NCBI RefSeq assembly: GCF_001194135.2
Contig: NC_069002.1
Coordinates: forward strand, 14,931,398-14,995,397
From: Octopus bimaculoides
Lineage: Eukaryota
DNA length: 64,000 nt
Direction: 5' to 3'
Within the stretch, counting starts at the first letter, position 1. Every line of letters begins with the position of its first letter. Under the pieces are notes generated by a model. That model was not told the DNA's origin. It ran no database searches and saw only the letters and a list, made by a program, of their open reading frames with translations. Positions 1 to 64,000 of this stretch are shown here, in pieces. The translations under genes and the position numbers were made by a program.

Positions 1-250
1 ACGTAGTTCTCGGGGATATTCAGCGTGACATAGTGTGACAAGGCTGGCCCTTTGAATTACAGGCACAACAGAAACAGGAAGTAAGAGTGAGAGAAAGTTG
101 TGGTGAAAGAGTACAGCAGGGTTCGCCACCGTCCCCTGCCAGAGCCTCGTGGAGCTTTAGGTGTTTTTGCTCAATAAACACTAACAACGCCCGGTCTGGG
201 AATCTAAACCGCGAGTCCGCTGCCCTAACCACTGGGCCATTGCGCCTCCA
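1..250 (-). mobile_element. tRNA-head SINE family A (partial, window edge)
   Basis: Near-identical to copies at 5038, 6664, 26130, 38714; head GGAGGCGCAATGGCCCAGTGGTTAGG, B-box-like GGTTTAGATTCCC. Confidence 0.85.
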
Positions 251-2177
251 CTCGGGGGATAGAAGGGGTCAAATCAAGAAAATAGGAAGGGTGGTCAACC
301 AGTTCAAAAGCTACGGTCACATAGAGCAGCCATTGAAACCAAGGATTTGGCAATATAAGTAACTCAGGCGTGCTGGATGAGAACACATAGCTTCTCTACT
401 AACGTTGATAAAATATTCTTATTTAGTTTGGTAGTGAAAGAAAGAAAGGAAAAACAAAACAACCTAAAACGAAAAAGAACTCATTTTGAGAGAAACAGAG
501 TTACCTCCCTTAAAACGATTCTAGCAATGTCCAGAAACAAGTCAGTCTTTACGTTTTTTAGTCCGCAAATAGGAGAAAATTAACAATGACATAAGGAGGG
601 TATCCGTTCTCTCTTTATGGTGTAATACCACTGAAATAATTTCATGATTTAAGGTAAACCAGAGTAGAGGCAAACAGGGCCGGTTAAAAACCAATTAGAC
701 AGCTTGGTTCAAATTGGACCTCGCGTTAAGTTAGGAAGACACTATGATGAATTAAACCCTTTGACTGCATCAAGCACAGATATCCATCCAAATCTCTCTA
801 CCTTTTTTATGTGACAAGCAGATTTACCCTATGACTTTTCATTAAGAAAAATAAAACAAAAAAACTCGTATTTTTTTTTTTTGCGCGGAATCAAGTACCC
901 TGATCTCCTAATAAACCACAAACTCCTTACTTTTGTTCGGAAAAAAGGTGGGGATGGGTCCTTCCCATCCCTGAATCACTGGATTTAAAAAAATTTTTCC
1001 GTTGAATCAGTTACGGTGACCTAATATGCCATAAAAATCCTTTTTTTTTTTTTTTTNNNNNNNNNNNNNNNNNNNNNNNNNNNNNNNNNNNNNNNNNNNN
1101 NNNNNNNNNNNNNNNNNNNNNNNNNNNNNNNNNNNNNNNNNNNNNNNNNNNNNNNNNNNNNNNNNNNNNNNNNNNNNNNNNNNNNNNNNNNNNNNNNNNN
1201 NNNNNNNNNNNNNNNNNNNNNNNNNNNNNNNNNNNNNNNNNNNNNNNNNNNNNNNNNNNNNNNNNNNNNNNNNNNNNNNNNNNNNNNNNNNNNNNNNNNN
1301 NNNNNNNNNNNNNNNNNNNNNNNNNNNNNNNNNNNNNNNNNNNNNNNNNNNNNNNNNNNNNNNNNNNNNNNNNNNNNNNNNNNNNNNNNNNNNNNNNNNN
1401 NNNNNNNNNNNNNNNNNNNNNNNNNNNNNNNNNNNNNNNNNNNNNNNNNNNNNNNNNNNNNNNNNNNNNNNNNNNNNNNNNNNNNNNNNNNNNNNNNNNN
1501 NNNNNNNNNNNNNNNNNNNNNNNNNNNNNNNNNNNNNNNNNNNNNNNNNNNNNNNNNNNNNNNNNNNNNNNNNNNNNNNNNNNNNNNNNNNNNNNNNNNN
1601 NNNNNNNNNNNNNNNNNNNNNNNNNNNNNNNNNNNNNNNNNNNNNNNNNNNNNNNNNNNNNNNNNNNNNNNNNNNNNNNNNNNNNNNNNNNNNNNNNNNN
1701 NNNNNNNNNNNNNNNNNNNNNNNNNNNNNNNNNNNNNNNNNNNNNNNNNNNNNNNNNNNNNNNNNNNNNNNNNNNNNNNNNNNNNNNNNNNNNNNNNNNN
1801 NNNNNNNNNNNNNNNNNNNNNNNNNNNNNNNNNNNNNNNNNNNNNNNNNNNNNNNNNNNNNNNNNNNNNNNNNNNNNNNNNNNNNNNNNNNNNNNNNNNN
1901 NNNNNNNNNNNNNNNNNNNNNNNNNNNNNNNNNNNNNNNNNNNNNNNNNNNNNNNNNNNNNNNNNNNNNNNNNNNNNNNNNNNNNNNNNNNNNNNNNNNN
2001 NNNNNNNNNNNNNNNNNATATATATATGACAGTGTGTATGAATATGTAGACGAATTACTTATTACTTACTTTTTTGCTGTCAAATCATTGGATTAATCCC
2101 AATTTCAAATTTTCTGACAAAACTCCAAGCTGTATGAAACTAGATTTCGGTATGCTAAAAATAACAGCTAAATGTCT

Positions 2178-2228
<51 letters not shown>

Positions 2229-2939
2229 AGTATTGTAGAAGATAAAAAGTTTTTTTTCTCCTTAGACATAAAATATAGTCTGTAAATTAAGGATGTTTTT
2301 AAAAGATACTATGTTATCATCGGAATATATATATTTTCTCAAACAACAATTAAGAGAAATTTATTTGAAATCGCTTGTTTGTAGAGAGAAAACTTTTATT
2401 CTTTCCCCTCCACTCACACAAAAATGACACCTAAAGCGAGAAAAAAGTTTGTATTTTGTATTCTGTTGGGATTAATCCAATGATTTGACAGCAAAAACGT
2501 AAATAAATAAGTACTTTGCCTACATATACATACACTCTCTTATATATATGTGTGTGTGTATGTAAATTCAAAACTAAAAATGGAATAGAGTGAAATATTA
2601 CATGTGGTTAGACGATATAAAGTCTATTTATTCAGCATATTGGCATAGAATTTTTTTCTTTTGCCCTTATTTATAATTGTTTATAATTTTCACCTTAAAA
2701 GGTATTTTAATATGCTGGCCACTGACAAACTTTTTTACCCTTATATTAGAAGTAAATTTATTACCATTCACTTCAGTACTGCAAACCACTTTATGTAAGT
2801 TTCATGACCGTCTACACGTGTGTTGAGGCTTGCTACAGAATTTCTATTTGGATATATTTCGGGTACTTAAATGTACTCCTGACTTTGCACCTGTCATTTC
2901 TACGGGTATATGTAAGTACTCCATTTATTCTTATCGTAT

Positions 2940-2999
2940 TCCTCGCTGACGAAGGAAGAATCCTTTTGGATTAATCCAGAAATCGGCCCGATTCGGGGA
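2940..2999 (+). ncRNA. Candidate minimal type-I hammerhead ribozyme motif
   Basis: Stem I TCCTCG/CGGGGA, core CTGACGA, stem II GGA-AATCC-TTTT-GGATT-TCC, GAAA, stem III ATCGG-C-CCGAT, triplet AUU; A.A mismatch at base of stem II. Confidence 0.6.
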
Positions 3000-3817
3000 T
3001 AACGGAATTTAAAAGAATTTGTTTGCTTTCCTTGTTTCAATACGCTGTGTATTTATAGTGAAATATTGTATGTGGTTAGACCAGGGGTTTTCAAACTTTT
3101 TGACTTGCGGACCCCTTTATATNNNNNNNNNNNNNNNNNNNNNNNNNNNNNNNNNNNNNNNNNNNNNNNNNNNNNNNNNNNNNNNNNNNNNNNNNNNNNN
3201 NNNNNNNNNNNNNNNNNNNNNNTATATATACATATATATATATATGTATATATATACATATATATATGTATACATACAATATATACTCACATAGTGCTTC
3301 CGCTTCCAGAAGTCAGTTTTCCTAAAATGAGTGTAACTTTACATACATACATGCATATGTATATATATATTTCGTTTTGGGATTTGCAAAGAGAGTCAAA
3401 ACTATTGAAAAGGTTGCAAGATGCAATGAAAATTTTAGAAAAATAAAGAACGAAATGCGTGGAAATTTTACCGGTGAGTGTTTTAAATTATAAGACACTA
3501 AAGGAGAATGACTTTCCCCAGACACAACAGTATATACATGGTCCTTCCACAATGTAACCTCGTGGATATCGGCGGCGATTTTTTCTTCCTCCGTTTTCCC
3601 ATTCTTTGGACTTTCTTTGTTTCCGACAAAGAGCTCCGCTCGAAACGTCATACTCTCTTTCCTTTCCCGAGCGTCCAGTAACACAATCTGTATCACGTCC
3701 TCACATTGTTTTTTTGTCTTTTTCCTTTTTTGAACTTATATATATATATATATATACATAGATAGATAGATAGATCGGAGAGAGAGAAAGAAATATCAGA
3801 ATTTGTGAACAACTTAC

Positions 3818-3945
3818 ATCATTGTTACCAAATGAAGGATCATAATTTCCAAAGCCACTTTTTTGAATTGCCCGCTTCTTCCTTGAGCTTGATCCGTCAG
3901 TTTTGATGACAGCATTTTCAAGAATGTTCTTAGTTATGTCTCTCA
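3818..3945 (-). CDS. Exon C10, contains RKKR
   Basis: 128 nt, phase 1-0; LRDITKNILENAVIKTDGSSSRKKRAIQKSGFGNYDPSFGNND. Confidence 0.9.
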
Positions 3946-6900
3946 CTGCAACAACAGAAACACTTTGATTTAGGGACAAAATAAACGGAACCAGCCACAG
4001 CAGTAGATATAAACTATTAAAAATGAATGAAGGAGGGGTTTAATGAAGGAATGTCTATGTGGAATCCCTGTTGCATCTTACAATGAGTAATGAGATATCT
4101 GTCTTATAATAATTCTGGGTAATTATAACACAAAAATTACATTAAGTGTTTAACTCTTTAACATTCAGATTTCTCTGTCAAATGTGATGTTTATTTATTC
4201 ACATTGTTTTGGATTAAATATATCTCTCTTACTTGTTTCAGTCATTTGACTGTGGCCATGCTGGAGCACTGCCTTTAGTCGACCAAATCGACCCCAGGAC
4301 TTATTGTTTGTAAGCCTAGTACTTATTCTATCGGTCTCTTTTGCCAAACCGCTAAGTTATGGGGACATAAACACACTACCATTGGTTGTCAAGTGATGTT
4401 GGGGGGGGGGACAAACACAGACACACACACAAACACACACACACACACACACATGTATACATATATACGACGGGCTTCTTTCAGTTTCCGTGTACCAAAT
4501 CCACTCACAAGGCTTTGGTTGGCCCGAGGCTATAGTAGAAGACACTTGCCCAAGGTGCCACGCAGTGGGACTGAACCCGGAACCATGTGGTTCATAAGTA
4601 AGCTACTTACCACACAGCCACTCCTATGCCTATGGGTATGTACCTTCAATAATGACCTCAGGCTGAATAGTGTCTTGTAAGTGGAAGTGATAGACATGAG
4701 TTGTAAGATGCCTAAAGTGTGTGTGGGTGGGTGTGTATAATGAATCATGGGATGCTGCATTGTGGATGTCAACTATCTTGGCAGATAAACTTATTGAGTC
4801 AGTGGCAGATGTGGCTAGATGATGAGTAGAGGAACAGTCAACAAACTATCAATGGTCAAGATCAGCCACTTGAGTCAATGAATTCCAGCTATCATCTGTA
4901 GTTATGGTGTGTCCAGATGCAACATTCAGCTCTCAAAAGACTAATATGACTTATTGGTCAAGGCAAGTTAACTGACTGGAGATGGATGATGATGATTGTG
5001 TATGTANNNNNNNNNNGTGTATGTATATGTTTATATGTGGAGGCACAATGGCCTAGTGGTTAGGGCAGCAGACTCGCGGTTATAGGATTGCGGTTTCGAT
5101 TCCCAGACCAGGCGTTGTGAGTGTTTATTGAGCGAAAACACCTAAAGTTCCACGAGGCTCCGGCAGGGGATGGTGGCGAACCCTGCTGTACTCTTTCACC
5201 ACAACTTTCTTTCACTGTTACTTCCTGTTTCTGTTGTGCCTGTAATTCAAAGGGTCAGCCTTGTCACACTGTGTCATGCTGAATATCCCCGAGAACTCCG
5301 TTAAGGGTACACGTGTCTGTGGAGTGCTCAACCACTTGCACGTTAATTTCATGAGCAGGCTGTTCCATTGACGGATCAACTGGAACCCTCGACGTCGTAA
5401 GCGACGGACTGCCAACAAACATGTATGTGCATATGTATATGTTTGTATGTATGTGTGAGCATATATGTGTCTGTGTGTGTAGATATGTATGTTTATATGT
5501 GTGTATGTGTACATGAGTATTTGTGTGTTTCTGTATTCCCCGTGTCTGATGTTTACACTCTGCCTGAAAACAAGGTCTTTATCCCTAGAAAAGGAGCCTT
5601 GGATACAATCTGCCACAAGCACATGTCCAGTGAATGAACCTGTGTTTACATCGTCTGAAAAGCCAGAATAAACATTCCAGCGCTTGGAAACAGGTGAGGG
5701 ATACTGACAGGAAGTGGACTTTAAATTGATGATGATAATTATATTAACATAGCTAACACCATTGGGATACAAATATTATCATTAACGTCTGCTTTCCATG
5801 GGTTGGACAGTTTGACAGGAGCCAACTAGTTTGAAGACTGCCCCAGGCTACTGTGTCTGTTTTGGCATGTTTTTTACAGCTGGATGCCCTTCCTAATACC
5901 AACCACCTTGCAGATTGGACTGAATGCTTTTTATGAGGCACCAGCACTGGTGAAGTCAGTTTAAGCATGGTTTTTACAGCTGGATGCCCTTCCAAATGCT
6001 AACCACTCATCAGTGTGGACTGGATGCTTTTTACGTGGCTCTAGTACCAGCAGGGTCACCTAGTAACTTGCAAGACAAGGAATTTTGAGAGGAGGGAGGG
6101 CATTGAAGGAGGTGATCTTGTGTCAGATACTGAAAGGTTAGAGTGTTAGACATTATTTGATATGAATAGAATAAGATAATGAACAACATTATAATTATAA
6201 ACACAAAAATTATCAAACTGTTCTAAGTGAAGTTATTAACCCTTTAGCATTCAGAATTACACTGTCAAATGTAAAACTTATTTATTCATATTGTTTTGAA
6301 TTAATCATGTATTATCTTCTAGCTTTGAAATTTCAATGATATGACTGTTTATTTTTAGAATGACATTGTAGGGTAGGTGCAAGAGGCTGGATCAGGCAAG
6401 TTTAAATGATAGAAGGTTTAAGGTGTACTTACATTTTTTGCGTAGGGGGCAGCCGATTGCATCTCCAAATGGTTTACAGTCCACTGTTGCATCAACACAA
6501 GTACAATAAGTCGGAACATCAAAATCCAGTTTCTTGCTGTAGCCATTATAATAAGAATCACCTGTGACTCTGCAAAAACAAAGGTAAGCTTATCAACTTT
6601 ATCTCTACAACAACATAATAGGCCAGTTGCTTAGCATAGTAAGAGAGATATAAATGTGTAAATTGTTGTTGGCACTCTGTCGCTTACGACGTCGAGGGTT
6701 CCAGTTGATCCGATCAACGGAACAACCTGCTCGTGAAATTAACGTGCAAGTGGCAGAGCACTCCACAGACACGTGTACCCTTAACGTAGTTCTCGGGGAT
6801 ATTCAGCGTGACACAGTGTGACAAGGTTGGCCCTTTGAATTACAGGCACAACAGAAACAGGAAGTAAGAGTGAGAGAAAGTTGTGGTGAAAGAGTTCAGC

Positions 6901-9900
6901 AGGGTTCGCCCCATCCCCTGCCAGAGCCTCGTGGAGCTTTAGGTGTTTTCGTTCAATAAACACTCACAACGCCTGGTCTGGGAATCGACACCGCAATCCT
7001 ATGACCGTGAGTCCACTGCCCTAACCACTGGGCCATTGCACCTCCTAAATGTGTAAATATTACACAGCATACATACAGGGTGCAGTGGATAAACTGTCGT
7101 TTAAATTACGCAAAAATGAAAATAATACTGACATCTCATCTTCACAGATATATTTGCCAAAATTACATAAAAATATCTTGAAATACTAAAGAGTAAATTT
7201 ATTCAATAAAATCGCCATTGGCTTTAACCACGGCCTCCAGACGACTTCGGAATCTCCAGCAACTCTTCTGTGTGGTCTCCTTGTTTAAGTTGATGAATGC
7301 TGCCATAATCCTTGCCTTCAGTTCATCTTTGGTGTTACAAGAAGTTTTGTTGGTCTCTTGCTCAACTGTGCCCCACATATAGTAACCAAGGGTTTTGCAG
7401 TGTGGGGAGTTAGGTGGCCAGATGTTATGGGTAATGTGGTTGCAGAAATTGTCTGACAGCCATGACTGAGTTCTGGTTGTGTGGCATGATGCAGAGTCCT
7501 GTTGCCAGACACAGGGTGTTCCAGTAGCCACTCACTTGACACAAGGCAGCACTACCTCCTCCAGGCACTTGATGTAGGTCTCCGTGTTGAGTGTGAGGCT
7601 GTGTGGGAATGGAGGCATAACGTCACCATCACTAGTAATCACTCAAAACACCATGATGTTGTCTGGATCTTTGATTTTTATCACTCTGAGTACATGTTTT
7701 GGGGATACAACAAGTCAACGGTTCTGTGTGTTCACCATCTGATCCTGGCAGAAATTTTTCTTGTCTGAGAAAAACTAAAGCATGTTTGATTGGAGGGAAT
7801 GCTTGAGTTTGTTCAAAAGCTTTGTAGCACAGTCTTTCTTCTTGTCCTTGATGGCTTGGGATAAAAATTGGTCCTTTCTCATCTTGTATGAGGAATACTG
7901 AATGTCTTCATGCACTACCTGCCTGATAAGGAACACAAACACTCCCATGTCCCTGGCGATGGACCTGATTGACTTGGAGGGATTGTTTTCAATCATGGCC
8001 TGGATTTCACCAACAAATAATAATAATAACAATAATAATAATAATAAAACATTATTCAGACTAATATATAACAAAATCACCAGGACTAACAAGTATATAT
8101 AACATACGGAAAATAGCACTACTAACCACTGCACACATCCTATATAAAACACTTTCAATACAGTAAAAATAAGAGTATCACAACAAACCACAGCACATAA
8201 CCAAGGCACACAGAGCTGCGCTCAGTAGTACAGTGAAAGTATGTGATAAAAATAAGACTAATTATAACAGCCATGTGTTGAGAAGAATTCTTTGGGTTTG
8301 AATAAATAATTCACCTCTGGAAATATGGATGTTTTGTTCATCATCCTTAAACAAACTTCATTCAGGGATCTTTTGAGGAGGATGGGCTGCTCAACCTGAA
8401 AAAATTCTAACTGAGCCCCACCTGCGAGGTCATGTGCTGCTTATCTTGATATGCAATCACTATGTTGCATACATATGGCTGTGATGCATGTGCCTGGTGT
8501 ACCCTTATTAAGCAGGTAGTCATGATGGGTATATTGGGCTTCGTATATTTGTACCCCAGTGTCACTGTAATGGCATGCACTGCTCTCTCACTAGATAATA
8601 ATAGCAACAAAGAAGTAAGAATAATTTTTATATAAGATCTGAAAGCATATCATGTTCCCTGTGTTACTTTCAAAGTTCAGTTGTGTTCAGTCTGTCTGTA
8701 GTCATGCGTTAATCTTTTAAGTATCACAGGAGAAGATGCTGGCAGGAAGTGTTTGAGAAAATCTACAAAAACACACCATACAAATGTAACTACACACACA
8801 CACACACATTATTCTGTGTTTGTTTTGCACCATTTTCATGAAAAAGTTGAATCTATGAAGAACAGGACTTACCTCCATTCTTTACTAAAACCATTTGGAA
8901 GCTTTTTAATTGGGAACTGTTTGGTTTTACCAGTTAAATAATTGGGAGATTCCAATGTGTACTTGTCACAAAGACCTGCAGAGAAAATAAAGTTGCAGTT
9001 AGATTTTATTGAATTCTTTCTAAGTTAAGCCATCTGCTCCAGCAACAAGGACTCATACACACACACACACACACTGTCTTATGGATATGCACTCTCTCAA
9101 ACACACATAAACACACACATAGACTCTCTCCAATACACACACATACATTCACTCAGACACATATCAATACGCCTGTACAAACCCAAATCTTTCATCAAAA
9201 CATTTTTATCTCAACTACAACTTTTAAATGTTTATTTTTTGTAAGAAACCATTTACTTCTTCTCCAAGGAAATTCTCAATGATTAATCACGAAACTCATT
9301 TTACATAAACTTGAAAAATTGGTACAACATAGCTTACCTTTACTCTTCTCTAAATCTTTAGCTGTTGCATCAAGATAAAGGTTCATAAAAGCATGGAATC
9401 TTGGTTTAATTTTCACAATCATTCCAGTTGGTAGTACAACCTGTGAAGAAGAAATGGGATGCAAATTAGAAAAACTGCAACAAATTGTATATACTTAAAA
9501 TCTTTACTAACGAAGATGCTCAGACAATAGATTTAAAATGTCTAATTTTAAAGGGTGACTTGATGAGCCTTTAATAGTATATATGGCAACTATTCTTGCA
9601 ACGTTTAGAATCATCTGATGTAATCATCCCAAAGTTAAAGTAATGGAATCAAAATGTTCCTGGAGGTAAGCCTTTATATGTGTGTATGTGTACATATATA
9701 TATCTGGCCCATCAGGAATCACTGCTGAGATACTTAAAATATTTGGTGGTGTAGGCTATGCTCTAGTCACCTGTATAGTTAAGCAGGTGGTACACAAAAG
9801 AACCATACCCAAATTGCTTAGAGGTATCATAATAATAATAATAATAATAATAATATTAGTTTATATAAAAGACTGATAACTCAGCAGAAATGTAATAGAT

Positions 9901-10160
9901 AGATAGATGAGTTCTTAACTTTTGTATACGATTGTCATAATCCATCAGTCTAATGAATTAGACTGACATTTATTTTATTTTGAACCTGTTGAAGGCATGC
10001 AAGATGCTGAAATATTGTTCAAAGCACCAATAAATAAGTTACTTTCGAGTTGCGCTTTTTGTCATTAAGTTGGCCGTGGTCATGGATTACATCAGCTATG
10101 TTTACCTTAGTGATGGAATTTGGCAATCGTATACAAAAGTTAAGAACTCACCTCTCTATC

Positions 10161-10197
<37 letters not shown>

Positions 10198-11484
10198 CCT
10201 TTCTGCTATAAGTACAAGGCCTGAAATTTGGGGGTAGTGGAGTAATCAATTACATCGACCCCAGTACTCAACTGGTACTTATTTTATTGACCCTGAAAGG
10301 CAAAGTCAACCTTGGCAGAATTTTCAACTCAGAATTTAAAGATGAAGGAAATGCCACTGAGCATTTTGTCTTGCATGCTAATAATAATAATGATGATGGT
10401 AAACATATGAGTTTTGTATGTGATTAAATGAGCTAAGGCTGTAGGAAACTTACCACATAATAAGAACCAAAGACGTTTGTGTAAATTTTGGTTGCTGGTG
10501 TGAGGTCACCATGGAGGTATGTCTTGACTTTGACAGGTAATGTTCTGGCTTTAAATTTAGAATTAGCATACTGGCATTTGTTGAAAACGATGACATCATC
10601 TCCTGATCGAACTATGACTGCACAGGTACAAGAAGCACGGCCACATCTTGTAAAGAAAGCTCTGACCTAACAAGACAAAATATAAAAAGGTAATGTTAAC
10701 AGGTGACTGAGAAAGTCTGTTCAGTAGATATATGTATGTAATTATGCATGTGTATATATGTTTTTATGTGTGTAAATGTATGTGTGTGTGTGTGTATATA
10801 TATATACATATATATATATAATAATAATAATAATATTAGGGACAAAATCCAAAATTACAGGTAAAAACTCAATTAAAATCAATTTATAAAAAATTAAAAT
10901 TAAATTGAGCTTTTTGTATATAATATACATGTTATTATAATGGATGAAGGGAGGATTATTGATTGGTTATTATTTTGATATTTTGATATTTTTAATAATT
11001 TTTCTATCTTTATAAAATAAGTATTTCATATTAATTCATTTGGTACTTATTGTTGGTTGAGATATATATATCTAATTATTNNNNNNNNNNNNNNNNNNNN
11101 NNNNNNNNNNNNNNNNNNNNNNNNNNNNNNNNNNNNNNNNNNNNNNNNNNNNNNNNNNNNNNNNNNNNNNNNNNNNNNNNNNNNNNNNNNNNNNNNNNNN
11201 NNNNNNNNNNNNNNNNNNNNNNNNNNNNNNNNNNNNNNNNNNNNNNNNNNNNNNNNNNNNNNNNNNNNNNNNNNNNNNNNNNNNNNNNNNNNNNNNNNNN
11301 NNNNNNNNNNNNNNNNNNNNNNNNNNNNNNNNNNNNNNNNNNNNNNNNNNNNNNNNNNNNNNNNNNNNNNNNNNNNNNNNNNNNNNNNNNNNNNNNNNNN
11401 NNNNNNNNNNNNNNNNNNNNNNNNNNNNNNNNNNNNNNNNNNNNNNNNNNNNNNNNNNNNNNNNNNNNNNNNNNNNNNNNNNNN

Positions 11485-11518
<34 letters not shown>

Positions 11519-14500
11519 ATGTTGGCTCTATGAAATCTCACACACCTGTCACATTCCTCTTGCCCTTCTTTGTGCCTCACCTAACTTTCTGTTATGAAGA
11601 ACTTATACACTCCTTCCAACCTCCTCACCATACACTCCTTTCTCCCCGCCTCAGACTTTTAAATAATTTTTCTGCTCTCACAGAACTCATAATTTAAGAA
11701 TTTTTTATCAATGTTGTTGTGTAATTTATTTTTCTTCAATTTTCTCTCACTTCTCTTTCTGAACTTGCATCTTTTCTCACATTTTCATTTCATTTGCTTG
11801 CACATTTCTATTACACCCTCCACATTCCTCTTGCCAGATTCTGAAGCCATTTTGAGGCCATGGCAGAAACTGAGGGCAGCTAGTTTCAGTAAAATGTTAA
11901 CTCTCAGCAATAATCTAGTTGATATTTTTTGATATTTTAAAAATGCTTTTACTTTTGAAAGGGATACTGTTTTCGTTTCCTTTAATGAAAACTGCCAAAT
12001 TTAGCCCAAATACCCCCTGTGTGTGCATGTTTATTCTTTATCTCTGAAATGAAGATGTTTCTGGGACAAAAAGGAATCAATTAAGATGCTGGAGTATAAA
12101 AATTAAATAATAAAGAAACCAACCTCAAATGGCAACGTGTCATGTTGGTAGACAATAAATTCACCTGTCATGTAGCTGCTGTAATACCTGTAAGTATGAG
12201 AGAATAAATGTAGAAAAGTAATTTTATGTAAGAGCAGCAGAATAGTGAAAATCCAAACAATAACATATCTATTGATTCTTAGCACATTCTGGAATATTTG
12301 AATGTGAATAGCTGATCTCTGTTGTTTCTTTTATGTCATCAGAGAATATCTCCACTTTAGCAGTCAATGAGTGTTCATAACATGAAATTCACTGGTGTAA
12401 AGACATTAGAAGTGAGCTGGATCAACAGTTTCAATTGCTTGTGTTGCTGATAAAAAAGAATATATCTATAAAATGCTTACTTCTGGTTGAAAGATTTTAC
12501 ATGGGGATCTCCTGTGATTTTACATATTCCTTTGATAAACTTCTTTGAGTCCTTATTTGTTATTGATACCTGTTGGAATAAAAGAAAATGGTGCAATTTA
12601 CTTCTTAATTGTGAACTGAGTTTTGGTTCAGTCTTATAAAAGAAAGTCACAAAAGTTAACATAATTTTGAAACAAACCTATTTTAGCTTTAGGCATTGCT
12701 TTTTGCAATCATGTGGATCCTTGCTTGGTTCCATTACTAAATGGCACTTTAGGAAAGTGCATTCTACCAAAGCCTCTGCTTAATCAATGCCTAGTGAGTG
12801 GGTTATGTTAGTAGGGAAGTAAGTGTGTTATTTCTTTACTTCTTTACTACCCACAAAGGGTTAAACACAGAAGGGACAAACGGATTAAGTCGATTATATC
12901 GACCCCAGTGCGTAACTGGTACTTATTTAATCGACCCTGAAAGGATGAAAGGCAAAGTCGACCTTGGCGGAATTTGAACTCAGAACGTAGCGGTAGACGA
13001 AATACTGCTAAACATTTCACCCGGCGTGCTAACGTTTCTGCCAGCTCGCCTAGGGAAGTGTGTGTAGAGTCATGTATATAAGTAGGGTTATGAGTTCATA
13101 GGATGATGTTGAAGCTGCTGAGAATAGGGACCTCCAGTTGCAAAGCCTCAGCATCAAATGTTTCCTCAAAGATAATGATTCCCAGCAAAATAAATTTTGT
13201 TTTGGCTAAAGGAACACCAATGGTTAAAGCAGCAAAGGAGGGACAGCCCCATATAAACAGAATGATAAATACACATAAGGGCAGCAAGGTGTGCATTGGG
13301 GACAAGGTGAGCTATGTGGTTATAGAAGGTGTGGTTATGATGGCATTGATGATGAAGGTGGTAATGATGGTGAAAGAGAAGACAGTAAAAGGTAGGTTGT
13401 GGTGGTGGTGGTGATGGGAAAACACCATGAGGGTTAGTGAGGGAAACTGAATGGGATGGATGGTGAAGGAGGAGATGGGAGACATTTATGATAAAGGTAG
13501 TGGTGGTGGTGATGGCGGGTGAAAATGGTGGTGGTGGTGGTGGTGGTGGTGTTGTTAAAGAAAGCTAGGAAAATTAATATTCCCTTTTGAGTTGTAAGGT
13601 GTATAATGGATGTAGAAAATAAGCTGTTTATTGGGACAGCACAGGATGGACACACACACACACACACATATATATGTTTAGTGGGTCGATCCACTACTCA
13701 GGAAGAGACTATTCTAGAGTGCATTACTGCCTTATCTTCGAAACGCCTAGTTAGAATAGAGGCAGCTGATGAAGGAATAATTCCAAGTGGCTATCTGTTT
13801 TCCTATGTGTCCGTTCCGTTGTCTATAGTTCATTTTTCTAACATCCTGTACCCTGATATGCATCTATATACACATGTAGATGTATGTACATATATGTGTG
13901 TATACATGCATATATATTCTTTGTATCATCATCATCGTTTAACGTCCGCTTTCCATGCTAGCATGGGTTGGACAATTTGACTGAGGACTGGTGAAACCGG
14001 ATGNNNNNNNNNNNNNNNNNNNNNNNNNNNNNNNNNNNNNNNNNNNNNNNNNNNNNNNNNNNNNNNNNNNNNNNNNNNNNNNNNNNNNNNNNNNNNNNNN
14101 NNNNNNNNNNNNNNNNNNNNNNNNNNNNNNNNNNNNNNNNNNNNNNNNNNNNNNNNNNNNNNNNNNNNNNNNNNNNNNNNNNNNNNNNNNNNNNNNNNNN
14201 NNNNNNNNNNNNNNNNNNNNNNNNNNNNNNNNNNNNNNNNNNNNNNNNNNNNNNNNNNNNNNNNNNNNNNNNNNNNNNNNNNNNNNNNNNNNNNNNNNNN
14301 NNNNNNNNNNNNNNNNNNNNNNNNNNNNNNNNNNNNNNNNNNNNNNNNNNNNNNNNNNNNNNNNNNNNNNNNNNNNNNNNNNNNNNNNNNNNNNNNNNNN
14401 NNNNNNNNNNNNNNNNNNNNNNNNNNNNNNNNNNNNNNNNNNNNNNNNNNNNNNNNNNNNNNNNNNNNNNNNNNNNNNNNNNNNNNNNNNNNNNNNNNNN

Positions 14501-14603
14501 NNNNNNNNNNNNNNNNNNNNNNNNNNNNNNNNNNNNNNNNNNNNNNNNNNNNNNNNNNNNNNNNNNNNNNNNNNNNNNNNNNNNNNNNNNNNNNNNNNNN
14601 NNN

Positions 14604-14661
<58 letters not shown>

Positions 14662-17600
14662 AACATATAGGCATAAAGACATACATATATGCCTTCATAC
14701 ATATATAGACATAGAATTTATTTCCTTTAGTTGCTCCATTGTTATCATCATCTTTATAGTCTACAACATTGCTTTCCAGTTTCAACAACACTAAAACTCT
14801 TACAGAGAAAGAGAAGAGAGTGGGTGATATAAACAAAACAAAACATGTAGTACTTACTTTTTTCGTTACACTTTTCACTTCATATTTAGTGTCACCTACT
14901 ATATGTTCCTCTACAATCTTGATTTCTTGGTTGACATTTTTCGTATAAACACTATCAACAAGAGCTTGTAATGTAATGGAACTGAATCCAGTAGACATCT
15001 TGGTACCACAGATTGGCTGACCTCCAATATTGTTTCCTCTGTATAGTACAACCAGTGGAACAACTACAGAAGTTCTTGGACATTTCCTTTTAGAAAATGA
15101 ACCTGTTATACTTGCTTTGAATGATATCTGGCATGCTTTACCATACTTCAAGATACAGATGTAATTTGGTTCAACTCCGATGCTAACTGATAGAGAAACT
15201 GGATTTTCTCCTTCAATTAATTTAATATCTGTCGTATTATCAATCTGAAAAAAAAATTGTTTTTCATTAAATATAAACAGAAAAATATTTATTTATTTAT
15301 ACAAGTATGAAATTATTTCAGATAATTCAAATTAGATATTTTGTTTGAATTACTACATGTTGTTGTTAACATATTCCAGTTTGCTTATCACATAAGTTTT
15401 GTATGTATATATACAGAAGGAAGGTTCCACATACCTTCACAGAAATATTGTCTAAGCAAAGCCAGTAACACTTATTTATATTTGCTGTAATCAGTCAGTT
15501 TCATTAGGTAAAAATCAGTGCAATAAAAGTACCTTACTTACAAAACCATGGTTAGTGACAAGAAGAACATCCAAGTATCAAAAACTATATAAGTCTCATA
15601 CAACTCATGCCAGCACAGAAAAATTGGATATAAAAGCTGATGATGATACTTTTTGTAAACATTTTAAAGAGCATGTTATGTCTCAAGCTACTGCCATCTA
15701 CCACCTTCGGATGATATCTACTCAACCGCTACACGACTACTACTCAACAATTAGTCCACTGGCAGTCCACCATTAGTCGACTGTCAATCTACACCTACCA
15801 CGGTCAGACTACCTCTATTTATATGTCTTAGTCGAGCCTACTTCTTTGCTTGGGGGCGTCAACACAACAGAGTAAATTTTAATTAGAAGGTAAGAAAAAT
15901 TTGAAATTATTTCAGATAATTCAAATTAAATATTTTGCTTCAATTACTATATGTTGTTGTTAACACATTCCAGTCTGCTTACCACATAAGTTTTCACACT
16001 CATGCCTTCTTTATGGCAAGCATTGCATTATTAGAAGAATAAGTTCAGCGCAACAACCATAAATTTGAATATTTGGAGAACATTTGAGTTCTCTTTCCTT
16101 GGTGTTTGATAATTAAATATCTGCAGTTAATTTATGATTTCCAATCACACTTTCCTTTGTTTTAGCCATTGGACTGTGGCAATGCTGGAGCATTTTGGTG
16201 TTTGAAATGCAAATTAGTTACAAAACACTGTTTTAAGTTCTTCCTTCAGGTTAATGCTGAGTGGGAGCGTTTATGACAATTTAGATATTGTTGGAAGCTG
16301 TGGTTTTCACAATGATTCCACGAACACCCTATTTCTAGATATTTACTCAACTATGATGTATGAGCAGAGCATTTTCATCAGCTTTGTAGATTAACCCTTT
16401 AGCATTTGTATCCAGCCCAAATATTCTGTATTTTCTTTTGTTCAAACTGGCCAGGTCCAGCCTCTTACACCAACCCTACTTTGTCATTTTAAAAATTAAC
16501 AATCATAATTGAAATTTCAAAATTATGAGAGAATCCACAATTAATTCAAAGCAATGTGAATGAATAAGCAATACATTTGACAGAACAATCTGAATGATAA
16601 AGGATTAAGGCAAACAGAGTAGTGAGCATTATTTAGAGTTACAAAATATAATGGCTATAGTTTTATAGTACAGTCCTCTCATCCTGAGACCATTCTAAGC
16701 AGTAATATAGTATTTTAATGCTACAACTTTTAAAGTGCTCCATAAACAGTATACCATAGCATACTGATGTGCAGCTGGATAAAATTATCATCATTCTCAT
16801 CAGTTCATGTTTTCTTTCTATTCTGGCATGGGTTGGATGGTTTGATAAGATCTAACAAATTGGCAGACCATGTCATGTTTCAATACTTGCTTTCTCATGG
16901 TTTCTGTGGTTAGATAGATGCCGTTCTTAATGCCAACAACTTTACACAGCTTTTTGGTGGGTACCAACACTATTTATCGACTAAAGTAAGTACTTAAACA
17001 TTTTCTGTTGTTTAAATTATTTATAAGCTAAAATATATAAACAAATTTTTTGAGAATCCTTGAAGCTCTCTCAGATTCTGGACAAACATCCTATCAGTGC
17101 TATTGCATCATTTCACTTAACAATCCCAATCCTAGACTGGGAACTTATGAATTGATCCTCATGGGATGAAATACAAAAATCAACCTTGGTAGGATTTGAA
17201 CTCAGAACATAAAAAAACAGGAACAAATAACACAAGGCATTTGATCTGATGCTCTAATGATTTTACCAAATTGTCACCAAGAGAGAAATTATCATTTTGG
17301 TCTCAATAAATGAAATACTATTGAAGTACATGCTTTGTTCCTCTTCCTTCTCTTTCTGTAAAGTGTGCTGCAAATGTAACAGTATATGAACCATTGATTC
17401 ATTATGATAATTAATGTAAGACCATACATCTTTTAGGTGCTCTTTTAGGTTATCATGAACTGAATTAATCAGGTATGATATGAGCTGAGACCAGCGGGGA
17501 ACAATGAAAAAAATCTAAGATGCATTGGGCTTGGGCCCCTAACATCATTACTCCTTCATATTTTATAAAGGGTGAATATTAGTTGATTAAATCAGCACCA

Positions 17601-20600
17601 CTATTATATTTTACTGACCCCAGAAGAACAAAAGTCAAATTTAATGTTAACAGGATTTGTCTCCAGGACATAAAGAGCCATAACTAAATTGTGCAGAGAA
17701 TTTTGTCCACTAGTCCTCCAATATTCTACTGATTCTTCTAGTTCACTACAGTTTTTGATGAGGAAAACACCCAACAAAAATATATTTATCAGTCTTAGAT
17801 TTTACTTACCTTAGTTTCAGAAATAATTACATTACTTCGTTGAGATATTGGTTCACCACAACGGATTGAAGATTTAGCCTTGATGGCACAGGAAACCTAT
17901 GAAGCAGAGGTGACCAAAATGAAAATTCTTTAGAAACTGTTTTATATAAACATGGAAAAATTAAGAAAATGTTTGAGGCAGAGTTTTCTAGTCAGAGCTC
18001 TTCTCAACTCCAACCTTAACTATTTTCAGATAAGGGATTATTTTTAGTTCATAGGTCTTTGAAAATAGAGCAACTGTTCATAATGTCAGTTTTCAAATCT
18101 GAGTCAACACATGCACGCACATACACACACACGCATATGCATCTACACAGTTTCTATTCTCCAGATTCACAAACAGAACATTTATTAGCTTGGGGATATA
18201 GTAGAAAATACTTGCCTAAGGTTGTGTGTATGCATGTATGTATATTTATAATGTATGAAATGTGTTATGTGCCACTTTCTTTCATTTGTTCATTACTCAC
18301 TTGTATATATATATATATATATAGGTTAAGTAGTTTGCTTTCTATCCATATAGTTTGGAATTCTTCCGGGTATTATCATCCCATAAGGTATCATGTTCTA
18401 GACAGAACAGTCGGGAACAAGATAATAAAATAGAAAACATCTACAGCCAAATTTGACCATATTGAGACTGTTGGATCAAAAAAAATATTGGTGGAACTTA
18501 GAAATTAAAGCAGCCGCCAAGTTAAAATACGACCAGCCAGAGATTGTAGTGTAGGACCATGAAGAAAATATATGTTATGTAGTGGAAATCAACTGCCCTC
18601 TGGACACCAAAGTGGGTTTAGAAAAATACAAGAGAAAGGGGACATCTATGGACCATTCATACAGAGCTTCATACCTTGGGGCAACAGGATACATACCAAC
18701 CTGTTGGGAGCAAAGTATGGTTGAACTTGGGATCTTGGGGAGAGAATGCAAATATTTAATTCATAAACTACAAATAATCATGATATCTAAGACAATAAAA
18801 ATGTGCAAGACCTTCTTCAGATTTCAAGGCTGATGAACAAGACAAGACAGTTTCCTTCTCAACCTTACTGCCAAATAGGGGGCCAGTCAAAATTTATTCC
18901 AAACTAAAACAAGAGAACATACGTACATACATACAAGCAAACAAACAAAAATACCCTGTTGTTGATGTTGAAATTCCAATGAAGGAGCCTTGATTCTAGA
19001 TTAGAAATTGACTCATTCTCTATTGGCAAGAAATCTTGAAATAAAACTGAACAATGACATCCTTACATACACACATATCCATTCAATTTGAGTGTAAAGC
19101 AATGTAGTGTGCTTTAGAAAGCTTGTCTACAGTTATTGATTAACAAATGCATTCTATACTGAGATTGTTCATATCACTGAATATAAATCTGGACATTTGT
19201 GAATATCTGTAGAGTATGTATAAAGATATGAGCTGATACATGAATGAAGTAGGGTTATTGGACTAATGACAATGGCATAATGTGTTATTTTATATTCTTT
19301 TATTCTTTGACATGCTTCAGTCATTTGACCTCAGGCATGCTGGAACACTGCCTTAAAAGGTTTTAGTTGAAGAAATTAACCCCAGGACTTATTCTTTTGG
19401 TTTCTTTTATTGAACAGTTAAGTTACGGGAAACAACATTGGTTGTCAAGTAATGGAGCGGGGACAAACACAAAGACACACACAAATATATATNNNNNNNN
19501 NNNNNNNNNNNNNNNNNNNNNNNNNNNNNNNNNNNNNNNNNNNNNNNNNNNNNNNNNNNNNNNNNNNNNNNNNNNNNNNNNNNNNNNNNNNNNNNNNNNN
19601 NNNNNNNNNNNNNNNNNNNNNNNNNNNNNNNNNNNNNNNNNATATATATATATAATACATATATATATATATATATAATACTACTAAAACTCTCTGATTG
19701 TTTGCTTGCTTGTCTGTCATTACATACAGCCAAACTGGTGCGTAATGGAAAATACTATGAATTAAGATAACCCTGAAATGTGAATACAAACAGAATGAAA
19801 CAAGTTTCGTGTAAATTGAACCATGGATTCCTGAGATGGTGGGGGTATTCATAAATGCTCAAAACTGTTCATAATGGGAAAATACTCTGAAAGGGAAGAA
19901 ACTCTAACCTTTCAATTAGAGACATTATGATCAATGTCGGTAAATTTGATAAGTACATCTGCATGCAAAAAAAGCCTTGAATTCTTTTTTTTTTTTTTTT
20001 TTGCATGAAATCAAGTACTCTGATCTCCTAATGTGCTGCAAACTCTTTATTTTATTTTTGTTCTGGTATGGGAGGTGGAGAATTGCCCCCCCCCCTCCAC
20101 CTCCCCATACTAGAATCATTGGGTATTTTTTATTTTTTTATTATTGTTGAATGAATTATGGTGATCTCCTAATATGCCACAAAACACTTTTTTGGGTCCA
20201 GAAAATGGGGTGGGGTGGGGGAGGGTGTAATGCTTGGAAATTTCACCCCCACACCCAACATTTTACAGAAATACATTTTCTCGAGTGTGGATTACATGAT
20301 TCATTATTAAATAGATATTTACTAGTTGGTACTATATCGTACTAATGCATGTGAAATAACCTGGAAAAGAAAAAAAAAAACCTGAAACAAAACTCCCTTG
20401 GTGGGAAACTCCAAGGTACCCTCTACCCCTTTCCTTTCCTGAAAAAAGTTGCTTGCAACAGGTTTGGAGGTCAGATGCATTGACTGCACTCAAAAAAACT
20501 TGTGGAAAAAAATTATTTCACACTGAGGTATGAACAGGCACTTTATGAAATATTTACTGAAACAACTGTAATATTATGCAATAAAGCATTTTACTCAATC

Positions 20601-23600
20601 CATTTTCCCTTATTCATATTTACAAATGTGTGTGTGTGTGTGTCGCAAAATGAGGAAATCTGACTAATGGAGATTTTTTAAACTTACCCCGTTTTTAAAA
20701 GCATCTTCGGTGTCTGTGATTTCACTTGACTGGAAAAGCGCAGTCTTTGCACCAGATGAAACATCTTTTTCGACAGTCTTAGAACCAATGGACCAAATAC
20801 CTTTGTAACTTATCACCTCACCACTAGGTAAGGGTTGGAGCTGAGTGAATATGCACGTGTATGTAATAGCGTTTTGGTCACTATTAATTGCGTATGACAC
20901 GCTAGGAGCTCCAGGTTTAGTTAAGTTACCTACAATAACAAAAACACATAAAATAGAATAAAATAAAAGAAATGAGATCGATTAATAATAACTTTTTGAT
21001 ATTTGAGGGGAGGGGCTTAGTTAATTAAATTAATTGATACAGTATTTTATTGACCTGGAAAAAAAAAATGAAAGGAAATGTTGACCTTGGTTGGATTTGA
21101 ACTCAGAACATAGAGAACCAAAACAAATACTGCAAGGTATTTTATTCTGATGCTGGGTTTAACATTAAAACAGTGGTTCCCAAATGGTGTTGTGGAAGAA
21201 GATAGCAGGTGAAGTGGGATGATTGAAAGACAATCAAAGATGTAGAAACAGTTTCAAAAAATTCATATACCAAAAACAAATATTTCAAAATTAAAAATAT
21301 TATTGGGTTCTTTTGGGATATACAACCAGAAACAATATCCATGTGTCTCCTCAAAAGTATTACCCATTCTTTTACAGTTCTCCACAACATATTGCTGTGA
21401 ACAAGGATTTTCAGTTCTGATAAATATCGGCGATCTTTACTAAAGATTGGCCTTTTCTGTAAAAAGCGTTGGAGAGAAACAAGGAAAGGATGTCATAAAA
21501 GCGAAAGACATACAGAGAGCGCAATTTATTTTGAAGGGTTTACGGTTAGGGTTAGGGTTTGGGTTAGGGAATTCCGTCCGTAACCGTAACCCTAACCACT
21601 AAGCCTAACCCTAACACCGTAGTGAAGATCCTGCGGGTGTTACGGAAAAGGCCGATCTTGGGTAAAGATGGCCGAAGACACTTTTTACGGAAAAGGCCAA
21701 TATTTAGGACTCGTACCATAAGATCGCCCAAATATCAAAAACCAAAAAGGGGAAAGGCTTCTTTGCGTTGATGAGGAGATGAGAGTTTATTTATCTCAAA
21801 TTAGGCTTAATATAAAGAAGATTACTCGTGAAAACAAGCTCATACTTTCATTAAATCTGTGTACTTTAATCATATTTTAAGTTATTTGTGTTATATATTA
21901 TATTTAACTCACTATTAGACATTTAAAAAAATTTTTATGTGTACTTTTTATCACATAAAATTTGGTGAGGCACGAGCAAATTACCACTCCAAATATGTGG
22001 CCCAGAGAAAAATAGTTTGGGAAACACTGCGTTAAAAAAAGACGTTACTTCTGTCAAATTATTAATGATTGAATAAGTGAATGCAAATGCGTGTGTGTGT
22101 GTGTGTGTGTGTGTGTGCATATGCTCTCACTCTGCTTGTCTGTCTGTCTGTTTCTCTCTTTCAGGGACAACTGCTTATTTAGTTTTCATTTACTGTTTAT
22201 CGTTTGTCTCAATTACTGGACTGTGGCCATACTGGGGCACTGCATTGAAGGGTTTAATCAAACAAATAAACCTCAGTACTTCTTTTTATATGCCTGGTAC
22301 TTATTCTATTGATCTCTTATGCTGAACCACAAAGTGATGGAAACTTGAAATAATGACTGGGGACAAACCTTGGCAAGCTTTTGTTGTTGTTAATTCTGTC
22401 TGTGTCACCTGTGTTGTTAATGATGGCCCTGTAACATCTGTTGGTTCTGTTGGTAGTTCAGTTTCTATTGTGGTTGGTTCTGTTGGCATTACTGTGACAG
22501 TTTCATTATCTGCAATTCAAGAAGAATATTTTAATATTTAGAGTTTAATAACAGCAGACTTTGCTTTTGCATTTAACTTACAAACTTATTGGAGGTGTTT
22601 TTGTTTTTTTTCTTGTATAGCATATGTTTTGCTCAGAAGGCTATAAAGATGTTTGATAAAATTCAGTGGTAATTCTATGCAGGTTAAATAATTAAAAATA
22701 CATGCATCTATACATATGTACATACACACACACACACATATATATATGCATGTGTACATTGACTCAAACCATCAGTCACTCTCTCTCTCTATATATATAT
22801 AATATATATATATAATATACACACACACACCTGAATATCATGTCTATAAAGGTGCAAAACAAAATGGGGAACATAGTATTTGAAAACTGATGGCAGAGTA
22901 AAATATGTTTCACTGAAGCTGAAAGTTTTAAATAACTGATGATGGCTCATTAAAATCATTGAACATCCAATTCCCAGTTTGACAGTTTCCTGGTTTGACA
23001 GGAGCTGGTAAGGCCAGGATCCATGCTAGGTTCCATAGTCTGTTTTGGCATGGATTCTACAGCTTGATGCCCTTCCTAATGCCAACTACTTTTCAGAGTG
23101 CACTGGGTGCTTTTTATATAGCACCGGCATCAGTGTTTTTATGTGGCACCATCACTGATAGGTTCACCAAGTACCTTGCAAGTCAAAAACCTCCAGCTGG
23201 TAGTACGGAAGTAGTATTGAGAGGGTGTGTGGATTTGTGCCACTTAAGGGATTCAAGACATAGAAGGGATGCTGTAGACACATGGATAGCCTGGTTGGGA
23301 AACAAAGGAGAGTGAGTTGGAGAGTAAGATAAAGGGAGCAATAGGGAGACAGAGATGATAGTGAAAAGGTGTTAGGACATAGCCACAAGGGACATTGAGT
23401 CTGGTGAGAATAGGTGAGGCAATATGGAAGTTTGGGATCGATGAGAAGATTGGATAAGGTGACTGTTGCAGATGATGGAGAGAAATATAGGAGAGGTTTG
23501 GAAGCAGGTGTTGCAGTAGATATGTGAGGGCATTGAGGATGATAACGGGTAAGCAAGGAGTTGAGGGGGAGCTGTACAGGAGGAAAGGAAAGGTGCAGAA

Positions 23601-24946
23601 AGGAAGTGAATGGTGGAGACAGTAGGCTAGGGGAAGAAAGGTAATTGGTGGGGAGGAAGGTAACTGAGAAAGTCTAGGGATGTAGCATGTACCCTTCTCT
23701 GCTTTTAGGGGATACTGAAAGTGATGATTATTAGGGAATGAAATGTGAGTGGGGGGGGGAATATGATTGACAAGGTAGACAGGATGGAAGTAAGCATTAA
23801 GAAGATGGTTTTAGGATATCAGTTCTGCCGTGGTGGGTAAGTTGAGTATAACAAAGCACCAGACATCTTGGTTACTCTGAGGTTGGAGGTCGGGGTGAGA
23901 AAAGTAACTGGGATTGGGGAGTTGGAAAGTAACTGAGAAAGTCAAAGGATGCAGTATGTGTGTCTTCTGCTTTCAGGGGATACAGGAAGTGATGAGTATT
24001 AGAGAATGAAATGTGGGGTGGGGGTGGGGGAAGATGATTGACATGGCTGAGAGGATGGAAGTAAGCATTAACAAGATGGTTTTAGGATATCAATTTTGCT
24101 GTTGTGGGCAGGTCTCTTTGAGAATGGCAAAGCACCGGATTCCTTGGTCACTCTGAGTCAGTAGTTCAAAACCCATTCTGTATATACACGTATGTATCTG
24201 TTTATGATTTTACTTTCCACAAGGAAAAATAAACCAAATCAACTTACCTGTAGCTCGCAAGGCAATTTCTTTAGTTGCAAATGTCACTTTCCATTCAGCA
24301 ATGACAATTTCAGAAAAGACCAATTTTGTTGAAGATGTGCCAAAAAAGAACTTTCCGGAAGCTGTTGAGGCTGTGTTCTTTTGAAGATACTTCTCTGTTT
24401 CTGATACCAATTTGCCATCTAAAAACAGTTTCAAACCTGTATAGACACTCCAACTGAAAGTAATGTTTGTGTAGGTGTTTAGGACTAGTTTACCAGTGGA
24501 AACAGTCCACTGTTGAGTTTTGGTACTGAGGGTCAAAAACAATTGATTTCGTGTGTAATACATTGCTACACCTGTTCCTGCTGGATCATCTCCTCCATTG
24601 GTGAATATAAACATATTTTCCTTTATACTTTTTATAATCGTTATGAATGAGACACTTATCTGTAAGAGAAGAAGAATAGAAAAAGAAATTTTAAGGTAAA
24701 TGAGAAATAAAATAAAAATCATGCAGTCTTTTGCAATAGAATCAATTTCTCAGTGGATTTTACATGAAGTTAATATAGAAAATATTTCTTATAACATGGG
24801 TGCAAGCATAACTTGCTTCCCAACCACATGGTTCTGGGTTCAGTCCCACTGCATAGCACCTTGGGCATGTGTCTTCTACAATAGTCTCAGGCTAACCAAA
24901 GTCTTGTGAGTGGATTTGGTAGACAGAAATTAAAAGAAGCCCTTCG

Positions 24947-24980
<34 letters not shown>

Positions 24981-26848
24981 GTATTGGTATCCAGAAGACC
25001 CAAGGTGGCAGGTAATGCTATGTAAGTGCTATGGAAGGACCATAGTTAAATACTTGGTTTCATAATGATATGAATCAGGAGTTATATGAGCATGTATATG
25101 TTAAATAAAATGAGACAACAAAGCCAAGGCTGTGTGGAATTTTCAGGACATTTATGAAGAGGAAGTTAGTCTTACAGCTGTTTCTTGGATATTAGGAATA
25201 TCCCTTCATCAGAGACGATGTGAGATGGTTAGTTTCAACAAGCAGCCAACATATACATAGCTCCAATATCAAACTCTATACTTTACCAGTGGAAACAGTC
25301 CACTGTTGAGTTTTGGTACTGAGGGTCAAAAACAATTGATTTCGTGTGTAATACATTGCTACACCTGTTCCTGCTGGATCATCTCCTCCATTGGTGAATA
25401 TAAACATATTTTCCTTTATACTTTTTATAATCGTTATGAATGAGACACAACAGAAACCCTACCACAACAGAAACCCTACCAATCCCACTAACCAGAATAC
25501 TACTGCTACAATATCCCCCACTATTACAGATACTTCAAAATACTGCCCCAGCATAGCCGCAGTCTAATGACTGAAACTAGTAAAAAAATAAAAGATACTA
25601 AAAGATTATAAATGAAAGCAAGTACTTACACCCAAGCGACAACCCTCTGGGTTGCTAAGACACGTGGTCTGTAATGCATCTGCTGCAATAAACTGATCTT
25701 TCCCTTCCAGATTTGCTCCAAGAACATCCTTGGTTACTTCAACAAGTGTCACATTACTTGAGATGGTGAAGTTCAGAGTGGAAGTTACTAAGACTTTGCC
25801 TACGATCTTTTGGAAACTGCAGTCCTTTGTTTCAATTTTTTCAGCTGGTAAAGACAAGAATTGTTGTTTTAAATAAATGGTCTTGTGGAAAAACACATGT
25901 CAATATGTGTATATGTATGCATGTAGACTGATAGATAGACAGACAGATAAGTAGGCAAGAAGATAGACAAATAGACAGGTAGATGAAATAGGCAGACAGA
26001 TAGACAAGCTGAAAGTTGAAATCCTGCAAGGTAAACTTTGTCTTTCATCCTTTTGGTGTACATAAAATACCAGTTCAGGATCAATGTTGACTTATCGATT
26101 TCTCTCTGCTGTATATGTGTAATTTAAAGTGGAGGCGCAATGGCCCAGTGGTTAGGGCAACAGACTCGCGGTTTCGATTCCCAGACCGGGCGTTGTGAGT
26201 GTTTATTGAGCTTAAACACCTAAAGCTCTATGAGGCTCCGGCAGGGGATGGTGGCGAACCCTGCTGTACTCTTTCACCACAACTTTCTCTCACTCTTACT
26301 TCCTGTTTCTGTTGTGCCTGTAATTCAAAGGGTAGGCCTTGTCAGACTGTGTCCCCGAGAACTACGTTAAGGGTACACATGTCTGTGGAGTGCTCAGCCA
26401 CTTGCACATTAATTTCACGAGCAGGCTGTTCCGTTGATCGGATCAACTGGAACCCTCGACGTCGTAAGCGATGGAGTGCCAACAACAACAATATGTGTAA
26501 TTTAAAGACCAATCCTTGTCACATTGTATCACACTGAGGATTGCATTGATGGCACATGGGTCTGTGGCACACTTAATCACTTACATGTTAAGCTCACCAA
26601 ATAGAATTCTGTTTGTCAAACGAGTGAGAGCTCAGCAGAGAATTTAACATGTAAATGAGTAAATATATTTCCCTGTTACAAATGTGAATAAACTTTTAAT
26701 ATACAAGTTAAAAACTTACATTCAACGAGGCTCCAAGCAGAACGATTCTGCCTTATGTTACAGATGAAGGATGTTGTCATTACTAAGTAGCCATCACCAT
26801 AGCATTTATCGTCGATAATACAGATGTCAGCCTGAAAAATATAGCACA

Positions 26849-26914
<66 letters not shown>

Positions 26915-29900
26915 TTATACACACACACACACATATATATATAAATGCTAGAATAAGAAATAGAAAGTCCTTGGTACAGTATTATATATTTGTAAAAATG
27001 AATAGAAATGACTTTTCTGATAATTTTCCCACGTTAATAATTAGCTGTTAGTAAGAAATATCTAATAACCTATGAATATCTAATTATCAAAGCAGATCTG
27101 GGCTGAATGCTTACAAAAAGGGTGGACTCCTTAATGGGCCAGGTGGGGATATTACTCATTCAATAATAATTGAAGTAATTAAAAAATATATACCTATGTG
27201 TATTTGTGTCGTTTTGTCTTGACACAACATACATGTTGAAAACAAGTGTTGTTTGTTTACAAGCTTCTCTGAAATCTCATTTGATTATTGTACTATTTAT
27301 GTTCAAAGAACTGGAGGAAATATTGCATTATTTAGAAACAGGTGAGGCTTGGCAACAGGAAGGATGTCCAGCAGAAGAAAATCTGTCTCAGTGAATTTTG
27401 TTTGATTCATTATCATTTAACATCTGCCTTCCATGCTGGCATGGGTTGGATGGTTTGACAGGAGTAGGCCAAGTAGAAGACTATCTCAAGCGACTGTGTC
27501 TGTCTTGGTATGGTTTTTCTGGCTGGATGCCCTTCCTAACGCTCACCACCCTGCATAGTGGACTGAGTACTTTTTACATGACACCAGCACAAATTAGGTC
27601 AGTTTTGGCATGGTTTTTACAGCTGGATACCCTTCCTAACACCAACCACCCTACAGAGTGGACTGAGTGTTTTTTACATGGCACCAGCAGCACAGGTGAG
27701 GTAAGTTATGGCATGACTTTTACAGCTGGATGCCCTTCCAAATGCCAACCACTTCACAGTGTGGATTGGATGTTTTTTACATGGCACCAGCACCGGCAGG
27801 GATGCCAAGTAACTTGCAAGACAAGGAATTTTGAGAGGGAATGGTGCCTTGGAGGAAATATGGACATCATAATGATGATGAAGATATGGTAAAAATTTGG
27901 AAAGAGAATGTTAGTCATTAGTATTGGTAGAAATTAATTCACAAAAATCTGAAAAAAAGAATATTACAAGTGATTCAAAGTTTGACCCTGCTCCCCACAA
28001 AAAAAGAAAAAGTAGTTTCTTACACGTTGAGTGCAATTTTGATCATCACACTTGTAGCAAACTGGATTATAACGTGTGTAATTCAAGCTTGAATCTGAGC
28101 CTTGATTTCCGTCATTACTTATGGAGATCTTGTATTTTCCTAAACTATCAATTGGACAAACGACTTGATCACTGGTAACATAAGTAGCACTCTTGCTATA
28201 AAATTTCGAACCCATGTCCTACAAAAATGAAAATAAAAAATAGACAGGAGGACATTAATACATGAATAAGAAAAAGGAAAATTCCTTCTTTTTTCATCAT
28301 CTTTTAATTTTTATTGCATTTGGTGATATATGGTTTCTCTATGATTGGCCATAACACTTAACTTCCTAAAAAATATATAATTGCTTCAATGCTTTCAAGT
28401 GAGCTTTTTTGGATATATGAACTATTGATGATAGAGATATATAGCTTTGTTTGTTTGTTCCAAGTTTCCAGTGGGCCAATCACTTAATCTCTACCTTTTC
28501 AATAGTAAAACTGACAAGGGATTGTCTGTGCTAATTGGAGGGAACAAATATTACAAAGGTACACTCAAATGTAGAGGTTTTATCTCTTTTCTTCCTGATG
28601 TACAACAATGGAGTTTATAAAAATATTTCTAATGCTCCTGACCAAAGCACTTCATTTCACTTTCATTTAATAACTTTGTCAAAGGATTCAGGGGTATTTT
28701 AAGGAGGACCAAATTCCTTTCAGAACAATTTAGTTAATGAAATTAATTTGATTAGCCTAGGCCTCATCTACTTGTTTCTTCTCTTCAACTTTAAGTATCA
28801 TCATAAAGTCGTCTGTTCCACTAAACTCACTTTCCTTTTATTGAATACTAACAAGTCTTATGGTTAGTGAATCCAATTCATTTACTCTCTTTACTCTTTT
28901 TACTCTTTTACTTGTTTCAGTCATTTGACTGTGGCCATGCTGGGGCACGCCTTTAGTCGAGAAAATCGACCCCAGGACTTATTCTTTGGATGCCTAGTAC
29001 TTATTCTATCGGTCTCTTTTGCCGAACTGCTAAGATATGGGGACGTAAACACACCACCATCGGTTGTCAAGCNNNNNNNNNNNNNNNNNNNNNNNNNNNN
29101 NNNNNNNNNNNNNNNNNNNNNNNNNNNNNNNNNNNNNNNNNNNNNNNNNNNNNNNNNNNNNNNNNNNNNNNNNNNNNNNNNNNNNNNNNNNNNNNNNNNN
29201 NNNNNNNNNNNNNNNNNNNNNNNNNNNNNNNNNNNNNNNNNNNNNNNNNNNNNNNNNNNNNNNNNNNNNNNNNNNNNNNNNNNNNNNNNNNNNNNNNNNN
29301 NNNNNNNNNNNNNNNNNNNNNNNNNNNNNNNNNNNNNNNNNNNNNNNNNNNNNNNNNNNNNNNNNNNNNNNNNNNNNNNNNNNNNNNNNNNNNNNNNNNN
29401 NNNNNNNNNNNNNNNNNNNNNNNNNNNNNNNNNNNNNNNNNNNNNNNNNNNNNNNNNNNNNNNNNNNNNNNNNNNNNNNNNNNNNNNNNNNNNNNNNNNN
29501 NNNNNNNNNNNNNNNNNNNNNNNNNNNNNNNNNNNNNNNNNNNNNNNNNNNNNNNNNNNNNNNNNNNNNNNNNNNNNNNNNNNNNNNNNNNNNNNNNNNN
29601 NNNNNNNNNNNNNNNNNNAGTGGTTGGCGTTAGGAAGGGCATCCAGCTGTAGAAACTCTGCCAAATCAGACTGGAGCCTGGTGTTGCCATCCGGTTTCAC
29701 CAGTCCTCAGTCAAATCGTCCAACCCATGCTAGCATGGAAAGCGGACGTTAAACGATGATGATGATGATGATGATGATATATACAATGGGCCTCTTTCAG
29801 TTTCCGTCTACCAAATCCACTCACAAGGCTTTGGTTGGCCCGAGGCTATAGTAGAAGACACTTGCCCAAGGTGCCACGCAGTGGGACTGAACCCGGAACC

Positions 29901-31639
29901 ATGTGGTTAGTAAGCAAGCTACTTACGACACAGCCACTCCTGCGCCTATTTATTTATTAATTCTGGGATACAGGGTACTTTCTCCTGTTACTAACCACCA
30001 CTTCTTTATCAATAGTTTTATAACTCACAGTCCCTTTCTTTCTATCAGGATCTTGTTCCTACTTATACACAGCCCTTTACCCATTTCTAAGTTATTTTCA
30101 TTTAAGAAGTTGAAAGAAAAATTCAAGAAAAACAATGTTACATTTGAGAAGTTGTAATGACAAATCAGTGTATTGGTCTGTACAAAGTTTTCGCCCGAAA
30201 TTGCCACCTCACTGCAGTCAGTAATCCGTTCATCACACATTTCAGGGTCCAGAGAGAAAACAGTTGGTGGTGTATCCTTCTGAATGGAACAGTCAACACC
30301 AAAATATTTATTTTGACATTGGCATTCACCTGGAATATTCAATTAATAATGAAAAAGTAAATATCATTAGCATCATGTGTAGTGCTGGAATTTTAAGACG
30401 AAAAGATTGCAGCCTAAATTGAGAGATATTACAATGGTGGGTAAGAAAGAGAATATAAAAGTGAGCAGGAGCAATTGTGTTATATTTGAGATTGTAGCTG
30501 TGTGAAGATTGTATTTGTGAAGGCGCATGGCTCAGAGGTGAGAGTTCAATTCCTAGACCAGGTTGTGTGTTGTGTTCTTGGGCAACATACTTTATTTCAT
30601 GTTGCTCTAGTTTGTTCTGTAGAAATGAGCTGCGACATCACTAGTGCCAAGCTTTATTGGCCGTTGTCTTTCCCTTAGATAGCATCAGTGGTATGGAGAA
30701 GGGGGACTGGTATATGTGGACAACTGCTGGTCTTCCATAATCAACATTTCCCAGACTTGTGCCTCAGAGAGGCTGGAAACCTGTGGTGAAATTGAACTCA
30801 AGATCGGTAAGCGAGTAGTTGAATATTATAACATCATCTACCCATTAGATATTTAATTTTTACAACATATTGCATTATATAGTGAGTGCAAATTATACTG
30901 AACAGCCAGCTGGAGGAGGCGTCCTCCTGGAGTTAAAATAGCAGCATCACCTGTTCTTAAACTGCACTCATGTTTAAGTGGCTATAAGCATTACCTCTCA
31001 GTATAAATACCACTTCCATCTCTAATAGAGATTTTAACAAATTAGTTTGCTAGTAGAAATAATATTACTTACCTTTAACACATTCTCCAAAGCCACTACA
31101 GTCGTTAGGACATATCATGTCCATGATTTTATTAGTATTCGTATTGTTGTCCCACAATTCCACATTAGTTTCTACTTCCATGATACAAGATTGTTGAATA
31201 CTCTGAACTGCTTCTTTGGCCCAAGAAGTATCCTCAGTAATCTAATTCCGAAAGAATCACAAAAGAATATTAGCTTTCCTTCTTTTGGCTTTAAGACCAT
31301 ATTTAAAACATTTATATGTATATATATCAGACAATGCTTCATGTGAATTATGCTATTCTAATTTAAAATGCACTCGTGCCAATGACACATAAAGAGCACT
31401 GAGTACATTCTGTAAAGTGGTTAGCATTAGGAAGGGCACCCAGCCACAGAAACCATGCTACAACAGACAATTGGGGGCTGGACAGCTCCTCAGCTGGCCA
31501 GTTCCATGTCAAGCTGTCCACCCCATGCCAGCATGGAAAATGGACGTTAAATGATGATGATATATATATATATATATCATATATATTCACGGTGGTGCAC
31601 CAGCATGACCGCAGCCACTTGGCTGAAACACATAAATAA

Positions 31640-31676
<37 letters not shown>

Positions 31677-31986
31677 TATTTAGCAGAATCAACAGAGTAA
31701 CTCAAGGGCAGAGTTGTGTGCGTTGGCAATTATCAAACTACATTTATATATAATTGATCCCCCCAAAATGAAGGAAAAACACAAGAAAAAACAACAATGC
31801 AAGGACATGGTACATGCAAAGTATTAACAGACACTCAGGGAAAGAAAGAAAGGTCGCTTTATGTTTCGAGCAAAGCTCTTCTTCAGAAACCAGAAACAAA
31901 CGAAAGTCCAAGAGAAAAGGAAGATGGATGGAAAAAAATTGCCAACAATCCACATGTAGTTACATTTTGAAATGTATATTTATATG

Positions 31987-32079
<93 letters not shown>

Positions 32080-32625
32080 ACACAAGTGGGTGCTGGAAAG
32101 TTCCCTGGCTTTAAGGGTATCATGAAAGGCCTGGCTGAAGGCCCAACTTTCCAAGTTGTTTTACAGGGCTTAGAAAAACTGAAGGACCACTGCAATAAAT
32201 GTGTGAATCTGAGAAGGGAGCATGTTGAATGGAATCATAATTAACTGATCCTCCTCTATTTTCTTTCACCCAAAACCAGGAACTTTTGAGTACCCCCTCA
32301 TATGTGTGTGTATATATACATATATATGTATAACTACTATAATAAACACATTTTTACCGATCACGAGGGAATGCAATTCTCAAAGCTTTTTTTTTAGGAG
32401 GTTAGCTTTGAGATTTGCATTCCCTCGCAAACGGTAAAAATGTGTTTATTATAGTAGTTTGACTTCTGGAGTCCCTCTTAGCATGAGGCGTTATTGTATA
32501 GTAATGCCCTTATATAAATTAAATATATTTATAGGGGAAAATGATGGGTTTTTTTTTTTCCCTTATGAGGTTTTTTTCACGCTAACTACTTGATAAATTC
32601 TTATAAAGACTTTATCCTATTATTG

Positions 32626-32661
<36 letters not shown>

Positions 32662-33058
32662 TTAAGAGAGAGATTTGACGACAATATCCATTATTATTGT
32701 AATTTATTCCTATGTCAACATTTCTGTATAAAGCTATATTTGACCGTCAAATTTAAGTCAAACATATAAGTTGCCTTTTGTTTGATTTTTGTTTGTTCTC
32801 AAATGTATTCCCTGAAGACGTGTAAGGCAACTTATATGTTCGACTTAAATTTGACGGTCGAATATAGCTTTATACAGATATGTTGACATAGGAATAAATT
32901 ACAATAATAATGGATATTGTCGTCAAATCTCTCTCTTAAATTTAAATTTAAAACTTTGGATATATAAACAAGGAGAACGATCCTTAAGGAGTCTAATTTA
33001 GACTTTTTTGCGGTGAAATCTCTTGCTATATTGGTAACGATTACATGGTTTTCTATGA

Positions 33059-33095
<37 letters not shown>

Positions 33096-36000
33096 CACAT
33101 ACACACATAGGATCAAAAAGTTCTTATTGAGCCGTAGCCTCATAAGCTCATAAGGTCAGTTTCCCTGAATTTATGGCATGTATATCCCTATCTGGATAGG
33201 ACACTGGTCCTTTGCATGGTTACTCACTTGTGCCAGCTGAGTGATCTGGAGCAGCATGAAATGTAGCATTCTGCTCATGGACAAAACACATTAGCTAGTA
33301 CAGGAATTGAAACCACAGTCTTAGAATAATCACTGCAACATCCAAACCACTGAACCACACACAAACATTTAGACTATTGAAAAGGTTGTAAGACGCAACA
33401 AAAATTTTAGGAAAATAAGAAATAAGTGAAAATTTTACTGGTGAGTGTTAAATTATAAAGCACAAAAAGAAAATGATTCTCCCCAGACGACAACAATCTT
33501 CAACACACAAACTCACATAAAGAATCTTGCAAGCCAAATCCAAAAACGAAATATCAAGATGAGGTTTCCAAAATATCAAGTAACTTTACCTGAATATCTT
33601 CTATACAGGAGTCTAAAGACATAGCAAATTCGGTGTTAGGCAGAATTTTGAGACAATTTTTGGTGGAATTTTTCCCTTCAATTGTTGTTTTGCATATAGT
33701 AGTTGCTTCTGTTTCTGTTATCTTCTTTGTTGGTGAAGGCCAGGTGAATTCCTGAAATAATAAATTAACTTAGTTAGTGTAGAAAACAATAACAGTTTTA
33801 ACATTATATTATCATAACTAAACAAAACATAACAGATATTTAGAACCCTATGAATGAGAGTTATACAACTTTGAAGATCCAACAATGCAACTGGATTACA
33901 TGATTTATATTACATAAAAGATAATCATTTACTGTTAACGAAATACATGCAAGGCTACATATTTTATAAACAAACTCTCCCTGCTTTGTTTTGTTTTGCT
34001 AATACACCATTTTGAGCGTGTCCGTTGCCAGTACTGCCTGACTGGCCTTCGTGCGGGTGACACGTAAAAGCACCCACTACACTCTCGGAGTGGTTGGCGT
34101 TAGGAAGGGCATCCAGCTGTAGAAACTCTGCCATATCAGATTGGAGCCTGGTGTAGCCATCTGGTTTCACCAGTCCTCACTCAAATTGTCCAACCCGTGC
34201 TAGCATAGAAAGCGGACGTTAAACGATGATGATGATGATGATTATATATATATCGTGGAGGTGCTATGGCCCAGTGGTTTGGGCAGCAGACTCATGGTCA
34301 TAGGATCATGGTTTCGATTTCCAGACCAGGCGTTGTGAATGTTTATTGAGCTGAAACACCTAAAAGCTCCATGAGGCTCTGGCAAGGGGGTGGTAGTGAA
34401 ACCTGCTGTACTCCTTCACCACCACTTTCTCTCGCTCTTTCTTCCTGTTTCTGCTGTACCTGTACTTCACTCTCCATCTAAAATGTGGTGATAATTTTAG
34501 CATGTATAGCAAAACAAAAGTGCCCTTGCTACTCTTGGGACCTCCAAAAAATGCCCAGTACTATGGCAGCTGAAATAAAGTTATAATAATATTAATAATA
34601 AAGAAATGCTATTGATTTTCCCTGAGGAATTGCCAACTTACTGGAGTCACATATGTACTGTTATATTCAAATGTTTCTTCTTCTTGTCTTGAAATACATT
34701 TCTTTGGGATCTTGGCTTTTTTAAGCAGCTTCTTTGTGATATCTTTCACTGGAAGTGTAAAACAAATAACAGATTTTATAGAAAAGAAATGAGTTGAATG
34801 CGAAATTGGTTGGTGGAGAAAATATGTAGAAGTTTTGTTGGAAGGACAGAAGGTGCAGGAGTCCAGCTTTGTCATATATTAAGTCAAGTTCAAGAATTAC
34901 ATTGACATTACTTGTAACCATTGAATATCTATTTGTTTGTATTTAATATTTTATATATTTTATATTCAACATGTAATCAAGTTTATTGAAACCATCAGAG
35001 AATCCAGACATCATGTTCTGGTAGCATACCTTTTCGGTGAGACTTCTTGCTTGGTTTACTTCCGCATGTCTGGTAGTCCATGTTGGAGCTACATTCTGTT
35101 TCACTTAATGACATACAATTACAGTAGACATGGCCCTCTTCTGTTTTGGTGGGTTCTTTTAGGGGACAGTAACCAGTATATAATGTATCTTTTTTCTTCA
35201 CTCTGAAACAGCAAAAGATGATTTTTAATTGATTCACTTGACAATATTCAGACTGATAATAATATATTTAGTTTGATCTCATTAAAGAAGAAAATTTAGT
35301 TTTTCCTTTACTTTTCTTTTCCAAAAAATACTTTAAATATATCCCACTCCCACATCATCATCATCAACATCATCATTATCATTTAACATCTGTTTTTCAT
35401 GCTGGCATGGGTTAGACAGTTTGACCAGAGCTGGGAGCCATACCAGGCTCTATTGTCTGTTCTGGCAATGGTTTCTACAGCTGGATATTCTTTCTAATGC
35501 CAATCTCTCCACAGAGTGTTCTAGATGCTTTTTATGTGGTACTGGCATCAGTGCTTTTAACATGGCACCAGCACAGATATCAACTCTACTCTGATGGATG
35601 GGTCTTCTTGAGTACAGCAAAGCACCAAATATCTTGGTACTCTGCCATTTCCTTTTGAGATCAGCCATCAATACTTTGTGCCATATCTTCCTGGTTTTCC
35701 CTCCTTCACAAGTTCAACCCACTCCTTTAAGTCATCAGACTTCTGTATACAACTGTCTACCTCCATATTCATCTCATCATCAAACCAGTGTAGTCTTCTC
35801 TCTTGCATATAAACAGAAGCGTACTTTTGAATTACACGATTCTCTTCTGTGTTTAGTCTTAATGCTTGACACTTTCAGCAAGGGTCTTTTATAGATCCCC
35901 AAGTTTACCAGTTCTATATGAGTGGAATTTGCTAGATGGAGACTATGTAGAAGACTGTCTTCATACACACATACTCAAATACACACACACACACACACAT

Positions 36001-39000
36001 ATTATTCTGGTCAGTCATTCAATTTTGGAATTATCTCCCTTCCATATTCAGAGTTTGTTGCAGCTGCTACTAGGCATTTGTTTACCTTCCTTTAAAGAAA
36101 AGATAATCTTAGTAAACCAAGAATTTATATTTGGTATTTCGTATGCCTTCCTTCAAATTCATACCAGTGAGCATTCAGAATAGTTATATTCCTTTGTTCA
36201 TTTCGTTCAAGCTATGTTGGTTATTCTGGGCTATAAATATTCTTTGCTCTTTTCGTAAATATCTAAATTGTATATCTAGCTGAGGTCAAAATTTCTTACT
36301 GATGATTACAATTATGATGATGATGATGATGACGACAATGACAATTATGAATGAAAGCAGTGGAAGTTTGAAATGAATAAGTAATGATAACAGGAAGAAA
36401 ATATCCAAACATATTATAGAAAAGTCAAAGAAAAAGAATAAAATGAGCTGGGCCAATAGGGGGGCAACTAATAAGGGATAGCCAATAGGGAGAACCAATA
36501 GGGGTTAGCAAATAGGAAACAGTTGATTGGTGGCAAACAATAAGGGCTAATGAACAAAGAGCAGCCAATTGGGAGAAGACAATAGGGGGCAACCAATTGA
36601 GAGTAGCCAATAGGGAGCAGCCAACAAGGACAGCCTGTGGGGAGAAGCCACTAGGGATAGTGAGTAGGGGGCAACTGGTAGCAGGCAACCAATCAAAAGA
36701 ATCCTTCAGATTCAGGACTATTCTCAACAACCAATGCCAAGCTGTATTGCCATCCTGCAACAGATTTACTGGAAGGGTTTTGCTTTTCTATCAAAGTGGA
36801 TCTTGAAGAAGCTGATGAGGGGTTAACTAACCATGGATGAAAGCACCTGTTATTAGTTCTTTCAGCTTTATCCACTATGGAACCCAGCCCAAAAAAAAAA
36901 TAATAAAAAATTGCCTGTCCTCCTAAACCCCAAAAAGGTAGAAAGGCAATCCTTATGCTGGACTTGGTCAACAGTTGGGTCTGGAACTGCAGGAAACAAA
37001 AATCTATTTGATACAATTTTAGATTAATATAAAACTGAAAGCTTACCTCCAGCTCAGACTAAATTCATCAGGTCTCTTACCACGTTCAATAAGAACCTTG
37101 CCATTAGACATGACGAAATCATTGTTTTTGTTGCTATCAAAGGAACCACAAAGACCTAGAAAGACAGAAACAAGACATGACAAACAATATAAGGAAGACT
37201 AATCTTTTGTATGTTAAAAGACTCCCTCCATGTTTGTTAGGTCTATCTATTCTTATTTGAGTGTAATTAAAAATTGAATATACATCTTATGTTGTGATTG
37301 TGAAAATGCTTCCTGATCTATCATACATTTTGAACCTTGTATGTAATAATAACAATTTCTTAGTTCCATAGTTTGGTGAAGTGGCAGAAATAGTAAAGAA
37401 CCACTTTGCAGAATTTATTTACATTTATAATTAAACTTTGGGAGAGGCATTACGCTGGTAATAAACATACGCACTGGTTCAGTCCTTTATTAATTTATAA
37501 ACAGTATTTAGTTTTTTTTTTTTGTTAAATCATTTCATTGCACTCTTGTAATCTCTTCAGTAACTTGTCTCTCCACTTCCATTTATTTTGAATGTATCAA
37601 AGCTTAATTGTATTTCTTTCAACACACGTATCCACATCAAGAATCTTGCACACCGAATACACATACAAAATTTACATTTATGTTCTGATTAATATTTGTC
37701 TTTCATTTGTCAGGGCTTTGTAAAATGCCTATCAGTCAAGTTACATCTGTCATCCACCAAAATTACGGTAGTCCTCTTCTAATTGAACATAAAAACATAT
37801 TTCTATCTACCTTCAGTTTTCTTCATATCTGCAGGGGAAGGTTGGACCCAAATATTGATGAACTGTGATGTTCTTTTTCTACCTTTTGCCACAATGACAG
37901 AAGTACCAGTTGGTAAGATTATCTGAAAGTTAGAAAGGTTATTTCAGAATTCATTTGGTTTACATATGTCATGAAATTTTATCAAGAAATATGACAGCTT
38001 AAAACAAAACAGTGAAGTCTTATCCCTTCAAGCTGTAACAGTAACAAGAATATTCAACAAACTAAAAAAAGCTTCAATGTGATGCATCAATCTGCTAGAA
38101 ATAGCAGGAAAATTTCCCTGATATCGCACTTTTGTTATTTTACACAATCAGAACTAGACATTGTATGATGTAGCCTTAGATGCATAATACCTAAAATATT
38201 AAAACAAAGGAAACAAATGAAAAGATGGAACATTCTAGGCCTGAATGCTGGATCAGAACCAACTTAAGGCTGACCAATAATTTACAATACAATTCTATAT
38301 TTGCGAGAAGAGGAATTTATATTACATATACTGTTTATATTAGTCATATTGATGTCTTATCTTGATTGTTGATTTCACTAGGTTTCTGCTGTTGAATGCA
38401 ACGCAAGATACCTGATGAAGGCTGGAGCTTACAACAGCTAAAATGTAGTGTAAACGACAATCATGATGAGGACACCAGTCTAACTAATACAAGCAGTTTA
38501 CATAATATTCTACTATATTTATTCATTTATATTTATATAAGGGCATTACTACAGAATAATGCCACACACTAGACTTCCAAAATAAACACATCTTTACCGA
38601 ATGTGAAGAAAAGCAACTCTTAAAATAACCAACCTTTTTAAAAAATGAACTCAACTATATATCGAACGATTTCACGATTACTAGAATAATATCTAGCTTT
38701 CGATCATCAGTATGGGTTCCAGTTGATCCAATCAATGGAACAGCCTGCTCATGAAATTAACGTGCAAGTGGCTGGGCACTCCACAGACACGTGTACCCTT
38801 AAGATAGTTCTCGGGGATATTCAGCATGACACAGTGTGACAAAGCTGACCCTTTGAATTACAGGTACAACAGAAACAGGAAGTAAGAGTGAGAGAAAGTT
38901 GTGGTGAAAGAGTACAACAGGGTTCGCCACCATCCCCTGCTGGAGCATCGTGGAGCTTTAGGTGTTTTTGCTCAATAAACACTCACAACGCCCGGTCTGG

Positions 39001-42000
39001 GAATCGAAACAGCGATCATATGACCGCAAGTCTGCTGCCCTAACCACTGGGCCATTGCGCCTCCACGGGCTAAACAATGACCATAAAAGAAAAAGCAACA
39101 AACAAAAGCTAAGTGAATTATTTCAAAATAAACTTGTCACACTCACTTTGTATTTAAGGCCACCACGTAAACTCAGAATCTTTGTGTTTGGTGTAAGAAT
39201 TCCATTGACATAAAGCACTATTTTCAGTGGGCGTCGTTTCTTGGTCTTTCTGGCTCCACACTGATCTATCAAAATGACATCATCTCCTGAGCGAACAGCA
39301 ACGGCGCAGTTACAAGATGCATGTCCGTTACAATTGCGATAGAAAGCATGCACCTACGGAAATCAAAGTGTAATTAAATTAGAAGAAGCATAACAATGTC
39401 TACAGAAACATTTAATGATATAAAACAATTTGGCTTCTATTAACTCATTCAAAATCAACACACTGAGAAACTGCCTCTACTAAATAAGCTGAAATCTAAA
39501 TTCAAATCTTTGATTGAAATATTTTTACATGAAAGATAATACAAAATTTCAATGTGTATGAATTTATCTTTTATTTACCCTATCAACCCTAAATGTAGCA
39601 AAATGATTAGTGTCTGTACCAGGGTTCCACATCCAGGATTTGTACAAAAACATACACAGACATCTCAACCAAAATGTGATTAACTTGAAACTAATAAACA
39701 GAAAGGTAAAAATTAAGGACAATATCAAGAATTGTTGGTCTTTGAATCAATAACAGTATTGTATCAACATTACTGTCATGTGATTAAAGCAAGGCAAATT
39801 AAAGTTACCTTCTTGAGTCACCCCAACTCATAAGGGCTGATTTCACGGTTTCCATGGCATATAAATTCCTCGCCTAGATGGGACACTGGCCCATCAGAGG
39901 ATAATTCATTTTTGACAGCTGAGTGGACTGGAGCAATGTGAAATGAAGCGATTTGCTCAAGAATACAACACATCGCCCGGTTCAGGATTTGAAACCACAA
40001 TCTTACAATCACAAGTCCAACACCCTAACCACTAAGCCAGACACTTTCACACCATTAGGTGATTAAGGACCAGGGACCCTCATTTGAGGCTTATCATTAC
40101 CACTGTCTAATTGATATCTTTTATCTTGTCATTCTTTGGACTTGTTTAATGGAACCCTCATTGGTTTACATCAGATTGTTCTAAGGCTTCAAGAACCTCA
40201 TTGAGTGAAGCCCCCCCCCCCTTTTTTTTTAAGGGCTTTACGGATTAGTGTGAAAGAAGTGGGGAAACTAACCTCAGAAACAAGACCCAATCCTAATGTC
40301 TGCAGTAGACTGGGCTCCAGAAAAATTAACCCATTGGCCAGGTTAGGTGTGGAGTTAGACAACGTGGCAAATCACTTATTGATTTTAATTAGAGCAGACT
40401 TGGTGGGTAGAGAGTTGCAAACAGCAACAACAACAGAAGCCATTATACTGTACTGCTGCTACCACAACTGCTGCCACCACCACCACCACCACCGCTGCCA
40501 CTGCTGCTGCCACCAACCCCACTGCCATGACCACTTAAAGATTGAAGGCTTATATTTTGGTAATGTGTCCTCATATTTTATAGAGACTAGTGAAATGCTA
40601 AACAAGTAAAACTATGTTACTTACAGCGAATGGTAATGTTTGATGCTGATATAATACAAATTCACCCTCGAAAAAGCAATTGTAGAATCTGCAAATGACA
40701 AATATTTAAGAATTTGTTAAAGAAGAATTTCAAGGAATGCAAAAATAAGAATAAAAACCAAAGATAATCGAAGGATTATGAAATGAACTGGACAGTGTCC
40801 AAACATCACAACGTGAATGATGTACTTATGTGTTTGTGGAATATTGCTCAGTGGTTAAGCTTGCTTCCCAACTGTAGCCTTGGGTTCAGTGCCACTGCAT
40901 GGCACCTTGGGCATGCATTTTCTGTTATCGCCCTGGCCTCACCAAAGCGTTGTGTGTAGATTTGATAGACAGTTAACGGAAAGAAGTTCAAACTGTGTGT
41001 GTGTGTGTGTGTGCATGCATGTTTGTGCATGCATGTTTCTGTGTGTACATGCATGTGTTTGTGTGTGTGTGTGTTTGTACTTTTCCCTCACCTTGCTTGA
41101 CAACCAGTGCTGGTTTGTTTCTGTCCTCATGACCTAACAGTTCATCAAAAGAGACTGGTGAAATGAGCACCAGGCTTTAAAAAAATAATTAAGCATAGGG
41201 GTTCATATATTTGACTGAACCCTTTAATGTGGTGCTCTAGCATGACCACAGTCTCAGAAACTGAAACCAACAAGAGGAAAAGATAACTAAGAAAACAAAG
41301 AAGTTGAATGGAACAGCATAACATCTGCATCAGTTAATATGTTGCAGTAAAAAATGTACAGGTGCATCAGCATCATCACCATCATCATCATCCACTCAAA
41401 CCATGTGACTCCAAAATAAACATGGCTGTCTGCACCATATATTGTGTGTGTTTGTGTGTGTAAAAAGTAGATGAACATTAAAGAGGTGTGATACAAGGAC
41501 TTACCTTCCATCGTATGTTGTTATATGAGGATCATTGATTGATTTACAGACTGCCTTCTTGTTGCTGTCCACAACATCCACCTGTTTTCATTAGAGAGAG
41601 AGAATATAAACCGTGGGTGATAAGAGTGATAGGTTAACAAGTGTGTGTGTGTGTGTGTGTCTGGCTGAGAGAAAAGAGGGATAGAGACAGGCAGAGAGAA
41701 AGGAAGAGAAATACATTTAAATAAATAGAGAGAAGAGAGTGGAAGATATAGACAGACAGATAAATAAACAGTGAGAAGGAGCAGAGACAGACAGATGGAT
41801 AGATAGATAGATAGATAGATAGATTTCTTTTATTAGCCACACAGGGCTCAAGATAGATAGATAGATAGATAAGATAGATAGATAGATAGATTGATAGATA
41901 ATTAGATTGATAGATAAACAGACAGATAGATAGATAGATAGATAGATAGATAAATATACAGACAGATAAAAAAAATACATAGATAGACAGAAAGAGAGAA

Positions 42001-45000
42001 GGAGAAGGAGAACCAAATAACCATAATTAACATTACTGTCTAATTCAAGAGTTAGAATCTAACAGGTCTACAAGACAAATCTGTGAAACCTTTAGCATCA
42101 TTTCTTAAACCAGTAGGATATATATACTATACTGTATGTTTACTATACTGTATGTATACTATACTGCATTGCAGGATTGAGCAAAAGTTTTGTTGGAAGT
42201 AAGCCAGAATGAAAATGTCTTGTGGGCTGAAGTGAATAAAAAACATAATCAGGGTTACAGAAACAGCCTGCTTTTTTTATAAAATATTTTATTCTGTAAA
42301 CCCTCGTTTGTCATAATAAAAGAATTACTACACATTTAATGATATAAAAAGTGGTGCCATATATGAGACATCATGCCATGAAGAGTTTAAGTTTTTTTAA
42401 TTAGGCTGCATGGAGTCAGCTATGGTATCGAGATAAATACAAAGGCAGACATTTTACCTGCTTTTTTAAATGATGGCTCCAGGAGACAGTACCTGGTATA
42501 AGCTATGTGAAAAATTTACAGCCCTGTCCATGGTTATGAACCCAAAAAGTTTAACTCTTTCTGCTGTCGATTTCTTCAAATTAATTATAAGGTAACAAAA
42601 TTAATAATCAACTAACCTGGACTCGTCCAATTTTGGTTTTTATATCAAGCTCGCTGTTGCTAATTGAGATAGAAACCCAACGACTCTGCTGTTTGTCTCG
42701 TAATCCATCAATTGTTGCAATGACAGGAATTTGTAGAACTGATTTCCAGTTCTTGTTGGTGATTGCAAAGTTGCATTTATCTGAGGAGCTGTCTGCTTCC
42801 TGAGAAACATGCCAATGTTCCATGTAACCGAATACAAGTTGAGGGATTACCTCACCCTCACATTTAAAATCTTTTGGATGTTTTTCAAGTTTGGTGTATA
42901 CATAGAAATGGCAACTGCTGTTTGAGCACATTAACCGTGGTGGCAATCTTGATTTTACTTCTATATACCCTGCTTTCATACCTTCCACAACTTTTATCTT
43001 GCTTGAAAGAATCTGAAAAAGAAAGAATTAAAATATTTTTTACTTTGGCTGTTCCGTTGATCGGATCGACTGGAACCCTCGACGTCGTAAGCGATGGAGG
43101 GCCAACAACAATACAAGCTGCATCATGGATGCTGCTGTGCATATGTATCTATATAAGGAACAGTGATACTGAGGTACAAAACCTGTTATCTTCAAGTGAA
43201 ACAACCTATAGAACATATTGGCATCACTTACCTTAATCTCAGCCACGAGTGCAAGACTGTGACGTTTTGGTCCTTGGGAGTTTTCACAATTCGAACTGTA
43301 GCAAGCAGAAACTGCACAGGTGAGCTGAAGAAAAGGAAATTGCAGATTCCTTTGTTAACAAGATTGAATTCGTAAAGTGATTTGTGAAAAGAAACAGAGT
43401 AACCACCCCCAATTACTACTTTCCTCCCACTCAGTTGAGGGGGTTCTTTAACCTTGTGAAGTTTTATAGGGACCTCACAAGTACTAGTATCATGTAAAAA
43501 TAAATAAATAAATAAATGAAACAAAAAAAACAACAACAAAAAACAGAGAAAAATCATAGAGTACACTCTGTAAAGTGGATGGCATTAGGAAAGGTATTTA
43601 GCCAAATAAACCATCATCCCAAACTGGGATGCAGATGCAGGAGCAAGACATGGCTCTGCACTTTACTGGATCTTTTGGGACCATCCAGCTCATGCCTGTG
43701 TGGAGAGCAAATATAAAAGGATGATGATGATGATGATGATGAGGAGGAGGAGGATACTGCATACCTTCTGATAAAGCTTGGCCTATACTTTATAATTTAA
43801 AAAGCTGTAGATTGTATTGTTAAAGATCAAATTCACTCCAACTATGACCATCCTATTTACTCAGACTGCTATTATTTATATGTAGTGTTCCTCTCCATTC
43901 TTACCAGGGGTTGTCATATTCTTGCACAACAAATTCACACTGATTTTAATAATGCATTATCTCATTCATAGCTTTGAAATTTTGATGATGTAATTGTTGA
44001 TTTTTATAATGACATTGTTAAGTGGGCATGAGAGGCCAGTTTGGACATAAAACAGAATATTTTGGGCTGGATATAGCTGGATTAAATGCTCAAGAGTTAA
44101 AATCCCTTAATCCACTACAATATGTGCATCAGTGTCTTTACTAAACAGTTCAATTTTTTGTCGCACTCCAAGTTCTGAATAGAAATCCCTTAAGAGTTGA
44201 TATTTGTTTTTAAAGTTTTTGGTTGAGATAGAATAGGTACCAGTAATATAATGAGGTCATTGTGATAAACTACATCACATTCTTTGGTTGAAGTGGATGA
44301 ATCCCACCATAACTATTGCAATAACCATAATGACAACAACCACCCTGCGCCAGCAAAGGAGCCACTAATCTGGATGCTTGACCAGAATGAAACAGAGATA
44401 ACAGTGAAATCTCCCTACAATCAAACACTGCTGTCTTTAATTAAAGGAAGGACACATTGCAAGCTGGGGTCCTCGATGTATTATTTGTGGCATGTTCTCA
44501 GCTGTAATGTATCTGCTTAACCTTTTAAGCATTCAGATTAGTCTGTCAAATTTAATGCTTATTTATTCACATTGTTTTCTATCAATCCTGCAATGTATTG
44601 CCTTGTGGCTCTCAGATTTTGATGATTGACTGGGGCGCTGTGAGTGTTTATTGAGCAAAAACACCTAAAGCTCCACGAGGCTCCGGCAGGGGATGGTGGC
44701 AAACCCTGCTGTACTCTTTCACCACAACTTTCTCTCACTCTTACTTCCTGTTTCTGTTGTGCCTGTAATTCAAAGGGTCAACCTTGTCACACTGTGTCAC
44801 GCTGAATATCCCCGAGAACTACGTTAAGGGTACACGTGTCTGTGGAGTGCTCAGCCACATGCACGTTAATTTCATGAGCAGGCTGTTCTGTTGATCGGAT
44901 CAACTGGAACCCTCGATGTCGTAGGCGACCTGAGTGCCAACAACAACATAGACTGACATCATAGAGTAGGTGTAAGAGGTCAGATCCAGCCAGCTTAAAA

Positions 45001-48000
45001 GAGTTTTTGAGCTTGATATGGCTCGTTTGAATACTAAAGGGTTAAGCAGAGCTGATGTGGAGCTAAACAACAACACGAACAATGAAATGAAGAAGAAGAC
45101 ACATCATAAGATGTTGGTATGTTGTTATAAAAGCCAACTAAACTCACCCCATCTTTATACTTCATTCCTGTTAAGTCACTTTCATTGAGTGATGCTTGGT
45201 AGGAACCATTCTGCAGCATTGGAGCAACAGATGCAAGTTCTTTATCTTCCAGATACCAAAATACTAAATATTTCAGTTGTTTGTCATTTGGATGAGGTGG
45301 GAAAGAACACAAGAAATTGATCTCATCGGTTCCATTGTTTATCTGCCATTTTAGTTCAGGTGCATCTTTGAAAGTTGGATGTTCTGCAACAATGGAATAA
45401 AAGAAGAAAGAAATAAAATAAAGATTTGGATAAATTTTAGTTTATTGAAACAAATATAAATAATAGAGAATGACCAGGAAAATGTTTTAAAACAGTAAAA
45501 ATAATAACAAGAGAAAATATACATAGGCGCAGGAGTGGCTGTGTGGTAAGTAGCTTGCTTACCAACCACATGGTTCTGGGTTCAGTCCCACTGAGTGGCA
45601 CCTTGGGCAAATGTCTTCTACTATAGCCTCGGGCCGACCAAAGCCTTGTGAGTGGATTTAGCAGATGGAAACTGAAAGAAGCCTGTCGTATATATATGTA
45701 TGTTTGTGTATCTGTGTTTGTCCCCCCAACATCGCTTGACAACCGATGCTGGTGTGTTTACGTCCCCGTAACTTAGCGGTTCGGCAAAAAGAGACCGATA
45801 GAATAAGTACTAGGCTCACAAAGAATAAGTCCTGGGGTCGATTTGCTCGACTAAAGGCGGTGCCCCAGCATGGCCGTAGTCAAATGACTGAAACAAGTAA
45901 AAGAGAGTAAAAGAGAAATTGTGTATGGATTTTCAGCATTTATATATTTATCTACACAAACATACGCATGCACACACATTAAATTTCTAATCTATATTAT
46001 GTTGTTCATCAAATATTTATCATTTAATTAATAAAACTGCTAATGAATGTGATCATGTGACTGATCAGACAACCAGATGCTACACATCGTTGGTCACAAT
46101 GTACTTTGCATCATTATAGCCTTTGAAAGGCACCACCCCTGTGGGTAGGCAAGAAGGCCAACATTACCCATTGATTGAAAGGGGGACTGTAGCAATGTGA
46201 AACAAAGTGTTTTGCTCAAGAACAAAATGCACCACCTGGTCTGGGAATTGAACCCACATTAGAGTGATTGTGAGTACAACACTCGAACCACTAAGCCATG
46301 TGCCTTCATGTTAATGAATGAATGTTACGTAAATTAGACTGGCTGTCTCAGTTAAGTTCTGGTGTGTTTTTGATATAAATGGTGATAGCTATAAGTTCTC
46401 TTTGTGGACAGACAGCAAGGACTAATTGTCTTCTAATGAACATCTAACTAGTGATAATGAAGCATGCAAAGGGAATCTTCTAAATCTCAAAACTTTTTCC
46501 TGGGCAAAGAGAATAACAAGATGTATTTACATGTATTTCATAGTGAGGTTTTAAACTATGAAGAGGTTTAACTACATTGAATTTATCTTTGATATCTTTG
46601 CAATAAAGTAATATTCAGAGAGAGAGAGAGAGAAAGAGTAAAAGTATATACTAACCAGTCTTTATATTGGCTTCTTGAATAGTTTCAATTCTTGCATGTG
46701 TAATGGTCCAGCTACCAATGATAATGTGAGCAAAGAATTTCTTTTTAATGGATGTTCCTATAAGAAGATTTCCTCCTGGAGTACCTTTTACTTCACGCTT
46801 GATGAATATGGATTGCTTAGCAACAATCTTTTTATTGATCATCAATACCAAACCATTATGTTGGCTCCAACTGAAGGTTATTGTTATAAATACTCCAACA
46901 CGGAATTTGTTTGTCTTTACAACCCATTGTCTTTCTGCTGTGCTTACTGTGAGGAACAAGAATCCTTTCGACACCCACATTGCTGTTCCTGAAGTATTCA
47001 GTCCTCTACCGCCATTACTGAAAATTGTCATGTCCTCTTTCAAAGTGATTATCTTCATATTGAAGTTCACCGTAAATCCACCATTACACTCGTTTTCTTG
47101 GCCACGGAAGCATTTCAATGTTTTGCCCATATCAATGGACTGGTTAGTCCCACCGAGCAACAGAGCATCCCCACCAAAAGGACCTTGTACAATTTTGACG
47201 ATTCCAGTAAAAGTTAGGTTGTAAGTTGGTGTTACAATGATCATTTGGATTATTTTCAGGTAGGTGAGTCGAATAACTGTGATTTTATTAACTGTGAAGG
47301 AAAGAATTAGATAAGTAGTGTTTAATTTGTTTAAAAAAAAAAAAAGAAAAAATTAAACTGTTTCTTTAAATTTGCATATTAAAGATTAAAACAAATGTGT
47401 CTTTCTTTTTTGTCAGTTTTTCTTGCAAGAGAAAATATACAAGTTGTGTATGGATTTTCAGCATTTATATATTTATCTACACAAACACATGCACACACAT
47501 TAAATTTCTAATCTATATTATGTTGTTCATCAAATATTTATCATTTAATTAATAAAACTCCTAATGAATGTGATCATGTGACTGACCAGACAACCAGATG
47601 CTACACATCGTTGGTCACGATGTACTTTGCATCATTATAGCCTTTGAAAGGCACCACCCCTGTGGGTAGGCAAGAAGGCCAACATTACCCATTGATTGAA
47701 AGGGGGACTGTAGCAATGTGAAACAAAGTGTTTTGCTCAAGAACAAAATGCACCACCTGGTCTGGGAATTGAACCCACATTAGAGTGATCGTGAGTACAA
47801 CACTCGAACCACTAAGCCATTTGCCTTCATGTTAATGAATGAATGTTATGTAAATTAGACTGGCTGCCTCAGTTAAGTTCAGAGAAAATCTTACAACTTA
47901 GAAGATAACCTTTTAAACCCTAATATCTGGTGAAAATTAATGGAGGAAACTATTTCTCAGGGCTTGAATATATCAAGAATTAATTATATTGAGAATTGTC

Positions 48001-51000
48001 ACCATCATCATCATCATGTAATGTCTACCTTCCATGCTGGAAGAGGTTGGATGGTTTGACAAGAGCTGGCATGACAAAGGACTGCACCAAACTCTTTATT
48101 GTCTGTTTCGGCATGGTTTCTATTGCTGGATGCCTTTCCTAATGCCACTCAGTTTACAGAGTGTAGTGGGTGCTTTTTGTGAGGCACCAGCACTAGCGAG
48201 GTCACCAAGTAACTTGCAAGACAAGACCCTTCAGATGAGAGGGAAGCAGCTTGTGATAATGTAATAATAGGGGCACAGAAGTAGGTGTCTCACAGGAGAG
48301 GAATTACATGGCTACTTCAGTTGGAAAAAACAGACGAGAGAGAAGGGTCGGGGAAATGGTGAAAATAGTGTAAGTTAGCTTAATTTTTCTGAAGCAATAA
48401 AAAAGTTGAGAAGATTACCAATGCTTTTGAAGAGTGAAAGTATGAGTTAAACGTTATGTTTAATTTGAAAAACGAAAAGAATTTACCACTATTTTTTTAA
48501 AATTTATATTTTAACGATTATAACTGTTTTTACTGTTTTTTGTTTCTATAGTACTTTAAAATTCAAATAATCACAACAAATTTTAAAGAAATTTCTATAA
48601 TCCATGAGATATTCAACTGTTTAAGACCCAATATGGAAGTGCCTCAATAAAAGCAAAAAGTATACATCTTTGGTTCCAACTGGTCAAGAGAACAAACTTG
48701 AAAGCTCAATTGCTTTATCAAGCTTATCTGTGATAAGCCAGCTTAATCTCCATCATATAAAAGTCCTGAAAGGATTGGGATTTAACAATGGATGATAATG
48801 AAAATTCTCATAAAGAATTTAATGATAATTTCTTAGAGCAAGTTGATCAGCTAGATATAGTATCTATTTGCAACTAGATGAACTGGGCCAGTGAAGGGCC
48901 TGCAGGCACAAAGACATTCTGTCGAACTGTTGGCCAGTCAGCTAAGAGCCTATTGGTAGGGTCAGGTGCAATTTGAAAAACATAGGTGCAGGTGTGGCTT
49001 ACCGACCACATGGTTCAGGGGTCAGTCCTATTGCATGGCACCTTGGGCAAGTGTTTTCTACTATATATAGCCTCAGACTGACCAAAACCTTAAGTGGATT
49101 TAGTAGATGGAAACTGGCAGAAGCCCGTCATATATGTGTGTGTGTCTTTGTCCCTCACCACTGCTTGACAACTGTTGTTGGTGTGTTTGCTTCCCCTTAA
49201 CTTAGCAGTTCAGCAAAAGATACTGATAAAATAAGTACTCGGGTTGATTGATTCAAATAAAAAAAATACAAGGTAGTGCCCCAGCATGGCCGTAGTCTAA
49301 TGACTAAAACAAATAAAAGACAAAAGATTCCTGCAAGTATATACATCATTTCCTAATGAAAATTCTATGTGACCTCAACCAGTAGTTTCTTATAGGAAAT
49401 TATATATAGAATACTTAACTTCAGTGATTAAATACAATAATTAATTACATTGACTAAAGACAGAAATTTAGCTATTTAGTAAGATGAAAATTTACATTAT
49501 TGTTATATTTCAGGATGGTCATTTTATTTATTTAGTTTTTTTTTTGTTTTTTTTTTGCCAAATAAACACATGCACTATATATTCATCCTTCACTTGTTTA
49601 TTATTGTTTTTATTTTATTTATGTCCTTTGTCTGGAAATCTTTTGTCACACATCTGTGAATTCTTCAGCGACTCTTTCCATCCGTGGTCTAAGCAGAGCA
49701 GGATGATACACATGGACAGAAAGGGTTGCTGAAGAGGTCACAGATGAGTGACAAAAGATTTCTGGACAATGGACATAAGATAAAATAAGACCAGTTAATA
49801 ACTGAGTGAAGAATGACTATACAGTGTGTTTATTTGGCAAAAATAAGTAAATAAATGACCATCCCAAAATAGAACAATATTTGTTTCAACGCACAGTTTC
49901 ACATCAGGGATCTTGCAACATAAATTCATAATGATTTACATTGTTTCTTATTCAATAAAATAAAATAGTTTAAACATTTATTACCATCAATGAGTTGCCA
50001 TGAATTTTTGGAGACTAAAACGTTACAAGTCAATGTAGCATTCTTTGGATTTATAGCCAAGTTTTCATAACATTCATTGTTAATTTTGCAGATGTCAGTC
50101 TGAAAGAAAGAATGAGTACATTTAGCTATAAATAAAATATTTTCCATTTCGTAGAAGTTAATTATCCTTTCACATAAAGGGGACATAACTTGATGTGCTT
50201 TAGTTTTCCAGTCATACCACACTGCCTCATCATCATTGGTGCTACACGGATGGGTCTGGTTCTAATTTAACATCTATATTTCTCAAGTATAACTCTTTTT
50301 CTCTCTCTGTCTCAGGTTATCTGTCCGTCTCTCCCTCTGTCTGTCTATCCTTCTGTCTGTCTGTCTGCCTCTCTCACACATACGGTACAAATGATTCATC
50401 ACCAGATGGTGTAGTATCATGATGGAGTACAAGAGATTCCACTAAAACATCAAATATGTTTTATACTAATAATAGATTTAGAATAATAATTTAAAAAATA
50501 TTGAAAATATATAAGGAAAGTTCAATAGGCGTAGGAGTGGCTGTGTGGTAAGTAGCTTGCTTACCAACTACATGGTTCCGGGTTCAGTCCCACTGCGTGG
50601 CACTTTGGGCAAGTGTCTTCTACTATAGCCTCGGGCTGACCAAAGCCATGTGAGTGGATTTGGTAGGCGGAAACTGAAAGAAGCCTGTCGTATATATGTA
50701 TATATATGTGTTTGTGTGTCTGTGTTTGTCCCCCCAACATCACTTGACAACTGATGCTGGTGTGTTTACGTCTCCGTAACTTAGCGGTTCGGCAAAAGAG
50801 ACCGATAGAATAAGTCCTGGGGTCGATTTCCTCGACTAAAGGCGTTGCTCCAGCATGGCCACAGTCAAATGACTGAAACAAGTAAAAGAGAAAGAGTATT
50901 CTCATTTCTTCGAGGAAAAGAGAAATGTTGACATTCTTTAGAGGATGTGACTAACAAATCTATATGTGTGTGTATACACACACACACACATTGTATGATG

Positions 51001-52222
51001 AACTTCTTCACAGTTTCTGTCTACTAAATTCCACTGACAGAGCTGGTCAAGCTGAAATTATGACAGAAGACACTCACCCAGAGTGCCATGAAATGGGACT
51101 AAACCCAGAAGAAAGTATTTCTTTGATGTTTTCATTCTTCATCTGTTTTAGTCATGGAACAACAGCCATGTCAGGAGAAGCGTTTTTGAACATTTTTACC
51201 CAATTGTGTCGTCACCAGGACTTATTCTTTTATGGCCCTCAATAAGTTGTAAAAACAAACGTTTAAATATGAATTGTCAATGTACACTTACCCTTGGGGA
51301 ACATTTCGTTTCAGTACATTTTTCACAAAGTGAATTAAATGTGACAACCACAAAGCTGTTGGACCAGGTGGAGTTGTCGTTGCTTACAGAAACTTCAAAG
51401 ACTTTAGCTGATGGTATTTGACATTCAATTTGTTCTTCAGATGAATAAACAGCTTTCATGAAAATATAGTTTCCTGTAGATACAAATTTGTCAGCACCCT
51501 TCTGTTGAAGAAAAAGTAAAAAAAGAGATAAATTAATAAAGTGACTCGTTAAGTTAATTAAATAAATACATAAGCAACTTTAATAACTAAAATGAAATAA
51601 CAAAATATAGAATTATCTAAATAATATAATCCTTTCTACTAAAGACACAAAGCCTGAAATTTTGGGGGAGGGGACTAGCTGATTACATCAACCCCAGTGT
51701 TTCACTGGTACTTAATTCATAGACATCAAAAATTTGAAAAATAAAGTCGACCTCACCAGAATTTGAACTCAGAATGTAGTGATGGGCAAAATACCACTAA
51801 GCATTTCGTCTAACATGCTTATGATTCTATCAGCACACCGCTTTAATAATAGTAGCAACAACAATAATAATAATAATAATAATCCTTTCTACAAAAAGGC
51901 ACAAGGCCTGAAATTTGGTAGGACGGGGACTAGTCAGTTACATTAATCCAGAGAAAAATCTGCATCCATAAATTCCTTATGTTCCATGCAAACATGGAAA
52001 AGTGGACATTAAAATGATGAACATGTAGCTAATCCTCAAACATATTAAATTTATTTGCACATGGTGCAGGCATGGCTGTGTGGTAAGAAGTTTGGTTCCC
52101 AACCACATGATTCCAGGTTCAGTCCTACTGTGTGACACCTTGGGCAATTGTCTTCTACTATAATCTTGGGCTGACCAAAGCTGTGTGAGTAGATTTGGTA
52201 GACAAACTGAAAGAAGCCTGTC

Positions 52223-52261
<39 letters not shown>

Positions 52262-52639
52262 AATTTAGTAAATGGAGTAAAATGCATATTTTAAATGAAT
52301 TCTTTTATTTCCAACATATTCGGTTAAAATGTCTTACGGTTAAGCTGGTTCCTATGTATTTCCCTGAGGAGAAGATTACATCCTTATCAACATCACCTAT
52401 TCCTATGGAAGGTATAATTTGTAATCTTCGAAACATATGTTGGAAATAAAAGAATTCATTTAACATATGCGTTTTACTCCATTTACTAAATCTATATATT
52501 TACTCAAATAACAAGGAGTTTCTACCTCATAAACAGGAGTTACACCACAGTCATTTTGTGATCTTTGCTACCCTGGTATCTATTATCCAATTTATTTTGT
52601 CCAAGTTAATTATTAACTAGGAGAAAATAAATGCATATA

Positions 52640-52688
<49 letters not shown>

Positions 52689-55600
52689 TATGTATGTCTT
52701 TGTGTCTATGTTTGCTCTCCCACCACCACTTGATGACTGGTGTTGGTGTGTTTGTATCTTCATGACTTAGCAGTTCAGCAAAAGCGAGCAATAAAATAAG
52801 TACTACGATTTAAAAAAATAAGCCCTGGGGTCGATTTGTTTGACTGAAACTCTTCAATGCAGTACTCCAGCATGGCCGCAGTCAAATAACTAAAACAAGT
52901 AACAAATATTCAGAAGCAGAACCTTGTAACTGATCTGATAAACCTGGGTACTTTAATCTGAGATGAAATAGTGATCCTAATCTCAGTTGCCTTATCCAGA
53001 TTCAATCATGGATTGGATTTCACTTCTGTAAGGTTACAAAACGAACATTAATTATAGAGTGCTCAAACTGTATAGAGCAGGTGATGAAGCAGTAGTTTTT
53101 AAATTGTACTTCTATTTGAAGGTGTATGACCTAGGGGGTTAAACTGTTGCACTCATGATTGCTAGATCATGGCTTCAATTCCAAGATCAGGCAGCACATT
53201 GAGTTCCTGAGCAAAACACTCCATTTTATACTACTCTAGTTCTCCTTTTAATCAAAGGGGAGGGTTGGCCAGCTTTCCTAGCTAGCGGGGTCATTTGATG
53301 GTTAAAACAATGCAAAATGCATTGTGAACAGCGATATGTAACAATATCAGATAGTCATGTCAGTCACATGGCCACTTTTATATGTCCAGGTGGACTTAGT
53401 CATTCAAGAGTTGAGTGACTTAAGTTCTTAGTCATAGACATGGTGTTATGTCCATGGCCAAATGTGAATGAACGACCCTCTACTTGTTGCCCAGCCTCTC
53501 TGTAATTCCAGCTGGTCATAGTTCTCCAATAAATATATATAAATCAGATGGCAAAGAATAACATATAATAAGAAAATAACATAAAAATAAAAAAGTAAAA
53601 TTGCTTAAAAATATAATTAAAAAAATGCAATTAGTTAAAAAAATAATTTCAAAAATATTACATAAAAATGACACAAGAAACACTGATAACAACATAAAAA
53701 AAAACATAAAAAAACTTAATGAATATTTACAGTCATCTCTTGTAGTCGGCACATCAAGGTTTCAGAGTCAGTGAATCCTGTACCAGTAATTATTACGGTT
53801 TGAATCTTTGTCAGTCGGATATCAATGAGGACAGTGTTCTGAATAAGTTTTGGTGGTTCAGTCTTCTTCAATGAACAATCAGCCCCATCAAACTCTTCTG
53901 AACATTGACAGATACCTGGAAAGAAGAAAGAAACAGCTTGAACTTAACATTCATGACATTTTTTAAACTTTCTATGACATAGCTACTTGGGAAATAACTA
54001 AATTGACAACCACTTGAGAAATGGCTAAAATGACAGTTGGAATTTACAGAAAGACAAAAGATGAAGACAGGTGTATATAAACAGCAAACAGGTGGGTTAG
54101 TTTAATGCTTGGGAAGGTGAGAAAGTCTTTTACATTTCGAGCCTACACTCTTCAACAGAAAGCTAAATTGACAGCTACCTGAGAAATAACTAAATTGACA
54201 GCTACTTGAGAAATAGTCAAATTGACAGTCACTTGAGAAATAGCTAAATTGACAGTTGGAATTTACAGAAACACATAAGATGAAGACAGGTGTATATACA
54301 CAGCAACCAGGTGTGTTAGTTTAAGGCTCGGGAAGGTGAGAAAGTCTTATATTTTGAGCATACACTCTTCAACAGAAAGCTAAATTGACAGCTACTTGAG
54401 AAATAACTAAATTGACAGCTACTTGTAAAATAGCCAAATTGACAGTCACTTGAAAAATAACTAAATTGACATGGCTACTTAAGAAATCATGTGCTGATAA
54501 CTTAGTTATAGTTGAATTTGTTGTAGGGTTGGAGAAGAAATTCAAAGTGTGGAAACAAACACTGGAACCAATGAAGGTTAAAGTTAACTTAGTAAAGATT
54601 AATCCTTTTGAAACAACCTGAGACTGCCTCTGGTTCTATGATACAAACTTCCTCTTTTAAAGTGATTTAAATTTAGATATTTTATCAAAATTTCCTGTTA
54701 TGTTCCAAATATCAACTTATTTCCCATTATTTTCAAGATTAATTAAAACAAAGGCAGTGTGTTTTCAACAGAAATCATCATCATTAGGCGGTGAGCGGGC
54801 AGAAACGTTAGCACACTGGGCGAAATGCTAAGCAGTATTTCATCTGCCGTTATGTTCTGAGTTCAAATTCCGCCAAGGCCGACTTTGCCTTTCATCCTTT
54901 CGGGGTCGATAAATTAAGTACCAGTTACGCACTGGGGTCAATGTAATCGACTTAATCCGTTTGTCTGTCCTTGTTTGTCCCCTCTATGTTTAGCCCCTTG
55001 TGGGCAATAAAGAAATAAGAAATCATCATCATCTTTTAACATCCATTTTCCATGCTGGCATGGACTGGATAGTTTAAGAGGAACTGCCAAAGCCAGGGAT
55101 TGTACCAGGTTCCATTGTCTGTTTTGGCTTGGTTTCTTCATGTTCCTAACATGAACAACTTCACAAAGTGCACTGGGTGCTTTTTACATAACACCAGCAC
55201 CAGTGCTTTTTATGTGGCACCAGCACCAAGCATTTTACATGGAACCTTAGCTTTAGGGTATCAGGCAGCTTGGTTTTAGGCTATCAATACAAAAAAGGGT
55301 TAAAATAGTAATAAGAAGGTAAACAGACGGGAGTCTGCTACCTTCAGAGAAGCTGTCTTGCTTGATAAAAATCAACCTAAGGCTGTTGTTGTTTAGTCCC
55401 AATTTGTCCTGGATACAAAAAAAACTGATTTACATGACTTATTAGAATGTACAGCAAAATGTGCATCGTAGTATTTGTTACAGTTCTTTACATTTTAAGT
55501 TCAAATCCTACTGAGGATAACTTTGCTTTTTATTGGATCATGGGGTTTGATAAAGACAAAGAAGCAATCGAGAAGTTATTCTTGAACCAGTGGAATGACA

Positions 55601-56827
55601 GAATTGGTAGAGCATGAGACAAAATGGTTTATGGAATATGGTTTATTCTGGGGTTTTATATTGTGAGTTCTAAATCCTTGGCTGATAGACTTTACCTATC
55701 AACCTGTCTAACATCACAACACCTGGTAAACTGGTTGAGAGGAGTGCATAGTTGTAATTATTCAGGGCATGGTTTGTGAGTAATGTCTTCCTATCAGTGC
55801 CAGGCAACTTCAAAAGTAAAGTATTATAAATGCTGCCTTTCCTCCCTGAGACAAAACAGTGAGAGAAAGATACAAAATTTGAGAGAGAGAGTGAGGTGTG
55901 GTGGTAGTGGTGGTAATCTCTCCAAGACTGTTTTGCTTCTTGTTTTGATTCTTCAGATAAAGTTAATCATGGATGTATTTATCCAATGATTTCTTCTTTT
56001 TTTTTTAAAGATGGTACAGTGTGATTTGAGGAAGACTTGGTTGCTATTTCTTGCAAGTCAAGTATCCACTCAGACGTTTATCTCTTATTGACTTGCATGG
56101 TACAAATATCTAGACTCCTGATGAAGATGATGATCAGAGGTTCAATTCTTTATTGAATTATAATGTGATGTGTAAGTTGAGTGATTATATTGTGCCCTTC
56201 AGCAAGACACTTAACCTTTTCATTACCTCAGTTGACTCAGCTGAAAATGGGAATTAGTGACAGCTGTGAGGTGGGGGTTTAACTCTATGACAGATTGGTG
56301 TCCCATTCAGAGTGGGAGAGTCATGTGACAATTAGTTATTTAAGTATCACGGAAATTGAGGTAAACTCTTAAGCTAACAGGTCTGTCAGCTTGAGACAGA
56401 ATTATCACAATACAAATATAATGGAACAGATTTAATAAATATGAATAACCAACCCTCTAAACATTTTCCTTGTTTGTTGCAGTCATTGAGACAGAGTCCT
56501 TTGGTGAAATTTGCTGGCAGTTTCACGTCTCCTTCTTCTGTCTTCTCCCAGAGATCAACTTCTGTTTTGATGGTTATCATCGTTGCTTCCTTCAGAGTCA
56601 AAAGCGCTGTTGTTCTCCAAACTAAATCACCCGTTAGCTACAAGAAGAAAAGAAACTTGATAATAAGGATAATAATAGTAATAATTCTTTTTTTTACTAC
56701 TAAAGGCACAAGGCCTGAAATTTGGTGGAAGTGGGGGTCTAGGTGATTACACTGACCCCAGTATTTCACTGGTAGTTAATTTATTGACCCTGAAAGGATG
56801 AAAGGTTAAGTTGACCTCATCACAATT

Positions 56828-56874
<47 letters not shown>

Positions 56875-56875
56875 G

Positions 56876-56919
<44 letters not shown>

Positions 56920-56920
56920 G

Positions 56921-56958
<38 letters not shown>

Positions 56959-57711
56959 TTGACCCAGGAATTGTCAAGAAGGAAGGCAAAACAAACATGT
57001 AGATTCCTATTAAATATGAGATGGCTCAACTGTGGAAATTGAAGAAAGTGAGGACTCAATACCTAGAACCTAGATCACAAGTACTTCAACAAAGCTGCTT
57101 GAAACCAGTGTGGAGATTTATACTAACCATAGAACCTATGTAGAGCAAAATAGATACTAGCATTGAAAGCTGTGGAATGTATATTAAGTAGTCCTGGTTT
57201 TACTGTGCATAGCAAACAATTGAGATTGTCAAGGATGGAAATCATTTAATCAGAGGCTTAACTCAATTAGAGGCATTAATCAACAAAAAAGACATCATCA
57301 TACAATAAGCTAATTGCTAAAAAAATTAAGTAACACACTCACGCACAAAAGATGATGCGGAAAGCTACTTACATGTAAATCTGTTGTACAAGATTCTATG
57401 TAATTCTCTATAGAGATAGATGGTAATTTCTGAATGACTTTAGCAACCTCAGTGATCATAATAAATTCTTGACAGTAGGTCTTGGCTTGTTCTAAGGTGA
57501 TGTTGCTGGAAATATCCTGACACGAAAAAAAAAAAAAAAAGAAAAACCATGAGGAGAGATTGTAAATGCATAGACTTAATTTAGTTTTTGGAAGAAAAAA
57601 TATTTTTTTAGAAATAGGATAATTTCAAAAAATAATGGACAAAAAATATAATTATTAAGTTACACTTGTGTATCAGTTTGGGGCAAAACCAGTTAGAGTT
57701 GTTGTAGTTAT

Positions 57712-57747
<36 letters not shown>

Positions 57748-59877
57748 AGTGGATGCAGCTTCTTTTATGTTCAATCCTTTGTCTTTTTAAAAAGTTATCC
57801 TTCANNNNNNNNNNNNNNNNNNNNNNNNNNNNNNNNNNNNNNNNNNNNNNNNNNNNNNNNNNNNNNNNNNNNNNNNNNNNNNNNNNNNNNNNNNNNNNNN
57901 NNNNNNNNNNTATTATCATTGCAAAATAATTATTAATTAAGACGAAATAAAAGGAATTACAAAAAAAAAAAAATGATAAAATCTTATTCTTTTACTGTTT
58001 CATTTGTGCATTCAATAGCAGTGTGGGGTGGGAGAGATGGTTTTTCTATTTTCTACTACTTTGAACATTTCGACTGGGAAATCAGTAAGAGAAGAACACA
58101 TCAATCCCAAAAATCTGTATATTATATTGAGGACTTACCACAGAAACGTATGTCTCGTTGTATTCAAAAGTTGTTTGTGGTTGGAGTTTCTCACATTTCT
58201 TGGGTTCTTTGGCATGTTTAATCAAAGTTGATGTTATGTCTTTGACACCTGAAATTTCAAAATGGAAGAAGGAAAATAATCTTTCGTAGTTTTATATAAT
58301 GATATGACAGAGCTTTAAACTTGATCCTATTTTGTTTTGGCAACTTTCAGTGGATGAAAAGCCAAGTCAAATGTGAATTGATTTGAATTCAAAACAAAGT
58401 GTTGCAACTAAATACCACCAGGTATTTAGTTGATCCCTGTTTGATTCTACCAATTCATCTCCACTATAAAGTCCCATCATAAAACAGAAATATTGTTACG
58501 TTAAAATATTAGTATTTAAACACTGATAAAACAATTAATCTATCTTCCATGACTGCCCCATCATTTCTTGTCTCCGATGACTATGTGGACATTTCTTCAT
58601 TAAAATGACAAAGAACACCCCTAAAAAGATGACTTTACAGATAACTATACCAAATTATATATTTGTTTTGCAAGATTCTTGATGTGGATTTATCATGTGA
58701 ATTTATGTGTTGAAACAGATATTGTATTGAGGGATGGTCATGTTACCAGTTTAGCCAATGAAAACACATGCACTATATATTTGGTGTTCACTTCAGCTTT
58801 ATTTTATATTAATTGTATTTCAACCAGAGCACTTTCATCACACTTCTGTGGCCTCATCAGTGGTCCTTTGCTTTCTTTCGTTTTTGTGCCTCTCCTTACT
58901 AACGGTCTGCCATTTTGTATCGCTGTTGTAGGTGTCTTTATTTGTGCATGCATATATCCCTGTGTGTGTCTATGTTTAGTAAGTGTGTGTGTGTGGGGGG
59001 GGGGGAATGGCTATGGCACCTGCATTATCACTATACCAAATTACTTTATCAGCAAAATTGTGATGTGAAAGTTGGTAATTTTCATTTACCTTTAGATTTT
59101 CGTTTTGAAAAATCTCCACAGTTAACAACATCCATATTTGTGCCACACACTGATTCCTGATTGTCAACACAATGACAGTAAACTTCCTGTGACATAGTTT
59201 CATTAGCTTCTGGGCAATATCCATTATACAAAGTGTTTTCCTTTTTAACTCTATAATAAGAAATAATAAATTATATTTCCTTTCACAATACAAATAATTA
59301 CACAAGAATTGCAATTGATAGTTAATTAAGATAATATTGATCACTGAAGGTAGTTGTCTATAAACAGATAACTTTTTCAATGTTCCTGTATTTAATGTAA
59401 ATATAATGATTTCTAATGTTGCTTTGCTGTGTTTTTTTCTTTAAGTCTTTGTTGTTTATCTTTTTATTGTCTTATTTTTTATTTATTTATTGGTAACCAC
59501 TATAGCATAGGGTCTATTTTTGAGAACCTATTTTTCTAGCTTGCTTCATATTCTGTTTATCTTGCCTTCATGTGGTTGTTACGTATTCTGTCTGGGGTCT
59601 GGGTACTTTTTTGTGTTGATTAAATTATTTTGATGAAATAGTTTCTCCTTTTATGGTTTAGCAGTTGTAAGTTATGGTTCAGGGGTGTCATATCCTGTTA
59701 TCCTAGAAATGTTATTCTTAGTATTTATTAAATCACACATGTACACACACACACACACGCTCGCACGCACGTGTAACTTGTTTGCTTTTACAAATATAAA
59801 GGAAAACAGTTCTTGCCTAAAGATTGCAGTAGTGTGAAACTTGAAGTACAAGGAAAACAAACTCATTCTCTCTCTCT

Positions 59878-59961
<84 letters not shown>

Positions 59962-60103
59962 GCACCCATGAACACACAGACAATGAATGAATGAACACAT
60001 GCTATGCATACAAGCATGAAAACATATTAAGCTCAGAATGGTACAAAATTTGAGAACTTGAGAGAGACAAGTAAGAGAGAGAGAGAGAGATAGTGAGATA
60101 AAG

Positions 60104-60138
<35 letters not shown>

Positions 60139-62718
60139 GAGAGACAGATAATTCACCTCCAACTCAAAGAGAATGGTTTCGGTCGTTTAGACTTGGTGGC
60201 GTAAACGGTTCCATTTGGGAAGCGAAGATCATTTTTCTTGTTGTCATCATAAACTCCACATAAACCTGACAGCAAACAACGAAACATTTATGAAAATGTT
60301 AACAAAATATTCTTTTCAGAAATGTAAACAAGTTTTTATGTATTAAAGCATCTGAGATCAGAAGATGCTTTCGTTAAATTAATCTTTTTTCATTGTGTTT
60401 TTTACCAAATAATATTTTACTTATATGTGTGTGTGTGTGTGTGTGTTTGCGTGCATATGTGCATGGTTGCTTGTGTGCATGCGTGTGTGATGTATGTGCG
60501 TTTTAACCTTTTTGTTATTATATTGTATTATCATATTATATTATATGTTATTATATATATTTGTTATTATATTATTGTTATTATATTGGAAGCCCTGCTG
60601 AAATGCACAGGCTTCGTTTCAATTTTGAAAATAAACAAAGAATTTAGTAAAATAACTTTGTCATTATTAAACTTATGTTTGAAGCATAAATTAACATGAA
60701 ATTTCATGGTAAGTTTTAGTTTAGTTCATTTTAAAACAAGAAATGTGCATCACAGAACCAGGGGCACTCTTAAATGGGTTTGTATCAAAAGGGTTAAACA
60801 AAATTTCTCTGTAGACTGGAAAAAATATAATGAACAGCTTTGATTGATTTTCGAACCATATTTAAGTTCTCACCAGAGATGTTTACATCAGTTGACTAAT
60901 CCCAGAGATATAAGGAGTCAATTCATTTATATACATGACACATTCAGTTGTTTCTGAGGAATGAAATTACGTGGTCTGATCAATAAGTATCCAGACTGTT
61001 GCCATAGTAACGAAGCTAAAGCATGCATTATAAAGTTGCTTGGCAGAAATTGACCTTGAACTTTGCTGTGCATGTGCACTAAGTTTTAATGTTCTAGCTG
61101 ACTTCCACTGTTTGCAGCAGTGCTTGGAAGGAAGGTGTGTAGTGTGTGATCATCGCATTGACCATGACAAGAGAAATTTGAGCAGAGAATCTGCATCAAA
61201 TTTTGCCAAAAGCTTGGTGTTACCTGCTCTGAGGTCTACGCAAAGTTTCAAAAAAGTTTTCATCATTCTCGACATAATTGTTTTGGTCCGCTGGAAGCAA
61301 TTTTGATACAAAATTGACAGACACGTGTCTCATACCCAAATTTTCAGTGATAATGGACTGAACTGAACGGTAACTAATTTGCATATCCTATGATAACTCA
61401 TGGATAGTGATTTGATGATTTCTCCTCACAGCTGTGCACACATCTGCAATGTTTTTAACAGTTCTGCTAGTTGCAGGTCTCCCAGAACGTTTGTCATATA
61501 TATACACATAACTGGCCCTTGTACTGATGGCATGTAAAAAGTACCCACTACACTTTCGGAGTGTTTGCCATTAGGAAGGTCATCCACCTGTAGAAACTTT
61601 GCCAGATCAGATTTGAACCTGGTGTAGCCTTCTGGCTTGCCAGCCCTCAGTCAAACCGTCCAACCCATGCCAGCATGGAAAGCGGACGTTAAATGACGAC
61701 GATGATGATGACATACATATATATATATATATATACACACACATATATACACATACATATATTTATACACACACATGTACATATATATATTTACATACAC
61801 ACACACACACATATATATATATATGCACACACATATACACATACACACACCCATATGCACGCACAGACACACACACACATATGTATGTATGTATGTGTGT
61901 ATTCTATTACAAAAAATACTTATGTGAATTAAGTGTCTGAGGAGTAAAAAGTGAATGAGATTTATTCAATGTCAAGTCTGGTTCTATCCTTACCTTCTGT
62001 ATGTTTGAAATCAGTTGCACTAGCTTTGTAAATTACATTCACAAATTCATTGTGAGAAGTAACAGTAACAACTCCTCCTGTTGGCAAATACACCTGAATA
62101 AATAAAAATAAACGTAGCTTATAAGTGAGCATGCATAACATATTGGACTATGGTGTGTTAGTGTACAGATTGCGACTGACAAACTGACATAACTCATGTT
62201 TATTACAAATACATTTATGGTGAGCAATAGTAGAATTGGTCACAGGCTTCCAGCCAGCCACTTGTGGTTTTGCTGATTTCCAGTGGTGTTAGTGACAAGC
62301 AAAGTGCCTATAACTTGATTTGGAACAAATAATTGATAACAGTTCATTTGTAAAGTGACAGTGTTATTGTTGAGGGTTACGTCCTTCACAAGGGGTACAT
62401 TCAGTCACAGACACAGCTGTAGGCATGAATGAGTGATTAAAAAGGTTGTTTTGCAGTAATGCAGCTTGGGATTTGATTTTATTGCACGATACCTTGGGTA
62501 AGTGCTTTCTATTTTGGCTCCAGGTTGATCGATACATTGGTTGTAAATTTTAGCAGACAGAAACTGTACAGAAACTCATTTCGTGTGTGTGTGTGTGTGT
62601 GTGATGTTACACCTGTACAGGTAATGGTGATCTGATGGAGGGAGTGAGCTTATATGTACACAAACTTGTTTGGTAAGAAATTGTTGAACCTTCATATGTC
62701 ATCTAGCGATGGAAGAGT

Positions 62719-62758
<40 letters not shown>

Positions 62759-63870
62759 AGTACATAGCACCCAGTATACTCTGTAAAGTAGTTGGCACTA
62801 GAAGGGCATCCAGCTAAAGAAATTATGCCAAAGCTGACAGTAACAAATTGTCCAACCCATGCCAGTATGGAAAATGGACGTTAAATTATGATGATGAATT
62901 GATGTGTGTGTGAGTATATGTGTATATATATGTGTGTATGTACGTTTGTATGTGTACTGGTTTCTGTGTTTGATACATCTTTAGTGGTATATTTCAAACA
63001 GTTATAATCTAACCCTCTGTGTATTATCAAAAAAAAGATCAAGAGTCTTGCTCAAGCTATAGGATCATAAGTGAACTTCAAAATCAAACAATCAGTATCT
63101 CTTTTGTTTTTTTCAATCTCACCTAAAAAAATTCAAACAAACGAAACATTAAAGATAAAGCAACTCACTGAATATTTCTTCCCACCCTGCTGGCTGATGA
63201 CTCTTGTTCCTGGTGTAAGTTTTCCATTGAGGAAAAGTTGAAGGGAAATCTGTTTCTTGGATGATGCTTTACTCTTTGATTTTGCCCCACATCTATCTAT
63301 CAAGATCACATCATCTCCACTTAGTACAGCAACGGCACAGTTACAAGATGCCACTCCATGGCATGAACGGTAGAATGTATGGACCTGAATTGTAAAAGAC
63401 AAAATATTTTATTACGTTCTGATCATTTTAAGATCATACACTGTCTATGTTTTACAATTGATATTGAATATAATCAGTAGTATGGGAGGATTTAGTAAAA
63501 TAAACAACTTATTGCAATGGTGTTTTGTGGTGTTTTGAACAGAATATAAATAAAAAGGCAATTAAATAAATACAATAAATGCCATTAATTTAAGCACGGA
63601 CATTTTAAAATGAGTAATGCTGTATCCCAGAACCAGAGGCAATGTCAGGTAGGGTGGAAGAAAAAGAGTTAGAAGACAAGTGAATTACTCCACTGAACAG
63701 GATAAAAGGGAATGAAATACACTTATTGCTTATAATAAAGATCATGCATACTCACTTAATCTACCAGAATTTTAACATATAACAACAACTATTATTTATA
63801 TCTTACCGCAAATGGTTGGGTTGTGTGACGGAAGAGGACGAATTCTCCTTCAAAGAAATTGTTGTAATAG
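3818..63870 (-). CDS. Multi-exon gene (40 exons in window, 5' and 3' ends unresolved) encoding a giant, probably extracellular protein with 3 tandem VWD-EGF-IPT-LamG modules; VWDE-like
   Basis: 40 exons with canonical AG/GT ends; phases chain perfectly; 6955 nt, about 2318 aa, no stop seen; VWD motifs ([GN]DPH, GEFV, SCNCAVAV.SGDD, GLCG) recur three times with matching exon sizes (64,64,64; 109,109,103). Confidence 0.93.
4224..4633 (-). mobile_element. tRNA-head SINE family B
   Basis: Head GGCG[CT]AGGAGTGGCTGTGTGGTAAG, GGTTCAGTCCC box, CCTTGGGCAAGTGTCTT core, central (AT/GT)n tract; shared with 45525 and 50526. Confidence 0.87.
5038..5420 (+). mobile_element. tRNA-head SINE family A, full length
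   Basis: A/B box-like head, conserved body, (CAA)n tail. Confidence 0.88.
6236..6421. mobile_element. TTAA-flanked MITE (piggyBac-like ends)
   Basis: TTAACCCTTTAGCATT ... AATGATAGAAGGTTTAA; related pieces at 4150-4215, 43830-44102, 44517-44620. Confidence 0.55.
6433..6569 (-). CDS. Exon C9
   Basis: 137 nt, phase 2-1; RVTGDSYYNGYSKKLDFDVPTYCTCVDATVDCKPFGDAIGCPLRKK. Confidence 0.92.
6664..7045 (-). mobile_element. tRNA-head SINE family A, full length, 13-bp TSD
   Basis: Flanked by TAAATGTGTAAAT at 6651-6663 and 7046-7058. Confidence 0.9.
7076..8015 (-). mobile_element. Tc1/mariner transposase remnant (DD37D/maT-like), 5'-truncated
   Basis: FSDEK, WQQDSA, WPPNSP motifs with stops and frameshifts; right end TA|CAGGGTG. 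Confidence 0.88.
8046..8594 (+). mobile_element. 3' end of an RLE-type non-LTR retrotransposon (R4/Dong-like)
   Basis: IRKIALLTTAHILYKTLSIQ* resembles the C-terminal QK..LLGTA.ILRK motif; 3' UTR then (AAT)n tail. Confidence 0.65.
8873..8975 (-). CDS. Exon C8, VWD C-terminus
   Basis: 103 nt, phase 1-2; GLCDKYTLESPNYLTGKTKQFPIKKLPNGFSKEWR. Confidence 0.9.
9338..9440 (-). CDS. Exon C7, VWD
   Basis: 103 nt, phase 0-1; VVLPTGMIVKIKPRFHAFMNLYLDATAKDLEKSK. Confidence 0.92.
10454..10666 (-). CDS. Exon C6, VWD
   Basis: 213 nt, phase 0-0; VRAFFTRCGRASCTCAVIVRSGDDVIVFNKC...GDLTPATKIY...SYYV. Confidence 0.94.
12124..12187 (-). CDS. Exon C5, VWD
   Basis: 64 nt, phase 2-0; YYSSYMTGEFIVYQHDTLPFE. Confidence 0.92.
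12481..12569 (-). CDS. Exon C4, VWD start (GDPH)
   Basis: 89 nt, phase 0-2; VSITNKDSKKFIKGICKITGDPHVKSFNQK. Confidence 0.93.
12837..13050 (-). mobile_element. SINE family D
   Basis: Reverse complement near-identical to 54786 copy; diverged copies at 10196-10378, 51627-51845, 56695-56830. Confidence 0.8.
14858..15244 (-). CDS. Exon C3, pre-VWD beta domain
   Basis: 387 nt, phase 0-0; IDNTTDIKLIEGE...EPNYIC...ITLQALVDSVY...SVTKK; homologous to B3. Confidence 0.92.
16391..16608. mobile_element. TTAA-flanked MITE (piggyBac-like ends), opposite orientation to 6236 copy
   Basis: TTAACCCTTT.AGCATT ... AATGATAAAGGATTAA terminal inverted repeats. Confidence 0.6.
17810..17896 (-). CDS. Exon C2
   Basis: 87 nt, phase 0-0; VSCAIKAKSSIRCGEPISQRSNVIISETK; homologous to B2. 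Confidence 0.88.
18480..18833 (+). mobile_element. Degenerate RLE endonuclease domain of a non-LTR retrotransposon
   Basis: WNLEIK...YDQPEIVV*DHEENICYVVEINCPLDT...EK...LG...LIHKLQ...KTFF resembles the RPD.V...C..IE..CP.D motif. Confidence 0.6.
20688..20929 (-). CDS. Exon C1, module start
   Basis: 242 nt, phase 1-0; GNLTKPGAPSVSY...ITYTCIF...YKGIW...AFKNG; homologous to B1. Confidence 0.9.
21422..21706. repeat. Palindromic MITE-like element with head-to-head telomere-like repeats
   Basis: Imperfect terminal inverted repeats (GATTGGCCTTTTCTGTAAAAAG / CTTTTTACGGAAAAGGCCAATA); GGTTAG-type then CTAACC-type repeats at 21537-21615. Confidence 0.65.
22369..22509 (-). CDS. Exon B18, Thr/Pro/Glu-rich mucin-like linker
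   Basis: 141 nt, phase 1-1; DNETVTVMPTEPTTIETELPTEPTDVTGPSLTTQVTQTELTTTKACQ. Confidence 0.82.
23660..24157. repeat. Old about 270-bp-period tandem duplication in a purine-rich tract
   Basis: 23660-23881 versus 23929-24157 share GTAACTGAGAAAGTC and GGATGGAAGTAAGCATTAA.AAGATGGTTTTAGGATATCA. Confidence 0.8.
24248..24659 (-). CDS. Exon B17, LamG-like C-terminal part
   Basis: 412 nt, phase 0-1; ISVSF...IFTNGG...LTLSTKTQQWTV...ITFSWSVYTGLKLFLDG...ALRAT. Confidence 0.94.
25169..25216 (-). ncRNA. Candidate minimal type-I hammerhead ribozyme motif (sense to host pre-mRNA)
   Basis: GTCT-CTGATGA-AG-GGATATT-CCT-AATATCC-AA-GAAA-CAGCTG-TA-AGAC; palindromic stem III ACAGCTGT, triplet GUA. Confidence 0.65.
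25282..25448 (-). repeat. Exact 167-bp intronic copy of part of exon B17 (24489-24655)
   Basis: Identical by eye; lacks the first 4 exon nt and the acceptor. Confidence 0.92.
25630..25844 (-). CDS. Exon B16, LamG-like N-terminal part
   Basis: 215 nt, phase 1-0; SEKIETKDC...LEGKDQFIAADALQTTCLSNPEGCRLG. Confidence 0.92.
26130..26490 (+). mobile_element. tRNA-head SINE family A, 17-bp TSD
   Basis: Flanked by ATATGTGTAATTTAAAG at 26113-26129 and 26491-26507. Confidence 0.92.
26720..26831 (-). CDS. Exon B15, small Cys-rich domain
   Basis: 112 nt, phase 0-1; ADICIIDDKCYGDGYLVMTTSFICNIRQNRSAWSLVE. Confidence 0.92.
27405..27860 (-). mobile_element. Repeat family C with internally repeated CAGCTGGATGCCCTTCC motif
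   Basis: Three copies of the core motif; similar diverged copies at 5775-6110, 22975-23190, 35362-35650, 48000-48250, 55021-55240. Confidence 0.7.
28024..28218 (-). CDS. Exon B14, IPT/TIG-like end
   Basis: 195 nt, phase 0-0; ...ATYVTSDQVVCPIDSLGKYKISISNDG...YNPVCYKCDDQNCTQR. Confidence 0.94.
28890..29946 (-). mobile_element. SINE family B interrupted by an assembly gap and a nested family C copy (29630-29778)
   Basis: 3' half at 28890-29072, 5' half at 29779-29946. Confidence 0.8.
30142..30329 (-). CDS. Exon B13, EGF end and IPT/TIG-like start
   Basis: 188 nt, phase 1-0; GECQCQNKYFGVDCSIQKDTPP...ISGENFVQTNTLICHYNFSN. Confidence 0.94.
30519..30775 (+). mobile_element. tRNA-head SINE family E
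   Basis: GAAGGCGCATGGCTC head, GTTCAATTCC box, TGTTCTTG[AG]GCAA..ACACTT core; related copies at 33140-33360, 39810-40055, 53130-53380. Confidence 0.65.
31073..31241 (-). CDS. Exon B12, start of EGF-like domain
   Basis: 169 nt, phase 0-1; ITEDTSWAKEAVQSIQQSC...MICPNDCSGFGECVK. Confidence 0.93.
32332..32459. repeat. Palindrome, 56-bp arms (52/56)
   Basis: 32332-32387 versus 32404-32459. Confidence 0.9.
32658..32943. repeat. Long palindrome, 120-bp arms (117/120 identical), 46-bp spacer
   Basis: 32658-32777 versus reverse complement of 32824-32943, compared by eye. Confidence 0.92.
32806..32896 (+). ncRNA. Degenerate type-I hammerhead motif inside a palindrome
   Basis: TATTCC-CTGAAGA-[GTGTAAGGC/GCTTTATAC]-GATA (GAAA mutated)-TGT-TG-ACA-TA-GGAATA; the inverted copy retains GAAA. 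Confidence 0.5.
33590..33751 (-). CDS. Exon B11, helical Cys region
   Basis: 162 nt, phase 0-0; EFTWPSPTKKITETEATTICKTTIEGKNSTKNCLKILPNTEFAMSLDSCIEDIQ. Confidence 0.93.
33985..34242 (+). mobile_element. Repeat family C with (GAT)n tail (RTE-like 3' end, inferred)
   Basis: GGTTGGCGTTAGGAAGGGCATCCAGCTGTAGAAAC...GGACGTTAAACGATGATGAT; also at 13925, 29630, 61515 and others. Confidence 0.8.
34256..34470 (+). mobile_element. SINE family A, 5' half
   Basis: Matches head and first half of the 5038 copy. Confidence 0.8.
34642..34748 (-). CDS. Exon B10
   Basis: 107 nt, phase 1-0; VKDITKKLLKKAKIPKKCISRQEEETFEYNSTYVTP. Confidence 0.92.
35030..35202 (-). CDS. Exon B9
   Basis: 173 nt, phase 2-1; RVKKKDTLYTGYCPLK...HVYCNCMSLSETECSSNMDYQTCG...HRK. 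Confidence 0.93.
36450..36695. repeat. Degenerate minisatellite rich in CCAATAGGG
   Basis: About 8 CCAAT/ATTGG motifs in about 13-nt units. Confidence 0.7.
37047..37155 (-). CDS. Exon B8, VWD C-terminus
   Basis: 109 nt, phase 1-2; GLCGSFDSNKNNDFVMSNGKVLIERGKRPDEFSLSWR. Confidence 0.94.
37811..37922 (-). CDS. Exon B7, VWD
   Basis: 112 nt, phase 0-1; IILPTGTSVIVAKGRKRTSQFINIWVQPSPADMKKTE. Confidence 0.93.
38657..38713 (-). ncRNA. Candidate minimal type-I hammerhead motif (sense to host pre-mRNA)
   Basis: ATA-CTGATGA-[T CG..CTAGA-TATTAT-TCTAG..CG T]-GAAA-TCG-TT-CGA-TA-TAT; intact core, only 3-bp stem I. Confidence 0.5.
38714..39065 (-). mobile_element. SINE family A, 3'-truncated
   Basis: Matches family A consensus; lacks tail. 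Confidence 0.85.
39147..39353 (-). CDS. Exon B6, VWD
   Basis: 207 nt, phase 0-0; VHAFYRNCNGHASCNCAVAVRSGDDVILIDQC...GGLKYK. Confidence 0.95.
40625..40688 (-). CDS. Exon B5, VWD
   Basis: 64 nt, phase 2-0; FYNCFFEGEFVLYQHQTLPFA. Confidence 0.93.
40845..41285 (+). mobile_element. SINE family B-related, diverged
   Basis: GGTTCAGTGCCACTGCATGGCACCTTGGGCA core and family B tail. Confidence 0.65.
41505..41581 (-). CDS. Exon B4, VWD start (NDPH)
   Basis: 77 nt, phase 0-2; VDVVDSNKKAVCKSINDPHITTYDGR. Confidence 0.93.
41795..41990. repeat. (GATA)n microsatellite region
   Basis: Direct reading. Confidence 0.9.
42617..43012 (-). CDS. Exon B3, pre-VWD beta domain
   Basis: 396 nt, phase 0-0; ILSSKIKVVEGMKAG...PPRLMC...IPVIATIDGLRD...KIGRVQ. 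Confidence 0.93.
43047..43111 (+). mobile_element. SINE family A, 3' fragment
   Basis: GCTGTTCCGTTGATCGGATCGACTGGAACCCTCGACGTCGTAAGCGA...CCAACAACAA. Confidence 0.75.
43232..43324 (-). CDS. Exon B2
   Basis: 93 nt, phase 0-0; LTCAVSACYSSNCENSQGPKRHSLALVAEIK. Confidence 0.9.
44634..44948 (+). mobile_element. SINE family A, 5'-truncated
   Basis: Matches family A body and tail. Confidence 0.85.
45148..45383 (-). CDS. Exon B1, module start (beta-rich domain)
   Basis: 236 nt, phase 1-0; EHPTFKDAPELKW...FLCSFPPHPNDKQLKYLVFWY...YKDG. Confidence 0.9.
45525..45915 (+). mobile_element. SINE family B, full length
   Basis: Near-identical to 4224 and 50526 copies. Confidence 0.88.
45919..47880. repeat. 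About 440-bp direct repeats flanking exon A12
   Basis: 45919-46359 versus 47444-47880; about 7 substitutions and one 4-nt indel. Confidence 0.92.
46656..47291 (-). CDS. Exon A12, LamG/concanavalin-like domain (single exon)
   Basis: 636 nt, phase 1-1; CFRGQENECNGGFTVNF, IFSNGG, LTVSTAERQWVV, ITFSWSQHNGLVLMIN. Confidence 0.93.
48983..49325 (+). mobile_element. SINE family B, diverged
   Basis: Head, CCTTGGGCAAG core and CAGCATGGCCG..GTC.AATGACT tail recognisable. Confidence 0.75.
49621..49776. repeat. Palindrome, 58-bp arms (50/58)
   Basis: 49621-49678 versus 49719-49776. Confidence 0.88.
49985..50099 (-). CDS. Exon A11, small Cys-rich domain
   Basis: 115 nt, phase 0-1; TDICKINNECYENLAINPKNATLTCNVLVSKNSWQLID. 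Confidence 0.92.
50526..50892 (+). mobile_element. SINE family B, full length
   Basis: Near-identical to 45525 copy with a small internal deletion. Confidence 0.88.
51292..51501 (-). CDS. Exon A10, IPT/TIG-like end
   Basis: 210 nt, phase 0-0; ...SSEEQIECQIPSAKVFEVSVSNDNSTWSNSFVVVTFNSLCEKCTETKCSPR. Confidence 0.93.
52261..52493. repeat. Inverted repeat, 59-bp arms (56/59)
   Basis: 52261-52319 versus 52435-52493. Confidence 0.9.
52357..52448 (+). ncRNA. Candidate type-I hammerhead ribozyme motif, best-formed in window
   Basis: Stem I TATTTCC/GGAAATA (7 bp), CTGAGGA, stem II GAAGATTACA/TGTAATCTTC (10 bp), GAAA, palindromic stem III ACATATGT, triplet GUU. Confidence 0.75.
53731..53915 (-). CDS. 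Exon A9, EGF end and IPT/TIG-like start
   Basis: 185 nt, phase 1-0; GICQCSEEFDGADCSLKKTEPP...ITGTGFTDSETLMCRLQEMT. Confidence 0.93.
53989..54485. repeat. Higher-order tandem repeat: 217-bp units built from 27-bp subunits plus hammerhead-like motif
   Basis: AAATTGACAGCTACTTGAGAAATAACT about 10 times; long unit repeated at 217-bp spacing. Confidence 0.85.
54786..55020 (+). mobile_element. tRNA-head SINE family D (central motif resembles the MetaSINE domain as I recall it)
   Basis: GGCGGTGAGCGGGCAGAAACGTTAG head; GACTTTGCCTTTCATCCTTTCGGGGTCGATAAATTAAGTACC core. Confidence 0.8.
56454..56637 (-). CDS. Exon A8, start of EGF-like domain
   Basis: 184 nt, phase 0-1; LTGDLVW...GLCLNDCNKQGKCLE; donor GTTGGT is weak. 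Confidence 0.9.
56830..56958. repeat. (AAT)n microsatellite
   Basis: Direct reading. Confidence 0.97.
57373..57516 (-). CDS. Exon A7, helical Cys region
   Basis: 144 nt, phase 0-0; DISSNITLEQAKTYCQEFIMITEVAKVIQKLPSISIENYIESCTTDLH. Confidence 0.88.
58139..58248 (-). CDS. Exon A6
   Basis: 110 nt, phase 1-0; GVKDITSTLIKHAKEPKKCEKLQPQTTFEYNETYVSV. Confidence 0.9.
59090..59250 (-). CDS. Exon A5, Cys-containing linker
   Basis: 161 nt, phase 2-1; RVKKENTLYNGYCPEANETMSQEVYCHCVDNQESVCGTNMDVVNCGDFSKRKSK. Confidence 0.92.
59881..59948. repeat. (AT)n microsatellite; many others, including at most gap edges
   Basis: Direct reading. Confidence 0.97.
60157..60265 (-). CDS. Exon A4, VWD C-terminus
   Basis: 109 nt, phase 1-2; GLCGVYDDNKKNDLRFPNGTVYATKSKRPKPFSLSWR. 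Confidence 0.94.
60968..61497. mobile_element. mariner remnant with internal inversion
   Basis: TA|CGTGGTCTGATCAATAAG end, EQRICIKFCQKLG on +; DKRSGRP...TIHELS...ISYRSVQSIITENLGMRHV on -. Confidence 0.8.
61515..61712 (+). mobile_element. Repeat family C
   Basis: Same core and (GAT)n tail as 33985. Confidence 0.78.
61994..62093 (-). CDS. Exon A3, VWD domain
   Basis: 100 nt, phase 0-1; VYLPTGGVVTVTSHNEFVNVIYKASATDFKHTE. Confidence 0.92.
63169..63384 (-). CDS. Exon A2, VWD domain
   Basis: 216 nt, phase 0-0; VHTFYRSCHGVASCNCAVAVLSGDDVILIDRC...GGKKYS. Confidence 0.95.
63807..63870 (-). CDS. Exon A1, VWD domain
   Basis: 64 nt, phase 2-0, AG/GT; YYNNFFEGEFVLFRHTTQPFA. Confidence 0.92.
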
Positions 63871-64000
63871 CTAGAGAGAAAGAAAACAAACAACATCGAT
63901 TACCCAAAACAGAAAATACATTTCTTCACTTTATTTCCACACACACACAGACATACGTACAAACATATGCATGTATATATATATATATATATATATATAT

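What the first reader, a model, noticed from the sequence alone, without database searches (positions are those of the whole stretch)
3818..63870. Giant tandem-module VWD-EGF-IPT-LamG protein gene (3 or more modules of about 1050 aa)
Seen: 40 phase-compatible exons fall into three homologous series (A partial, B complete at 3168 nt or 1056 aa, C partial) with conserved exon sizes and phases, and module junctions at phase-1 introns. A and B VWD exons are visibly more similar to each other than to C. Established: vertebrate VWDE has one VWD plus EGF repeats, and class 1-1 modules are typical of exon shuffling. Inference: whole-module intragenic duplication produced a lineage-specific mucin- or matrix-like mega-protein with added LamG lectin-like domains. 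I do not know this architecture as a characterised family.
Basis: partly seen in the sequence, partly recalled or inferred. Interest (0 to 1): 0.75.

Follow-up and report, generated by a model that had tools for sequence, protein, structure and literature searches.

The report
Multi-module VWDE-like extracellular protein gene
The window holds about 60 kb of one very large minus-strand animal gene, probably molluscan, that repeats a roughly 1,000-residue VWD/EGF/IPT/lectin-like unit at least three times. The same uncharacterised architecture is already predicted in cephalopods, snails, bivalves, a ribbon worm and a brachiopod, so it is real but not lineage-specific.

Summary
They splice into 6,814 nt (2,271 codons) with no stop. 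They form three homologous series with the same exon order, near-identical sizes and identical intron phases.

All six assembly gaps inside the finding lie in introns. Exon order across each gap follows the paralogous module.

Two numbers were not reproduced. I get 39 exons, not 40. Module B is 3,027 nt (1,009 aa), not 3,168 nt.

Each unit reads: LamG/ConA-like jelly roll (a single phase 1-1 exon), Ig_VWDE, a second Ig-like sandwich, VWD, a Cys-rich "Vwde" region, EGF, IPT/TIG.

One multi-module gene is well supported. "Lineage-specific" and "mucin-like" are not.
- Colinear multi-module predicted proteins exist in Argonauta, Bulinus, Pecten, Crassostrea, Tubulanus and Lingula.
- The Tubulanus model looks complete: signal peptide, two modules joined by LamG, transmembrane helix.
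- The window protein has no Pro/Thr/Ser-rich tract.

No family member has been studied functionally. Modest interest.

The parts
63807..63870 (-). Exon I-1 (64 nt, phase 2-0): VWD, second exon (YYNNFFEGEFVLFRH...). The preceding VWD exon lies beyond the window end.
63169..63384 (-). Exon I-2 (216 nt, 0-0): VWD core, 4 Cys
61994..62093 (-). Exon I-3 (100 nt, 0-1): VWD
60157..60265 (-). Exon I-4 (109 nt, 1-2): VWD end (GLCG...SWR)
59090..59250 (-). Exon I-5 (161 nt, 2-1): post-VWD Cys-rich segment
58139..58248 (-). Exon I-6 (110 nt, 1-0)
57373..57516 (-). Exon I-7 (144 nt, 0-0): 'Vwde' region. Gap 57805-57910 lies in the intron before it.
56454..56637 (-). Exon I-8 (184 nt, 0-1): 'Vwde' region and first half of EGF
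53731..53915 (-). Exon I-9 (185 nt, 1-0): second half of EGF and start of IPT/TIG
51292..51501 (-). Exon I-10 (210 nt, 0-0): IPT/TIG and CxxC
49985..50099 (-). Exon I-11 (115 nt, 0-1): small Cys-rich segment. In single-module relatives the membrane anchor follows here.
46656..47291 (-). Exon I-12 (636 nt, 1-1): whole LamG/ConA-like jelly-roll domain in one symmetric exon
45148..45383 (-). Exon I-13 (236 nt, 1-0): Ig_VWDE-like domain, first part; start of module B
43232..43324 (-). Exon I-14 (93 nt, 0-0): Ig_VWDE-like domain, end
42617..43012 (-). Exon I-15 (396 nt, 0-0): second Ig-like beta-sandwich with no close structural relative
41505..41581 (-). Exon I-16 (77 nt, 0-2): start of VWD no. 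2 (CKSINDPHITTYDG)
40625..40688 (-). Exon II-1 (64 nt, 2-0): VWD
39147..39353 (-). Exon II-2 (207 nt, 0-0): VWD core
37811..37922 (-). Exon II-3 (112 nt, 0-1): VWD
37047..37155 (-). Exon II-4 (109 nt, 1-2): VWD end
35030..35202 (-). Exon II-5 (173 nt, 2-1): post-VWD Cys-rich segment
34642..34748 (-). Exon II-6 (107 nt, 1-0)
33590..33751 (-). Exon II-7 (162 nt, 0-0): 'Vwde' region
31073..31241 (-). Exon II-8 (169 nt, 0-1): 'Vwde' region and EGF start
30142..30329 (-). Exon II-9 (188 nt, 1-0): EGF end and IPT/TIG start. Gap 29073-29618 lies in the following intron.
28024..28218 (-). Exon II-10 (195 nt, 0-0): IPT/TIG
26720..26831 (-). Exon II-11 (112 nt, 0-1): Cys-rich segment
25630..25844 (-). 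Exon II-12a (215 nt, 1-0): first third of the LamG-like domain
24248..24659 (-). Exon II-12b (412 nt, 0-1): rest of the LamG-like domain; end of module B
20688..20929 (-). Exon II-13 (242 nt, 1-0): Ig_VWDE-like; start of module C. Gap 19493-19641 lies in the following intron.
17810..17896 (-). Exon II-14 (87 nt, 0-0): Ig_VWDE-like end. Weakest call: tblastn E = 0.32 in a 5.4-kb search space, but exact AG/GTAAGT and the expected phase.
14858..15244 (-). Exon II-15 (387 nt, 0-0): second Ig-like sandwich. Gap 14004-14603 lies in the following intron.
12481..12569 (-). Exon II-16 (89 nt, 0-2): start of VWD no. 3 (CKITGDPHVKSFNQ)
12124..12187 (-). Exon III-1 (64 nt, 2-0): VWD. Gap 11081-11484 lies in the following intron.
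10454..10666 (-). Exon III-2 (213 nt, 0-0): VWD core
9338..9440 (-). Exon III-3 (103 nt, 0-1): VWD
8873..8975 (-). Exon III-4 (103 nt, 1-2): VWD end
6433..6569 (-). Exon III-5 (137 nt, 2-1): post-VWD Cys-rich segment. Gap 5007-5016 lies in the following intron.
3818..3945 (-). Exon III-6 (128 nt, 1-0): last exon found. It ends at a GTAAGT donor, so the gene continues, but no further exon was detected in 1-3817.

Best explanation
Positions 63870 to 3818 (minus strand) are an internal stretch of a single, very large protein-coding gene of an animal. The animal is most likely a mollusc and possibly a cephalopod; that is inferred only from which homologues score best.

The gene encodes a multi-module, cysteine-rich, N-glycosylated extracellular protein of the VWDE-like family. 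Each module of about 1,000 residues reads:
- a LamG/ConA-like jelly roll, encoded by one phase 1-1 exon;
- an Ig_VWDE domain;
- a second Ig-like sandwich;
- a VWD domain with the conserved (N/G)DPH start;
- a Cys-rich 'Vwde' region;
- one EGF;
- an IPT/TIG domain;
- a short Cys-rich segment.

The module without LamG (2,400 nt) is bounded by phase-1 introns, and so is the LamG exon. Whole units can therefore be duplicated, and 'head' domains swapped, without breaking the frame. That is how the array arose. It arose anciently: multi-module versions occur across Lophotrochozoa.

Inferred from the apparently complete nemertean model and from single-module relatives: the full protein has one N-terminal signal peptide and one C-terminal transmembrane helix, both outside this window. 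It would be a cell-surface or pericellular adhesion or recognition protein. The lectin-like head of each module would bind ligand, and the tandem modules would give multivalency and reach.

The gene structure and family membership are shown. The topology and the binding role are inference.
For: - Frame and splice sites: a 39-exon, 2,271-codon stop-free chain with canonical splice sites, far above background.
- Module structure: three series with identical phases and near-identical exon sizes.
- Domains.
- Family: module I finds bivalve and annelid proteins at E = 1.7e-110.
- Colinearity: the chain aligns to Argonauta hians GAB1607640.1 over 2,115 residues, 34% identity, 1,251 bits, with indels of 8 aa or less. 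This crosses both LamG-to-Ig junctions in one frame.
- Wider family: an exhaustive HMMER search with the oyster homologue gave 1,935 hits. The top hits are 2,257-3,858-aa proteins with 4-10 matched stretches.
- A complete relative: Tubulanus XP_074642559.1 reads signal peptide, EGF, LamG, module, LamG, module, transmembrane helix, tail. Laminin_G_3 passes threshold there.
- Same exon series elsewhere: the oyster locus and an ENA contig carry the same exons in the same order on one strand, with LamG as a single exon.
- No sign of separate genes: signal-peptide-like first-exon candidates in the two junction introns are no more frequent than in other introns and are not conserved.
- Link to VWDE: true VWDE proteins of Lingula, amphioxus and hagfish are hit at about 1e-45 to 1e-36.
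Against: - There is no transcript evidence for this species.
- All multi-module relatives are computational gene models. Several (Argonauta, oyster) are visibly truncated or cut at arbitrary places.
- The start and end of the gene are outside the window, so the signal peptide, the anchor and the total module number are unknown.
- Single-module relatives with their own signal peptide and anchor exist (Ostrea, Owenia), so tandem separate genes are conceivable.
- Module III is very divergent.
- The LamG exon of module II is interrupted by a 970-nt insert whose removal by splicing is assumed.
- No experimental function is known for any member.
Confidence: 0.78

Rival explanations
1. A head-to-tail array of separate genes, each encoding one module of about 1,000 aa with its own start and end. 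The continuous frame would be a leftover of the duplication history.
For: Single-module relatives with their own signal peptide, head domain (C-type lectin or MAM) and membrane anchor exist (P0003 Ostrea, P0006 Owenia). Annotators split the oyster array into genes of 1,104, 1,036 and 1,694 aa. Reading through the LamG donor at 46656 meets a stop after two codons.
Against: - The oyster 'genes' are cut in the middle of modules, not at module borders.
- No anchor exon after exon 11 and no conserved signal-peptide exon before exon 13 was found.
- The junction introns (1,272 and 3,318 nt) are ordinary in size.
- The phases match exactly.
- A RefSeq model with one signal peptide and one anchor spans two modules.
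- Proteins of Argonauta, Bulinus and Pecten span two to four or more.
Confidence: 0.12
2. A partly decayed array. Module I would be functional, while module II (LamG exon broken by an insert) and/or module III (very divergent) would be non-functional relics, skipped or truncating.
For: The LamG exon of module II is interrupted by 970 nt containing stops, an exact copy of part of the exon and a SINE-like piece. Module III is only 32-35% identical to I and II and has lost two cysteines.
Against: - All 39 exons keep open frames, canonical splice sites and the correct phases.
- The insert is flanked by G|GTAAGT and a 25-nt pyrimidine tract plus CAG. Its removal restores the LamG alignment residue for residue.
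- The two cysteines lost in module III occupy different exons (5 and 6) and disappear together. That is what would be expected for a disulphide pair under continued structural constraint; this is my inference.
Confidence: 0.08
3. An assembly artefact: a falsely duplicated or mis-scaffolded region that imitates tandem modules.
For: There are eight N gaps in the window and two near-exact local direct repeats.
Against: The modules differ by 45-80% at the protein level, exon by exon, so they are not collapsed or duplicated haplotypes. Exon order across every gap follows the series. The same tandem order is seen in two independent assemblies of other species.
Confidence: 0.02

Closest known systems
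Predicted multi-module proteins of other Lophotrochozoa: Argonauta hians GAB1607640.1 / GAB1607641.1 (3,038 / 3,759 aa), Bulinus truncatus KAH9523928.1 (3,858 aa), Tubulanus polymorphus XP_074642559.1 (2,257 aa), Crassostrea virginica LOC111132750 array. All are 'hypothetical' or 'uncharacterized'.
   Same: Same domain order, with LamG in the same inter-module slot. The window chain aligns colinearly over two modules to the Argonauta protein. The oyster locus has the same exon series and a single-exon LamG.
   Different: Only 26-34% identity over the long colinear alignments and up to 52% in the VWD region. No orthologue from the window's own species was found in the protein collection. Module number varies. 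Some Bulinus junctions lack LamG. Pecten maximus XP_033756293.1 carries PAN domains in the slot instead.
[quoted passage not shown]
   Same: Same VWD subtype. The Ig_VWDE and 'Vwde' Pfam families are named after it. The oyster homologue hits Lingula, amphioxus and hagfish VWDE at about 1e-45 to 1e-36. Both are predicted secreted or extracellular. [quoted passage not shown]
   Different: VWDE has one VWD followed by a run of EGF repeats. The window protein has one EGF per module, then IPT/TIG and LamG, and the whole unit is repeated.
Single-module type I membrane relatives: Ostrea edulis LOC130050218 and an Owenia fusiformis unnamed protein
   Same: Ig, VWD, Vwde, EGF, TIG in the same order, 28-33% identity over about 65% of the query.
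   Different: One module only. The head domain is C-type lectin x2 or MAM instead of LamG. Each has its own signal peptide and membrane anchor.
FCGBP, zonadhesin and gel-forming mucins (tandem VWD-C8-TIL modules)
   Same: Very large extracellular proteins built by tandem duplication of a VWD-containing module. A fish 'IgGFc-binding protein-like' appears among the distant hits.
   Different: No C8, TIL or PTS regions here. The module content is different.

Membership tests
VWDE-like proteins (Pfam Ig_VWDE, VWD, Vwde) | VWD domain above Pfam's gathering score | tested here: met
   Module B: PF00094, 55.8 bits against 22.9, E = 8.8e-15, full-length match to profile positions 1-156. Modules I and II also matched.
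VWDE-like proteins (Pfam Ig_VWDE, VWD, Vwde) | Ig_VWDE domain N-terminal to the VWD | tested here: inconclusive
   PF25776 scores 21.5 bits against a cut-off of 28.1 in module B and 19.8 bits for exon I-13 alone. The homologous position in Pecten P0013 passes at 33.4 bits.
VWDE-like proteins (Pfam Ig_VWDE, VWD, Vwde) | 'Vwde' region (PF26129) after the VWD | not testable with these tools
   The local Pfam copy returned no PF26129 hit even for proteins that carry it in the precomputed tables. Indirect support: exon I-8 is 56% identical to an ORF on locus L002 annotated PF26129.
VWDE-like proteins (Pfam Ig_VWDE, VWD, Vwde) | C-terminal run of many EGF repeats, as in canonical VWDE | tested here: not met
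   There is one EGF per module, with sub-threshold EGF_2 and EGF_Teneurin hits at one place.
Lophotrochozoan multi-module VWDE-like proteins (Argonauta/Tubulanus type) | Colinear similarity across two or more consecutive modules, including the junction | tested here: met
   Chain residues 2-2115 align to P0011 residues 917-3038, 1,251 bits, indels of 8 aa or less.
Lophotrochozoan multi-module VWDE-like proteins (Argonauta/Tubulanus type) | LamG-like domain between the TIG-side Cys-rich segment and the next Ig, encoded by a phase 1-1 exon | tested here: met
   Exons I-12 and II-12a+b. The same single exon occurs in the oyster L001 and in L002.
Lophotrochozoan multi-module VWDE-like proteins (Argonauta/Tubulanus type) | One N-terminal signal peptide and one C-terminal transmembrane helix | not testable with these tools
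   Both gene ends lie outside the window. There is no TM-like stretch in the 2,271 residues and no further exon in 1-3817 or 63871-64000.
Laminin G / ConA-like lectin-glucanase superfamily | Jelly-roll beta-sandwich fold and profile match | tested here: met
   AlphaFold2 mean pLDDT 87.5, pTM 0.87. Foldseek against PDB gave 278 matches at E <= 0.001; the top ones are the lectin-like HcN jelly roll of clostridial neurotoxins, TM 0.57-0.69. Laminin_G_3 is sub-threshold in the window (21.7-21.9 against 27.6). It was hit in 5 of 16 aligned family members and is above threshold in the Tubulanus homologue (37.4). This is membership at superfamily level only.
IPT/TIG domain | Pfam TIG above the gathering score | tested here: met
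   Module I scores 24.4 bits against 20.9. Module II is sub-threshold at 13.3 bits.
Gel-forming mucins / FCGBP-type proteins | VWD followed by C8 and TIL; PTS-rich tracts | tested here: not met
   No C8 or TIL hits. S+T+P is 20.7% and the richest 50-aa window has 19 of 50.

The most novel reading that the evidence does not exclude
The family would be a lophotrochozoan-wide class of multivalent surface receptors. A conserved Ig-Ig-VWD-EGF-TIG 'stalk' module would carry an exchangeable ligand-binding head (LamG, PAN, C-type lectin or MAM) plugged into a phase-1 intron slot. Module number and head type would vary between lineages to tune recognition of glycans, microbes or cells of the same species. 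In addition, the 970-nt interruption of the LamG exon in module II would be a recent, precise intron gain created by an insertion flanked by a (G/A)TAAGT duplication.
Probability: 0.15. Interest if true: 0.55.

Novelty: new member of a known kind. Interest (0 to 1): 0.3.

Why it matters
The window gives a clean, hand-checked exon model for a gene family that automatic annotation handles badly. The oyster array is cut into arbitrary 'genes', and the Argonauta models start and end inside domains.

It also shows a clear case of exon-phase logic. The duplicated unit and the inserted LamG domain are both bounded by phase-1 introns. Related species place PAN domains, or nothing at all, in the same slot.

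The family is widespread in molluscs, annelids, nemerteans and brachiopods, and it is related to VWDE, a gene needed for limb regeneration in axolotl. No member has a known molecular function. A correct architecture is the starting point for expression and binding studies.

It is not a new kind of system. Giant extracellular proteins built from repeated VWD-containing modules are well known.

Tried and rejected
I used the oyster homologue P0001 instead.
The alignment to Argonauta shows no missing block larger than 8 aa.
- A neighbour-joining tree of 27 VWD regions, meant to date the duplications, came out almost unresolved (bootstrap support mostly below 50%). Only some cross-species groupings of gastropod modules are supported, at 88-92%. 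The first attempt timed out.
- A search for exons downstream of 3818 and upstream of 63870, using about 200 family proteins, found nothing credible.
- The scan for signal-peptide-like first exons in the junction introns gave only background-level, non-conserved candidates.
- Rfam found no RNA family in the window.
- A Pfam scan of transposase-like ORFs at 7202-8221 was negative.
- A PDB sequence search with the LamG profile gave only weak pentraxin hits, E about 0.05.
- The exon-15 domain has no significant structural neighbour; the best is the Ig-like domain of pilus chaperones at E = 7e-3.
- The mucin reading is rejected on composition. The assembly-duplication reading is rejected on divergence.

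Full report
**What is in the sequence**

The window is AT-rich (35.9% G+C) and contains eight N gaps. A comparison of all stop-free six-frame segments against each other gave two kinds of result:
- interspersed repeat families, which I set aside;
- a set of low-copy minus-strand segments that match each other at offsets of about 23-24 kb and 28-29 kb.

Those segments carry recognisable VWD, EGF, IPT and LamG-like sequence. So the gene lies on the minus strand and runs from high to low coordinates.

**Gene model**

I located exons in three ways:
- tblastn with database homologues;
- listing AG and GT sites around every conserved segment;
- reading the unclear junctions directly.

The result is a chain of 39 exons.
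- Every exon is flanked by AG and GT.
- It totals 6,814 nt and 2,271 codons, with no stop.
- 27 of 39 donors are GTRAG, against 3.1% of all GT in the window.
- The pyrimidine fraction upstream of acceptors is 0.75, against 0.49 background.
- Introns are 219-3,318 nt, median 1,192.

The exons form three series with the same order and phases and near-identical sizes. I number the exon types 1-16 starting at the second VWD exon.
- Series I has types 1-16.
- Series II has types 1-16, with type 12 split in two.
- Series III has types 1-6.

**Assembly gaps**

All six gaps inside the finding fall in introns. The exons either side of each gap are consecutive members of the series. Compared with the paralogous module and with the best database relative, no exon is missing and no indel exceeds 8 residues. 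No coding inference depends on reading through a gap. Only the six intron lengths are uncertain.

I find 39 exons, not 40. Module B, bounded by phase-1 introns (45383..24248), is 3,027 nt (1,009 aa), not 3,168 nt (1,056 aa). The VWD-first units are 3,036 and 3,030 nt. I could not find the extra 141 nt.

Identity in the VWD region is 55% for I-II, against 32% and 35% for I-III and II-III.

**Domains**

- VWD passes Pfam's gathering score clearly (55.8 bits against 22.9).
- TIG passes in module I (24.4 against 20.9) but not in module II.
- EGF families and Ig_VWDE give consistent sub-threshold hits at the expected places.
- The LamG call was tested further.
 - The single exon I-12 (211 aa) was folded with a 16-sequence family alignment, giving mean pLDDT 87.5 and pTM 0.87. 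It is an all-beta sandwich.
 - Foldseek against the PDB gave 278 matches at E <= 0.001. The top ones are the lectin-like jelly-roll sub-domain of clostridial neurotoxin binding fragments, a ConA-like fold (TM 0.57-0.69).
 - Laminin_G_3 is hit by 5 of 16 family members and passes threshold in the Tubulanus homologue (37.4 bits).
 - So 'LamG' is right at superfamily level.
- Exon type 15 folds confidently (pLDDT 85.9) as a further Ig-like sandwich without a significant structural neighbour.
- The protein has 90 Cys and 26 N-glycosylation sequons. It has no Pro/Thr/Ser-rich tract and no hydrophobic anchor within the window. 'Mucin-like' is therefore not supported.

**Relatives**

Module I finds bivalve and annelid proteins of about 1,000-1,170 aa (best E = 1.7e-110). 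Two of them are single-module type I membrane proteins, with C-type lectin or MAM heads (Ostrea, Owenia). Two others already cross a module junction.

An exhaustive HMMER search with the oyster protein gave 1,935 hits. The best are long proteins with 4-10 matched stretches:
- Argonauta hians, 3,038 and 3,759 aa;
- Bulinus truncatus, 3,858 aa;
- Pecten maximus, 2,584 aa;
- Tubulanus polymorphus, 2,257 aa;
- Lingula anatina 'mucin-17', 2,771 aa;
- Haliotis, Biomphalaria and Bradybaena proteins.

Genuine VWDE proteins of Lingula, amphioxus and hagfish follow at about 1e-45 to 1e-36.

My chain aligns colinearly with the Argonauta protein over 2,115 residues (34% identity, 1,251 bits).

The Tubulanus RefSeq model looks complete. 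It reads signal peptide, EGF, LamG, module, LamG, a Thr-rich linker, module, transmembrane helix and cytoplasmic tail.

Pecten has PAN domains where the window has LamG. Some Bulinus junctions have nothing there.

At the DNA level the oyster locus carries the same exon series in tandem on one strand, with LamG as a single exon. The annotated 'genes' there are cut in mid-module. An unrelated ENA contig shows the same order, with 55% identity in LamG.

**One gene or several?**

Several observations favour a single gene:
- The phases match at both LamG-to-Ig junctions.
- The junction introns are ordinary in size.
- No membrane-anchor exon follows exon 11.
- Signal-peptide-like first exons in the junction introns occur at the background rate and are not conserved.
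- Database models, including one with a single signal peptide and a single anchor, span several modules.

I put the single-gene reading at about 0.8 and tandem separate genes at about 0.1. Only transcript data can settle it.

**How it arose and how it probably works**

The LamG exon is a symmetric 1-1 exon. The rest of the module (2,400 nt) is also bounded by phase-1 introns. Both whole-module duplication and insertion or exchange of a head domain therefore keep the frame. That fits the LamG, PAN or empty variation seen at this slot in other species.

The duplications are old. Window modules I and II (55%) are barely closer to each other than module I is to an Argonauta module (52%). Gastropod modules group across species rather than within a protein. 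The tree is otherwise unresolved.

By analogy with the complete relatives, I infer a large cell-surface or pericellular glycoprotein whose repeated lectin-like heads give multivalent binding. No experiment on any member exists in the papers searched. Vertebrate vwde is needed for axolotl limb regeneration but is biochemically unstudied (PMC7390686). In molluscs, 'Vwde' genes appear only in expression lists.

**Verdict**

This is a real gene. It was correctly recognised as a tandem-module gene, and I have annotated it exon by exon. It belongs to a widespread but uncharacterised VWDE-like family and is not lineage-specific, so the interest is modest.

Noticed in passing
window 24660-25629 (minus strand), with copies at 25279-25448 and 24486-24655: The LamG exon is uninterrupted in module I, in the oyster and in contig L002, but in module II it is split by a 970-nt intron. 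The intron is flanked by GGT|GTAAGT on the 5' side. On the 3' side a long pyrimidine tract and CAG are followed by ATAAGT in the exon, so (G/A)TAAGT is repeated at both ends, like a target-site duplication. Splicing it out restores the LamG alignment with only a Val-to-Ile change. Inside the intron lie a 167-170-bp copy of the following exon (99.4-100% identical) and a SINE-like segment. This could be a recent intron gain by insertion or an assembly artefact.
   Followed up: partly
window 45904-46359 and 47428-47880: A 458-bp direct repeat (96.5% identity, offset 1,524) flanks the LamG exon of module I on both sides. Its origin is unknown: two copies of one transposable element, or a local duplication.
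   Followed up: no
window 7202-8221, minus strand (intron between exons III-4 and III-5): Three adjacent ORF pieces end in '...WPPNSPHCKTLGYYMWG...'. From memory they look like a decayed Tc1/mariner-type transposase. The Pfam scan found nothing at E <= 0.01, so this is unconfirmed.
   Followed up: partly
window 1-359, 5063-5301, 6654-7053, 26084-26534, 38690-39210, 44562-45041; a second family at 4279-4677, 24763-25045, 29734-29957, 40851-41087, 45440-45757, 50564-50950, 51980-52290: Two interspersed repeat families, with at least six and seven copies, occur in both orientations and all within introns. One pair (1-192 and 44633-44824) is 95.8% identical. They produce many spurious ORF-to-ORF matches and must be masked before looking for paralogous exons.
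   Followed up: no
exons III-5 (6433-6569) and III-6 (3818-3945), compared with I-5/I-6 and II-5/II-6: Module III lacks two cysteines that modules I and II both have: the first Cys of exon 5 (GYC) and the single Cys of exon 6 (KKC). Losing both together suggests they form one disulphide. In place of the exon-6 cysteine, module III has SSSRKKRAIQ, which fits a furin-type R-X-K/R-R site.
   Followed up: no
exons I-16 (41505-41581) and II-16 (12481-12569): Each VWD starts with a conserved C-x-S/T-x-(N/G)-D-P-H-x-(T/K)-(T/S)-(F/Y) motif (NDPH, GDPH), which nearly all family members share. In mucins, BMPER and RGM proteins, the GDPH version of this motif is an acid-triggered self-cleavage site; I state that from general knowledge and did not test it here.
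   Followed up: no
locus L001 (Crassostrea virginica assembly GCA_053477285.1, CM130318.1: 7228603-7273293): The oyster array of the same exon series is annotated as three 'genes' of 1,104, 1,036 and 1,694 aa. Their borders fall inside modules, for example after exon type 6 and inside exon type 15. The public gene models for this family are probably fragments of a larger gene.
   Followed up: partly
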